DNA of 64,000 nt from Octopus sinensis. Taxonomy: Eukaryota. How positions within the stretch are numbered: the stretch's first letter is position 1; every line of letters starts with the position of its first letter. The position numbers and the translations under genes were made by a program. The stretch is taken from NCBI RefSeq assembly GCF_006345805.1, contig NC_043007.1, positions 72,788,001 to 72,852,000 of the forward strand. The letters are read 5' to 3'. Under the pieces are notes generated by a model. The model had not been told where the DNA came from. It searched no databases and saw only the letters and a list, made by a program, of their open reading frames with translations. Of the stretch, positions 1-64,000 are shown in pieces.

Positions 1-169
1 CGTTCCGAGTTCAAATTCCGCCGAGGTCGACTTTGCCTTTCATCCTTTCGGGGTCGATAAATTAAGTACCAGTTTCGCACTGGGGTCGATGTAATCGACT
101 TAATCCTGTTTGTCTGTCTTTGTTTGTCCCCTCTGTTTAGCCCCTTGTGGGCAATAAAGAAATAAGAAA
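1..169 (+). mobile_element. tRNA-derived SINE, 5'-truncated by the window edge (family B in this report)
   Basis: B-box-like GAGTTCAAATTCC, body 'gaggtcgactttgcctttcatcctttcggggtcgataaattaagtacc' and tail 'gggcaataaagaaataagaaa'; same sequence as the full copy at 28253-28471. Confidence 0.8.
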
Positions 170-2325
170 GCCGTTCCATTTTCTCCGTCGCATTAGAGAA
201 CTATCTGAGGGGTCTTCTAAAGGTAGTTCTCTGATTAAACAATTTTTCTTCTCTCATTTGCCATCGAATGTGCAGGCCATTTTAGCACCAATGGTAGATG
301 TTAGTTCTGTGGTTCAGTTGGCTACCTCGGCAGACAAAATCATGGGAATATGCTTGCAAATAGACACACAACTACAGTAGCAATGTTACCTCAGCAGCAA
401 GATTTGATTCCGTTGGCCACACTTCAAGCTATTTTGGATTTAACTAAAGAAGTTAAGAAATTATGTGTTGCACAGAGCTCCTCACGATGATCATTCAGTC
501 GTTCTTCCTCGCCAAGACGGCGACGTTCATTTTCTCCGGCGTCCTTGAGTGTGTGTTGGTATCATATTTGTTTTGCGAAGAAGGCTCATAGATGTATAAA
601 GCCCTACTCATATGTGAGTCAGGGAAAGGCAACTGGGGAGGCACTGAGCACAACAGCTGCTCCTAGTGCAGACTCTTGTAATCATATATTTTTCATGGAA
701 GATTTCTTACCACAGAAATTATTTTTGGTTGATTCTGGTGCTTCTTGCAGTATCTGGCCAGCGAAGTTCATGAAGGATAAACCGCTTCTTTCCGAAATTA
801 CCCTGCAGGAGGTAAACCATTCAGACATTTGGTCAAATTTCCCTTTCTTTGCATTTGAACTTACGTTGTGATTTTAAATGGATCTTCATCATATCTGACC
901 TGCCTTATCCAATCTTGGCAGATTTTCTCCATTACTATTCTCCATTAGTGGATGTACGTAAACGACGCCTGTTGGATGACACTGCTGATCTTTCAGTTGT
1001 AGGAAAGAATTTGAATACTCCGCTGTTAGCCCCACATTTTTATCGCTGTTTCGGGAGACGTGTATCATTCCTTTTTAAACTATTTCGCAGAGCTTACCAA
1101 TTTGAACTTCCATATGAGTGGTCCTACCCATACTACAAAACATTTTATTTCCACGAGTGGTGCACCGTTGTTTTCGTGTCTGTGTCGTCTTCTTCTGGAT
1201 TAAATTAAAGGCAGCAATGGTTGAGTTTGATAATTTATTACAGCAGGGAATTATTCACCCTACCACAAGTCCTTGGGCCTATCCTTTGCATATGGTTCCT
1301 AAAGGTTCTGGAGATTGGAGACCGACAGGGGATTTTAGAAGGTTAAATTCCATGACGGTCCGTGATAGATACCCTATCCCTCTTCTTCATGATTTTTCAT
1401 CTTCTTTGCATGGATGTAGTGTATTTTCTATGCTCGATTTGGTGCGAGCGCATCATCTGATTCCAGTCAACCTGGAGGATATTCCAATAACAACGCCATT
1501 TGGCTCTTTTGAAATCTTAACCATGCCATTTGGCCTCCGAAATGCTGCCAGCACATTTCAACGGTTCATAGACTGTCGTTCGTGGACTGGATTTCGTCTA
1601 TGCTTATATTGATGATCTGATGGCCAGATCTTCTGCTGAAGAGCACGTTCATTATTTAAAGAGGCTTTTCCAGTGCCTTCAGGATTATAAAGTGCAACTT
1701 AACCCTACTAAATGTGTTTTTGGCTCTTCTCCTCTTGTGTTTCTCAGTCACCTTATTGACAGTGAGGGCATTCTACCTCTTCCTGAGAAAGTGCAGGCTT
1801 TTGGAGACCTTACTCCTTCTCTTCATCAGCTGCATCATTTCATCGGCCTATTGAATTTTTATAGATGCTTTATTCCTCGCTGTACTGCTGTCTCCTCTTA
1901 ATGAAGTGTTAAAGAATCGTCAAAAGAAAGATGAGGATATTGCATCGACTTTAACTCAGTTGAAATCTTTTAATTCTGCAAAAGATGAACTTGGAAAAGC
2001 GTCCCTCTTATCGCGCCCGGTCTCCGATACAGAGCTTTCGCTTGTGGTCGATGCATCAGGCACTGCTGTAGGTGCAGTTTTACAGCAGTTTCATTTAGGA
2101 CAGCTACAACATCTTGCATTTTTTCCCGGAAGTTGAAACCTGCTGAGACACGGTACAATATGTTTGGACGTGAGCTGTTGGCCATTTACCTTGCCATAAA
2201 ACATTTTTGGCATATTCTTGCGGGAAGAAATTTCACGTTCTACACAGATCATAAGCGTCTTCCTTTTTGCTTTACGATCAAAGCCAGAAAATATTCACCG
2301 ATTTCATCCCTCAGTTTTCAACTGA
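170..2325 (+). pseudogene. Decayed Ty3/Gypsy LTR-retrotransposon gag-pol (PR-RT-RNaseH)
   Basis: ORF fragments carry protease [51 protein letters not shown] (tatattgatgat near 1606), RNase H LVVDASGTAVGAVLQQ and RELLAIY..IKHF..FTFYTDH; many frameshifts. Confidence 0.92.
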
Positions 2326-2338
2326 TATACAGCATATA

Positions 2339-2736
2339 CAGGAGTGGCTGTGTGGTAAGTAGCTTGCTAACCAACCACATGGTTCCGGGTTCAGTCATCT
2401 GCGTGGCATCTTGGGCAAGTGTCTTCTGCTATAGCCCCGGGCCGACCAATGCCTTGTGAGTGGATTTGGTAGACGAAAACTGAAAGAAGCCTGTCGTATA
2501 TATGTATATATATATGTGTATGTGTGTTTGTGTGTCTGTGTTTGTCCCCTAGCATTGCTTGACAACCGATGCTGGTGTGTTTACGTCCCCGTCACTTAGC
2601 GGTTCGGCAAAAGAGACCGATAGAATAAGTACTAGGCTTACAAAGAATAAGTCCCGGGGTCGATTTGCTCGACTAAAGGCGGTGCTCCAGCATGGCCGCA
2701 GTCAAATGACTGAAACAAGTAAAAGAGTAAAAAGAG
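2339..2736 (+). mobile_element. tRNA-derived SINE, family A, full length
   Basis: Head 'caggagtggctgtgtggtaag...ggttccgggttcagtc' (A/B-box-like), internal (TG)n and tail 'gaaacaagtaaaagagtaaaaagag'; several further copies in the window. Confidence 0.85.
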
Positions 2737-2870
2737 TATATCTCAAGTCCCTGTAATACTGCGACAGATGCATTATTTCATCTGCCTACAAATGTAAGGC
2801 ACATTTGTTCAGCGTTGTTTTGAAACTGTAAATAAAAGTGTTGCATTTTGAATTTGAATACAACTCTACC

Positions 2871-3075
2871 TTTTTTTTCATATTCGTTTACTATATGTTG
2901 TTTTACACTTATTACACTTTTTTTTTTCATTTTTGTGACCGGGTGTCAAAGTGGGGTTACTGGATCGTGTGAATTATCCGAGTCCACACCCTACCCACCC
3001 TCCGTCACAAAAATGGAAAAAAAAAATAGTGTACTAGGTGTAAAATAATGTGTAGTAAACGAATATGAAAAAAAA
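2871..3075. repeat. Imperfect inverted repeat, ~70-bp arms (2871-2940 / 3004-3075)
   Basis: 'ttttttttcatattcgtttacta...catttttgtgacc' is the reverse complement of 'gtcacaaaaatgg...tagtaaacgaatatgaaaaaaaa'. Confidence 0.8.
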
Positions 3076-3260
3076 TTTCGCCGACGGATGGGGAAGTGGT
3101 GAGAGGACTCGGAACATTCGTAATGTGAATTTTCCGAGTTCTCTCCCCTGCCCCATCCCGTTCGCTTGTGCGCATTTTGTTTTTCATACTCCACAGAAAA
3201 ATATAGAGATTATGAATCTTTAAGAATTTTTATTTTTAAAAGAAACACTCAACTCTCCTT

Positions 3261-3498
3261 CCCCAACTTCCATCCATCACTTTCCTACTTTCAAAAAGCT
3301 GAAAACTCCGAATGTTTCGTTTTTAGCGTTTTTGAAAGCTGTGATGTATTTTCAGAAATAATGTTGTTTAGCTGTTGTTTCTAACATATCAGGTTTTCTG
3401 GTAGTGGTCTGATATTTTTAATATCAGTTATTTCAGATGAAACATTTGGAGTTTTAGCTTTTTGAAAGTGGGAAGGTGATGGGTGGGTGAAGTGAGGG
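3261..3498. repeat. Imperfect inverted repeat, ~58-bp arms (3261-3318 / 3439-3498)
   Basis: 'ccatcactttcctactttcaaaaagctgaaaactccgaatgtttc' pairs with 'gaaacatttggagttttagctttttgaaagtgggaaggtgatgg'. Confidence 0.8.
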
Positions 3499-3639
3499 CA
3501 TTTGTTCTTAAATTTACCCTAAAAATCTTACAGTATGGTTGTCAACTAAATTTTGTTGTTATCAGGACTAATTTGATAAATTGAATATTTTGGTGGATCA
3601 TTTAAAGTAAATTGAATTGGATGTTAAATAGTGCAGCAT

Positions 3640-4400
3640 TATGATAGACAACTGAAAAATAACCATAAAGTTTGAGAACACTCTGTATCTGGAACTGATG
3701 GTCTACCGGCCATACTACTAAAAACATGCAAAAACAGCTTTGTGAAGCCATTAAAGATACTATTTCAAAAGCCACTAGATACTGGCGAACTCCCAGAACT
3801 ATTAAAAGACATAGTAGTAACACCTATACACGAAGGAAGGTAGCAGGCTGAAGCTAAAAATTACAGACCTGTTTCTCTTATATCTCACACATCTAAAATT
3901 ATCAATTGCATTGTCTGAAATAAAATTAGTACATACCTTGTGGAAAACAACATCATAGATGATATACACCATGGTTTTTTGGACTGGATGAAGTTGCCTT
4001 TCACAACTATTACAGCAGCATAATACTATTCTTAATAATCTCTTGGGATGAAAGGACATTGACTGTATATACTTTGATTTCATTAAGGCATTCGACAAGA
4101 TTGTTCATGGAATCATCTGTTATAAGTTAAAGAATCTTGGTATCTCAGGAAAACTCAGAGAATGGCTCTTTGACTTCCTACATGGTAGGAGGCAATCTGT
4201 TGCTGGAAATGGTTTTTGCTCTGCAAAGTCACCTGTAATAAGTGGTATGTCTCAGGGAATGGTTCTAGGACTATAATTATTTATCATCAATCTATTACAA
4301 GTCCACTCATCCAAAATAATGAGTTACGCCGATGATGCTAAAATACCCATAGCTATCCAAACTCCAGAAGATACTGTCACACTCCAAAATGAGCTAAACC
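3640..4400 (+). mobile_element. Decayed CR1/L2-like LINE reverse-transcriptase fragment
   Basis: Manual translation gives GTDGLPAILLK..NYRPVSLISHTSKI..YFDFIKAFDKIVH..SGMSQGMVLG..SYADDAKI, with stops. Confidence 0.85.
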
Positions 4401-4618
4401 TCAGTGATAAATACATAAAAAATAAATGAAATACTTACTTATACCCATGGAAGAAGCAAACACTAAGTCATGTGTACACTTAAGTACCCCAAATATATCC
4501 AAAATAGAAATTCTATAGCACACCCTGAGACACGTGTTTTAGCTAAATGTTTTAGTTAAATTTAAATTCCCAGGAAGTGAAATATTTTTTAAAAATTCCT
4601 CTTTTTTTTTTTTTTCAG

Positions 4619-4646
4619 GCACCTTATTATCTTTATAAGACAAGCT
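4619..4646 (+). CDS. Gene A (IL-17R-like) micro-exon, APYYLYKTS(C)
   Basis: Long polypyrimidine tract + CAG acceptor and GTAAGT donor; its phase-1 end joins 7650 in frame (..TSCCQEDL). Confidence 0.6.
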
Positions 4647-5399
4647 GTAAGTATTTAATTAAACTACCTCTCAGACTGAAAAATTATACTAGAATCATAT
4701 TTATCCATATTAATGTACCTCTTTTTTCTTTTATTATGTTGAAACACATGTAGAATTTATCATTTTACATTTTTCAATTATTTCATATCAGCAATCCGAT
4801 CATAACCACCATTGAAACTATTTGATAAACAATTTTGTTAATGTGATGAAAAATAGATCTGGAAATATTGTAGTGATATTAGAGAGAAAAAAGGTAGATG
4901 TGTGCTGGCTCAAAGTGTTGATAGACAGGGGAGCTTCTGCCAGGCCCTTCGCAGGCAATAAACACTGGTACAAATTCTTTTAGTTGGGTAACCACATGTC
5001 TGTAGGTTGGGAATGTATGTCGCATGCAAAGAAATTGAATAGAGTGGTTGAGGTAGTCGGAGTATGTGACAGAATAAATTTAAAATTAGGTGAGAAACAA
5101 AAGCAGTGGTTATATCAACTGAGACACCTCAGTCTGGATTGAGGGATGAGCAGCAAAATAACTATTTCTGTGACATCCGCTTATCATGGTTGGTGACTTT
5201 AATGTACGTGTTGGTACAAAAATGGTAAAGTGGGCATAACAATGGTGATGACATTAGCAAATGGTAACTGACATGAAATTAAACAAAGTACTAGTGTGTG
5301 CATGCATATGTGCACATGTGTGTGTGTGTGTGTGTGTGTAATTTTTTTTATTTGTGAATGAAGGTTAGCAACGGTTTCATGTTAAGAAAAGTAGGAAAA

Positions 5400-6243
5400 T
5401 ATCCTAGTGTCTTAATTCATTCAGTATTCCTCATACAAGATGAGAAAGGGCTAATTTTTATCCCAAGCCATCAATGACAAGAGGAAAGACTGCGCTACAA
5501 AGCTTTTGAACAAACTCGAGCATCCCCTCCTACCAAATATGCTTTGGTTTTTCTCAGACAAGAAAAATTTCTACCAGGATCAGATGGTGAACATACAGAA
5601 CAACCATTGGCCTGCCATGTCCCTAAAACTTGTACTGAGAGTGATAAAAATCAAACATCCAGTCAACATCATGGTGTTTGGAGTGATTACTAGTGATGGT
5701 AGCATTATGCCTCCATTCACCTTCCCACATGGCCTTAGACTCGACACAGAGGCTTACATCAAGTGCCTGGAGGAGGTGGTGCTGCTGCCTTGGGCCAAGA
5801 GGGTGGCTGCTGGAAGACCTTATGTCTAGCAACAGGTCTCTACACCATGCCACACAAGCAGGAGAACCCAGTCATGGCCGTCATACAATTTCTGCAAGCA
5901 CATCACCCCTAACATCTGGTCACCTTACTCCCTAGACTACAAGCCACTTCATTATTATGTGTGGGGTGCAGTTGAGTGAGAGACCAACAAAATTCCTTGT
6001 AACACCAAAGATAAACTGAAGGCAAGGATTATAGCAACATTCACCAACTTAAACAAGGAGACTGTCCAGAAGAGTTGCAAGAGATTCTGAAGTCATCTGG
6101 GGATTTTGTTGAATCAATTTACTCTTTAGTATTTCAAGATATTTTTATGTAATTTTTGGTAAATATATCTATTAAAATGAGATGTCAGTGTTATTTTCAT
6201 TTTTGTGTAATTTAGATGATAATTTATTCACTGCACCCTGTAT
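5400..6243 (+). mobile_element. Decayed Tc1/mariner (maT, DD37D-type) transposase remnant
   Basis: FFSDKKNF..MVFGVITSDG..YV*QQ(D>V)STPCH..WSPYSLDYKPL(D>H)YYVWG; 37 residues between the second and third catalytic positions; ends 'cactgcaccctgta'. Confidence 0.8.
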
Positions 6244-6251
6244 ATGTATAC

Positions 6252-6294
<43 letters not shown>

Positions 6295-7059
6295 TGTCTC
6301 ACTTGTTTTTTCTCCCTAGCCCCCTTTCTATCTCCCTCACATATTTTTTTTCTCTACAGAGAAAAAGAGGAAGAGGTAGTGAGAGAGACTCATATACAAC
6401 CACAGAGAGAGAGAGGGTGGAGGGAAGGAAGGAGACAGTAAGAGAGATAGAAGTATAGAGAGGAACATATATATATATAGATAGAGAGAGAAAGCAGAGA
6501 ACTGGCAGTGACTTCAAAGGAATAAATGTAATGTATAAACTTAGAGAAAGCTGGAGGTGAATTGTGTAATAGGTGTACACGGCATTACAATGAAATAGAC
6601 AGTACATGGATTGCTAGAAATAGGAGCCAATTCACTACCAACTGCCCCCTCCCCACCAATTCATTTTTCGAAAATAAGAGCGGTTATCTGTAGAATGGTT
6701 AAATTAATTTAAATGATACGAAAATCTTGAAATATTATCAACTTTATTTAGTGTTTTTGGCGGTCAACATACTAACAACTTCGCTTTTTATAAGGATAGA
6801 CAAGATAAGATATATATATATATATATATTGGTAATTAGTAAGGGATTTCTCCAAATGTTTACTGGTGAGCTCCCAGTTAAGTATTCAAAATAGGTTATT
6901 CAACAGTTAGTATACAAATCCAGTAATAATTCTCATATGATAAGAATTTCGCGCTATATTCTGTTGGATTATTCTAAATATATTACCTTTAACCTTATAG
7001 GTTTCCTGGTGTATTTAATACCAATGAAAATAATAAAGCTTCAAATAGACCTACACATG

Positions 7060-7270
7060 TTTCTACTGTATCAGGGCGCTCTTACCTCTGCTGGCAACTA
7101 AGGGCCTCTCGCTCAGGATGAAAGGTAGACTGTATGATGCATGTGTGTGAACTGCCATGCTACATGGCAGTGAAGTATTGACCATGAATGCTGATGACAT
7201 GCATAGGCTTGAAAGAAATGAAGCTAGTATGATCCGCTGGATGTGTAATGTCAGTGTGAATACACGACAG
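7060..7270 (+). mobile_element. RTE-clade LINE fragment (RT C-terminal region)
   Basis: Matches 11670-11870 ('aaaggtagactgtatgatgcatgtgtg'). Confidence 0.75.
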
Positions 7271-7271
7271 T

Positions 7272-7560
7272 GTTGGCATATGGCCTAGTGATGAGGGCAT
7301 TGCCCTTATAATTGCAAGATCGTTGATTTGATTCCCAGACCAGGTTGCACATAGTGATCTTGAGAAAAAAACTTCATCTCATGTTACTCTGCCAATACTT
7401 TGACATCTGATGTGTAGCAGAGTGTACACGGGTACATGCAATGTTGATTTGAGGGAGGGAGCGAGCGAACTTATGTACAGCACAAACATTTGATCCTTAT
7501 AAACAAATCCTTTATGCAGAAATTGCTGAACCATCATCTGTCATCTACAACAGGAATGTC
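7272..7560 (+). mobile_element. Degenerate tRNA-derived SINE (family C-like head)
   Basis: 'tggcctagtgatgagggca...ggttgatttgattcccagac' resembles the A/B-box head of the 29978-30275 element. Confidence 0.5.
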
Positions 7561-7649
7561 CATGCATATCCAAGAGCTATTGATGATGTAAAAATTGGGT
7601 TTTTTCTATAATGTCAATAGATTTCAAAGAAATATTTTCCATGTTTCAG

Positions 7650-7778
7650 GTTGTCAGGAGGATTTGGATGTCTTCAAGCCTTTTCCTAATGGAAAGTACC
7701 CAGAAACGCCAGAGATTCTTGAACTAACAGATTTCCTGCAAAATGAAAGAATAGGAATAAAAGCTGTGTGGAATGCAA
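7650..7778 (+). CDS. Gene A exon: CQEDLDVFKPFPNGKYPETPEILELTDFLQNERIGIKAVWNA
   Basis: tttcag acceptor, gtaaga donor, 129 bp, phase 1-1, open reading frame. Confidence 0.75.
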
Positions 7779-8028
7779 GTAAGAAAATTTCTCTTAAATT
7801 CTATATACCATTATGTTATAATTAAATGGTGCATATCCATCAAAAAATGTTTGCTGCATAGACAAAGATTCTATTTCTTAAAGCAAATTAAGAAATTTGG
7901 TTTTTATATAGGTTTTGTACTAAATTTTATGCCAGGTCTAGTTCTTAAGATTTGAATATCATGATGTTTTATCTGTTATTATTGTATAATATCTGATTTA
8001 ATTTTAATATTTTGTACTATATTCCAAG

Positions 8029-8130
8029 ACCTGAATAATAAGAGACAATTCTTTTGCAAGCTGAGTCTAAAGTCTGGTTTTGATTATCAATAAAATTTCT
8101 TTTCTTTTGGAACAAAGACTTTTGTAAAAG
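8029..8130 (+). pseudogene. Candidate gene A exon with an in-frame TAA (NLNNKRQFFCKLSLKSGFDYQ*NFFSFGTKTFVK)
   Basis: AG acceptor, AAG|GTAGGA donor, 102 bp, phase 1-1 compatible with the preceding exon; single stop at 8091-8093. Confidence 0.45.
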
Positions 8131-8279
8131 GTAGGACTGTTCTTGTTATAAATATGTAAATGTTATATCCCTATGCTTCCAATATCATAGTATCATTGCT
8201 ATTGTCAACAACAGATAAAGAATTAAAAAACACGCAACAAACCAACCATCAATATTTCTAATACTCTAACTGTAAACTG

Positions 8280-8600
8280 TACCTTGACTTTGAAGACCAA
8301 ACTACAAACTGCTGACTACGTGTCTGGAACACTGTATCACACAAACAATTCATATAGAAGCTTTATAGTTGTCTTAGTGGTTGGCTTATTGCACCTGCAT
8401 ACCTCTGTACAGCTATATGCACCAATATGTACCCTATACCATGGGTTCTCAGTCTCTGGCCATGATATTTTACCGATGGGGCTCAATAAGTTCTCACCAA
8501 ATTTTCGATATCAGCCAGCTTTCATCTTTGACATTCCCAGGTGTCCACTGTGGAACTGCTGCAATATACATTTTTCAGTTCTATATTTGAGAGATGAAGA
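8280..8600 (-). mobile_element. Gypsy integrase fragment
   Basis: Minus strand reads ILQQFHSGHLGMSKMK..SWPETENPWYRVHI..LFV*YSVPDT. Confidence 0.7.
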
Positions 8601-8619
8601 ATTATGTACATTATTTACA

Positions 8620-9155
8620 TTTGTCTTCATCTTGTTTGTTGTTAACACAAAGTTTCAGCTGATGTACCCTCATTCCTGGGGGAATTTCGAACCTGGGTCC
8701 TCATTCTTAAGATATTTTGCTGATGTTATTATTGTTATTCAGGCCACTGCTTGGAATTGAACTCAGAATCTTGGAGTTAGTAGCCCACGCTCTTAATCAC
8801 TATGCCATATGCCCATGAGCAATTAAGGAGTGAATTTTAGAGCTTATAAATCTAATATTTTCCTATCCTTCCTTAATACCTATTCCTGTATGCTACTCAT
8901 ATCTGCACTAGGTCTACTTAAGAGATTATTATGTCCTAGCATATGTGCTGCCTCTTTTAATTTTCATATTTTCCAGTGGTGTTCTCTATCTATTATTTTA
9001 ACTTCATCCTACAGAGTGAGGTGGTCTCCGGTTTTCCATACATGATCAGTTATACCTGATTTATCAATATCTCTTCATGTCACAGCTTTGTGATATTCCT
9101 CTACCTTTATTTTGAGGGGGTTGCATGTTTTGCCTTTGTATAACCTACTTCAGCT
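8620..9155 (-). mobile_element. Inverted copy of the Penelope-like element 3' end (GIY-YIG plus pLTR)
   Basis: Reverse complement of about 10390-10945 ('ggttatacaaagg..aaacatgc..cccctcaaaata', 'agacctagtgcagatatgagtagc', 'gacccaggttcgaaattcc'). Confidence 0.85.
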
Positions 9156-10945
9156 GCATGTGTACGGCAAGTCTCATAAGTGATGGTAGCTACAGCAAAG
9201 TAAAGAAAGACCCAACTCTGAAAACAGAGAGGAAGTTGTCGTAGATCTTGATCAAGAACAAGGATCACTTTATACCAATGAGGTACAGACAACTGGTTCA
9301 ACACTACAGTAAGCTACCACACGTACGGCTTCCGTAAGATTGACAAGGATGGTATTCCGTTAAAGACCTATAGAGGGCTGTAGGGGTTCAGCATGTCATC
9401 CACTGAGCTGCTTCCTTGTGGATATAATCAGTCCATTAGTAGGAAAGTCAACATCATATGTAAAGTATTCCATCCACTTCACAGAATTGATCAAGGATAC
9501 CCTCATTGGATCAAACCAGATGGTGAGTCTAGATGTGATAAGTCTGTTCACCAAAGTCCCAACTGATGAAGCACTATCAGTGATTCAAGAAAAACTGGTA
9601 ACATACACCTATCTAAAAGAATGCACAAATGTACCAATAGGAGCCTTTATGGAAATGTTGATCTTCTGTATAGAAACTACCTACTTCAGAATGGACACTG
9701 ATATATATTGACAGGAAGAGGGTTTAGCTATGGGTTCGCCATTATCACTGATAATAGGCAATATATACCTGGAATACTTTGAGAATTTGGTTTTAGGATC
9801 AACAACACTAAAACCAACCATATGGCTGCAATATGTTGATGACATCTTTATACTCTGGCCCCACCAGGAAGATGTAAAGTACTGTTAGATCATGTGAACT
9901 CAATAAAGCCATCCATACAGTTCACAATGGAAAAGGAGAAAGACAATCAGCTAGCATTCCTGGACATCATAATAACATGCACCAAATATAGATCCAGAAC
10001 ATCTGTATACTGCAAGCCAACCTTCACTGGTCGATACCTCAACTTCAATTCCCACCATCCAAACAGTGTAAAGAGAGGGATTGCTCAGTGCCCAAAACAT
10101 TGAGCAAAATATATAAGTAGCCATCCTCATACACACCATGAAGAAATGATCAAGCTAAGTAACAATCTATTAAGCAACAATTACCCCCAAAACATACTGT
10201 CCACTCCAATTATGAAGAGAAAAGAGGACCACAGTCTGTCTACCCTATGTGAAAGGCCTCTCTGAAAAAATATGTGACCCCTATGACAGGACAGTATTCA
10301 AGAGTAATACAACACTTTGCAAATATCTCCTTTGAGTAAAACCACCAATAGAAGAGAATATGACCAAAGACTGTGTGTATTCCATTGCATGCAGCTGTGG
10401 CAGGTTATACAAAGGTGAAACATGCCAGCCCCTCAAAATAAGGGTAGATGAACATCACAAAGCTGAGACATGAGGAGATATTGATAAATTGAGTATAGCT
10501 GATCATGTATGGAAAAATGGAGATCACCTCACCCTGTGGGATGAAGTTAAAATAATAGACAGAGAACACCACTAGAAAATACAAAAACTAAAAGAGGCAG
10601 CACATATGTTAGGACAAAATAACCTCCTAAACAGATCTAGTGCAGATATGAGTAGCATATGGAAACTGATATTAAGGAAGGATAGAAAAATATTAGATTT
10701 ATAAGCCCTAAAATTCACTCCATAATTGCCTATGGGCATATAGCGCAGCTACTAACACCAAGATTCCGAGTTCAATTCAAGGCAGTGACCTGAATAATAG
10801 CAATAGCAACTTCAGAAAAATACCTAAAGAATGAGGACCCAGGTTCGAAATTCCTCCATGACACCTGATGAAGGCTGGAGAGTACATCAACCGAAACGTT
10901 GTGTTAACAACAAACAAGATGAGGACAAATATCCATCAAATGTAA
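9156..10945 (+). mobile_element. Decayed Penelope-like retroelement (RT + GIY-YIG endonuclease)
   Basis: DGIPLRPI..SYVKYSIHF..SLDVISLFTKVP..GLAMGSPLS..YVDDIF..VYCKPTFTGRYLNFNSHHP; GIY-YIG CVYSIACSCGRLYKGET..RVDEH. Confidence 0.9.
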
Positions 10946-10959
10946 ATAATAATACACAT

Positions 10960-12690
10960 TTCTGTAATATACTCGGTACCTTTATCTGGTGGTCAATGTG
11001 GAAACTGGGAATAGATGAGTTGTTGGTAAGAGCTGTACAAGCCCTGTACAAGAATGCTGTCAATAAGGTGAGAGGTAGCAACAAGTATAGTGAAGAATTC
11101 TGAATAGAAGTAGGGGTTCACCAAGGATCGGTCCTCAGCCCCCTCTTATTCATTATAGTTCTCCAGGCAATAACAGAAAAATTCAAGATAGGCTGCCCCT
11201 GGGAACTCCTCTTTGCTGATGACCTTTACCTAAAAGCCGAGTCACTGCGAGAATTAGAGACAAAGTTTAGGGTGTGGAAGCAATGTCTAGCATTGAAGAG
11301 CCTTAGGGTTAACCTATCAAAAACCAAAGTCTTCGTAAGTAGGAAGGCTGTCAAATCACAATCCACTTCAGGTAGATGGCCCTGCTCTATCTGTAGAAAA
11401 GGCATGGGTAGAGACTCCATATGATGTACCCAGTGTAAGCTATGGACAGATAAAAGGTGCAGCAATATCAAAGGAAGGTTAACCGAGAAAATAGTTTTTG
11501 TGTGTGGCAGATGCACTGAGGCAATAAACACTGAAATGCTGAAAACACACAGAAAACCGATTCCATTACATGCCAGGAAGAGAAACTAGAAGTAACCAAG
11601 TCTGTAGTGGGGGTGGTTGCTCTGAGAGTGTAGTGGCTAGAATAAGGATTGCCTGGGCAATGTTCAGGGAGCTCCTACCTCTGCTGGCAGCTAAGGGCCT
11701 CTTGCTCAGGATAAAAGGTAGACTGTATGATGCATGTGTGCAAACTGTCATGCTACACAGCAGTGAAACATGGCCATGACTAGAGGACATACGTAGGCTT
11801 CAAAGAAATGAAGGTAGTATGATCTGCTGGATGTGTAATGTCAGTGCGCATGCACGACAGAGTGTAAGTGCCCTGAGAGAAAAGTTGGGCGTGCGTAAGA
11901 AGTATCAGATGTGGTGTGCAAGAGAGACTACTGCAGTGGTATGGTCATATGTTACATATGGATGAGGACAGCTGCATGAGGAAGTGCCACTCCCTAACTG
12001 TGGAAGGAACCTGTGAAAGAGGTAGACTCAGGAAGACATGGGATGAGGTGGTGAAGTATGACCTTTGAACATCGGGCCTCACAGAGGCAATGACAGGAGA
12101 TCAAAACCTTTGAAGATATGCTGTGATTGAGAAGACCTGGCAACTAAAGTGAGATAACAGCCACGCATGTCCAGCCCAGTTAAGAGTACCCCTGATGCGT
12201 CATGTGATATGATATGCTTGAGAAGAAGTGTTGAGTTGGGTAAAACCAATATCGTACCTGTGACCAGTGCCCCCTGACTGGCTCCTATGCCAGTGGCACA
12301 TAAAGAGCACCATCCAAATGTGGCTGATGCCATTACCCACTGACTGGCTCTCATGCTGGTGGCTTGTAAAAAGCACCATCCGAACGTGGCCAATGCCAGT
12401 ACCCACTGATATCACCCATCCTCCACCCCCCATGCTGGTAGCACATAAAAAGCACTATCTGAGTGTCATCGATGTCAGGCTTGCCTGACTGGCACCTGTG
12501 CTGGTGGCATGTAAAAAGCACCCACTACACTCTTGGAGTGGTTGGCGTTAGGAAGGGTATCCAGCTGTAGAAACTTTGCCAGATCAGATTGGAGCCTGGT
12601 GCAGTTGCTGGCTCTCCAGACCTCAGTCAAACCATCCAACCTATGCCAGCATGGAAAACAGACGTTAAACGATGATGATGATGATACATA
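10960..12690 (+). mobile_element. RTE-clade LINE 3' half (RT domain, 3'UTR, (GAT)n tail)
   Basis: IWWSMWKLGIDE..VGVHQGSVLSPLLFIIVL..ELLFADDL; ends 'gacgttaaacgatgatgatgatg'. Confidence 0.88.
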
Positions 12691-12766
12691 CACATGCACA
12701 CATTTATATACATGCGTACATATATAAACATGCATATATACATACATATATATACATACATATTTA

Positions 12767-12797
<31 letters not shown>

Positions 12798-12799
12798 TA

Positions 12800-14000
12800 T
12801 ATTAATTAGAGATAAAACCACTATTAGGCAAATCAAACAGTGAAAAACAAAAGCCAATACATAAAATTAATTTAAAAATATAAAAGTTAAAAATAAAAAA
12901 TTATTTAAATAATTTAAACTTATAAATTTTAAATATATATATATATACAAATATATATATGTATGTATATTTTTATATTTATATATTATTTTATTTATTA
13001 ATTTATTTATTCATCAATTTTTTTTTTATATAAATATCAAAAGTATTAAAAGTTTAATAAAAGATTAAAAAAAAAATATATATATATATATATTATTTTG
13101 TTTTAATAGATTTAACCCATTTAAAAGGATTTAAAATTGAATATGAGTATAAAGATTCTGGTATAAAAATCTGTAGAATTTTGGACTTTTCTGAATTTCT
13201 GAAGAACAAATCCATTAGTAATGTGAGTACAATTTCTATCTTTAAAGAATCTTTCCTTAACCCCAGGAAGGTGGTCATCTACATGGAATATATTACAGAC
13301 CCTGCATGTTGTATTGCTGATTTGCTGGAGATGAAATTATTTTTTAGCCCTGATCTAGCTGACTTTTGATCAGAAGTACTTCAGTCTTGACCACCTTATA
13401 TTTTATTCATAGAGAGTGTTTCTAGGAATACGTTACCAAATACTTTCATTTTAGAAACAGGATAGGAAGTGATTTGAGGGGTATTTAACTTTTATATTTA
13501 GTAGGTTAAGCAACCATATAGAAGTTCTCTCATTAGCTTGGTGAAGTTGAAGTATTTGGTGATGTTGAACTAAATTTTAAGGTTGATTATAAAGATAATG
13601 TTAGAGACAAAGAGACCAATGTGGACTCTTGGAGCGAAAGTTCTATTTTGGATGTTGCTGGAGGAAGGGACTTCTGACGAAATGGTTTGGTAAGTATTTG
13701 TTCCTTTTGAAGGAAAAAATTGGAAAATTAAAGTAAGATGTGAATGTTTTTTGGCTTGGACTGCAGAAAGTAGAAGTTGTTGAGCCTTGAAGGTTATAAA
13801 AGAGCTAATGCAGAAGAAATGTTCTTCATTAGGTTTACATGTGTGTAACATGTATGTAATGGGTCTGCTAGTACATGACTTATTGAAGACTAACATCAAC
13901 AACAGATTTGAAGTAAGCATGTATAAAGAAGAATTATCACATTTCCTTGTATTTAAAAGAGTAGGCATTCTTTACTATATAAATGGTAGAGCCAGAGATA
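12800..14000 (-). mobile_element. Possible highly decayed Penelope-like RT remnant
   Basis: Minus-strand 'IFHVDDHL' (YVDD-like) near 13280 and an AT-rich pLTR-like tail; weak support. Confidence 0.35.
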
Positions 14001-14357
14001 TTGAGAAAAAGTGATTGTGAATTTAATGTTTAATTTGTGATGAAAAAAGTAATTGAGATAGAAGTGAGGAGGATCAGCAAGGTTCTAATAGACACAGGTA
14101 AAAAAACTGTGATTGTTGTTGATAATGATAAATGTCAATGAAGATAAGAAGTGCAAGAAGCTTTGGTATAAGATATTAAAATACCTGCAAAATATGTGTA
14201 GTCACTTCAAATGATACCTAAATTGATATAAATGGACTAACAAAGAATTGTTTACATAATTCTTGTGGAATTAGATGAAGACAAAGAAAAATGATAACAG
14301 GGTAAAATAGCTGAGTGTTTCTATCTTTTAATATAATCAAAATTACTATTATAAAGT

Positions 14358-16421
14358 TGTGGAGGAAGGTGGAAGGAAGGATGAGGGACTGAAATTGAAG
14401 GAAAATGACATCACTTCCAGAAGTGGTGGGTTCAAAACAGTCTCTTTCTTGTGAGTGTGTTGTGAACAATGGATGTGTGTTGAGAATGATCTGAGGGCTG
14501 TAACTCCTTCTGGCTAGAGCTTGGGTGGAGGACACATGTGAATACTACCGTTAAGTTTTGGTGGTCGCTGTGACCTGATGCTTGGAGGGATCATTGCCTG
14601 TAATAAGGGTTCTGGTGGGTCTGGGTTACACAACAACCCTGGTGACTGCAGGAATGGTTGAGATCTGATGAAGAAACACCAGTGTCAATGCAGTGGATGG
14701 TAGGGAGATCAGGTGTAGGGGCATCAGTGAACTGACTAGTGAACTGGGTGAAAAGGTAATTGCAATGATGCGAGATGTCTTGGAGAAGTGCAAGCAAAAG
14801 ATCTGGTGAAGGGCAGTTGGTATGTGCCTGACACACACACACACACACACACAAAAAAAAGGATCATGTGGTGTGACACAAGTAATATAGTGTTGGAAGT
14901 CATTCTGGAAATAGGTGTTGAAGTGGAAGATGTGGCATGACTTAGGAAGAAAGACGACTACAACCACATCACTGTAGCCAAACTGGATGCTGTATTAAAG
15001 GGTGTGAACCTAGCGCTGAGACAGGGACTGTGAGCTGTTGTGATTCAGACTGATTCTGCCATGGTATGGGTGCATGTGGCATTGGTGATCAAACAGAAGA
15101 AGATCCACATGAAAAGGGTTGTGGAAATGGGGATTAAGTATCACCTGAGAATTTTGAGGGAACTAGCTGCTGAATTCAGCCTAAAGCTGTACATAGTCTG
15201 CATGCCTTCAGAAAAGAATAAGGTAGATGTTCTGATCAGATTAAAGAAACACTGGTTGGAAATAACAGACTTCCTTCTGAGCAGAGTGGCTGCAGCTCGT
15301 TGGCTGGAGGGTCCAGAAATGAGGAGGCTGCACAACATGCACCACTTTGGGATTGAGAAGCGGTTTTTGGTCAGGACGGTTGATCCTGATATCATCAGGG
15401 AGAGTTTTTGGAAGGTAGTTAGGAATTGTGACGAGTGTGAGTCCATCGACTCTGCACCAAGCATGCATGAAACAGGAAAGATTCAAATAGAGGAAGGCTG
15501 GAAGAGACTAGCAATAGACATCACACACTGTCAGTAAATGGTATACCTCTCAATGGTTGACTGTTGGCCAGAGTGAATAGTTGTATGGTGTGAGATCAGG
15601 GAAGACACTGTGGCCTAAATTGCAGAATTGCTGAATGCAGTGTTCTAAGAAAAGGGTCTAGTAGATGAGCTGTTGATAGACAATGGCACAGTTTTTCACT
15701 CAGAGCAGCTGAGGGAAATGCTTGGAAGATGGAATATCAGACATTTCTTCAGAGATGTGTACCGGCCCAGTGGAAACGGGATTGTAAAACGACACCTTTG
15801 TACAATCAAATCTATGGTCAAGAGGGAAAAAATCTCCCTGATAGAGGCAATCTTTTGGTACTACATGTTGCCTTGGATAGGGCAATCCTGCAAAGAGCCA
15901 TATTCCAGTACAAATGGCGACACCTGAGTATGGTGCTTCAGCAGCCAGAGGTGGATGGGGTCACATCTGTACTGATCAGAGATGAAGTGTGGGTGAAGCC
16001 TCCTAGTGCTCAGGGCACAATGCAGTGGGAGAAAGGAAAGGTGACCACAATCGGTACTCGAAATAATATATCGATGGATGGAATGCCGTGAATTCTTGGA
16101 CATTGAGAGGATTGTTAACTCCTCTGATGATAAAGAGGTGGGAGAGGCTGGCCCTGTGATCTTGTAAACATCTCAAAAGGAATGTCAAAGCCCCACCCTT
16201 CTTCCCTGCCACAGGTGGATGGTCGTGTTTGAAACAGAATAGAGAAGCAGTGGTTTTTTTAGATCAGTAGGGAAGGGGTCAGGAGGGATGAAGGACTGGA
16301 AGTGAGGGGAAGTGACATCACTTCAAGAAGTAGTGGGTTCTAGTTCTTTCTGGCCAGAGCTTGGGTGGAGGACATGTGTTGAAGAACTGTTAAGTTTTGC
16401 TGGTTTTCATGACCTCAGACA
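14358..16421 (+). mobile_element. Internally deleted Gypsy LTR retrotransposon with both LTRs (~14358-14581 and ~16279-16421)
   Basis: Shared LTR blocks ('gacatcacttc.agaagt.gtgggttc', 'gagcttgggtggaggaca', 'ttaagttttg'); polypurine tract 'agggaagggg' before the 3' LTR; integrase LHNMHHFG..C..C, WKRLAIDITH, IDNGTVF..YRPSGNGIVKR. Confidence 0.85.
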
Positions 16422-16561
16422 TGGAAGGAATGTTGCTGATTGTATCACAAGGTAAGAGTAACCTTTATTTGTGCCTTATAACTACAAACATTTCATTAAA
16501 GCAAACAGTTTTAAATACTCTATTATATTATATTAGTAGAATTTAAAAAATTTATTTGCAG

Positions 16562-16679
16562 CATAACTTTGAATTTGAAATACATCCTGTAAGAAAAAAT
16601 AAAGAAATTTTGGTTCATCTTTATCCGTTGCCGCAATCTGAAAACAATTATCCTCCTGCTCAGGAAGTTGATACACTCA
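16562..16679 (+). CDS. Gene A exon: HNFEFEIHPVRKNKEILVHLYPLPQSENNYPPAQEVDTL
   Basis: ttgcag acceptor, gtaagg donor, phase 0-1; joins 21126 in frame (DTL-M-CREW). Confidence 0.7.
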
Positions 16680-18117
16680 GTAAGGAACCTGAAATTATTA
16701 TTTATTTAAAATCTTGGAGGAAACTGGTGGCATCATCATCATTTTCATTACCATCACTACTACCACCACCACCATCATCGTCATCATTGCCACCACCCTC
16801 ATAACACCTATCATAGATATCTCTTGGCATAATCTTGGAGAGGGTTGTATCATCATAGTCATCAGTTCTTGTTTGGAATTTCTGCCTCCTAGAAGGGCTA
16901 GGGACTATTCTCACCATGTCTCATTTGATTTTTGGCATAGTTTCATTGGCTGGATGCTCTTTTGAACACCAACAACTTCACAGAATATACTGTTACCTTT
17001 TATCATGGCACCAACGCTAGACAGGTTGTCATATCTTTGGTAAGACCAAAGAATTATCTGTATGCTCTCTACATTTATTCTAGACATTGTGACCAAGAAG
17101 AGAAGGATAACATGGACAGAACCAGGGTAAGATAGGAGTGAGTGAGAAGAGGAAAGCAGAGTAATGTGAGGGAGAGGAGGCATGAAACATGATGGAAGAG
17201 AGATATGATAAAGACCTATGAAAGGCATGATAGAGAAAGTAAGAGTGATAGGCAGGAGACAGTCTCTGTCCTTTCACTATATCAACTCACATAAGTAGTC
17301 TCATATAGTGAAAGGATGGAGAGTGAATGATAGATGAGAGAATAATGAGGAGGAGTGCAATAGGGAAAACTTAACAAGAGAATAATGGAGAAGAGATCTA
17401 AACACATGTTATACAACCATGCCATCTTATTATTCAGTTTGCTCTGCTTTTATGGATGGTTGCATTGGTCTTCCTCAACATTATAAGTTACTGCTCAGTA
17501 TAGTTTTTTGTTGTCTTTTTCATGAGATTCTACCTCTTTAGAGCAGTGTTCACCTCTTTGTTCCATGTCATTCTTAGTATAATTCTAATTTCCTTCACAA
17601 ACACCAGATTACATGGGATTCCATTCCCTTTGACCCCTTGGTACTTCTTTATACAATTGACATCTTTCATATGCTTCACATATCCATAACAGCACAGTTT
17701 TCTCTCTTGCACAGAACAACTTGTGTCCAAATTTGCTCTCAGCTCATTTATGCCTTGTTTGTCATGCGTACTAAACATTACACATCCATTGGAGCATGCT
17801 TATTTCATATTTCCCTGGCCTTTGCAAATCTTTTGTATTCAAGCCCTACATCTCATTACTGTACAACATCACTCTTGATACAAAAGCATCATACAATCTA
17901 CCCTTCTCGCTGACCAGTTTGTTTTAAAAAGCCCTTGACTTGTTTTGGTTCAGAAATATTAATTGATACATACATTTGATATTATTGATAAATTAGATAT
18001 AACTGGATATAAAATTGCATAGAACAGAATTGAACAGGAGATAAAGACAAATAACCTCACAAAAAAGTATACATTAGTGACGGAGTCAGTGTTAATTCCG
18101 AGAGGTAATATTTTTTA

Positions 18118-18342
18118 CCCACTTAAACGTGGATGTTCTGTTAGAACACACTTTACAGCAATAGATATCATGAGAGAAACTCACATATAGGCTTTTGGTG
18201 AAAAATGCACGCTTGTTTATTTTTATCACCAGAAGGGCGATAAATCCCCACCCATTCTGTACCAAAAGCCTATATGAGAGTTTCTCGTATGGCATCTACT
18301 GCAGTAAAGTTTTTTTCTAATAGAACATCCACATTTAAGTGG
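18118..18342. repeat. Fold-back/MITE-like inverted repeat, ~82-bp arms (18118-18199 / 18261-18342)
   Basis: 'cccacttaaacgtggatgttct...ataggcttttggt' pairs with 'accaaaagcctat...agaacatccacatttaagtggg'. Confidence 0.85.
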
Positions 18343-19260
18343 GGAATACATTATTGGAGGACAACTGGAAGTTTCTAAAAGACAATACACTGGGAGCTAC
18401 AGATCATATATGTAGTTATCTTGCTGGAGCCCTATACTAGCCACAGATCTGGTGTGGTGGAATAGTACTGTAGACAGAATCATGAAATCTGAGAAATAGT
18501 CTTAGACAGACTGAAAGAAAGATGGCAGTACGTGAGAATATCAAGTAACTTGAACAGAAGTTAAATATTGGGTATACTTAACAAAGGAAGAAGTAAAAAA
18601 TAAGAGGCTTGCACATGTCCCAAGACGTGAATATATGTGGTGTGAGATGTTCCAGATTGCAAGGCGGTGAATGAAGTTGTCAGGAAAAAGTGTGCATGGA
18701 ATAATAGTAACACACTTACCTTGACTGAATCTAAAATGAAAAAGGCATTGATATACTATAAGAAGTTGAATGACAGGAATGCCAGGGTATAGTCATTACC
18801 TAAACCAAGTAGATCCAACAGAGGAAACTAGTATTGAAGTTAATAGTAGTATGGTCAAAAGGGCAATAGAGAATATGAAGGCAATGAAAGGAGTTGGACT
18901 ATTAAATATTGTTCCTGAAATGGTTAAAAGTATCTAGTAAAGGTCATGTGCTCTTAATGAGGTAGTGGAAGGAAATGTAATACATAACAACTGGCTTTTG
19001 CAGTATCATCATTATCACAAATATGGGCAAAGTAGGTGTGCTAGAGAAAAAGATAACTACTGAAGGATGAAACTGATGGACCAGGTTATGAAAATTACTG
19101 AATGATTTCTAGCACAATTAAAAAGAGAATTAGCTGAGATGAGATACAGTTCAACTTTGTGCCAAGAAATGGAATTACTGGTACCTCCATCTTCTTAGTG
19201 AAACAACTCGGGAGAAGTATTTAGGTTGGTGTTAGACACTTTACATAGCATCTCTCTCTC

Positions 19261-19660
19261 TCTCTTTTACTTGTTTCAGTCATTTGACTGCGGCCATGCT
19301 GGAGCACCCCCTTTAATCGAGCAACTCGACCCCGGGACTTATTCTTTTGTAAGCCCAGTACTTATTCTATCGGTCTCTTTTGCCGAACCACTAAGTAATG
19401 GGGACATAAACACACCAGCATCGGTTGTCAAGCAATGCTAGGGGGACAAACACAGACACACAAACACACACATGCATATATATATATATACATATATATG
19501 ACGAGCTTCTTTTCAGTTTCCGTCTACCAAATCCTCTCACAAGGCTTTGGTCGGCCCGAAGCTATAGTAGAAGACACTTGCCCAAAGTGCCACGCAGTGG
19601 GACTGAACCCAGAACCATGTGGTTGGTAAACAAGCTACTTACCACACAGCCACTCCTGCG
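19261..19660 (-). mobile_element. SINE family A, full length
   Basis: Reverse complement of 2339-2736. Confidence 0.85.
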
Positions 19661-21125
19661 CTTGTTGACCCCCAAAATGTTTTAGACAGAGTTCCATGCT
19701 CTGTGCTCTGGTAGGTACTGAGGAAGCTAGGGGCAGATGAATGTGCTAATGAGTTCAACATGGAATTCAGCAGATACATGTGTATCTGTCAGGGTTCAAT
19801 TATCAGCCCCTCCTAGTTGTTCACACCATATTAGGAATTTAAGACTGGCTGTTCATGGCAATTCTTGTATGTTGTGCAAGTTCTTATCAATTCAAGATTT
19901 ACAAAAGAAATTCTAGAAAGAAAAGTGAAAATCTAGTATTGAAAAGCCTGAAATTAAACCTGGTAAAAGACTAAAGTTTTAGCAAGACAGACTCTGATAC
20001 CACCAGGAAAATGACTGTATTTGATATGCGGGAAAAGAATATGTAGAAATTTCATATAGCTCACCCAATGTAAATTATGGACATAAAACAGGTGTAAGTG
20101 GGGTCACTGGCTTACAGAGAAGGTAGACTTTGTATGTACAGGAAAAGTTTGCAGATAGAGCTTATGTAAAATAATGTCTTTTAAATGCTCAAAAAACCTT
20201 TTAGTTAATAGTTATTTTTGCCTAGTTGACCTAATTTACTGTGTAGGTGGGTGTTCCAAAAGCCGTAGGAAGAATGAGGTAGTAAACATTGTCATTGATG
20301 ATGAAATGGAAGGTTAAAAATTATTTGTTATATCCATATTCTAATGTTGATATTTAACTGGACTACATATGTAGCCAGTATTTTTGGTTTCAAATTTTGC
20401 TGCAAAGTTTGAAAGTTTGGGGGAAGGAGTAAGTCAATTATAATGACCTCAGTACTCAACTGGTACTTTTTTTAAAATCAGAATTCTGCCAGTTCACCTC
20501 CTTATGTAGCCAGTAATATTGGTATTTACATGTATTTACTAAAATTGATGTATATTCTATGGAAGAGCATTGAAGCTGATTTCTTAATACCTGTCTAATT
20601 GCACAGAAGTATATTAATAGGAAGAATGACTTTCTGCTGTTAATAAAACTGCTGCGAGTTTCTGACATTTGAAAGAACATGGTAATCTTAATGTTAAAGA
20701 TGAGATTAGCAATAAAGATATTGAAACTTGTTGGTGGGAATGACTCTTGTAATATTGGGGGAACAATGGCTTGCTTCAGTAGGCTCCATAGAACCTTGTG
20801 GAGTGTAACCAGTTGAGACACATGGTGTAGTGTTGATGCCTTTTTCTTTCTTTCTTTCCTTCTGTTTTTTTCTTATTTTTTTCTGTGCTCATGTTTGTTT
20901 TTCCTTTGGTTTTGTATTTGTATTTTAATGTGTTTTTTTTTTGTATGTTTATTATAATGTAATTATGTAAAAACTTTCAACAATCATTGAAATATTGACA
21001 TGAAAATTATAATCTTAAATATATTTTTTTCTGCTTAAATTTAGTCAACCTTGACCTACATTAAAAACATTTACTATTTGTGTAATGTTTATGTTCACAT
21101 GAATGTTTTCCCTTTACTTTTGCAG

Positions 21126-21289
21126 TGTGTCGTGAATGGACAACTTTAATAGATCATAGACTAAAAGAGGACAAGTTAATTGTGGATTTTGAACAAGGAC
21201 CTTCAAAGTGTAACATAAAAATGTATGATATAAGGCTTTATGATGGACAGTTACAAATTATAAAGGCGGTGACTGTCAATTCTTCCAAG
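21126..21289 (+). CDS. Gene A exon: CREWTTLIDHRLKEDKLIVDFEQGPSKCNIKMYDIRLYDGQLQIIKAVTVNSSK (FnIII-like ectodomain)
   Basis: ttttgcag acceptor, AAG|gtttgt donor, phase 1-0, open; VxF..Y.I.L pattern resembles the IL-17R second FnIII-like domain. Confidence 0.8.
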
Positions 21290-21309
21290 GTTTGTTATTT
21301 TTCTCTGTT

Positions 21310-21590
21310 GCTGTGTTCATCATCATCGTTAAACATCTGCTTTCCATGCTAGCATGGGTTGGACGATTTGACTGAGGACTGGCGAACCAGATGGCTGCAC
21401 CAGGCTCCAATCTTGATCTGGCAAAGTTTCTACAGCTGGATGCCCTTCCTAATGCCAACCACTCTGAGAGTGTAGTGGGTGTTTTTACGTGCCACCAGCA
21501 TGAGAGCCAGTCAGGCAGTACTGGCAACGGCCACACTCAAATGGTGTTTTTTATGTGCCATTTGCACAGGAGCCAGTCCAGTGACCTCGC
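21310..21590 (-). mobile_element. RTE LINE 3'UTR fragment
   Basis: 'catcatcatcgttaaacatctgctttccatgctagcatgggttggacg' is the reverse complement of the RTE 3' end; similar fragments near 25720, 32440, 39500 and 55320. Confidence 0.75.
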
Positions 21591-22246
21591 TCAAATTAAT
21601 GAAGTAGAGAAATATTTCTTTTTTAAGGCAAATTATTTCTCTTTCTTCACTCATATTATTCATTAATTAGTTTTAAGTAGAGATCTATTGCATGAAACTT
21701 ATGTTGGTTTACTGATTTACCATGTATTTTAATTTCCTTCCATAGAAAATGTAGAGGCTTCTTACACAGATTTTATAATCTCTCATTAAAGTGTTCTCAG
21801 TAGAACATTTTATCCCATTTTTTCCTGGGATTAACAAGTAAAATCGTCATAAACTTGTTGCTCATTTCTCTAAATTATTTTTCTTGAATATTTCATTTTA
21901 AATATCTTATTTTCAACCTTTACCATATTCCACATGAAAAAGGAAATTAAAATTTCATATCATTCAAAAATTATTTTAATATGAACATATTAAAAACAAG
22001 TTTTGAAGAGGTTCTACTAAATTTCCATTCCTTGATGTCTTTTAATTAAGTATATTCTTAATAATTTATTTTGTCGGCTCAAATAACTTTGAACTTTGTA
22101 TTAATACAGTTCTACACAGTCCTGTTATTTTCAGTAAATTCTTGCCATGAGACTAAGTATTTAAATTATGTTTCTTTTTTTTCAACTAGTTCTAGTTCTG
22201 GCTTTAAAACAAAACAAAGAAAACTAGTTTGTGGCTGTTTTGTAAT

Positions 22247-22535
22247 TATATTGTAGGCGACTGTAGTTAAATTCATGCCCAGCCGTGGGTTATCTGGGGT
22301 TATCTCCCCTGGTCACATCGTTAACAACGCGGTGACACTCATGAAAAGGGGATAAAAGGATGAAGAGAAAGGGCGCAGCCTCTTTTGCCTGACAGGCAGC
22401 TTGCTGCTAACTGCTTCGTCCAATTCTCTGCTACTAGACTACCCGCGCCGGGGGGGGGGGGTATGTAGGCAACTGTAGTTAAATCCAGATGACCCACGAC
22501 CAGGCATGGATTTAACTACAGTTGTCTACAATATA
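22247..22535. mobile_element. MITE with ~50-bp terminal inverted repeats
   Basis: 'tatattgtaggcgactgtagttaaattcatgcc...gtgggttatctgg' / 'ccagatgacccacg...ggcatggatttaactacagttgtctacaatata'; TA at both ends; internal G12 run. Confidence 0.8.
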
Positions 22536-22758
22536 AAGAATAATGATTCTTCAAGGTATACAAACACTACTACTAAAAAAAAAAAACTTTCTTGTTTTAA
22601 CTATTAAATTAGTAGTGGTTTTTGTCTTGACTAAAACTTAATTTTAACTATTGAATTCAGTGAAATGTAAAATCATTTCACCAAATTTAATGGCACCAGA
22701 ATAATTAATATATCTATGAATTCTTAATTTTTTTTCCCCCTTTTTTTGTCTTTTTAAG

Positions 22759-22818
22759 ATGACCACAAGATTAACCCATGAATTTCATGGAATAAGTCCT
22801 GGAAACTACTCCATAACT
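22759..22818 (+). CDS. Gene A exon: MTTRLTHEFHGISPGNYSIT
   Basis: tttttaag acceptor, gtaagt donor, 60 bp, phase 0-0; FnIII-like 'F.G..PG.Y.I' motif. Confidence 0.8.
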
Positions 22819-24074
22819 GTAAGTTATTCTCCATATTGGTCTTCGTTTACTACATTTTGTTAAATTATTACATTTGATTAGAATTTTTTTAATTTGGGTA
22901 ATTGCATAAATTGTTTTGTGTTCCCTAATGTAAACTGAAAAATATGAATATACGACAAGTAAAGATGTTTATTACTTTAAATCAAAATGTTGGGTATGCT
23001 AACCATATCCAAAAGGTAACTAAATTGCTAAAATTTACATTAAGTATTGATGGTTACCTCATATAGTAAGAGACCATGGAGATAATGGAAAAACTTTGCA
23101 CTTCAAAGTTTATCTTATATGGTTGCTTATCTTTGGTGTTGTTTCTAAGAAACCTTTACCATTTTAAAACATTGACATATCATCATCATCATCTTTTGAA
23201 TGTCTATGTATTTTCAAGGGCCAAAAGAGAGTATGTTGAAGTAGAGTCCTTCTACAGCCTGATGCTCTCCCAATCATCAACCTCTGCTTTTCCAGGGGAG
23301 GTAATAATTTCCCATACTGTTGGACAACTGAAACCCCAGACATGTTTTATGTATGGAACTGGAAGCACATGACAGCCTCTTGTTTATAGAGATCGTGTAA
23401 CAAGTCAAGGCATATAATGAATCTTGGATATCTTTTCATTATGGATTACAAGTCAATGACACTGACAGAAAGCTTTTGTTTATAAGGCAGCAAACACAAA
23501 GGAAACACATACACATATAGATAAACACACTCATGTATGCATGCATACATATGTATGTAAATAAAAAAGCTTAAAGTGAAAGAGCTGTGAACTTAATCTT
23601 GGTCTGTGTGGCATCCTTCTTCATGTTCCTGAAATTAATATCTACAGCTTTATCGGTATATTTACCTTCTCTAGGATGTTACTAATTGATTTGAGAACTT
23701 TACATTGTTGGAAAACCTATATGAAATTAGCTGAAGATTACTTGACATTTTATATCTGCTGTAATATTTGCAGCTTTAATAAATTGTTATAGTATGAAAC
23801 AATTGTACTAAATTACCGGATCCATTCTTGTTGCTTTTTGGTTATGTATGTAAATATGTACATACCTACCTGCATGCATACATACATCCATCCATGCATA
23901 CCTAAAAACAATGATATGGGGTATATAACCCTGATCTTGACCACATTAAGCACTTCTATAGATATCAGTTCTCTGCAAATTGAAAAGTGTGCAGCTTTTG
24001 CACCCTATAACTCTTATTATTTGAAACTCCACAAAATATCCACAGGGCCTCTCCCTCAAAGTGAAAGGTAGATT

Positions 24075-24585
24075 GTATGATGCCTGTGCTCAGACTGGTA
24101 TGTTACATGTCAGTGACTGCAGAGGACATACAAAGGCTTGAAAGAAATGGAGCCTGCATGCTCCACTGGATGTGCAATGTTAGTGTGCAGATGAGGGCAG
24201 CTGCATTGAACTCTCTCATGCACCAAATGGCAATTGCTAAAAAGCATTCGTGAAGTAAAATCATGTAGCAACACCAAATGGCGGTGCCCCAGCATGGCCA
24301 CAGCTCATGAGCTGAAACTAGATAAAATAAAAAATAAATAAAATGTGCGACAGAGTGAAAGTGTTTTAAGAGAAAAATTGGGTTTAAGAGGCATCAGATG
24401 TAGTGTGTAAGGAAGAAGACTGGAGGGAACCTGTGGAAGGGGTAAACCTAGGAATATGTGGGACAAAATGGTGAGAAAGGGTCTTCAGATGTTGAGCATC
24501 ACAGAGGAGATGACAAGGCCCCCCCACCCACCCACCGAGACTTCTGGCAATTTGTTGTGCTTGAGAAGTCATGTCAAGCTAAGAG
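24075..24585 (+). mobile_element. RTE LINE 3' fragment interrupted by a SINE tail
   Basis: 'gaaaggtagattgtatgatgcc...' resumes after 'ggcggtgccccagcatggccacagc...gaaactagataaaataaaaa'. Confidence 0.65.
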
Positions 24586-26164
24586 AATTTGTGGCAGGCC
24601 ATGCCCCCACCACCAAATCTGTCCTCTGTCAAAACTCCCCCACCGTCTTCTCATCATCCACCATCCCATCACCTATGATCACTACCCACTGCAGGCCCCT
24701 CCTCTCTCCTTCCCATGCCTGTTTGCATACTCTCTGTGTTCTAACATACCCATTATACCCCACTACCTTCCACTCCAATTTCTCTTACCATTACTTGCTA
24801 GTCACCCTTTCCTCATCTCTAGATATCTCCTCTTACACTCTTATGGAACATCCCCTTCTCTCTACTCAGTACCACTTACACTAACCCACCACCACCACCA
24901 CTACCTGAGGGTAGGTGCCAAAGCATCTCCAATACCATCTCTCTCTCACTCTGACTGACTGTCTGTCTGTCTCTATCTTTCTCTCCAACTCCATCTCTCC
25001 TCCCTCTCCTCTCTTTTCCTACTGGATTGTCAGGTATCTCCTCTATAGTAAGACACCTCTCTCTATGCCTCTATTATACTCTATCCTCTCAACTGGTACA
25101 AAGCCCCTTCCGATGGTTCTGGTTCTACTCCCTCTCCTAACTGAGAGGTCTTCATCTTGCAAGTTACTCGGTGACCCTGCTGGTGTCAGCACCAGTGCTG
25201 ATGCCACATAAGAAGCATTCAGTACACTCCTCTACTAAGTGATTGGCATTAGGAAGGGCATTCAGCCCTGGAAATCATACCAAATCAGACAATGGAACCT
25301 GTTGCAGCTCTCTGGCTTGCCAGCTCCCATCAACCAGCCAGCTCATGCCAGCATAGAAAACATGTTAAATGATAGTGATCATGATGATCGAAGAAAGGAA
25401 TTAGCTGAACATATTACTATTGTTTCATCACTATTCAATATAACCAATTTTGTATGATATTGTAATCATGTTGGCAACTATTGATTAATTTCCATTAACT
25501 TTCATGTGTTATGTAAGATTTCTTTTATTGCACATTTTAGAAATGATCCCTCAAAAATCCATTCAAAATAATATTAATTTTTAAAGAATTCTGAGGAATC
25601 ATTTACAATGAATTCTGGATTTGATTGATGTTGTTTGGACTCTAACAATACATTTTCCTTATTCTGTTGTCTGAAGAAGCAGAGTTTTAAGACTACTTGC
25701 AATTGGTGTTTGTTTGCTAGGATTATCATCATCCTCATCATCATTTAATGTCTCTTTTTATCCATGCTGGAATGAACCGAATGTTTTGACAGGAACCAAT
25801 GAGCCAGAGGGTTGTGCCAAGCTACAACATCTGCTTTCGCATGGTTTCAACAGGTGCAGGTCCTTTATAATACCAACTACTTTACAAAGTGTGCCAGGTG
25901 ATTTTTTTTTTTTTTGTGGCACCAGCACTTGTGAGATCACAAGTGAGTATAGTATTGAAGGAGGTGAAAGTATGACAGGAGTACAGGAGCAGGTGTGTTG
26001 CTGAAGAGGTGAATACATGTGGCTTCTCCAACTGGAAAGAGAAAGATGTGAGGTTAGGTACAAGGATATGTTATGATGAAAGTATTGAAGCTTCTCTCTC
26101 ATTTGTTTTGTTTGTTTATTTCAATATTTATTCATTGGATGTCTTTTTTCTTTTCTTTTTAAAG

Positions 26165-26267
26165 GTTGAAATATTTGATGAACATCCCTTCAGCAACTGT
26201 ATTTGTGTAAACAGGAAGCAACAGTGTGGTGAAGGATGTTATCGGTCTATATCTAAAGAGTTTACGA
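26165..26267 (+). CDS. Gene A exon: VEIFDEHPFSNCICVNRKQQCGEGCYRSISKEFT (Cys-rich juxtamembrane)
   Basis: Strong polypyrimidine + aaag acceptor, gtaagt donor, phase 0-1; the C-x-C...C...C cluster resembles IL-17R-family ectodomain ends. Confidence 0.85.
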
Positions 26268-26309
26268 GTAAGTGAAACTAAATCAATGCCAAAAAAACAT
26301 TATTAAAAT

Positions 26310-26775
26310 GCAGGTTATGTATTGAGCATTCTGCGTAAGATGTCTGGGGCATGGATACATTGAAACTCTGACGTCTGGCAGCTGACTTGGCAGACACCCA
26401 TAAAATTATTAACCATCTTACAAACAATAACTCTGAGCACCTTTTCAAACTTCACCTGTCTAACACCCATGGACATGTTTACAAAGTCAGAAAACAGCAC
26501 AGCTCCCATGACTTTCGGAAACATTTTTTCACGCTAAGAGTTGCTGAAGCATGGAACAAACTGCTGGCATCAGTTGTTTGTTGTCAGAGCATGGCATCCT
26601 TCAAAACTTCCATGTTTCCTGAGATTCGCCAACACTACGCCTGATTTTCTCCACTCTATACACACGCAAGCATGTATCTGACTCATACACTATTCACTTC
26701 CCAGACATTTGTACATTAAGGCACATGCTTTATACGCACTTTTGACAAGTTGTGGTGCACCTGAGCACTGTAATC
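26310..26775 (+). mobile_element. CR1-clade LINE 3' end
   Basis: HGHVYKVRKQHSSHDFRKHFFTLRVAEAWNKL..FK, a typical CR1 ORF2 C-terminus; second copy at 40740-41070. Confidence 0.85.
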
Positions 26776-27869
26776 AGCAACGCAGCTTGAGGGTAGGTGG
26801 GTGGATATAGGTTCTGTGGGAGTTTCAGAATAATGTAGTTTGTATGATGGTGGCAATCATGAGTAAGGTGCTTAATGGACTTATGAGGAATAAGATAGAG
26901 TATTAGTAATGGGAAGAATTAGGGGTGATGGGTAGCTAGTCAGTTCAGCCAGTTAGGTGGTGGACAGCTAGCTTCTTGAGAGAAGGAGCTAATAGTGGTA
27001 CAAAAAAAACAAAAACAAGGCAGTCATAATTTGAAAAGAGACAAGCATTTGAAGATTAATGATAAATGAAGGGTTGGTTTCTGATGTGGATATATTTCTC
27101 TGCTGTCTTAAATGTGGGTCTTTAGGGGTGAGAATACTGTCCTTGATTTGGATGCAGTAATTTAGTTTAAAATAAATTTGTACTTTTCATAGAGGTTAGC
27201 AGCTGGTTAGAGAGTAAATATTTGAAATGGTAACTGAATAATAATTATCTTTTGTCAATGAAATGGAACTAAAAGATCTGATTGGATCAATAACTTTAAT
27301 TTGGCATAGACATCCACTAAGAGATAAAGATTAGTGTTATTAAACCAGGGTAAGTGAAACAAAAGGATGTAGTTATAAGTATTCTCTAATATTATCAACT
27401 AAGCATAGTTAAAAATCTAGTAATCTTTTATTTCAAATCACACCTGGTAAAATAAAATCAACATTGTAATTTACTTACATAATAATATATATTTGAATTT
27501 ATATATCTAGATATCCAAGGAACCTCTGCACTTGTAAATTCATCTGATCAATTCTGCTGAATTTCCTGGTATCATTTTAGTTATTAAACAGTAAAAAAAT
27601 TCACAAAACTGACATCATCGAAACCCATCATTTTCGAAGATAAACCTTGAAAGGTATTTGACAGTCTAGTTTAGTTATTTGTGTGTAATTAATATTTATC
27701 GCTAGTTTACTACTCAATCCTAAATATTATTTTGCAGTTAACTAGTTATAATTAAGAATTACTATGACCACTGCGAAGATGTTTAGTTCAAGTGAATTAC
27801 GTGTGTGTGAGAGAGAGTTGTGAGTTAACAATGATAGTGGATTATTGAAGTCATTGAATTTCATTGGGC

Positions 27870-28660
27870 CTTTCTCTCAGAATGAAAGGCAGACTGTATG
27901 ATGCCTGTGTGCGAACAGCCATACTCCACACCAGTGAAAAGAAATGAAGCCAGTATGCTTCACTGGATGTGCAATGTCAGTGTGCCCATATGACAGCGTA
28001 AATGTCTTGAGAAAAAAACTGGGCATAAGAGGCATCAGATGTGGTGTGCAAGATTGACGAATGTGCTGGTATGGTCATGTGATGTGTATGGACAAAAACA
28101 GCTGTGTAAAGAAGTGTTGATCTCTAACTGTGGATGGAACCTGTGGAAGAGGTAGACCCAGGAAGACCTGGAACAAGGTAGTGAAGCATGATCTTCGAAT
28201 GTTGGGCCTAATGGAGGTGATGACAAATGTCTGAGACCTTTAGTGATATGCTAAGGCGGCGAGCTGGCAGAAACGTTAGCACCCCGGGCGAAATGCGTAG
28301 CCATATTTCGTCTGCCGTTACGTTCTGAGTTCAAATTCCACCGAGGTCGACTTTGCCTTTCATCCTTTCGGGGTTGATTAAATAAGTACCAGTTACACAC
28401 TGGGGTCGATATAATCTACTTTATCCGTTTGTCCTCTCTGTGTTTAGCCCCTTGTGGGTAGTAAAGAAATAGATATGCTGTGCTTGAGAAGACTTGTCAA
28501 ACTAAGTGAAATCGTAGTTGTGGCCATTGCTAGTATCATGTAAATGAGACTTATGAAATTGTAGTTATGGCTATTGTTGGTGTCATGTAAATGGCACCTG
28601 TGCCAGTGGCATGTAAATACCCATTGCACTCTTGTAGTGGTTGGCATTAGGAAGGGCATC
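27870..28660 (+). mobile_element. RTE LINE 3' fragment carrying a nested SINE
   Basis: RTE sequence 'gatatgctgtgcttgagaagac' is split by the SINE at 28253-28471. Confidence 0.75.
28253..28471 (+). mobile_element. SINE family B, full length, with target-site duplication
   Basis: Head 'aaggcggcgagctggcagaaacgttag...gagttcaaattcc'; flanking direct repeat GATATGCT at 28245-28252 and 28472-28479. Confidence 0.9.
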
Positions 28661-28664
28661 TAGC

Positions 28665-29906
28665 CATGAGTAGGTACCCAAAAGTAACCAGCAATGTTCT
28701 CTGTGGGACAAGACCATTGTAGTTCAGGCTTCTGCCACTAGAAGCCACTTGGTGTGACCCTCAGGTATCAGTCTACGAACCGGCATTAACATGTTTGACA
28801 GTGCTTCTCCCCTGCTCATTGATTTTTGTGATGGTTGGAAAGAACAGTGTGCTTCTGTGAAATTCTGTTTTCTACTGGGGAAAACGGTGGCTGAAACAGT
28901 TGCCATGCTTCCAACAGCTTATAAAGATGCTGCCATGAGCAAAACACAAGTTTATGAGTTTATGAGTGGTTTTCATGCTTTAGGAATTGTCAATTGAAGA
29001 CCAACCTTGTTCAGGGCAATCGTCGACTTCCTCAATGAACGAAAACATCACGAAGATTCATGAACTGATCAGGGAGGACTGTCGCTGAACAATTGACAAA
29101 CTTATTGATATGACTTGGAGCACCTACCAGCGAATTTTGAGTGAGGAATTGCAAATAAAATGAGTTACAGCAACATTTGTATTTCACTTGCTCACAGAAG
29201 ATCAAAAGCAATCATGGTTAAATGCATGTCATGAACTGAAAGAACAGTTGGAAGTTGATCTGAACCTTTTTTGAGGGTATCACTAGTGACAAAAGCTGGT
29301 GCTACCCAGAAACATAGCAGCAATCAAGTCAATGGAAGCATTCAAGGTCACCACACCCCTAAAATGTGTGTCAAGTGAAGCCCAATGTCAAGAGAATGTT
29401 GATTTATTTTATTGATGCAAAAGGAATTGTCCACACAGAATCTGTTCCTCCTAGTCAAACTGCTAACCAGACATTTTACTTGGCAGTTCTGAAGCATTTG
29501 TAAGACGCAGTGAGATGAAAACACTGACCAGTGGCAACGTGGGGAGTAATGGTTTCATCATGACAATGCACTTGTGCACACCCCTTTGAGTGTGAGATAG
29601 TTTTTGACCAAAAATTGCATAAACCTGCTTACCCACACTCCCTATTCACCTGATCTAATATTGCTTGCTATAACTTTCTTTTGCTCCCCTGAATGAAAAA
29701 AGTTCTTAAAGGAAAACATTTTGCAGATGTGGAAGAAGTGAATGCAAAAGCAACGGAGGCGTTAAAAGGCAGGGGAAAATGCTTCTGGACCAAGGCATTG
29801 CTTCAAATGGAGAAAACTTTGAAGGTGATAAAAGTGTAAACATGTAAATCTAAGTGAATAAAATAATATTGCAAAATTCTGGCCTCTTTTGGGTACCCCT
29901 CATGTA
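28665..29906 (+). mobile_element. Decayed full-length mariner element with TIRs
   Basis: TIRs 'catgagtaggtacccaaaag' / 'ttttgggtacccctcatg(ta)'; N-terminal QCASVKFCFLLGKTVAET..SKTQVYE, ITSDKSWCY, HHDNA, PYSPDL. Confidence 0.88.
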
Positions 29907-29977
29907 TGTGTGTGTGTCTGTGTATATATATGTATATATATATATATATATTTACATATACATATATATATATATAT

Positions 29978-30275
29978 ATCACCGTGACCAACCAGGCTAT
30001 CAGTTGTTGTTACACATCGCTGGTCACAATGCGCTTCGCATTGTTTTAGCCTTCAAATGACGCCACACCGCTGGCTAAGCGAGCAGGCCAACAGAAGAAA
30101 GAGTGAGAGAAAGTTGTGGTAAAAGAGTACAGCAGGGATCGCCACAACCCCTGCCGGAGCCTTGTGGAGTTTTAGGTATTTTCGCTCAATAAACACTCAC
30201 AACGCCCAGTCTGGGAATTGAAACCGCAACCCTACGACTGCGAGTCCGCTGCCCTAACCACTAGGCCATTGCGCC
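29978..30275 (-). mobile_element. tRNA-derived SINE family C, full length
   Basis: Minus strand 'ggcgcaatggcctagtggttagggcagcggactcgc...ggtttcaattcccagact' has A- and B-box-like motifs and a tRNA-like head. Confidence 0.85.
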
Positions 30276-30279
30276 TACA

Positions 30280-30375
<96 letters not shown>

Positions 30376-30427
30376 CCCGCACGCACGCACGCACGCACGC
30401 ACGCCGCACGCACGCACGCACGCACCA

Positions 30428-30459
<32 letters not shown>

Positions 30460-30495
30460 CACGCACGCACGCACGCACGCACGCACACACACACC

Positions 30496-30536
<41 letters not shown>

Positions 30537-30686
30537 ACATACATATATATATATACATACATATATATATATATACATACATATATATATATATACATAC
30601 ATATATATATATATATACATACATATATATATATACATACATATATATATATATATACATACATATATATATATATATACATACAT

Positions 30687-30718
<32 letters not shown>

Positions 30719-30746
30719 CATACATATATATATATATATACATACA

Positions 30747-30780
<34 letters not shown>

Positions 30781-30790
30781 CACACACACA
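30276..30790. repeat. Compound microsatellite (GCAC)n + (TA)n/(TACA)n
   Basis: Directly visible simple repeats. Confidence 0.98.
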
Positions 30791-31861
30791 AACTAAAACA
30801 TCATGAAGATTCATGAACTGATTTGGAGGACTGTTGCTGAACAGTTGACAAACTTGTTGATATGACTGGTGTCTTGTGCTCCTGCCAGCAAATTTTGAGT
30901 GAGGAATTCCTTTAATTTTTTTCCTCTCTCCTTTGCCTTTCTCTGTCTGTCACTACCTCTCCCTCCTTTGCTCTCTCATAGCTCCCATGTGACCATCGGC
31001 CATCTTTCTTTCTTTCCTTCTGATTCAACTGGATGAATCAGATGCATTCTTATCTGTCTGATGTCCAAGCTTGCTTCTCTGCATTCGCCACCTCATCTTG
31101 TTTAGGATTAGCAGTCCTTCCTGTTTGTTTTCACTGTCCTGTTCTTGTTACCAATTTTGACCCTCTGCAAAATCCCAAATTTTAAAAATTGCTTTGCAGG
31201 AGCAACTGTTTTATCAAAGGCATATTTTGTCATGAACTGCTTGAAATACAGATCAGCCAACAACTGATGAAGGGTCGTTCATTGTGTTTCTTTCGTTGTT
31301 TGCAAAAAAAAAAATAGTTCATATTCCATGTATTCATATTTCATATCTTCGTATTTTATGTTGTTTACGTTCTGTGATGTCCTGTGCCCACATATGCATA
31401 TGTATGTAAGTATGTACAGATACTTCGATCTTGTAAGGATGGACTTGGTGCTAACTTAACTGTATCTATTTTTTATTATATTTTTTTTTTATTATTATTA
31501 TTATTATTATAATTATTATTATTATTAATAGTAATTTTTATTAACTTTTATAGCTTTAGAATCTTATGAACTGTACCACGGATTTAATTATTATTTTTCA
31601 TCTCCATATATGTTAGCCTTTTTTTATATATATATAAAAAAAACTATGCCAAATATGTATAATATCGGTACTTATTGATATTAATATATACACTATATAT
31701 ATTTGTTTTATTTTGTTCTGTTTACCTTCCTTTTTTGTACAAATGTGTATTATATATATAAGTGTAGCTTTATGATGTATAATTTTATATTTTACATTTT
31801 ATATTTTATATTTATATGTATATGATTGTATAATATTTTTCACTATTATAACAAATTTAAT

Positions 31862-31980
31862 TTAATTCTCTGAAGAGGCCGTGGGGCATCCTTGTTAATG
31901 CCTCATTTATACTGCCTTTATGGCTTATAGGTTAAATGAGGTTGACTGTCTCACTGCCGAAACAGCTGTCAGTTTGATTT
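31862..31980 (+). ncRNA. Minimal type-I hammerhead ribozyme-like motif (Penelope pLTR type)
   Basis: CTGAAGA (31870-31876); stem II ggccgtggggca/tgtctcactgcc with inner cctcattta/taaatgagg; GAAA (31959-31962); C-AGCT-G stem III; UC cleavage site at 31969-31970; stem I is weak. Confidence 0.6.
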
Positions 31981-32640
31981 ATTTGCATATTATATTTGAA
32001 AATTTTTTACTTATATCTCTTTATCTTGTTACTATTACTGTATATCATTTCATTTTATGTATGCCTTTACTCATATGTAATGGTGTATTAAGTATGGATT
32101 GATATCATCGGTAGTTGATGATGATTTAAGTCATATCTGCTCTAATTTTGTAGTATTAATTTACGGTAATATTATTACTTACCCATATAATGCAAAAGAT
32201 GACTGATTGTTTGACAATTTTTAACATCTATGTATTAATTTTGTTGGGTACCTATCTAGCAGTATATTGGATATATATATCCATGGTGGGTTGAATTTTC
32301 AACCCCTATCTCATTTTATAACCTATATATGAATATATATATTATTTGTATTATTGTATGATTGAATGCCATACATCCATTTCCAAGTAAGTTTTGTCAT
32401 CGTCATATATATATTTATATATATATATATATATATATATCATCATCATCGTTTAACGTCTGTTTTCCGCGCTAGCACGGGTTGGACGGTTCGACCGGTG
32501 TCTGGGAAGCCAGGGGCTGCACCAGGCTCCAGTCTGATCTGGCAGAGTTTCTACAGCTGGATGCCCTTCCTAACGCCAACCACTCCGCGAGTGTAGTGGG
32601 TGCTTTTTACATGTCACCTGCACAGGAAAAAAGTAAATGG

Positions 32641-32746
32641 AATGCTTACAGCACCTAGGTTTCCCAAGCGGTCACCCATCTAGGTACTAACTAGGCTCAA
32701 TGTTGCTTAACTTCGGTGATCGGACGAGAACCGGTGCTTTCAATGT
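32641..32746 (-). rRNA. RNA5S: 5S rRNA pseudogene, 5'-truncated
   Basis: Minus strand reads ACATTGAAAGCACCGGTTCTCGTCCGATCACCGAAGTTAAGCAACATTGAGCCTAGTTAGTACCTAGATGGGTGACCGCTTGGGAAACCTAGGTGCTGTAAGCATT; about the first 15 nt are missing; T6 tract just downstream. Confidence 0.92.
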
Positions 32747-33385
32747 TTCATTGGTACTTAATTTATCAACCCTAAAAGGGTGAGAGACAAAGTCGATCTC
32801 GACGGAATTTGAACTCAACACATAGCAACAGGCGAAATACTGCTAAGCATTTCACCCAGCGTGCTAATGATTCTGCCAGATCACCACCTAATAATATTAA
32901 TAATAATAATAATAATAATATAATAATAATCCTTTCAACTAGAGGCACAAAGGTTAAATTTTTGGGTGAGCGGGGTGCTAGTTGATTGCGTTGACCCTAG
33001 TGGTTAACTGGTACTTATTTCACCAATCCTGAAATGATAAAAAGCTAAGTTAACTGTAGTTGAATTTGAACTCAGATTGTAAAGGCGGACAAAATGCTGC
33101 TATGTATTTCATACAATGTGCTACTGATTATGCCAGTTGACTACCTTAATAAAAATTCTAATATCAATTATCATTTCTCATATTGGAACAAGGCCAGCAA
33201 TTTTGATGGGAGAGCATTAGCTGATTACAGTGACCCCAGTGCTCAACCGGTAGTTAATTTTTCAACCCTGGAAAGGATGAAAAGCAAAGTCAACCTTAGT
33301 GGAATTTGAACTCAGAATGCAAAACCAGAAATGCCACAATGCATTCTATCCAGCTTTGCTAACAATTCTACCAGCTCACCACCTT
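32747..33385 (-). mobile_element. Cluster of three degenerate family-B SINEs (~32747-32890, 32940-33150, 33190-33385)
   Basis: Each contains 'ggaatttgaactcag' or similar (reverse B box) and 'ctggtacttattt'. Confidence 0.7.
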
Positions 33386-33812
33386 AATAATAATAAAGTT
33401 AGATATATTTATCCAGGTAATATAAGTAATGATAAAAACCATAAAAAAAAAATGTATAAAGAAAATGAACTGGCATTTAATTTTTTTTATTTATTTCATT
33501 TTAAGATCAAAGAGAAATACGGAGTTTTGTTAGATTAACACTAAGACTACTACTACAACTACTACTAATGTCTACTAATATAAGGACGACGACCACCACC
33601 ACCGTTACTGCTGTGCAAGACATTTAAGATCAGTTGCTAGGAAATTAACTTGGTTATTTACACAAATATAATAAAAAGTGTCGGTAGGTGGTGGCCACCC
33701 TGACAAACAGGAGTTTATAGGAAAAAAATCTTTTTTGAATAAAACAAAAACCAAAAAAAAAGATCAAGATTCCTTAACTTAAAGCTGATTTATTTTATTA
33801 TTTTTATTATGA

Positions 33813-33853
<41 letters not shown>

Positions 33854-35500
33854 GCTATCAAAGAGTTTTTGAAGCTTCTTTTCCTCCCCTCAATCTAAAT
33901 ACAAAACTTGGTGCATGCAGAAAAAGCATTTCAAAATGTCATCAGATTTCACAATAGAAAGCTAAGTTAGAAGCAAAATGGGTGAGAGAGATGAAGGTGA
34001 AAACCTGGGGGTGGGGTTTAGAGTCAACACCTACGTCTCTCACCTATGAAACTACCATAATAGTACCCAGTATACAGTATGCTACTCAAACAGGGTACTT
34101 TTCCCTTGGCCATGTTGCTTTATATTCGCAATCAGTGATTATTACATTCAGCCTATTTCTCTCTAAAGGTGCAAGTAAAGCATGGCTGTGTGGTTAAGAG
34201 AGTTCGCTCTGCAATCTCATGATGATTTTGGGTTCAGTTTTACTGCACAGTAACTGGGCTGGCCAACACTTTGTGAATGAATTTGGTAGAGGAAAACCAT
34301 AGGAAACCCATTGCATATGTATGTATGTATGCATGTATGTGTGTATATGTACACTTATTTGTGTGTGTGTGTATGTGCACGTGCGCCTGTGTGTGTGTGC
34401 GCGCACCTCTGTGAGTGTGCATGTGTATGCCTATGTGTGCGCATGTGCCTATGTGTGTGTGTGTGTGTGTAAGTATTTGCCACTAAGTGTTGTGCCTGGG
34501 CACACGTTTTCCTATGCTTGTGCTTGCCTGAGTTTCTGTGTCTGCTTACGCAATGTATTGCCACCCTTCCAGCTGTCTCAGAGTCAGGACGCAAACTTTT
34601 ACAAAACACAGATTAATTTCTCAAGTGCCACAAAGATTACTAACAATTTGCAACCTGTCATTTGGCTCCCACATCAGACATTCAGTATATCAAACAAACT
34701 GACACCCACCCTCACCAACACACACACTTCATCAACATTTAACCCTTTAGCATATAAACTGGCCATATCCAGCCAAGATATTCTATTTGTTTTATTGTTC
34801 AAACAGGTCTGATTGAGCCTCTCACACCTACCCTACAACATCACCCTAAAAATAATGATCTCATCATCAGAATCTCAAAGCTATGAGGAATAATGTATGA
34901 TTAATTCAAAACAACCTGATTAAATGAGCATAATATTTCAGAGTAATTTGACTGCTGAAGGGTTAACATCCACTTTTCCATGTTTGCATGGGTTAGATGG
35001 AGTTTACTGAAGCAGACTTTCTACAGCCAGATGCCCTCCTGTCACCCAGAATCACCCATTTCCAAGCAAGTAATATTTCCCCATGGCCAGACAGATTCTT
35101 CTTCTAAACAACCCAAACTTGTTTCCAAGTAAGGTAATAATCTTGACAAACAGCCCAAAATGGCCCTCATGGTGGACTGCAAGCAAAAGACACATTAACA
35201 TTGTTTGTACTTTTAAAAATTCAGCCCCAAATTAAGTTTTTTTTTTGTTTCATAGATATTCAACTGAATTTATTATTACAGAAATTTCATACAAAATATT
35301 CAAATATGCAGACCAGTCTACAATACATATATGTATATGAGACACACCCATACCCAGACATATACACATATAAATATATAACATATACAAGTATATAAAA
35401 ATGTATATACTAACCAAGTTCATAAAGCTTGTTATTGTGTGAAATCAATGTAATAAAGTGATGGACCACTGCTTGGTCACGTGGAGGGGCCTGAGTTTGC

Positions 35501-35536
<36 letters not shown>

Positions 35537-35545
35537 CTGTTGTGC

Positions 35546-35792
35546 CTGGGGAGAGTCATTCTCTTTTGGTGCCATATAAAGAAGTGGAAATTTTACCAGT
35601 GAGTATGTTTTAACACACTCACCGGTAAAATTTCCACTTCTTTTTTATTTTTCTAAAATTTTCGTTTTGTCTTGCAACCTTTTCAATAGTCATTGACTCT
35701 GTCTGTTACTCCTTTACAAAAAGAAATAAGTGGAAATTTTACTGGTGAGTGTGTTAAATTATAAGGCACCAAAAGAGAATGACTCTCCCCAG
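35546..35792. mobile_element. Palindromic MITE-like element with nested inverted repeats
   Basis: Outer 'ctggggagagtcattctcttttggtgcc' / 'ggcaccaaaagagaatgactctccccag'; inner hairpin 'aagaagtggaaattttaccagtgag...ctcaccggtaaaatttccacttctt'. Confidence 0.85.
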
Positions 35793-37391
35793 AGACACAC
35801 AAACTCAAATAAAGAATCTTGCAAACCAAATCCAAAAATGAAATATATATATAATGGTCTATCAAATGAAAGGCACCGAAATTAAAATCATTAATGAGAT
35901 ATCCATATGTTGTTTATCCAAACACGTTTACAACAATTGGGACTCTAAAGGCCGAAGGATCTGTTGGTTCTATTTCAATTTCACAGGTCAATTAAATACT
36001 GTTAAAAACAAGTTCTTAATATTACGAAGTAGGAATGCTAAGCAGTGATATGTATAAATGCAATGTTATTAGCAATTCAAATATGTTTATGGTATGTTTG
36101 GACTAATAAACAAGCCATTCATTGTGTTGACATTCCCGTTGTTGACAATGTTGTAAACACACCTAGATCTGTTTGCAGCACCCCATTTCCATCGTCATCA
36201 ACGAGAAAGTTTCTTTTCTCCATGACTAAACACAGTGAAGTTCTTAATGTTTCTACAAGAGATCTAAATGGCTAGTCACTTATTGACATCATCAATTCTT
36301 GACAGAGTCCTGTTGTTTGTAGTTATTTCCACAACTGAACACAGTGATTTTGGTTTCAATTTCTAAACAGTGAGTTGGTGTTTAGGACTCTACTAACATT
36401 AATGAGCTTACATTAACAAGCTCATAATTACTTCCTCCCACATAATTACATGCCATCTCAAACTATGTATTTAATATGAAAGCACCAGATATTCAGGCCC
36501 CCTCTACTCACTAGCAACATTTATATATTTTTTTTTACCTTAAATCTATACTAAACTAGGATGTCTGTACAGAACATTAAAAAACTTTTGTGCATTACAC
36601 AAAACATTTTAATGGTTTTCACTAGACATGTAAGAGATAAAAGAACAATGCTTATAAAGGGCTGAACATGCTGGGTCAGTCCCTGACTTTACATTCAGTC
36701 AGAGTAAGGCAATTTCAACAGTAGTTTACAGTAATGTATACAATAAATCATAAACTGTGCCAGCTCAGCTTGGTTTCACAATTCACACTCAAACATAAGA
36801 TCTTTCTTTTTCTATCTGGTTTGCAAGATTCTTTATGTGAGTTCGTGTGTTGAAACAGATTTTGTTATGTCTAAGGAGAGTCATCATGCCAATATAATTA
36901 ACAAACAAAACAATCAGATATTGAACCAGTGTGTGTGTTAATTACATTAGCATGATGACTCCACCTAGACACAACAAAATAAGATACTTACTTTATAATA
37001 AATGATTGAAAACAATGCTTTTGGAATTGTGGCATAGTTATATGTCCTAATCTATTATTTTTGCCTCTGTAAACATCAAAGCATCGTCAAAAACTGGTAC
37101 CAATAATCCAAAAATGAAATTACAACACCATCTTTAAAATATTGAATCGTCTATATTGTGGAAACAAACAGAAAACACTTAAAAATCGAAATAACTGCAG
37201 CATTGATGGCTGCATTTGCTTAAATTTTGTGCTGGGTTATAATTTAAGCATAATGAATTGAAGCTAAGTTCTACTGAACTAATTTAACAATATTTTTGTT
37301 TATTTAAGTTTAATTGACATTTAAAAAAATTATTTGCAATTCATTCTTTGACTTGTATTTTATTTTTTTGTTTTTGGTTCATCATCTACAG

Positions 37392-37538
37392 TGCCATCAC
37401 CAACAAATGTGACTACAGCTAAGATGAGTTTTACAACAACAGAAACTAACAGCCCTTTTAAATTCACCGTATTCCTTGCTATTATTGGTGTTGTGATCAG
37501 TCTGCTACTTTTGGTTCTTAGTTTTTACTGTTACAAAC
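37392..37538 (+). CDS. Gene A Ser/Thr-rich stalk + transmembrane exon: PSPTNVTTAKMSFTTTETNSPFKFTVFLAIIGVVISLLLLVLSFYCYK
   Basis: ctacag acceptor, gtgagt donor, phase 1-1; ~22-aa hydrophobic stretch followed by basic residues (type I TM). Confidence 0.88.
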
Positions 37539-38366
37539 GTGAGTACACAATCTTTGTTCAGACTTATGTGCAAGCAGGATCATTGAATGATGCTTGGTTG
37601 GTGAATGTTGAGGAAGAAAGTGTAGTGTGATCTTTGTAAGAGTGGGAATTTGTTAGAAATGATGAGTCATTGGTAAAAGGAAAGAAAAGAGTGAAAGACA
37701 AAAGTGGTTTGTGGGCCACAACTGAATTGATAGCATGAAGGAAGGAGCTCTGTCAACACATGCCAATATAGTGCAATCTAATGGGAAGCTACTGAGCCAA
37801 AACATAAAAGACAAGTGGAAACGATAAAAGGAAAAATTTCAAAAAAAAAGAAAAGATTCACATGCCAGACTCAGTTAAAAGCTTTATTGATTTTGACATC
37901 ATTCACCAAATTTCTCCAAGACAAGAACCAAATTAGTAATGGGTGAGAAAGGAAAGTAAGTTACTAGTGCATCTGGCTTTACGGAATCCAGGAAACCATA
38001 TTAGTGGTCATTAAGGAAAAAGGAGGTTCAAGATCTTGGAGGATATTGTTGCTGAAAGCTGCATTGATTTTGTTAGAGATGTTATAGGTGGGTGTGCTCC
38101 AAAAATTAGTTTGCTGGGTCAGAGAGGTCACTTTTTATGGAAATGGGATACACTTTAACATGTTTCCAAAGATCAGGATAGATCTCGATAGAGAGGGAGA
38201 GAATCTATTGTTATTCTCACTAGTAACTATAAATTCCATCGATGGAAGAAATAGAAACCTCCAAATACATTTCACAAAGTGATAGTGGTTAATTGAAAAG
38301 GAAATTACAAATAGGTAGAAGCTGACATGTGCACACACATATGTGTGTGTGAGTGTGCATGCATGA

Positions 38367-38435
<69 letters not shown>

Positions 38436-39047
38436 ATCTCACATACACTTAAATTATATTCTGTTATAAAAAAGAATACATTCAATAGTCTGGCCCTAGG
38501 CACCCTGGGCCTGAAAAACTATTGGAATGGTGATGATTGGAATGTCTTTGACTGTAGGTCTAATTTATCACAGCTATCTTACTACTAAACCACAACATTC
38601 TACACCTTTACTAAGGTATACAACTTACTGGCTGATTGGCTACATTAGTGGCTGACTTATACCAGGTGTTGGTAAACAGTCTGGGATGCAGACTAGATTG
38701 GAAATGTTTTTATGTTTTGCAGGCTGTGGGGCATTAAAATGAAACAATGACCATACAGGGCTATAGAAATAGCTTCCTATTTTAATTAATATTTTTCTCT
38801 ATATAAGTCATTAACATAGAATAAAATAAATATTTTCCACTGATGACATAGGGAATAATGAAAAGAACAATTATTTCTTAATACCATAATATCTTTAATT
38901 TTTTCCTTGTTTCAATCATTGGACTTTTTCTAAAGCCTTGTACTTATTCTATCAGTCACTTTTGCTGAAGTGCCAAGTTACAAGGACATAAACAAACCAA
39001 CACCAGTTGTCAAGTAGTGTGTGGGGACACAAACAAACACACACACA

Positions 39048-39097
<50 letters not shown>

Positions 39098-40739
39098 TCA
39101 TGACAAGCTTCTTTCAATTTCTGTTTACCAAATCCACTCATGAGGGCACTGGTTGACCTAGGGCTATAGTGAGACTGAAATTGGAATCATGTGGTTTGGA
39201 AGCAAACTTCTTACTATGCAGCCATGCCTACATCTATCATTTATGTTAATCAAATATTTCTTTGGCTAATCCACAGCAGGCTCTAAAATTTAACACAGAA
39301 TAATGATAGGAACAACTTAGAATCAGAATTAGAACAGTGGAACAGTAGAGTTAATGCAACATTATAGGATTAGAATTGATGGGAGAAATGGAATAAATAA
39401 CAGCCACAATTGTTGTTCTTTAAAGTTATTTAAGACAAATATTTATAATTTCACAAAGGAAACATTGTTACACTTTGATAACAATCCTCACTTCACTTCC
39501 ACCTTCCATACCTGCATGGATGGGTTGGACAGTTCAGTAGGATCCAATGATTCAAACAACTGCACTAAACTCTACTGTCTGTTTTGCTATGGTTTCTACA
39601 GCTGGATGCCCTTCCTAATACCAACCACTTTACAGAATGTACAGGGTGCTTTTCACATGGCACCAGCACTAGTGAGGTCACCAAGTAATTTGCAAGACAA
39701 AAAGCTTCCTTGACTGAGTGGATGTGTAGTAGGGAGGGAAGTGTCTTTAAACCAGGTGTTGAGAGGCCAAAATATCATAGAACAGGCATAGGTATCTTCC
39801 TGTAGAGAAAATACATGGGTACACCACATCATATAAGGGTGGATGAAAGTAGCTCAAAGATGGTGATATAGAGATGTCAGGCTGTACGATCAAAGTACAA
39901 GAAGGTGACTATAAAAGAGAATTGGAAAGGGAGGGTGGGTAAGTTCACAAGAACATGAGAGAGAGTAACAGGCGAATGTAGTGAATGGTGAATAAAGGTG
40001 GAAGGGTAATCAGTGGTAAACATGAGTTTGATGGGTAAGGGAATTAGTAACAGGAGTGACTGAGGAAGAAAGGTGGGTGGCAAATAATAGTGCAGAAAAG
40101 GGTGGAGAACAACAGAATAATAAAACTGTAGATAAATGAGAAATAGGGAGATAATGTGTATAGATGGGTGGGTGATGGAGTAACAGAGAAAAATGGATTT
40201 CAATGGTATGTAATTTTGGATATAGTGAATAACAAAAGTGGGATGAGAAGGTGTTAAGAATGTGATGTGGTAGTCATAAGAGGTGGTAGCTCAAGGTGAA
40301 GAGAGAGAGAGAGAGAGAGATAAATAGTGGAACAGAAAGGGTAAAAATAAAGTGGGAAGGGATGTATCTTAAAGGGAAGTGGTTCTAGGAAAGAGGGATA
40401 ACTAATTGCACAAAAGGGGATGAAATATGTGTGGCTTTGCTGTCATATGATTACAACTGAATGGTTCCGTAGTTAGAAGAGTGATGAAGAGATGGGTGAT
40501 AGAAAAATGAGGTCTGGGGAACTTTATGGAGACAGATTGGGTGCAGGGGCTTTTAGGAAGACAGTTTTGGCATGAAGAACAAGTCTTCTTGAGCATAGCA
40601 AAGCACTATTCAATATGATCTTTTGTTAACTTCTTCAGAGAGGTCAACATCATGAGATTGGCCTTCCCTACTTTATACTACTTCAAGGGTCAGCCTGTTC
40701 CACTAGTGATTCACACTTCCTTATACAACTGCTCTCATC

Positions 40740-41070
40740 CATCCATGGACATGTTTACAAAGTCAGAAAACAGCACAGCTCCCATGACTTTCGGAAACAT
40801 TTTTTCACGCTAGGAGTTGCTGAAGCATGGAACAAACTGCCGGCATCAGTTGTTAGTTGTCGGAGCACTGCATCCTTCAAAACTTCCATGCTTTCTGAGA
40901 TTCCCCAACACTACACCTGGTTTTCTCCCCTCCATACACACGCAAGCATGTATTTGACTCATACACTGTTCACTTCCCAGACATTTGTACATTACTGCAT
41001 ATGCTTTATACGCACTTTTGACAAGTTGTGGTGCACCTGAGCACTGTATATAATAATTTCATTATTATTT
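40740..41070 (+). mobile_element. CR1-clade LINE 3' end, second copy
   Basis: Closely similar to 26470-26770; tail 'aataatttcattattatt'. Confidence 0.85.
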
Positions 41071-41419
41071 GCATCACATGATCATACCAGCATTGTCTTT
41101 TCTCTTGCGCATTACACCTGATTCCTCTTTTCCTCTTTTGTTCTTTTATTTTCTCAACATATTTTGTGTCCCTTATGCACACTGATGTGACACATTCAAT
41201 GGAATATACTTGTTTCATTTCTTTCCAGTCTTCATATACCCTCTACTTTCAGGGCCCTGAAACAATAATCTAATATTGCTGTTTATACAGAATCACTGAG
41301 TTAATAACCTCTTGAATTGTCTCCAGCTTCTCTTTACTTTAGCAGCTATACTTTCAGATCATTCTCCACTGCTTATTAGGTCTCCTAGGTAACAGAAACT
41401 ATTGTCTCTAAGGATAATC

Positions 41420-43140
41420 TTAGATATTTAAGTAAATCTATTTCCTGTCTATTCTGACTTTTTGCAGCTCCTGGACATTTGTCACACACAAAGTCTACTT
41501 TCTCTGTTAACTTTGCTGTGATTCATCTGCTCCACTTGTTTGTACATACCTTACACTGAGTATATCATACAGAATTTCTACTCATGCCTTTTCTACATAT
41601 TGAGCAGGGCCGTTTTTCTGGTGGGAGTAGTGTTCTGTCTGTTTTCCTGCTGACTAGAACTTTGATCTTTGATAAGTTAAATTTTAAGCCCTTCAATTTC
41701 AGGTTTCTCTTCCACATCTGCAATTTCTTTTCTAATTCTGCAACATGTTCAGTTATGAAAATGAGGTCTTCAACTTCTCACAGACAAGTGATCATGTACT
41801 CCTCAGTTATTGTGTGCAGGACTATGATGGTAGGAAGGGACTGATTACTGAGCACTCTGCCTTTTACTTTTGTAGCAGTTGACTATGGTGCTGCTACACC
41901 AGTCATTGGGTATAACTCCTTCATGAACTACCTGATTTATAATACGGATGACTAGACCATAACTTACACTGCCGGATATTTTAAGCACCACAGTAGTGAT
42001 TCCTGATGGGCTGGGGTTTTTTTCTGTCTTCATATCCTTAATTGTTTTATCTACCAGGGTACTGTCAATTCGAATAACTGGTCCCTCTGTTGGGTCAATA
42101 TTTGGCAGACTCTCCTCCTATTCATTCTCCACATTCAACATTCAGCAGTCTTTCATAATGACATCTCCAAGCCTTTTTCCTCACAGACTCATTAAAAACA
42201 AGTGCACCATCATCCATACAGATACATTTCTCACCTATGACATCACAATTTTCTCTCACACACTGTCGTGCAATCCAAAATACTTCAGCTCATTGGTCCT
42301 CACGGTGCTGAATAAAGGCAAACTTCTTTTCTGCTTCTCCTTTGGCTAGATATACCTATCTCCTAGATTCCCTTCTGGCTATCTGATACAGTTCCCTGCT
42401 GCCCCCACTCTTCCAGGCCTGTTTCTTTGCTCTAATGGCCCAGTCTATAGTATTGTTCCACCACCACGTTACCCTAGGTCTGGAAGGGACTTTGCATCAG
42501 CCACAGATTTGGTCTGTGGCACTCGGCAAGCTATCCTGCATGAATTCCCAGTTGCCCTCTATATCACAATTTTGTAGCTGCTCCTCCCTCTCATCAAATT
42601 TCTCAATTAGGATGTCCTTAAATCTCTGACCATTTGAAGGGTCCTTAAGCTTCCAAATCCTTCTTTTACAGATTGGGCTGCATCTTGTCTTCCTTCTGGC
42701 CTGGAATCTAAAGCCGCTAATGACTAGCTTGTGCTGGGGAGTACATTTTTCACTAAGGAGGGTATTTGCATTTGAGAGCAATCATGCATCCTGCTGCCTG
42801 GTGAAAATGAAATCGACTTGGCTAGCAGTGTCACCTGATTGATAGGTTATCCGGTGGGTAGCTGGCTTCTTGAAGTTGGTGTTGCAGATCCAAAGGTTAT
42901 TCACATCACAGGACTCCAGTAGTCTTGTTCTCTCTTCGTTTTGGGAACTGATTCCATTGCCCCCATGTACACCATGGTAGATACCAGGCTGCTGCCCAAC
43001 ATACCCATTGAAATACCCAGCCATGAAGAGGAGATCATTGTCACATGTCTTGAAGGTAGCCTGCAGAAGAATATCATAAAAGTGGTCCTTCTGTTCATTT
43101 CACAAGCTCACTTGTGGGGCATAGGCAGGTATAATTGTAG
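41420..43140 (-). mobile_element. Decayed RTE LINE ORF2 fragment (AP endonuclease and start of RT)
   Basis: GYFNGYVG..YHGVHGGNG..NEERTRLLESCD..ICNTNFKKP..ITYQSG..SQVDFIF; HKLVISGF; PSPSGITT..NDWCSSTIVNCYK. Confidence 0.88.
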
Positions 43141-44026
43141 CTATACTATTCTGCAAGACTAACCTGAGCTTAATAATGAAGGAGCAGAACCAGTAAGGGA
43201 TGGGTAGTTAGGAGTTCATGATACTGTGGTTTGTGTTTGTATGTGTGTTTGTGCATGGATGAGTATGATAGGTGGGTAGTAAAGAAGGGTACCTGTGCTC
43301 AATGTATAATAGTGTTGAGGAATATAAGGAAGGATGGTACGTTAGAAATATATTTGAAAATTGAAGGTGAGATGGTATGTATGCCAATATGTGTGTGTGA
43401 AGTGAATGGTAACAGAAGATTGAATCTATAAGAAGTCAACTGTGTAAGTGTGTCTTTGTGTTTGTTCCCCTCCGTCTCTTGGGAACTGGTGTTGGTTTAT
43501 CTAGATCCCTGCAATCTAGTACTGTGGCAAAAGAGATTGATAGAATAAGTACCACACTTAAAAATACCTATTGAGATTGATTTGTTTGACTAAAACCTTT
43601 CAAGGCACTGTCCCAGCATGGCCACAGTCCAATAACTGAAACACATAAAAAGATCAATTTAAGAAGTAGGTGACTAGGTTAGTAAAGTGAAGTGTCTTTG
43701 AACATGGCTTAGAGCTACTATTATTAGGAATGAACTATTTCTCTAGAAACTCAATAACCTTTGTTTAAATAACTGATATCAGATCAAGAGTACCCAGGCT
43801 TGTTTTTTAAGGTCGCATTTAAAAGTTCTTTACTTCCTCTGTAGATGATTATATCTATTTTGAACTCTTGCTTTTCTGAATCCAAGTTTAATTGTGGTTG
43901 GTTTTGATATTTTAATTTTCTGGTGTCATGTAAGTTGTGTTGATCTATTATTTAGTTTAAAAATTGAATCTTTTAATTCTAATATATTGATATTTTATAA
44001 TTGATTCTGTGAATTTATAATTTCAG

Positions 44027-44257
44027 GGTCATTCCAAGAGAAAAGAGAGTTATTTCATATTAAAGACCCTTCTTACCACAAAAGTCTGAATTTATAATTC
44101 TTGTTTACTCCAAAGCTCTTCACAAAAGAATTTAGGCTTGGAAAAACAACCAAGATTACATATTACATAATTTTTTTTAAAAGAGGATAACTCAGCACTT
44201 TTGACAGCTTCCTTTTCCGGAGAACTTAAAGCAAGCAATAAACTTATAATTTCTAAT
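44027..44257 (+). pseudogene. Gene A terminal SEFIR exon, disrupted
   Basis: 'gtgaatttataatttcag|GG TCA TTC CAA GAG AAA AGA' aligns to gene B 'gtgaatttatattttcag|GA ACA CTC CAA GAG AAA AGA'; ~112-nt deletion after TAC CAC; then 'QKSEFIILVYSKALHKRI*AWKNNQDY'; homology ends near 44257. Confidence 0.85.
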
Positions 44258-44259
44258 GA

Positions 44260-45930
44260 TATATATAAAGTTAGTTGAGTCAGAGGTTAAAATAACCATC
44301 TAAGGGATAGAAGTATCCATTACACTACTGGTATATTACCTATGTTTAACCATGGGCATACATATGCAAACATATTACGCTCATAAATTATAGGTAAAGA
44401 CAAGAATAAACATGAGTTTATCAATAATCAAAATTTAAAGAAAACAGAAAATGGAGAAATATTAACAAACATCAATTATTATCTATTATTTCAATACAAA
44501 TAGACTTCAACCTATCTAACAGCTGTTTCTGCTCCAATGTTGTATGGTATTGCCATTGATATGCTAAATATATTTATCATATTTGGTAATAAAACTAACC
44601 TGAAACATGGAGCTTATTCTATCAATCTCTTTTGCCACACCTTCAATTTCCAAATATATTTCTAATGTACCGTCCTTCCTTACATTCCTCAAAGTGAAGA
44701 ATAAATAAAGAAGAGCATAGAGAAGAAAAAAGGAAAAGTTGAATGTGGTTATAATCATACCATTTTGCTTATGTATCTCTTTCAGAGATACACTAAAGCT
44801 ATGATTAATGCAATAAATAAAGATAAAACAGCTGATAGATTATATAATAACTTTATACTGAACATAAATAACCAACATAGAAATAGGGTAGTAGAAACGA
44901 CAAAGACCTTAAGACTAATTGCACAATCTGATATTGATAAAAACAACATAAATATAAGTATATCACACCCCAAGCATAATAAACCAAAGCACATTATGAC
45001 CAAAATCAGAAAAATATGAATAATAAATTAGCCATTGACCAAATCAATAGTTAACATGGCACCTTACAATGATAATAGCAACATTAACACTAATTACAAT
45101 ATAAAAAGGAAAAATAAAAATGATATACTTTATATAAAATCCTCTGTAACAAATGATGTTAATCTCAATTCTAGTAAAATAAAGGAGAATATTATCTGGT
45201 TAATATTGCCCATTGCTAAGCAAGTAAAAACAAGCTTAAAGTTATACGTCAGATAATAAAGAAACACTTCTCTTGTAATATAACAAATATAGTGACATAA
45301 TTCAGAATAGACATTTTAAATTTGGTCATTCTGTTTCCTATAATTTGTTTAGATATATATCTTCTATGAATTATCCAAAATTAGATAATTTTTATGCTAA
45401 GTGAAAGCTTAATATTCCCAATAATAAGCAAACACACAGTGTACCAGATAAAGCCAAATTCAAATATTCAAATATAAACAATTCAAAGGAAGCCTATTGC
45501 CCATAACCCACCTACTAATCCTAGTGATAATCTTAGTAAGTTCTGTGATTTTAGGGTTAAAGGGCAATGTAAATTTAATAATTATTGCAAATGGAAGAAT
45601 TTAGTATACCAAGCTATAGTAGAAACTGAAGATAAACTCTTTTACTACAATGGTTCTACGGAATCATATATGAAACTTTGATTAGCTAACCATGAGCTTT
45701 CTTTTAGAAACCCCAATAAACGTTCTTAGTAAATTCATCTGGAAATTAAAAGACAGTAATATCAATCTTAGAATTAGATGGAAGATTATATGTTCTGCAA
45801 AATCTTACCATCACCTGATAGAAATTGTCAACTCTGCACTTCAGAGTGCTATAACATCCTTTTTTCTAGTAAATAATTATTAAATGACAGAGTTGAAAAA
45901 TTCTTGCTTTGCCTACACTCTCCTGAATAT
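44260..45930 (+). mobile_element. Decayed Penelope-like element (RT remnants + GIY-YIG)
   Basis: 'GILPMF..HTYANIL' (RT); 'IVETEDKLFYYNGST..LSKFIWKLKDSNINLRIRWKIICSAKSY..CQLCTSECYNI..LLNDRVE' (GIY-YIG C-terminus). Confidence 0.75.
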
Positions 45931-46743
45931 CTATTTTATAAATATCATTAATTTTTTTAAAATTATTAATATCACTAATCATTAGGTTCCTTATTAACCA
46001 TAAATATTTTTACTAAAATTTGAAACTGAATTAATTAGATCCTTATTACAACCAGCATTTATATTAATTTTATAGAATTTAGAATATATATCTTGCTGCA
46101 ATATATATTTCTAACATATGCATAATATATATAAATGGTTATATTCCAACAATCATTCAGTTTTATTTTTTTTTTTGTAATATATATAAATAACATCTCC
46201 TTATCTATAAATTGTATATGATTTATTTATTTCTTATTTTAAGAGTAAATTAAAATATAATTCATATTTGTTAAATCATCTTTAAATATCAACACTTGTT
46301 TAACTACTAAATAGTCCTAATCTAATCTACCTTAGCAAAATAAAAAAAAAATCAATCATAAATACAAATACTGCATTTTTTCTTCATATAATGTAATACA
46401 CTATTCCTACATATTATGAAAAGAACTCCAATTCATTTTTATTAATTCAACTAATAATTAATAATTACAAACATATTATGCTACATTATAACAAATACCC
46501 AATATATGCTCCCATTTTATTTCATTATATAATATTTTTTTTTTTTCTCTTCACTCCTTCATTCAACTTTTCTCTTTATTTGACCTCTTAACTGATCAAT
46601 TCTAGATATTATACTTCCCATAACATAATTCTAACAATTTAACCTTTCTGATAATAGATAAATGCAAATAAATTTAATAAATATATATATTTTGAGTGTG
46701 AGTATATGTGTATGTATATGTGTGTGTGTGTTTATACATATAA

Positions 46744-49416
46744 AAGCAACAAGGATATCCAGAGGTAATGCAGTACGATCGTTTCATGCAACTCCATTTA
46801 ATTGAACAATGCAACCATTACATCAATTTAAATGCAGAGCAATCCTCAGCTGCACAAAGACAGAATTTAATTAAATTAAAACAGATGACACATTAGTATA
46901 ATTTTGTCTAAAATCTCCAAGAAGTTAAGGAGATAGACAAAGAACATGCTGCTTTTCCTTCCACTTAGAAGCTACTAAGTTATCAGGAAGAAAGATTTGT
47001 TACAAATTTTGCTTGTCAATTTTATATGGGGTCAGTTATAATTTATAGACTAGTTTTATCGAATCCTTGTATATCTGTTAGTGGGTAGGGCTGAGGGAGT
47101 CGACAGAAATCATAGTGGGCATAGTCATAAAAATCAAGATTTATTTGAAGCAATATCATGGGGTTTGGTAAAGGAAAACTTAAATCAAGATGTTAGCTGA
47201 CAATTAAGGGGGCTGGCCACTAGCAGACTATTGATAATGAAACAGAGGAAATCTTATGTAGTACTATAGTTCAATATTTTATGCAATACTGCTATATTGT
47301 ATAAAGTTAAAGTTTAGGGTTATTCAGAGGATTATTAATAATAATTATAACAAAAGGATAAAATGTTTTATGAATACTTTTGAGTATATACCAAACTTTT
47401 ACTACAAAAGAGGGAGGAAAAGAAAATTATCCAGAAGTAGTTTAATATTTATACATATTATAAACTTAAATACTAACTTATCAGATGGTATCAGTGAATA
47501 TTGATCAATTAGTATATACTGGTATTTAATATTGATCAATTAGTATATACTGGTACTGAGGTAAAAGAACATGCTAACTATAAATTAATTTAATTATAAT
47601 CTAATCAGTTTATTTTAAGTTGTGAATATACCAGTATTCTTATATATAAGCTAAGTATGAATTTATAGCGGTACAAATATTAGATTTATTTTATAAATAA
47701 ATAAATAAAGGCTATTATAAAATAATAAAGAAATAAAATAATCAGGTAGGGCAGAACACTATAGAAAAGGAATAAAATAGCTTAATTGCAAAAAAAAACA
47801 TGATAAAGTATATGTAGCTTATTAACCACAATAGAGATGATATATAGAAAATGTATAATAATTCAAAATATACTAAACTAAAAATTATATATTTACTTAT
47901 ATAGCTAGTATCAATACCTGATATTAGCTACGGGAATATTTATGTTATGGGACATTCTAATTTTACACTAATTTTTTTAAACTAAGGGTTATATTATAGG
48001 TTTTAGAAATTATTATTGTAACTCCATACATGATATTTTTAGTTTCTTAGGGGTATTTAATTAGAAGGGCTACTTATATCAAGGCCTTTATAAATACTAA
48101 GATCAGGCGGGGAGTACACTTTAATAAAGGGATAAATCAAGTAACTTCTAAAGATCATTTCAAACAATATTGCCATATTGTATAAAGTTAAAATTTAGGG
48201 TTTAGAAGATTATTAAGAATGATATTATAACAAACGGGTAAAACTTCTATGAATACTTTTGAGTATATACCAAATGTTACCACAATAGAGAGAGAAAAGA
48301 AAGTTACATGGAAATAGTTTAATATTTATGCTTATTAACTAAATATTAACTTATTAAATGGTATCTGTGGAGATTGAGCTATTAGAAATTTAATTGGTAT
48401 TTAATAAAGGAGCACTGAGGCTAAAGAACATGTTAACCATATACTAATTTAATTAAATTGAATTATTTTAAGTTGTGGAGATACCAGTATTGTTTTATAT
48501 AAGCTAAGTGTGATTTAATAGGGGTACAAAGATTAGATTTATCAAAGGCTATTATAAAATAATAAAATGATCATGTAGGGTAGTGCACCATAAAAAAGGA
48601 ATAAAGATAGCCTAATCACTAAAACCATTACAAAAAATATATACCTAATTAACTTCAATAGAGAAGATTTATATAGAATTTATAATAATTTAAGTATTGT
48701 GAACTAAAAATCGTTTAACTTATTTAGCTTAACACAAGACTGATACCCGGTATTTGTTAAAAGAATATTATTTAAAAGAACATGCTAATTATATATTAAT
48801 CTTAAATGAAGAGGTATAATATAGTACAGTATAGGTTTTTAAAGTTATTAGTGTTGATCTGTACATGATATTACATTTTCTTAGGGGTACTCAATTAGAA
48901 GGGCTGCTTGTATAAAAACCAATATAAATACTAAGATCAGGAGGATGGAACCCTTTAAGAAAGAGATAAAAAATTGATTACTAAAAACTATTTTAAACAA
49001 TATAGCCATATTGTATCAAGTTAAAATTTTGGGTTATCAAGAAGATTTAGCATTGAGGTGAAAGGACAAATTAACTATAAATTAATTAAATTATAATTTA
49101 AGCAGTTTAATTTTAAGTTGAGAAGATACCCCTATTGTTTTATATAAACTAAGTATTTATAACGGTACAAAAATTTAGGTTTATCTAAAAGCAAACACCA
49201 TAGAAAAGCATATAAAATAGCTTAATCAGTAAAAATCATCAACTTCTTGGAGATATTAGACAAATGTGTCCATCTGTTTAAATTTAATCAAATTCTATGT
49301 TTTTGTGCAGCTGAGGATTGCTCTGCATTTAAATTGATGTAATGGGTGTGTTGTTCAATTAAATGGAGTTGCGTGAAACGTTTGTACTGCATTACCTCTG
49401 GATATCCTTGTTGCTT
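46744..49416. mobile_element. Non-autonomous TIR/fold-back element: ~180-bp TIRs (46744-46926 / 49241-49416) enclosing ~2.4 tandem ~850-bp units
   Basis: 'aagcaacaaggatatccagaggtaatgcagtac...ctccaagaagtt' is the reverse complement of 'aacttcttggag...gtactgcattacctctggatatccttgttgctt'; anchor 'atattgtat.aagttaaa' recurs near 47294, 48175 and 49009. Confidence 0.85.
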
Positions 49417-49611
49417 ATTTTGATTCTAATCGCCTTATTTTGAAATTGTATGGACAATACCGTACTAAATTCTGGTGCCTCAACTTTAGTACCATATTCA
49501 TCTGAATCTAAATTTTTGCTGAACTTATATATGTATATACAAAATATAGATTTTGTGTCAATATATGCATATGTGTATATATGTGTAAATATGTACGCAT
49601 ATATATTGTAG

Positions 49612-49650
<39 letters not shown>

Positions 49651-50040
49651 ATAAGTACATAAATATGAATACATTTTATATATTGATGACAAAGGGTTCA
49701 CATGTAAGGCTTACATAGCATAATGGTTAGATTTTTCAAACTTTTGTCTATACCCAACAATATGATGTGAACACTAAGCATCCATAGATTTCCTGAACTG
49801 TATCTATTAACAAGCCAATGAAGATAATTCATCTTTAACAGTCAACTAATAATTGTTTTACTATCTAACTTATCCTTCATTTATTTTCATATATAATTCT
49901 TTCCTTGCATATTTCAGTATCATTCTTTCCTTTTATTTAAATATATATATTATTTTACATAGTTATATTTTTCTTTACTTTTTATATATCTTCTTAAACT
50001 TTATTTCTTTGTTATTTTTATTTTTTGTTTTATTTTATTA

Positions 50041-50344
50041 CTAGCAGTATCGCCTGGCGTTGCTCGGGTTTGTAAGGGAAATAACTATATAAGCATTTTT
50101 AGAGAGTTACTTCCCTTATATAAACCGAACAAAAAATGCATTAAAAATGCGGAAAAGTGATGGTAAATTTTTTTTAAATCGTAGACTCATCATAGATGCA
50201 CGCTAATACCCAGAAGGGCTCGATATGAATCACGACTATAAGATACCTGCTTTTGGTTAAACTGCATCGCAAAATGTGGGAGTAGTTAGGAATCTAAATT
50301 GGAGTAGACAGACACACACACAACTTTAGTTTTATATATAAAGA
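50041..50344 (-). mobile_element. Non-autonomous Helitron
   Basis: On the minus strand: A|TC..., subterminal hairpin cccgagcaacgccaggc, ...CTAG|T; no TSD. Confidence 0.85.
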
Positions 50345-51139
50345 TATCTTTACTTACATCTATATTTCACAAGCTAAATACATATTCATTATATGTGATC
50401 TAACTTAAACTTATTAGTAATTTGTCTTCATCCTTTCAAGAAATATTTTAACCTTTATTGTATAAGCTCATAAAGCCCTGATGAGATTCTGGCCCATATA
50501 GTTGAAAATGACCAATTCTTAGCATATGATCCTACCCAAATGCTTAGAATTACTATTCACCTAGGGGTATGAATCAAAACATATATATAGGTATTTGGCA
50601 TCTGCCATTTCTTTTACAGCTTTATAATTTATAATTTATTTGTATTGTTTTTATTAAAAAAATCTTCCAACCTCATTATATCATACAAATAAATTATTCA
50701 TACATCCGTAATTCTCCATTTTCTTCTTTCCATCATTATTACCAATATATATCACTATAATAATCTCTAACATATCACTGAGACTTTCTCTTTATATGAT
50801 AGTGATTAACCAGTAAAATCTTTGGATTATTTAATCCCTAATGAGGACATGTATGTGTGTGTATGTGAGAATGGTGTGTATGAATGTGTGAATAGGAGTT
50901 AGTGACTCTGATGTGTGTGCATCTGTAATGTGTGTTGTGTGTAGCAGATGAGGTGTGCTTTTTGACATGGTGTGTGTACATCTGTGTGTATGAGTCTGTG
51001 ACCAAACAGTGTGCATGTGTATGGCATGTATATGTTGGTGTAAGTTAATTTTTTCTATGTATGTAGTGTGTATTAATGGGTGTTGTGTGTGTGTATATAT
51101 ATATATATATTTATATATATAGCCTGTGTTCAGGTATTA

Positions 51140-52260
51140 TGTGCTTGTGGGAGTGTGCATGATGGTGTGTGGTATGTGTACTGAGTTACACAGTGTTTGT
51201 GGCTGCTCATATAGTGGCAAGTGCGGTGAAGCTATTGAAGATGGTGTGGGTGCTGGGAAGTGGTCAGTACTAGTGTGTTGGAATGTATTAGTAGTGTAAG
51301 GTGATATTGATGAAGAGAGGAGGGGAGTTGAGCCCATGTGGCACAAAGGACTAAAAAGAAGATTAATTCCTGTTCACGGTGAAAGTGAGAGTTCGCATAG
51401 CTTTTGTGCAAAGATAGTCCGAACACAGAAAGATGTAGTGAATGACCGGTAGAACAGAAATGGCATGAGACCAGGGAATCATTACCGAGTTTGATGTCTT
51501 GGAGGTGCTCCGCGAATTGGTCAGCTAAGTGGCATCTCGTTTGACCAATGTACAGGGAAGGGTGGAAAGCGCAGGAGATGCAGTAAATGATGTTACTAGG
51601 AGTGCAGGTAAAGGAGTCAGTGATGTGATAGGGATGATGATGGGTACCTGTGAGGATGGTGGTGTTGGAAGGTAGAGGCAAGTACAACAGTGAGGATGGG
51701 AGCAAGGGAAGGAGCCAGGCTGGGAGGTAGGGTTAGGGAAGAAACTGTGGACTAGGAGGTTGCACAGGTTATGAGCTTATTTGAAGGAGGGAAGAAGTAG
51801 GTTGGGGAAAATGTGTGAAGTGGAAGGATCAGACTGGAGACACCGGAAGGCTCAGAGAATGGTACATTGAAGGTGGGGGTGTAGTAGGTGAAAGGAAATT
51901 GGAGACAGGCAACGGCAGGGCAAATGCAGGGAGAAAAAGTACACAGAAGAGGAAATATCTACGTAAGATGAAGTGGTGAGCCATGAGTTGAGAATGAATC
52001 ACTAAGTCATGGTTGTCACTGCACAGATGGAGGAATTGGGAGTAAGGGATGGAGAGCTTGGTGTCAGTAGGGTGGGAGGAGGAGAAGTTAAGGTAAGTGT
52101 GTGAGTCCATATGTTTGTAGTGGATGGAGGTACTGAGAGTGAAGTGGTATATACTGAGAGAAATATTGAGAAATTCAATGGACGAGTAAGAAATAGTGCG
52201 ATAGAATTCGAGGGCAAGATGGAAGAATTGTACAAAAGAGAGCAAAGAGCCTAGTCATTC
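51140..52260 (-). mobile_element. Penelope-like element 3' part (RT C-terminus + GIY-YIG)
   Basis: TSIHYKHMDSHTYLNFSSSHP..SIPYSQFL; NIIYCISC..LYIGQT..LADQFAEH. Confidence 0.85.
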
Positions 52261-52487
52261 AGAGAAGGGTGAGGTCTCACCAATACAGTCATTGATATAA
52301 CGACCGTATAGTTTGGGAGTGGGACCAGTGAATTGTACATATGTATATAAGTTTATGTAGATATGTATATATATATATGTGTGTGTGTGTATGCATATAT
52401 ATATGTGTGTGTATGTGTAAATATGTGTGTGTGTATATATATATAAGTATCTGTGTGTGTATATATATAGAGAAAGAGAAAGAGAGG

Positions 52488-52860
52488 TGCAGGAGTGGCT
52501 GTGTGCTAAGTAGCTTGCTTACCAACCACATGGTTCTGGGTTCAGCCCCACTGTATAGCACCTTGGGCAAGTGACTTCTACTATAGCTTAAGGCCGACCA
52601 AAGCATTATTAGTGGATTTGGTAGATGGAAACTGAAAGAAGCCTGTCGTATATGTTTGTGTGTCTGTGTTAGTCCCCACTGCTATCACTTGACAACCGAT
52701 GTTGGAGTATGTACATTCCCGTAACTTAACAGTTTGACAAAAGAGACCAATAGAATAAGTACTAGGCTTACAAAGAATTAGCCCTGGGGTCGATATGTTC
52801 AACTAAAGGTGGTGCTCCAGCATCTCCGCAGTCAAATAGCTGAAACAAACAAAAGAATGT
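52488..52860 (+). mobile_element. SINE family A
   Basis: Same head and tail as 2339-2736. Confidence 0.85.
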
Positions 52861-52977
52861 ACATGTGTGTATCAATATATATACATAGGTGTGTGTGTTT
52901 GTGTATATATGCATGTGTATACATGTATATATATATACATGAGTGTATATATATCTGTATGTTTATATATATTTATG

Positions 52978-53008
<31 letters not shown>

Positions 53009-53129
53009 ATATGTGTATATATATATGTGTGTGTACCCCACAACATAGACCCAGGTGAAGAATGTATAGACTGGTAGTTAATGACTTTAGGATCAGGACT
53101 AAGTGAACACCCAGAAGATGACCAGCATG

Positions 53130-53525
53130 GAGAAGAAGTGCTTGGAAGCTTAAAGATACTGCAAATGGTCAGAGATTTAGAGACATACTACTTGAAGCCT
53201 TTAACAAAATAGAAGGGGATATAGCTTCACATGGTGTAGAAGACAACTGAAGATTTCTATAGGACAACCTGCTGAGAGCAACTGACCAGATCTGTGGATG
53301 GTGCAAAGTCCCCTCTCAACCCAAAATAACGTGGTGGTGGAACAATGTTGTAGACAGGGCTATTAGAGAAAAGAGACAGGCTTGGAAGGACTGGAAGAAC
53401 GGTGGTAGCAGGGAATTGTATGAGACTGCCAGAAGAGAAACTAGGAGACAGGTTTATTTAGCCAGAGAGAAGCAGATAAGCCCCTGTACCTGGCTTTCGT
53501 TGACATGGAGAAGGCCTTTGACAGA
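53130..53525 (+). mobile_element. RTE LINE ORF2 fragment with internal deletions
   Basis: 'tggtggtggaacaatgttgtagacagggc' and LYLAFVDMEKAFDR. Confidence 0.75.
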
Positions 53526-53598
53526 ACCTTAAATTTAAAGGTGAATTCTTTCGATTGTTGCAGAAATTCCACAGAGCTCATCAGTTCAATACCAAAAA

Positions 53599-54468
53599 GA
53601 CATGACATGTGAGGGTGATTTGCAAGGGCAGGGCCAATCCATAACATTACATGACATGTCGAACATTCACCAGAGGAACAGGGCCAATCCATAACATTAC
53701 ATGACATGTTGGGGAATCGCCAGAGGGGTAGACCCAACCCATAACATTACATGACATGTCAGAGATTCGCCATACGGGCAGGGCCAACCCATAACATTAC
53801 ATGACATGTTGGAAATTCGCCAGAGGGGTAGACACAACCCATAAGGTTACATGACATGTCAGGGATTCACCAGAGGGGCAGACAAACCATAACATTACAT
53901 GACATGTTAAAGATTCTCCAAAGGAGCAGGGCCAACCCATAACAGTACATGACATGTCAGATTCGCCAGAGGGGCAGACCTAACCCATAACATTACATGA
54001 CATGTTGGAGATTCGCCAGAGGGGCAGGGCCAATCCATAACATTACATGACATATCGGAGATTCACCAGAGGGGTAGAGCCAATCCATAACATTACATGA
54101 CATGCTGGAGATTCGCCAGAGAGGCAGACTCAACCCATAATATTACATGACATGTCAGGGATTCGCCAGAGGGGCAGACCCAATCCATAACATTACATGA
54201 CATGTCAGGGATTCACCAGAGGGGCAGACAAAACCATAACATTACATGACATGTCGGAGATTCGCCAAAGGGGCAGGGCCAACCCATAACATTACATGAC
54301 ATGTCGAAAATTCACCAGAGGGACAGGGCCAATCCATAACATTACATGACATGTCAGGGATTCACCAGAGGGGCAGACAAAACCATAACATTACATGACA
54401 CGTCGGGGATTCGCCAGAGGGGCAGAACCAACCCATAACATTACATGACATGTCGGAGATTCGCCAAA
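53599..54468. repeat. Minisatellite, ~50-bp unit, ~17 copies
   Basis: Unit consensus approximately CCATAACATTACATGACATGTCGGAGATTCGCCAGAGGGGCAGGGCCAAT, recurring every 48-51 bp. Confidence 0.97.
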
Positions 54469-57400
54469 GTAAAATAAATAAATGAAGACAGACCAATTTT
54501 ACTTGAAAAATTTTTAATAAAATAAACAATAAGATCTACAAAGATTGTAAATTTACAAACACACACATATATTAGTGCTTATATAAAGTAAAACATTTTG
54601 CATATGAAATATTTGTAAATATCTGTAAATGGTTTGTCAAAGTAGTTCCCATTTCCTACGTGAACCAAAATTACCTCCCCTATTATCATGGCAACAAATA
54701 TTTAAAGCATTTAGCATTCAGCTTATTCTGTCAAATGTAATGCTTATTTATTCAAATTGTTTCGAACTAATCATGCATAACCTCATAACTTTAATGATGT
54801 GATTGTTCATTTTTAATATGACTTTATAGGGTAGGTGCAAGAGGCTGGATCTGGTTGGTTTAATTGCTTATGGGTTAAATAAAACATGGTCAACAAAACA
54901 CTTTAAAACAGAGAACCATAATTTTACAAAAGTATAAAATGGAATGAGTTGGCACCATAAAATGTAATAAGAATTTTTGTACAAAAGTAGTAAACATAAA
55001 CAGAAAATTGTAATTATTGGTATATATCAACAGACTGATGTCAGTTTTGTTCCTTTTTGTTGTAAAAATAATACTTTGAAATTATAAATGGTAAAATATT
55101 ATAATATTAATTGGAATATGAATAATTTATTTATCATTGTCAGGTTTACAGGCTTCAGTCTTCTTTGGAATAGCTTGCTAGTAAAATATATATATGTATG
55201 ATGAAAAGTGAGTAATAAAAATATATGTATGATGAAATATATACATGATGAAAAGTGAATAATTAACAAATTTTAATTAATCGTGAATCTTGAAATATAA
55301 AATCTCACCATCATTATCATCATCATTGTCATTTAACATGTTTTCCATACTGGCATGGGTTGAACTTTTTGACTTGAGCTGACTAGTTGGAGACCAGCAC
55401 CAAGCACCAACTATCTGCTTTGGCATAATTTCTATGGCTGGATGTCCTTAACAATGAAATCCATCTCCATAGGATGACAGTAAACACAAATGTAGCTCTG
55501 TTATTATGCATAATTTTTTCCAAACAATTATGTTTAAACCTATTCATGGCCAAATCTAACTTCTCTATATGTCAATGTAGAGTATTGTTTTTGCATGAAG
55601 AAAAATGTGAATCCATCTAGTTTTAGTAATTAATACCACAAATTCATTTTCTTTTCAATATGGAATATTAAAAAAATAAAACATAATATTTAATGGTTTT
55701 AAAACCTTTCTGATGATGATCAATCTTATAAACATGAATATTTATTTTATATGAATCAATATCTTTTAATATATACAAAAATAAATGTGTCATAAGAATG
55801 TATATACCCAACCAACATTGGAATTTCTCTTCTTGTAGATTCAGATATGCTTCTGTCCATAATCTCAAGCATAGTATCAAAATTAAAGAATTAATAGATT
55901 TCGACATATGTCGCAAGTTCATCAAACTAACCTTCAGAAAATTAGAAGAATACAGATTCCAATGAAAATGAATGAGTATTTAAAACAAATGCTATCAAAA
56001 TAGAAAGACAAATATTATGATAAAAGATTTCTTACAAAACATTAATTAATCATTCTTAAATTTAAAAGAATTGTTGTATGTGGAGGGTTTGTTTGAAATA
56101 ACTGAAAAGAAATCAATATTGTAATACTAGAATGGCAAACTTCAATAAAACTCATAAAATCATAATTGATTAGTTTATAAAGAATTTGGTATTTTCAAAT
56201 AAAAATTTGAATAATTATCATTATCAAGTCTCAGTTTGTAAATAGTATGTGTGTATGTGAGTGTGTGTGTATGGCTAGATGGTGTGAATGTGTACACATA
56301 CATATATAATTGTATGTATAACAGGATTCAGACACACACATCCATACAACATCCATCACTCAAATTAGAGTGGCTTGGTAGCATATTTTACATCCCTGTG
56401 AAGAATGAACATGCAAAGTATAATTTAACAATCTCTTCTCTTATATTCTAAACTGCATGAAATGTCCAGTTTTTTGCTACATACTTTGGATTTAGAAAGT
56501 ACTTATTTTCATTTAACTAGTTAACTTAACTAATTAATATTCCATTGCTTGTTAATAGCTAGTGAATATTACTAGTATTCATCCTGAGTATTCTATTAGC
56601 TAAATATATGTTAGAGTTAATTGCCGGGATGATTGAGATCCTCACAACTTTACGCACACACACACATGATTACGAGCCACTGGGGTAAACAAAACCCTTT
56701 TTCCTCAGAGTGAAAGGTAGATTGTATGATGTTTTCATGCTCTATTGTAGTGAAACTAGGGACTTGAATACAGAGGATTTGAGTAGACGAGAAAGAAATG
56801 AAGCAAGCATGCTTTGTTGGATGTACATGAAAGACATAGTACAGATATGCTGAGAGAAAAACTGGGCACAAAATGAATCAGATGTAGAATGCAAGTAAGA
56901 TGACTCACTGGTAGAGACAATTGATGTGCATGGATGAGGACAACTTAATAAACAAAGTACCAGTCATTTAATGTAGATAGAGCTTTTGGAAGAGAGATAC
57001 TTGGAAAGACATGGGGAAAAATTATGAAAGCTGATCTCAAGACCTTGAAGCTCACAGAGGATGATACTGAATTAAGGTGACTGGAAATATGCAGTTCAAA
57101 TCCACTCATCTCAGTAACACAGATTCTAGAAGCACAATCTGTATGTACATATATATGTGTATAGGCACAATTGGGTCCTCTCACCCATTTTCCTTTTGAA
57201 GACAACCCCACCACCAATCGTCTCTCTAACTGCAGTATTCTGCTGTTGTAATTTAATATTAGTTGAACTGCATATATCACCAGCTTTCCTCTACACCACT
57301 TATTTCACATGATTCTTCATACTGTTTTATTTGCTTGAACTGATGAATACAAATTTTCCTCTAAGCCTGCAGGAGCCAACAGAAAATGGCATTATCATAA

Positions 57401-57486
57401 GAAAATCTTGGAGATGCTTCCTATTCAGGGTCATTAAAAGTTCAATAAATTTACAATTTAATAAACTGTCTGAATTTTGGAAACTT

Positions 57487-57867
57487 TACTCTTTTATTTG
57501 TTTCAGTTATTTTGACTGCGGCCATGCTGGAGCACCGCCTTTAGTCGAGCAAATCAACCCCAGAACTTATTCTTTGTAAGCCTAGCACTTATATTTGTCT
57601 CTTTTGCCGAACTGTTAACTTACGGGGACATAAACACACCAGCATCGGTTGTTAAGCAATGTTGGGGACACACACACACAAACATATATACACATACATA
57701 CATATATATGACAGGCAACTTTCAGTTTCCATTTACCAAATCCAGTCACAAGGCTTTGGTCAGCCCGAGGCTATAGCAGAAAACACTTGCCCAAGGTGCG
57801 ACACAGTGGGACTGAACCTGGAACCATGTGGTTGGTAAACAAGCTACTTACCACACAGCCACTCCTG
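57487..57867 (-). mobile_element. SINE family A
   Basis: Reverse complement of the family A consensus. Confidence 0.85.
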
Positions 57868-58081
57868 TCCTATCCTCATAAAAATATAATTATTTCTCAC
57901 AGTAGCATGTCAATGAAGTAGGCAAGAGTAAAAAATAAGTTGTTTTGTTTTTTAATGTTAAATGTGGATTTTGCTGTTTTTGTCTCTATGAGAGAAAGAC
58001 GAATACAGAACGTCAGGTAAGGGAAGGAAAAAGGCAGAGTGAAAAGGTAATAGAAAAGCAGGAAGGATCCAGGATGAGATA

Positions 58082-58386
58082 TCTTTATATATAAAACTAA
58101 AGTTGTGGGTGTGTCTGTCTACTCCGATTTTGATCCCTAAATACTCCCACATTTTGCGGTGCAGTTTAACCAAAATCGGGTATCTTATAGTCGTGATTCA
58201 TATCAAGCCCTTCTGGGTATTACCGCGCATCTACGATGAGTCTAAGATTTAAAAAAAAATTTACCATCACTGTTCCGCATTTTTAATGCATTTTTTGCTC
58301 GGTTTATATAAGGGAAGTAACTCTCTAAAAATGCTTATATAGTTATTTCCCTTACAAACCCGAGCAACGCCGGGCGATACTGCTAA
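58082..58386 (+). mobile_element. Non-autonomous Helitron, same family as 50041-50344, opposite orientation
   Basis: A|TCtttatatataaaa...hairpin cccgagcaacgccggg (58359-58374)...CTAA|T. Confidence 0.85.
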
Positions 58387-58448
58387 TAAAATTAAAAGAA
58401 TGGAACCAAATCTTTGTTAAAACAAATGAATCCAGCCTATGAATCCTT

Positions 58449-59152
58449 TTAAACTGATGAGTCATTGTACTCATTGATCTGTTCCAACATATAACTTACA
58501 GGGACTGAAAAAATACTACGTTCACATCCATCTGAAAAGTTTGCACTGTAATCAGGCATTTCATTTAAAGATTCCATTTTCTTAGGGCAAATATATTTGT
58601 CTTCAAACCAATTGGAATTATTTTCTTCAAATGTGGCAGCATTCTTAATTGTGTTTGTCAAAGAGTTAAATTTATGATTGAGCTTGTTACTCTTGACACG
58701 AATAGCAAGCTCTTGATGCACTCTTGATCGATGGATTTTTTTAATAAGTGAGTTCAACTCTTTTGTAAGAGTGTAACACTTGATTGAAGGTAATTCACTG
58801 CTGATACTGGAGATTGGTACCTGAGGAAACTTACAAATGATAAGTTTGTTGCTTGCATTAAGTTCTCTAAGAAGGGAAACTGTCAAAAAATTTTAAAAAT
58901 TTATGTAATCTTGGTTGCTTTTCCATGCCTGAATTCTTTTGTGAAGAGCTTTGGAGTAAACAAGAATTATAAAATCAGACTTTTGAATTTCTAAACTCAG
59001 TCTTAATGGATCACCACCTTTCACTAGCCGAGCAGCAACTTCTAGTTTACATTTACTCTTATTCATGAAAGATATAAACTTATCAATGGCTTCACAGTGG
59101 TAAGTATGGTCCTCTGTATAAAATAACAGCCCTCTTTTCTCTTGGAGTGTTC
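58449..59152 (-). pseudogene. Gene B terminal exon: SEFIR domain + C-terminal tail of an IL-17R-like protein, with an in-frame TAA at 58893-58895
   Basis: Phase-1 acceptor attttcag; LLFYTEDH..H..AIDKFISFM..CKLEV..QKSDFIILVYSKALHKRI..DYINF*NFLTVSLL..KLIICKF..LPSIKCYTL..L fits SEFIR; ends ..EYNDSSV*. Confidence 0.88.
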
Positions 59153-59574
59153 CTGAAAATATAAATTCACACAATCAATAATAAAATATCAACAATATAT
59201 GAGAATTAAAGGTGTGAAATTCTTTAACTACATACAAGATCAACAGAATTAATCATACCATTTTAAATGGCCCAGAAAAATAAAATTCCAAAACCAGCCA
59301 CAATAAAACTTGAATTCAGAAAAGTGAGATTTCAAAATAGATATAATCATCTACAGAGGAAGTAAAGAAGTTATGTGATCACTTGACATGCAAGAACTTT
59401 TAAATGTGACCTTAAAAAATGTGGCTGTGTAATCTTAATCTGATATCAGTTATTAAAACAAAGGTTATTGAATTTCTAGAGAAATAGCTCATTCCTAATA
59501 ATAATAACTCTAAGCCATGTTCAAAGACACTTCACTTTACTAACTTAGTCACCAACTTCTTAAATTGATCTTTT

Positions 59575-59890
59575 TATGTGTTTCAGTTATTGGACTGTGG
59601 CCATGCTGGGGCAGTGCCCAATAGTTATTTTTTAAGTCTGGTACTTATTCTATCAGTCTCTCTTGCCACACAGCTATATTATAAGGATGGAGACAAACCA
59701 ACACCAGTTCTCAAGAGATGGAGGGGAACAAACAAAAATACACACGCACTGTCGATTTCTTATAATTTCAATCTTCCAAATGTACTCAGAAGGCCTTGGT
59801 TGGCCAAAGGCTACAGTAGAAGACATTTGAACAACAAGTCACACAGTAGGACTGAACCTAAGATCACATTGTTTGGAAGCAAGCTTATAT
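59575..59890 (-). mobile_element. Old SINE family A copy shared with the duplicated segment at 43425-43655
   Basis: Identical junction 'ccacagtccaataactgaaacacataaaaagatcaatttaag' in both copies. Confidence 0.8.
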
Positions 59891-60849
59891 ATCAATAAAA
59901 ATATTCTCACATTCACACACACATATAAATAATGATAAGACAGGCTGTAAACTTTCATTCATCGGAGAATCTAGGCTGTTTTATTTCACTGAACATTTCT
60001 GTGAATCTGTTGTAGTCCACCTAGCTGTAATAAGTATCTAATAAACCAATATCACAATTAGTTATAGTAGTATTACTATTACTGTCATGATTATTACAAT
60101 CTCTGTTGATATATAATTATTACTTTGTCACCTATTATTGCTAATATAATCCTACTGCTGTTATAACTAGTACCACCAGCACTTCTTATTTTGATATTAG
60201 CAACCACAAGCTCTATCAATCATTCATTCTTCACATATATTCTAACAACCTTTACCTATCTTTCTTCATCCTTCTGTCTCTATGCTTTCTTCTATATTAC
60301 CTTCTGGAACATGTTACCTTGAAGGTACACTCAAGTACCTCATCACCACAATCTCTCTTTTGGCACCATTCCCTGTAACCCACCTACCCTTATATGATAT
60401 TGGGAAGCCTTGAATCTCCCCAACAGCAATAAACTTTTCTGGTTTTTCCCATCATATTTGAACCTCACATAAAACCAACTCATACTCTGATACTCTCTCT
60501 CTCAGTCTTGCAGATTACAAGGCAACATCACTAATGCTGGTGCCACCAGTACATATTTTCAAGTAGATGGCATAAAGAAGGCAATCCAGCCACAAGAACA
60601 ATTGGAGAGAGATGTGATCCTCCAGTCTGTTGGATCTTGCTGAAATGATCAATTCATGCCAGCATGGCAAGCGGACATGTTATGACCATAATATTAAAGA
60701 CTGCTTTAAAGATCGATGAGTTACCTCTTCTAGGTTCAGTAAAAAAGGCAGAGATAACAATGTTCTAGGATGCCCAGGAGGCTCCCTAGAAGTAGCAGAT
60801 AGTTTCTGTTATCTAGGTAACCTAATTATCAGTGGAAGCAATGGAAGTA

Positions 60850-63555
60850 TAGGATAAGGAGCAGTTAGAGAAAATTTAGAGAACTTTTAACTCTTTTAGT
60901 AACAAAAGTCCTCTCTCCCAGAGTGAAAGGCAGATTGTATGATGCCTGTGTATGAAACAGCAATGCTTTATGGTTGTGAAACTTGTTCTAAGAATTCAGA
61001 AGATATGTAAAGACTAGAGAGAAATAAAACTAACATGCTATGATGGACGGGTAATGTTAGTGTGCGTGTGCAACAAAGTACGTATGTACTGAAAGAAAAA
61101 ATGGGCATTAGAATCATCAGATTAGAATCATCAGATATTCTTGAACATATGCTGGGCAAGCCCCAGGTGTCTTTCATGGAGAGCATGGGGGCCATGGAAT
61201 TGGTTCCTGAAATGAGGAGGGAACAAGGCTACTGGAGATCAGTGATGCAAATGACTTAATGATCTGCAACACCAACTTCAGAAAGCCAGCCAGTCACCTG
61301 ATAACCTACAAATCTGGTGACCATGCTACACAGATTGATTACATTCTCACCAGAAAGTGGGATTCATGGCTGCTCATAAATGCAAAGACCTTCCCTGGAG
61401 AAGAATGTACCACACAGCATAGGTTACTCATTAGTTACTTCAAACTACTGGCACAAAGGATCCCAAGAAGCAACCAAGTTTCGAAAAAGAAGATATGGAA
61501 GCTTAAGGATCCTTTGAACAGTCAGAGATTTAAAGATGTCCTAAATGAAGCATTTAATGAGAAGGAGGAGGACTTGTAACATAGAGGATAACTGGAAGCT
61601 CCTACAAGACAACTTACTGAGAGCTACAAACAAAATTTGTGGCTAGTGCAAAGTGCCAAACAGGCCTAAGGTGATGTATGGTGGAACAGTGTAGCTGACA
61701 GGGCCATCAGAGCAAAGAAACAGGCTTGGAAGGATTGGAAGGGTGTTGGTAGCAAGGAGCTAGATCAGGCAGCTAGAACGGAAGCTAGGAAGCAGGTATA
61801 TTTAGCCAGAGGTAGAGCAAAAAGGAAGAAGTTGACCAATGTTCTGCAGCATGAGGACCATCAGCTTCAAGTGTTTTGGTTTGCAAGACAGTGTGCCAGG
61901 GAAAATTATGATGTGGGAGAGAAGTGTGCTCACATGGATAATGGTTCACTTGCATTTAGTGACTCAGCAAAAAGAGGCTTGAAAGTGCCTCTATGAAAGG
62001 CTGCTAAGTGTAGAGAACTCATGGGAGGAGGAGAGTCTGCTTATGGATCCAACAGAGGGACTATCAATCCAAATAGACAGAAGCATTTTAGGCAAAAATA
62101 TGAAAGATATGAAGATGGGGAAAGCCTTCGGCCCATCAGGAATCACCACTGAGATGCTTAAAATATCTGGTGGTGTGGGCTATGGTTTAGTTGCCCATAT
62201 ATTTAAGCAGGTAGTACACAAAAAAGACATACCCAATGGCTGGTGTAGCAGCACCATAGTCAACTGCTACAAGGTGACACCTTAGATAGAAATAATTACA
62301 AAGGCATCAAATCGTTGGAACAAGTGATGTAAGTCACGGAGAGGATCATAGCCCAACTAATTAGGGAGAGAATTGGTTTAGATGAGATGCAGCTTGGTTT
62401 TGTGCCAGGGAAAAGGCACCTCTGATGCTACATTTCCAGAGTGGCAGTTGCAGGTGAAGTACCTAGCCAAAGATAAACTTCTGTACTTGACTTTTGTTGA
62501 CATGGAGAAAGCCTTTGACAGGATCTCCTGTTCCCTTATCTGGTGGTCAATGCAGAAACTAGGGATAGATGAGTGGTTGGTGAGAGTAGTACAAGCTATG
62601 TACAAGGATGCAGTCAGTAAGGTGAGGGTTGGCAACAAGTATAGCGATGAATTCAAGGTAGAAGTAAGAGTTCACCAAAGATCAGTCCTCCACCCACCTC
62701 TTGTTCATCATAGTCCTCCAGGCAATAACAGAGGAATTTAAGATGGACTGCCCCTAGGAGCTCCTCTGTGCTGAGGATCTTGTTCTTAAAGCTGAATCAC
62801 TACCAGAACTAGAGAAGAAATTTCAGGCATGGAGGCAATGCCTAGAAGCAAAGGGCCTCAAATGTGTATAGATGAGGAGAGCTGTGTAAAGAAGTGCTGA
62901 TCTCTAACTGTAGAGGGAACCTGTGGAAGAGGTAGACCCAGGAAGACATGGGACAAGGTGGTGAAGTATGATCTTCAAATGTTGGGCCACACAGAGGCAA
63001 TGACTAGTGACCGAGACATTTGACAATATGCTATGCTTGAGAGGAACCATCAAGTCAAATGAAATCACAGTTATGGCCAATGCCGGAATCACATAACTGG
63101 TACCCATGTTGGTGACATGTAAAAAGCACCTTTCGAGTGTTGGGCCTCATGGAGGTAATGTGCAATGCTGGTGTCACATATCTAACACCTGTGCTGGTGT
63201 TGTATAACTAGCACCTGTGCCTTTCAAGAATCAGTCCTCACGGAGCAATGACAAATGACCAAGACCTTCAGCAATATGCCATGCTTGAGAAGAAGACCCA
63301 TCAAGTTACATGAAATCCTAGTTGTGACAGCTACCAGTGTCATGCAACTGGCATCTATGCTAGTGGCACATAAAAGCACCCATTATACTCTCAGAGTGGT
63401 AGGCATTAGGAAGGGCATATAGCTGTAGAAACCATGCCAAATCAAACTGGAGTCTGGTGGAGACTCCAGCCTGCCAGCCCTGGTAAAACTGTCCAACCCA
63501 TGCCAGCATGGACAATGGATGTTAAATGATGATGATGATGTTAATGATGATGATG
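60850..63555 (+). mobile_element. Rearranged RTE LINE (3' fragment, then APE-RT, then 3'UTR with (GAT)n tail)
   Basis: ICNTNFRKPASHLITY..QIDYIL; GPSGITTEMLK; VDMEKAFDR; ADD-region remnant; tail 'gttaaatgatgatgatgatg'. Confidence 0.88.
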
Positions 63556-64000
63556 ATATTTACATTTCATTTGATTGCATTCACTTAACCTTTGCTAGTT
63601 CCAAATAGTTTTTTATGAAGAAACAGAAGATGAATATAATAATTTACTATACACAACTGTTATAAGATCACTATGGAATGATAAAAATTAATCACCGAAT
63701 TTTGAACTTCAGCTCAGTATAGTTTTTTGATAGAGAATGTCTCTGCTCTGCTGTTATTTGCAAACACTGGAGGTTGTGGCGACTGGGGTTCTCTGCTATT
63801 TAAATAACACAAATGAATCTAACTAAATTTCAAACATTATCCACACAATGTGCCGAAAGAAACTACGATGGGGGCCCTCCAGGAGGTCCAGCATGAAGAC
63901 CGTTTTCCCACACCCGGTCATTCCACAAATAATTGCAGAGTGGGGGCCCGGTGGAAAGAGTTGATGATACGAAGTATCAGTATAAGTTGAGCACTGAGAC

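Follow-up and report, generated by a model that had tools for sequence, protein, structure and literature searches.

Does gene A, which lies on the forward strand of this locus, encode an IL-17 receptor that keeps its membrane anchor and has lost its SEFIR domain, or is it a decaying duplicate? The window analysed here is the whole 64,000-nt stretch of Octopus sinensis contig NC_043007.1 (72,788,001 to 72,852,000). Octopuses and other marine molluscs carry greatly expanded families of IL-17 ligands. In O. bimaculoides, 31-36 IL-17-like genes have been reported, and invertebrate IL-17 receptor surveys have selected genes by the SEFIR domain (PMC8353272), a criterion that necessarily passes over SEFIR-less paralogues. 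A first-pass annotation of the window had proposed gene A as a membrane-anchored, SEFIR-less receptor and a candidate decoy. In the literature we found nothing specific on the gene A locus, on cephalopod IL-17 receptors or on SEFIR-less invertebrate decoys, and no invertebrate description of a germline-encoded, membrane-anchored, SEFIR-less IL-17 receptor.

Exon Structure of Gene A

Nine exons of gene A are present on the + strand within 4619-44097, with AG/GT borders throughout and compatible phases.

4619-4646, + strand: exon 2, 28 nt, APYYLYKTS, start of D1; identified by AG/GT borders and phase
7650-7778, + strand: exon 3 (D1), 95.3% nucleotide identity to the O. bimaculoides orthologue
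13110-13222, + strand: exon 4 (D1), 98.2% nucleotide identity to the O. bimaculoides orthologue
16562-16679, + strand: exon 5 (end of D1, HNFEFEI...), 95.8% identity to the O. bimaculoides orthologue
21126-21289, + strand: exon 6 (start of Ig_ILCR1, or D2; (M)CREW...SSK), Pfam PF23608, E=3e-20
22759-22818, + strand: exon 7 (D2), codon 22795-22797 is AGT (Ser) where relatives have Cys
26165-26267, + strand: exon 8 (end of D2), carries the invariant CxC...C...C motif
37392-37538, + strand: exon 9 (stalk and transmembrane segment), hydrophobic run from about 37463
44027-44097, + strand: last exon, (R)SFQEKRELFHIKDPSYHKSLNL followed by TAA, 5' end of the former SEFIR exon

The spliced reading frame comprises 310 codons and ends with a TAA at 44095-97. 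The six exons from 16562 to 44097, which the first-pass annotation had described as open and phase-compatible, are indeed joined by AG acceptors and GT donors into 220 codons plus TAA (junction codons M(CREW), M(PSP) and R(SFQ)), and the peptides it quoted were all found where it had placed them. The three exons further upstream (4619-4646, 7650-7778 and 13110-13222) lengthen the frame to 310 codons. At the junction of exon 9 and the last exon, the predicted peptide is YKR joined to SFQEKRELFHIK. This exon structure is not due to chance: the 340-aa O. bimaculoides protein LOC106875973 matches every exon in the same order, and intron synteny holds as well. Exon 2 shows 100% nucleotide identity with the O. 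bimaculoides exon at L001 24682-24709. The signal-peptide exon (exon 1) had been expected to lie outside the window, and by synteny its position is ~7 kb before the window begins; LOC106875973 encodes its signal peptide, MEQFLTALILTLLFIHNSAEC, 14.6 kb upstream of exon 2.

One further segment had been considered as a possible obligatory exon that would introduce a stop into gene A.

8029-8130, + strand: segment bounded by AG and GT, none of the three frames open, 98/102 positions identical in O. bimaculoides (96%)

This segment is absent from the gene model of the O. bimaculoides orthologue, whose exact exon map skips it, and the idea of an obligatory exon was therefore rejected.

Domain Content and Predicted Fold

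In the gene A product, a D1-like domain is followed by an Ig_ILCR1 (D2) domain and a stalk, and a transmembrane helix then leads into a tail of 24 residues. Pfam PF23608 (Ig_ILCR1), the model for the membrane-proximal Ig/FnIII-like domain D2, gave full-length matches with E=1.6e-20 and 3.2e-20 (73-74 bits vs. a cut-off of 27). Pfam D1 models were below significance on gene A itself. A family profile, with the gene A orthologue as its first row, was compared with PDB and matched residues 22-190 of human IL-17RA (D1, E about 2e-5) as well as SEFIR (E=3e-11). The ectodomain is followed by a single transmembrane segment, seen as the hydrophobic run FTVFLAIIGVVISLLLLVLSFYC in exon 37392-37538. Structure prediction had been suggested beforehand as a check on the ectodomain: the AlphaFold model of the O. 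bimaculoides orthologue (pLDDT 82) shows two beta domains and a transmembrane helix at 294-327, and IL-17RA (E=1.5e-10) and IL-17RB are its top Foldseek matches.

The D1-D2 ectodomain fold and the single-pass topology are shared with vertebrate IL-17RA and IL-17RB and with C. elegans ILCR-1 and ILCR-2, at a sequence identity of just about 12-16% to IL-17RA. Unlike these receptors, gene A has no SEFIR domain (no SEFIR match was found in its product with Pfam), and consequently offers no docking site for Act1/CIKS-type adaptors. We concluded that gene A is real and SEFIR-less; its Ig_ILCR1 match, transmembrane segment and missing SEFIR match agree with the IL-17-receptor-like, membrane-anchored chain first proposed.

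Truncation of the SEFIR Exon

In the former SEFIR exon, the first ~17 codons are still in frame in gene A. A 112-nt frameshifting deletion, with its junction at 44079, produces the stop, which falls 22 codons into the exon. The sequence behind the stop is a decayed remnant, from which the final ~125 SEFIR codons are missing.

44098-44256, + strand: untranslated SEFIR remnant (QKSEFIILVYSKALHKRI, stop, AWKNNQDYI ... FLKEDNSALLTASFSGELKASNKLII), with a TAG and indels

The damaged SEFIR exon of the first-pass annotation is thus the tail exon itself, and the asymmetry that it noticed, with ectodomain and transmembrane exons intact and the SEFIR exon wrecked, was borne out.

The sequence downstream was scanned by tblastn with four SEFIR-bearing paralogues as queries. 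No intact SEFIR exon was found on the + strand within 20 kb downstream, and the broken remnant was the sole + strand match in the window. The only SEFIR exon of intact length in the window belongs to gene B, on the strand opposite to gene A.

58449-59152, − strand: SEFIR exon of gene B, tail-to-tail neighbour of gene A, with an in-frame TAA at 58893-58895
58831-59776, − strand: inverted duplicate of 43415-44256, 78% identical

The duplicated stretch (43415-44256) covers the intron before the last exon of gene A and the start of the SEFIR exon. The remainder of gene B extends past the window end, and its premature TAA agrees with a 204-aa O. sinensis model.

These results bear on whether the short product reflects faulty annotation, with the transmembrane exon in truth splicing to an intact SEFIR exon elsewhere. 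Gene models of this family are often fragmented (e.g., O. vulgaris P0002/P0031), but the + strand holds only a broken remnant, the sole exon of intact length is on the opposite strand, and the alignment with the O. bimaculoides locus runs on through this remnant; we consider an artefact highly improbable. The O. bimaculoides orthologue (340 aa) carries the same truncation, which indicates that the SEFIR loss is older than the species split. The 112-nt deletion in the last exon would have shifted the frame in a common ancestor of O. bimaculoides and the O. vulgaris/sinensis lineage.

Comparison With the Orthologue and Intact Paralogues

The O. bimaculoides orthologue is LOC106875973 (XP_014779803.1; UniProt A0A0L8GLV1, "ILCR1 Ig-like domain-containing protein"; also in EukProt), and the truncated product is an annotated protein in that species. 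Gene A is 85% identical to it at the amino acid level (MAFFT global alignment), and intron synteny supports the orthology. A gene A protein model was not found for O. sinensis or O. vulgaris, both of which are annotated. The two genes share the exon structure, the deletion-derived short tail and the syntenic introns. They differ in that LOC106875973 uses the ancestral upstream acceptor of the transmembrane exon, which adds six stalk residues relative to gene A, and retains the D2 cysteine that gene A has lost; a 1-nt indel also gives them different C-termini (..DHSTTKV in LOC106875973 vs. ..DPSYHKSLNL in gene A, each followed by the stop).

A four-locus comparison showed that the ancestral AG acceptor of the transmembrane exon (37369-70, + strand) is TG in the window. 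The acceptor in use (37390-91) lies 18 nt downstream and in frame. The canonical splice sites reported earlier are therefore confirmed in that all borders are AG/GT, with the qualification that the acceptor at 37390-91 is canonical yet not the ancestral one. Of 18 splice sites, 17 are preserved, and an in-frame substitute has taken over from the missing one. The D2 cysteine that is Ser in the window copy is present in all 10 cephalopod paralogues aligned, including the O. bimaculoides orthologue. We regard the acceptor loss and the Cys to Ser change as two mild lesions of the window copy. As to disabling mutations in the remaining CDS, the open frame spans 310 codons in the window copy and 340 codons in O. 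bimaculoides, and the sole frameshift between the two genes falls in the last ~8 codons.

Related proteins were searched with the O. bimaculoides orthologue (P0001) as query. The intact paralogues LOC106873178 (P0027, 566 aa) and LOC106875974 (P0028), O. sinensis LOC115217573 (P0038) and Argonauta P0004 have ten exons, share the D1, D2, stalk and transmembrane layout of gene A, and encode SEFIR in a last exon of ~240 codons. P0027 is 71% identical to the gene A orthologue. The anatomy is best explained by placing gene A, as a truncated paralogue, within a tandem cluster of ILCR1-type (IL-17-receptor-like) octopus genes.

The O. vulgaris locus L002 (P0002 + P0031), whose introns align at 80-90%, was considered as a gene A orthologue and rejected. 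Its true counterpart is the intact paralogue LOC106873178, to which it is orthologous, and the two were used as the reference pair. A single gene is split between P0002 and P0031, in a family whose gene models are frequently broken up.

Selection Versus Decay

To estimate what neutral drift would have left of gene A, the noncoding rate between the window and O. bimaculoides (p=0.075 over 23 kb) was applied to 933 nt. At this rate, neutral drift should have introduced about 2.3 stops (P0 about 0.10). Some 5 frameshifting indels would also be expected (P0 about 0.006), a figure that derives from introns and may be too high for exons. Gene A showed 0 stops and 1 frameshift, which is within the last ~8 codons. 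At intron rates, a frame with no stop, and no frameshift before the last 8 codons, has a joint probability of about 1e-3. Nucleotide divergence was 3.4% in the D1 exons vs. 7.5% in introns (P=4.5e-4; dN/intron about 0.46). The D2 and stalk/transmembrane exons have diverged at or above the neutral rate. The evolution of the ectodomain, which the first-pass annotation had named as a check, thus gave a divided answer: D1 has changed at under half the intron rate, but D2 is neutral or above and dN/dS is about 1.

Pairwise dN/dS of gene A was 0.87-1.05, indistinguishable from 1, and 43 of the 51 differences from the orthologue are nonsynonymous. At equal divergence time, dN was 0.0625 for gene A vs. 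0.0665 for the intact SEFIR-bearing paralogue, and the high dN is therefore a trait of the family. The corresponding dN/dS values, about 1 for gene A and 0.62 for the intact paralogue, did not differ significantly (Fisher p=0.28), so that the dN/dS test does not decide. No lineage-specific acceleration was detected with the paralogue as outgroup (16 vs. 15 derived nonsynonymous changes).

Gene A could be a pseudogene, transcribed or not, which lost its function together with SEFIR and is now drifting. The overall dN/dS and the share of nonsynonymous changes are what such a gene would show, as are the neutral rate of the D2 and transmembrane exons, the acceptor loss and Cys to Ser change in the window copy, the frameshift tolerated in the tail, and the missing annotated protein in O. 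sinensis and O. vulgaris; the intact frame would then be owed to good fortune, to indels being rarer in exons, or to a constraint lifted only a short time ago. However, a frame free of stops and frameshifts outside the last 8 codons is improbable at intron rates, D1 is significantly conserved, the intact paralogue has the same dN, and both lineages have changed equally. We consider a pseudogene possible but rather unlikely. The first-pass annotation had raised recent pseudogenisation as the alternative; a very recent one is unlikely because the frame outlasts the neutral prediction and the D1 exons are conserved.

Gene B and Two-Chain Models

Vertebrate IL-17 receptors act as heteromers. The orthologues of gene B (P0005, P0014, P0025, and P0037) have a signal peptide, D2, a transmembrane segment and SEFIR, and are without D1. 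Gene A might accordingly be the ligand-binding half of a two-chain receptor, a co-receptor and not an inhibitor, which gives D1 while a SEFIR-bearing partner (the D1-less gene B or other paralogues) signals. The complementary domains of the two genes, their tail-to-tail position and the vertebrate precedent are consistent with this arrangement, but the SEFIR exon of gene B in the window has a premature TAA, and the complementarity may be a coincidence of two decaying duplicates. We regard a co-receptor role as doubtful. The proposal that genes A and B make up a split IL-17 receptor, in which A (D1-D2-TM) captures ligand and a B-type chain (D2-TM-SEFIR) signals, appears improbable; if it were true, loss of either half in one octopus species or another would tune the responsiveness to the expanded IL-17 repertoire.

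A Candidate Decoy Receptor

The best overall explanation, to which we assign roughly equal chances of being right or wrong, is that the truncated paralogue gene A would supply a non-signalling chain that binds ligand or dampens signalling. Nonsense-mediated decay spares stops in terminal exons. The gene A stop sits in the terminal exon, and its mRNA should thus escape this decay. The predicted protein would consist of a signal peptide (from the exon outside the window), an IL-17RA-like D1, an Ig_ILCR1 D2, a stalk, one transmembrane helix and a tail of ~24 residues, and would be unable to recruit SEFIR adaptors. Its most likely role would be that of a non-signalling chain binding one or more octopus IL-17-like ligands. 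Alternatively, it may act as a decoy or dominant negative, pairing with signalling chains and weakening their signal. The exon anatomy, the truncation common to both species, the preserved frame and the fold are shown by the sequence analysis; expression, ligand binding and inhibition are predictions. Judged from the sequence, a decoy role of the gene A product is plausible.

A parallel in layout is IL-1R2, which acts as a membrane-bound decoy in the IL-1 system. Like gene A, IL-1R2 is a germline-encoded paralogue with an ectodomain, a transmembrane segment and a short tail, and without a STIR-type signalling domain; gene A has this same IL-1R2-type decoy layout, in which ectodomain and membrane anchor are kept and the signalling domain is absent. 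The two belong to different receptor families, and decoy activity is proven for IL-1R2 whereas for gene A it is proposed. Soluble isoforms of mammalian IL-17RA and IL-17RC are also IL-17 receptor ectodomains without signalling capacity. These isoforms are secreted products of intact genes, made by alternative splicing, whereas gene A is a separate locus and its product is predicted to be membrane-anchored.

If gene A is merely a slowly dying duplicate, it still provides a dated case in which one deletion removed a domain, within a receptor cluster that evolves fast. If it is a decoy, it would be the IL-17 counterpart of IL-1R2, common to two species, and would offer a handle on the negative regulation of cephalopod innate immunity.

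Exon Structure and Family Identity of Gene A

Every peptide quoted for gene A in the first-pass annotation was found on the + strand of the window (animal DNA, AT-rich, with many repeats). The six exons described there are indeed open and phase-compatible, with an AG acceptor and a GT donor each, 220 codons, and the split codons noted earlier (M-CREW, M-PSP, and R-SFQ). Adding three upstream exons extends the frame to 310 codons.

Features of the gene A locus (window positions)
4619-4646, +, additional upstream exon, joins in phase
7650-7778, +, additional upstream exon, joins in phase
13110-13222, +, additional upstream exon, joins in phase
16562-16679, +, exon, AG/GT, phase fits
21126-21289, +, exon, AG/GT, phase fits
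22759-22818, +, exon, AG/GT, phase fits
26165-26267, +, exon, AG/GT, phase fits
37392-37538, +, transmembrane (TM) exon, AG/GT, phase fits
44027-44097, +, last exon, phase fits; stop TAA 44095-44097
59152-58449, -, gene B SEFIR exon, open full length except one in-frame TAA
1118-1898, 9712-9885, 11104-11421, 62382-62738, +, RVT_1 fragments (Pfam)

The RVT_1 fragments (E 1e-11 to 2e-4) are fragmented reverse-transcriptase ORFs placed upstream of exon 2, in gene A introns, and at the far window end. At 165-326, a gag-like piece is similar to the N-terminal part erroneously joined to O. vulgaris model P0003. A long compound ACGC/ATAC-type microsatellite (30176-30813), sited in the large intron preceding the TM exon, translates as ...THARTHAR... 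and ...YIYIYI....

Ig_ILCR1 (PF23608) was matched full-length in the gene A product (E=1.6e-20 and 3.2e-20, Pfam), and no Pfam match to SEFIR, the cytoplasmic signalling domain, was obtained. The nearest protein was that of the O. bimaculoides orthologue LOC106875973 (P0001, 340 aa), which aligns collinearly with gene A in every exon and shares its short tail (SFQEKRE.FHIKD); synteny of its locus (L001) with the window extends through introns. Exhaustive HMMER and word-based searches gathered a small cephalopod family, mostly of 550-570 aa with SEFIR, and remoter bivalve and annelid relatives (ILCR1_N + Ig_ILCR1 + SEFIR). The family profile matched the N-terminal ectodomain part (D1) and the SEFIR domain of human IL-17RA (PDB; E ~2e-5 and E=3e-11, respectively). 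The tandem ectodomain domains suggested earlier appear in the AlphaFold model of P0001 (mean pLDDT 82, ectodomain mostly >90) as two beta-sandwich domains, followed by a helix (294-327) with a disordered stalk before it and a disordered tail after it; its best Foldseek match in PDB was IL-17RA (E=1.5e-10), then IL-17RB. From these matches, therefore, the relatives are a genuine IL-17-receptor family, of which gene A has the D1, membrane-proximal (D2), and TM parts.

Truncation of the SEFIR Exon

The deletion was located by aligning the last exons of gene A and its tail-to-tail, minus-strand neighbor gene B, of which only the last exon is inside the window. Gene A 44027-44079 corresponds to the beginning of the SEFIR exon. 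The following 112 nt of gene B (59096-58986) are absent, and the alignment picks up again at QKSEFIILVYSK in a different frame, giving KSLNL out of frame and then TAA. A SEFIR remnant 3' of the stop, to 44256, carries one TAG and several indels and lacks the final ~125 codons, which bears out the damage first ascribed to this exon. Within 20 kb downstream, no further SEFIR exon was found on the + strand; that the gene is a mis-annotated full-length one is very improbable. The same deletion and remnant are present in O. bimaculoides; the loss is therefore older than the split of the two species. The anatomy is settled: gene A specifies a membrane-anchored, SEFIR-less IL-17-receptor-like chain that arose from one old frameshifting deletion. 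Transcripts with a stop in the last exon should escape nonsense-mediated decay, so that of gene A should not be a target.

Translated up to its TAA (58893-58895, beside a net 15-nt loss), the gene B exon matches the C-terminal end of O. sinensis LOC115216983 (P0036, 204 aa) without a difference over 86 residues, and that model stops exactly there; the window is therefore from O. sinensis or a very close relative. At this point the window reads DYINF*N FLTV, where the O. vulgaris and O. bimaculoides proteins read DYINFLKEDNSALLTV. Another receptor of the cluster, gene B, thus seems to have had its SEFIR domain cut short very recently, unless the T/A run here was misassembled. In O. bimaculoides as in O. 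vulgaris, gene B-type proteins (P0005, P0014, P0025, P0037) combine a signal peptide with D2, TM, and SEFIR but lack D1, mirroring gene A, which has D1 without SEFIR.

An inverted duplication (43415-44256/58831-59776, 78% identity) covers the SEFIR-exon start of both genes and the intron that precedes this exon (43415-44026 vs. 59776-59153, 78%). Genes A and B have a later common history at their 3' ends than in their ectodomains (~44-54% aa identity). Between the genes, 44000-50000 is a very AT-rich block (24-28% GC) with internally repeated units (46744-49513) that recur 5' of the O. bimaculoides gene (L001 552-1622).

Divergence and Frame Survival

Noncoding divergence from O. bimaculoides was 0.0754 over 23.4 kb, and 0.0745 for paralogue C, the intact SEFIR-bearing relative (O. 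vulgaris L002 vs. O. bimaculoides L003, LOC106873178, P0027); the two pairs therefore span equal time. In O. vulgaris L002 (OX597824.1:34514866-34584145) this paralogue is annotated as two models, P0002 (transposon gag joined to D1 plus one half of D2) and P0031 (TM segment and SEFIR), leaving the second half of D2 (55816-55924) without annotation.

Substitution rates and exon divergence
Gene A, 306 codons: dN 0.073, dS 0.085, omega 0.87
Gene A, 286 four-way columns: dN 0.0625, dS 0.0596, omega 1.05
Intact paralogue C, same 286 columns: dN 0.0665, dS 0.1075, omega 0.62
Gene A D1 exons: divergence 3.4% vs. 7.5% neutral (P=4.5e-4)
Gene A D2 exons: divergence 7.0%, about neutral
Gene A stalk/TM exon: divergence 10.4% vs. 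5.6% in paralogue C

N:S counts did not differ between gene A and paralogue C (p=0.28); thus rapid ectodomain evolution characterizes the family as a whole, and dN/dS gives no decision between a kept and a decaying gene. Derived nonsynonymous changes numbered 16 and 15 on the two gene A branches, and its exons together are 94.0% identical to O. bimaculoides. The expectation of a constrained ectodomain held for D1, which is slower than neutral, and not for D2 or for the overall ratio (0.87-1.05, neutral-looking).

Putting the observed noncoding substitution spectrum on the gene A CDS predicted 2.2-2.3 new stops (P of none ~0.10), and 5.1 frameshifting indels were expected from the indel rates of introns with equivalent low-complexity content (P none 0.006; P <=1 0.037). 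In fact there was no stop, and the sole frameshift was a 1-nt indel within the last ~8 codons, which only alters the C-terminus (..DPSYHKSLNL* vs. ..DHSTTKV*). Splice dinucleotides were unchanged at 17 of 18 positions; the ancestral TM-exon acceptor (37369-70) is TG in the window copy, and the AG that replaces it, 18 nt downstream, preserves the frame at the cost of six stalk residues. Codon 22795-97 encodes Ser in place of the Cys of 10/10 aligned cephalopod paralogues, probably the partner of the MCREW Cys as judged from alignment co-occurrence. A protein model of gene A was found in O. bimaculoides (RefSeq, also UniProt/EukProt) and none in O. sinensis or O. vulgaris. A drifting pseudogene, which we consider less likely than a retained chain, is given weight by the neutral-looking dN/dS, two mild lesions in the window copy, and the missing annotations; the surviving frame and conserved D1 speak against it.

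Obligatory inclusion of a stop exon at 8029-8130 had been raised as a further lesion, and no sign of it was seen: this 102-nt AG...GT-bounded segment, which lies in the intron that follows exon 3 and has stops in all frames, is left out when the O. bimaculoides protein is mapped exactly onto its exons. It is 98/102 identical (96%) in that species, not significantly different from the intron mean (92.5%), and may be either a poison exon or a segment of no consequence.

Relation to Known Receptors

Soluble IL-17RA/RC isoforms are likewise non-signalling; unlike gene A, they are made by splicing of intact genes. For the proposed function of gene A, the nearest model is IL-1R2. Gene A shares the ectodomain and TM segment of the IL-17R/ILCR family but has no SEFIR, by which invertebrate receptors are defined in a study reporting IL-17 ligand expansions in octopus and bivalves (PMC8353272). 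In sea urchin, signalling was perturbed by an experimentally truncated receptor (PMC5457136), and in C. elegans both ILCR-1 and ILCR-2 signal (PMC7190641). A natural SEFIR-less receptor gene is absent from these three accounts of invertebrate IL-17 systems. That gene A is a co-receptor signalling through a partner is improbable. We see about an even chance that it is a retained non-signalling chain, a putative decoy or dominant negative. In our view, the surviving frame and the conserved D1 point to usefulness of the truncated gene ever since the two species parted.

Follow-up and report, generated by a model that had tools for sequence, protein, structure and literature searches.

The locus analysed here carries two copies, in opposite orientation, of the exon coding for the SEFIR signalling domain of an IL-17 receptor-like protein, and both copies are disabled. 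It raises the question of whether they are the remains of two receptor genes placed tail to tail, as a preliminary description of this DNA had proposed, or parts of one receptor locus. The whole stretch of 64,000 nucleotides, hereafter the window, was analysed by self-BLAST and repeat search, by profile search and by comparison with related octopus loci: O. vulgaris (L001), O. sinensis LOC115217573 (L004), O. bimaculoides LOC106875972 (L005) and an O. bimaculoides paralogue (L003).

Assignment of the locus to the IL-17 receptor family

The copy on the minus strand (copy B) reached 22.0 bits on the Pfam SEFIR profile (PF08357, 150 positions, gathering cut-off 23 bits; E=2.2e-4, positions 4-147/150), and fragments of the plus-strand copy (copy A) gave no match to it. 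Intact octopus relatives exceeded the cut-off (P0001, P0004 and P0005, with 26.2, 27.7 and 31.1 bits, respectively), and the family profile matched the human SEFIR structures of IL-17RB/RA (PDB 9ot1, E=1e-14), IL-17RA (4nux, E=1.4e-7) and IL-17RB (3vbc, E=7.8e-4). The match to the IL-17RA/IL-17RB structures takes in the extension after SEFIR. The spliced ectodomain of gene A, the plus-strand gene, obtained 72.9 bits on Pfam Ig_ILCR1 and its transmembrane (TM) exon is hydrophobic. The IL-17R-like identity first proposed thus holds, and, judging from these profile matches, the locus is a member of a small octopus IL-17-receptor-like gene family (31 representatives in 1.84 billion proteins). The family layout comprises a signal peptide, D1, an ILCR1-type Ig-like D2, one TM helix and SEFIR with a SEFEX-like tail, the last two being encoded by a single last exon. 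The full type-I layout (ectodomain, one TM, SEFIR) is present in P0034, P0005 and P0004; in the window its SEFIR part is broken.

Invertebrate IL-17 receptors of the C. elegans ILCR-1 type (ILCR1_N, Ig_ILCR1, TM and SEFIR) have a domain order identical to that of the octopus family. Distant relatives of ~750 aa, found with P0004, combine Ig_ILCR1 with a strong SEFIR (77-84 bits), whereas the octopus proteins are shorter and match the Pfam SEFIR model weakly (22-31 bits). The vertebrate IL-17RA/IL-17RB SEFIR (4nux, 3vbc, 9ot1) is alike at the profile level over SEFIR and extension, but identity is low and the ectodomains differ.

The two SEFIR exons are inverted copies

Copy A (43415-44256, plus strand) was found to be the inverted counterpart of 59776-58831 on the minus strand (copy B), in two arms: 43415-44079 (+) against 59776-59097 (-) with E=2.5e-174, and 44079-44256 against 58985-58831 with E=1.6e-37. 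Identity is ~78% with gaps counted and 86.5% at aligned sites, and the match is far above chance level. Copy B lies ~14 kb downstream of copy A on the opposite strand. The tail-to-tail orientation was therefore correctly described, and so were the coordinates of the inverted copies, to ~15 bases.

Both copies begin within an old SINE-like element (43415-43650 in A, 59885-59572 in B), of which six or more younger relatives occur in the window. They have in common the SINE-to-intron junction, the intron and a phase-1 acceptor AG (44025-44026 in A, 59154-59153 in B), all seen in the sequence as had been reported. This acceptor fits the donor at the end of the TM exon, also of phase 1 (C|GTGAGT, 37538/37539). 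Since the junction is common to both copies, the SINE predates the A/B split, as claimed; it is not specific to the pair, however, because the junction also occurs at L001/L004, L003 and L005, being absent at L002.

The lesions of the two copies are independent, and each copy keeps what the other lost, all the damage listed in the preliminary description being present: the 15-nt stretch missing from B is still in A, and the 112 nt and the ~380-nt 3' part missing from A are still in B.

Copy A: a ruined last exon behind intact 5' exons

The 0.84-kb homology island of copy A is composed of the 3' half of the SINE (43415-43650), 376 nt of intron and a 230-nt last-exon remnant with the start of SEFIR (44027-44256), homology ending at 44256. 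The loss first estimated at ~112 nt is of exactly 112 nt at 44079/44080 and causes a frameshift; the TAA that follows in the new frame (44095-44097) and the CAG>TAG change at 44133-44135 were also borne out. To these are added a deletion of 3 nt and a net insertion of 8 nt.

Upstream on the same strand, gene A (4618-44256) has eight visible coding exons (4618-37538), all intact. The first is a mini-exon (4618-4645, …APYYLYKTS) located by tblastn with P0009 and splice sites, whose splice phase with the following exon yields SCCQEDL, the same as in P0009/P0034. D1 is encoded by exon a (7650-7778, CQEDLDVF…AVWNA; 75% aa identity in tblastn with P0009, AG/GT, phase-1 donor) and by exons b (13110-13222, LTHLKGFKIEYEY…SISN) and c (16562-16679, HNFEFEIHPVRKNKE…EVDTL), both with 87% aa identity to P0009 and canonical splice sites. 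D2 (Ig_ILCR1) starts with an exon at 21126-21289 (CREW…NSSK; tblastn with P0004/P0009, splice sites), followed by exon 2 (22759-22818, MTTRLTHEFHGISPGNYSIT), in which a Ser replaces the Cys of all relatives, and by exon 3 (26165-26267, VEIFDEHPFSNCIC…EFT), in which a two-codon in-frame deletion is present and the conserved FW motif is gone. The TM exon (…FKFTVFLAIIGVVISLLLLVLSFYCYK) occupies 37392-37538. A signal-peptide exon was not found in the window and is probably located upstream of its start. Over ~810 nt of non-terminal exons, no frameshift and no stop were detected and the 16 splice sites are canonical. As copy A stands at the last-exon position of this gene, in which the other visible coding exons, eight in number, are undamaged, it represents what is left of the final exon of a ~40-kb plus-strand gene and no stand-alone relic.

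Divergence along gene A is a mosaic, with dS=0.08 in D1 and dS=0.36 in D2 and TM; a database search with the D2 and TM peptide gave no match. The D2 ectodomain evolves very fast. Splicing of the TM exon to the copy A remnant is predicted to append a 23-residue tail, RSFQEKRELFHIKDPSYHKSLNL, ended by a stop. It is conceivable, but improbable, that selection keeps gene A as a decoy, i.e. a membrane-anchored receptor devoid of signalling domain and provided with this short cytoplasmic tail, after an inversion that replaced the signalling exon by an old, defective copy contributing only 23 residues and a stop. The eight intact exons, the three length differences from O. vulgaris, all in frame, the intact acceptor and the position of the stop in the last exon are compatible with such a product, but D2 has lost the Cys kept by all relatives as well as the FW motif, and the ectodomain dN/dS of 0.6-0.7 is not distinct from that of the fast-evolving ectodomains of the family.

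Copy B is complete but disabled

The minus-strand copy B (58449-59152) is a last exon preserved in full, coding for SEFIR and the SEFEX-like tail. Its sole disabling lesion, an in-frame TAA at 58895-58893, falls within a complex event that cost a net 15 nt and replaced LKEDNSAL by a stop followed by NF; apart from this event the frame is open to the natural stop at 58451-58449, in accordance with the nearly complete copy first described. The adjoining intron segment (59153-59885) contains the more complete version of the old SINE, homology with copy A reaching 59776. At least 4.7 kb of its own intron and ~4 kb of 3' flank accompany this exon. Compared with O. vulgaris, copy B has a dN/dS of 0.37, and values among the intact genes are 0.11-0.28; past purifying selection would thus still be visible in its sequence. 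No ectodomain or TM exon was found in the 4.85 kb upstream of the B exon, up to the window end. Exact database look-up of the post-TAA open reading frame of copy B and of P0004 gave no match.

The DNA adjacent to copy A

In place of the rest of the copy A exon, an AT-rich block (44257-50027, 24-28% GC) with internal tandem and inverted repeats is found. The Penelope-like element said to cut off copy A could not be recognized there: no reverse transcriptase was found in 44257-50027, and the short open reading frame at 45478-45880 has a GIY-YIG-like motif that is not significant and no Pfam or database match. A weak GIY-YIG match (E=0.024) lies 7 kb off, at 51235-51732 on the minus strand.

Two repeat pairs were considered and rejected. 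The match of 50028-50349 to 58396-58077 (93.5%), taken as a displaced 3' flank of copy A, is a young repeat pair, the B-adjacent member being absent at that site in the O. vulgaris, O. sinensis and O. bimaculoides loci. The match of 41870-43003 to 62272-61148, taken as a longer duplication, is part of an abundant repeat family, represented four times or more in the window; its A-B distance is K ~0.35 against 0.14 next door, the B-side member is also present in the compared octopus loci, and the A-side member is probably an independent insertion. A 55-nt inverted repeat (43315-43369 / 44638-44692), adjoined by a 32-nt inverted SINE piece, was considered as transposon ends with a captured gene fragment between them, but neither additional copies nor any wider homology came to light.

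Arrangement at the compared octopus loci

At L001, L004, L005 and L003, a single strand carries the 5' exons, the last exon and the 3' flank. The window matches these loci on the plus strand from 4543 to 37582 and on the minus strand from 63848 to 54469, and plus-strand colinearity ends 42-44 bp past the TM exon, at 37582. The minus-strand block (54469-63848) is colinear with LOC106875972 over the last intron, the last exon and the 3' flank (~9.4 kb, ~90-91% identity, K 0.04-0.09), and also with the O. sinensis/vulgaris gene LOC115217573 (K 0.08-0.16). The window diverges by 5-15% from O. vulgaris / O. sinensis at this locus.

The genes of O. sinensis (LOC115217573, XP_029643174.1, 563 aa) and O. 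vulgaris (CAI9729973.1 with the upstream model P0009) have the exon-intron layout and phases of gene A, and positions 4543-17218 of the window align colinearly with their 5' flank and D1 exons (K 0.05-0.085). Unlike the window, they present an intact gene on one strand, with D2 and TM exons that differ strongly from the window's. LOC106875972 (XP_014779801.1, 412 aa) is the closest relative of the B block in last intron, SEFIR exon and 3' flank; in contrast to the window its SEFIR is intact and the arrangement is in cis, its 5' half is not close to that of gene A, and its D1 exons are missing through deletion. In O. sinensis and O. vulgaris, a gene-A-like 5' half continues on the same strand into a B-type exon and the B 3' flank, so that an inversion or an exchange must lie in the history of these loci: on this comparison, one lineage appears to have inverted or exchanged the last-exon block. 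No A-type copy was found in the O. sinensis or O. vulgaris gene or in the 10 kb downstream.

Inverted repeats are a known source of assembly orientation errors, and the cis arrangement at every other locus examined would agree with a block from ~37.6 kb to >64 kb that was wrongly oriented, or with one copy being a collapsed or duplicated haplotype. We regard such an assembly artefact as very unlikely: the window contains no N (many N runs are present in L003 and L005), copies A and B differ by ~13-15% plus many indels, far above the haplotype level, and the TAA of copy B stays even if the block is flipped. The copies are thus not allelic duplicates, a possibility that the preliminary description had itself raised.

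Relationships and age of the copies

Distances in the last-exon region were calculated on 707 gap-free columns and gave K values of 0.150 for A-B, 0.140 for A-L005, 0.073 for B-L005 and 0.102 for B-L004. Copy B is nearest to the functional last exons of LOC106875972 (O. bimaculoides) and LOC115217573 (O. sinensis), and copy A is a long, older branch with 12 private indels (4 in B, 3 in L005, 2 in L004). The test of A and B as each other's closest relatives came out against this grouping (bootstrap 31%). Comparison of the A-B distance with those of B to LOC106875972 and to the O. sinensis/vulgaris gene (0.10) places the A/B split at least as early as the species splits; A and B are old copies (K ~0.15) and no fresh duplication. 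Of the duplicated gene pair first proposed, the inverted copies of the exon stand, but the copies are not closest relatives and the ectodomain and TM exons of a gene B are absent from the window.

The 5' half of gene A gave K values of 0.075, 0.152 and 0.174 to O. sinensis and of 0.158, 0.211 and 0.364 to O. bimaculoides. For the B block the order is reversed, with ~0.07 to O. bimaculoides and ~0.13 to O. sinensis. This disagreement between the closest relatives of the two parts would agree with a further complete gene, B, whose 5' exons lie past base 64000. Two complete paralogous receptors would then have stood tail to tail for long, A losing its SEFIR early and B, the orthologue of LOC106875972, being disabled recently; the O. 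sinensis/vulgaris gene, with an A-type 5' half and a B-type exon, would be the rearranged, recombinant state. Such a history is possible, though we hold it to be doubtful. It agrees with the last-exon region, where A branches outside B, L005 and L004, and with the distance between the 5' halves of A and L005 (0.12-0.21), similar to that of A-B; moreover, the B intron is colinear with L005 to ~0.7 kb from the L005 TM exon, so that a TM exon could sit just off the window. On the other hand, the A exon has accumulated indels at about the neutral rate since the split, yet the ~810 nt of other exons are undamaged, which would require selection on a SEFIR-less receptor or repeated gene conversion. 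In addition, the intron before the A exon shares nothing with the last introns of the family outside the 0.84-kb island, and no 3' flank follows copy A, the single 3'-flank copy of the window being attached to B.

A proposed inversion of one receptor gene

The cis joining at the compared loci, the undamaged 5' exons of gene A and the single lesion of copy B with its trace of purifying selection suggest instead that the A 5' exons and exon B were one working gene until recently, an inversion then turning exon B away; we give this reading an even chance. The A 5' exons and exon B would at first have formed, in cis, a single working receptor gene. An inversion in the lineage of the window, one end of it lying shortly after the TM exon (breakpoint 37582/37583), would have turned the good exon B away and left the old dead copy A in place, the receptor now being a pseudogene or giving at most a tail-less product.

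Genes are known to be broken by inversions that involve a repeat within the gene and an inverted copy located elsewhere, as in the F8 intron-22 inversion. The two cases are alike in the inverted partial gene copy nearby and in the 3' part turned from the 5' exons. They differ in that the octopus repeat includes part of the last exon, its arms are ~86% alike today, the breakpoint at 37582 is outside the A/B homology and the second breakpoint is beyond the window.

Several further observations touch on the inversion. The O. sinensis/vulgaris 5' half is also closer in sequence to gene A, which speaks for it. Against it, the disagreement between nearest relatives may mean that the parts are different gene lineages, exchange among paralogues, as indicated by the mosaic divergence, may blur all distance arguments, and the second breakpoint lies outside the window while the 10 kb downstream of the O. 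sinensis/vulgaris gene hold no A-type copy.

Significance for the octopus IL-17 system

Frameshifts, TAA, TAG and truncation in A, the TAA and 15-nt loss in B, and intact relatives in three species characterize both exons as pseudo-exons. As no intact SEFIR is encoded in the locus as assembled, it cannot signal in the IL-17R manner. That both inverted copies are disabled is ordinary immune-receptor gene decay, with the better copy facing away from an otherwise intact gene. For annotation, A and B should be marked as pseudo-exons of one receptor locus and not as two independent genes.

The octopus ligand expansion invoked in the preliminary description is on record, 31 IL-17 genes being cited for O. 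bimaculoides in PMC8353272. The receptor side has received little description: full-text searching gave no more than two papers in which cephalopods occur together with SEFIR or the IL-17 receptor. The locus documents receptor-side turnover in the octopus IL-17 system and suggests that, in this family, rearrangement around inverted exon copies can detach the signalling exon from an ectodomain-coding half or swap it among such halves.

Inverted copies of a SEFIR exon

Self-BLAST of the window bore out the preliminary description of an inverted copy: 43415-44079 (+) aligned with 59776-59097 (-) (E=2.5e-174) and 44079-44256 with 58985-58831 (E=1.6e-37), with 86.5% identity at aligned sites. The two segments, hereafter copy A (plus strand) and copy B (minus strand), each include a copy of the last (SEFIR) exon of an IL-17R-like receptor. 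Both were checked base by base and then aligned with their relatives; the window contains no N. Sequence reading and alignment confirmed that both copies share the point where an old SINE-like element meets the intron, and that each has a phase-1 acceptor (AG at 44025-26 in A and at 59154-53 in B). The lesions previously listed were also recovered: in copy A, a deletion of 112 nt at 44079/80, a TAA at 44095-97 and a CAG>TAG change at 44133-35; in copy B, an in-frame TAA at 58895-93. Further features had escaped that list, three in all: copy A has in addition lost 3 nt by deletion and gained 8 nt by insertion, the copy B TAA lies within an event that removed a net 15 nt, and the stretch missing from B persists in A.

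Gene A on the plus strand

The exons upstream of copy A were located by tblastn with the related octopus proteins P0004, P0009 and P0005. All lie on the plus strand, at 4618-4645 (the first visible one), 7650-7778, 13110-13222, 16562-16679, 21126-21289, 22759-22818, 26165-26267 and, for the transmembrane (TM) exon, 37392-37538. All their splice sites are canonical and their phases are compatible with one another and with the last exon. Once spliced, they score 72.9 bits on Ig_ILCR1, and no stop or frameshift was found in their approximately 810 coding bases. Where their length departs from that in O. vulgaris, at three places, the reading frame is kept. Since these upstream exons are present, phase-compatible and free of stops and frameshifts, copy A is the wrecked last exon of an otherwise intact gene of about 40 kb. 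The second ectodomain part (D2) lacks two conserved features, one cysteine and the FW motif.

Divergence from O. vulgaris is uneven along gene A, as the comparison with L001/L004 shows. The first ectodomain part (D1) shows a dS of 0.08 and its introns a nucleotide distance K of 0.05-0.085 (window 7650-16679), whereas D2 and the TM exon show a dS of 0.36 and a dN of 0.26, with K of 0.17-0.28 over exons and nearby introns (window 21126-37538). Two intact genes compared over D2 also gave a dN/dS of ~0.8. Either the ectodomain may be hypervariable, or paralogues may have exchanged sequence.

Copy B on the minus strand

Copy B spans a whole last exon (59152-58449, minus strand). Compared with O. 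vulgaris it has a dN/dS of 0.37, the values for intact gene pairs being 0.11-0.28; copy B was therefore constrained through most of its history, and it carries a single disabling event. The 4.85 kb preceding this exon contain neither a TM exon nor an ectodomain exon.

An inverted pair of repeats of ~300 bp (58077-58396 / 50028-50349, 93.5% identical) has one member ~55 bp past the copy B stop codon; the O. vulgaris, O. sinensis and O. bimaculoides sequences lack this member at the corresponding position. A tandem array of 50-bp units (~17 copies, 83% match) occupies 53600-54469, and colinearity with the O. bimaculoides 3' flank stops exactly at its edge, 54469. On the other side, an open frame at 63849-64000 (-) with a P-loop-like motif (GMTGCGKTVFMLDLLEGP…) starts at the point where colinearity with O. 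bimaculoides is lost, and probably represents a mobile element that entered the copy B intron, or else marks a breakpoint.

Sequences flanking copy A

It had been proposed that copy A is cut off by a Penelope-like element. This was not confirmed: no reverse transcriptase was detectable in the 5.8 kb downstream of A, which are AT-rich and repetitive, and an ORF there with a GIY-YIG-like motif (45478-45880) has no Pfam match, no database match and no significant similarity. A weak GIY-YIG match lies at 51235-51732, 7 kb away and on the other strand. It belongs to a retroelement remnant (51235-52254, minus strand) in which a YIGQT…EH motif, matching Pfam GIY-YIG weakly (E=0.024), is preceded upstream by an HYKHMDSHTYLNFSSSHP-type stretch. 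The remnant is 5'-truncated by microsatellites and a SINE, and may be Penelope-like.

The GC content of 44257-50027 is 24-28%, and this region holds a tandem duplication of ~0.9 kb (47276-48211 / 48157-49047) flanked by 180-bp inverted repeats (46744-46926 / 49241-49416). Left of copy A, a 55-nt stretch (43315-43369) and a 32-nt piece of the A SINE (43523-43554) stand 153 bp apart; both recur right of copy A (44608-44692), inverted and directly abutting, with no further copies in the window or in loci L001-L003. This arrangement looks like a template-switch/fold-back repair scar, or element ends. Elsewhere, a reverse-transcriptase fragment (RVT_1, 31.4 bits) lies at 1118-1612 (+), and a long compound microsatellite at 30218-30796 produces spurious ORFs on both strands.

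Age of the copies

The SINE junction, intron and acceptor are common to L001 (O. vulgaris), L004 (O. sinensis, LOC115217573), L005 (O. bimaculoides, LOC106875972) and the O. bimaculoides paralogue L003, so that the SINE is old for this octopus IL-17R-like family; they are absent from L002, another O. vulgaris locus. Over 707 gap-free columns, K was 0.150 between A and B, 0.140 and 0.175 between A and L005 or L004, and 0.073 and 0.102 between B and L005 or L004. Private indels number 12 in A and 4 in B, and the nearest relatives of copy B are working exons of other species. Copy A represents a long, older branch. Because the bootstrap support is weak (31% for A with B), the splits may still have been nearly simultaneous. 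A recent local duplication giving A and B is excluded.

Arrangement and history of the locus

In the O. vulgaris, O. sinensis and O. bimaculoides loci, a single strand carries the 5' exons together with the last exon and its 3' flank; the full-length O. sinensis product has 563 aa. In the window, colinearity with these loci runs along 4543-37582 on the plus strand, stopping 42 bp past the TM exon, and along 63848-54469 on the minus strand. The 3' flank is present once, joined to B, and the window lacks an intron segment of 300 bp that the other loci conserve.

These observations are compatible with a history, favoured here at roughly even odds, in which the gene A 5' exons and exon B would have formed one working gene, as in O. 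sinensis, until an inversion in the lineage of the window separated them. The breakpoint on one side would lie at 37582/3, and the last-exon position would now be occupied by the old dead copy A. Such an inversion would account for the near-clean 5' exons and B, and for the heavy decay of A. The B block is nearest O. bimaculoides (K 0.04-0.09), then O. sinensis (0.08-0.16), and the 5' half of gene A is nearer O. sinensis than O. bimaculoides; with the contrast between D1 and D2/TM, this disagreement makes the history a mosaic. The differing nearest relatives of the two halves would be explained by two full paralogous genes, tail to tail since long ago, with the B 5' exons located past base 64000 and a recombinant origin for the O. 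sinensis gene. This less probable account would require selection on a SEFIR-less gene A, or gene conversion, for the A exons to have stayed intact. A wrongly oriented assembly block is very improbable. The initial observation is sound, and both the identification as SEFIR and the decayed state of A and B are supported; the simple duplicated gene pair gives way to an older, more complex history with inversion or exchange.

In O. vulgaris, a single gene is annotated as two models (L001 1-9953 and 10001-24603), and the first of these, P0009, has a gag-like N-terminus fused to it. In O. bimaculoides, a deletion has removed the three D1 exons of LOC106875972 (L005 ~20554-20906). The P0003 gene model (L002, O. 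vulgaris OX597843.1; 5657-6739, 10001-10735) consists of the SEFIR exon alone. Parts of the intron that usually comes after a TM exon occur upstream of it, but a TM exon itself was not detected, and L002 may be a further rearranged family member.

A divergent branch of IL-17R-like receptors

On Pfam SEFIR, the conceptual product of copy B reaches 22.0 bits, one bit below the cut-off, and covers positions 4-147 of 150. A database search retrieved four octopus proteins (75-81% identity); the intact ones exceed the cut-off, and P0004 additionally shows a TM segment and an Ig-like domain of the ILCR1 type. Against solved SEFIR structures, the family profile matched IL-17RB/RA (E=1e-14) and IL-17RA (E=1.4e-7), post-SEFIR extension included. 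The intact relatives and these profile matches support the SEFIR identity put forward in the preliminary description. Searching exhaustively with P0004 yielded no more than 31 representatives among 1.84 billion proteins, and the distant, longer ones carry Ig_ILCR1 and a strong SEFIR; the family is therefore a small divergent octopus branch of IL-17R-like receptors. As assembled, the locus encodes no intact SEFIR and is hence predicted to be unable to signal; the kind of receptor is a known one, to which this locus adds a new but broken member.
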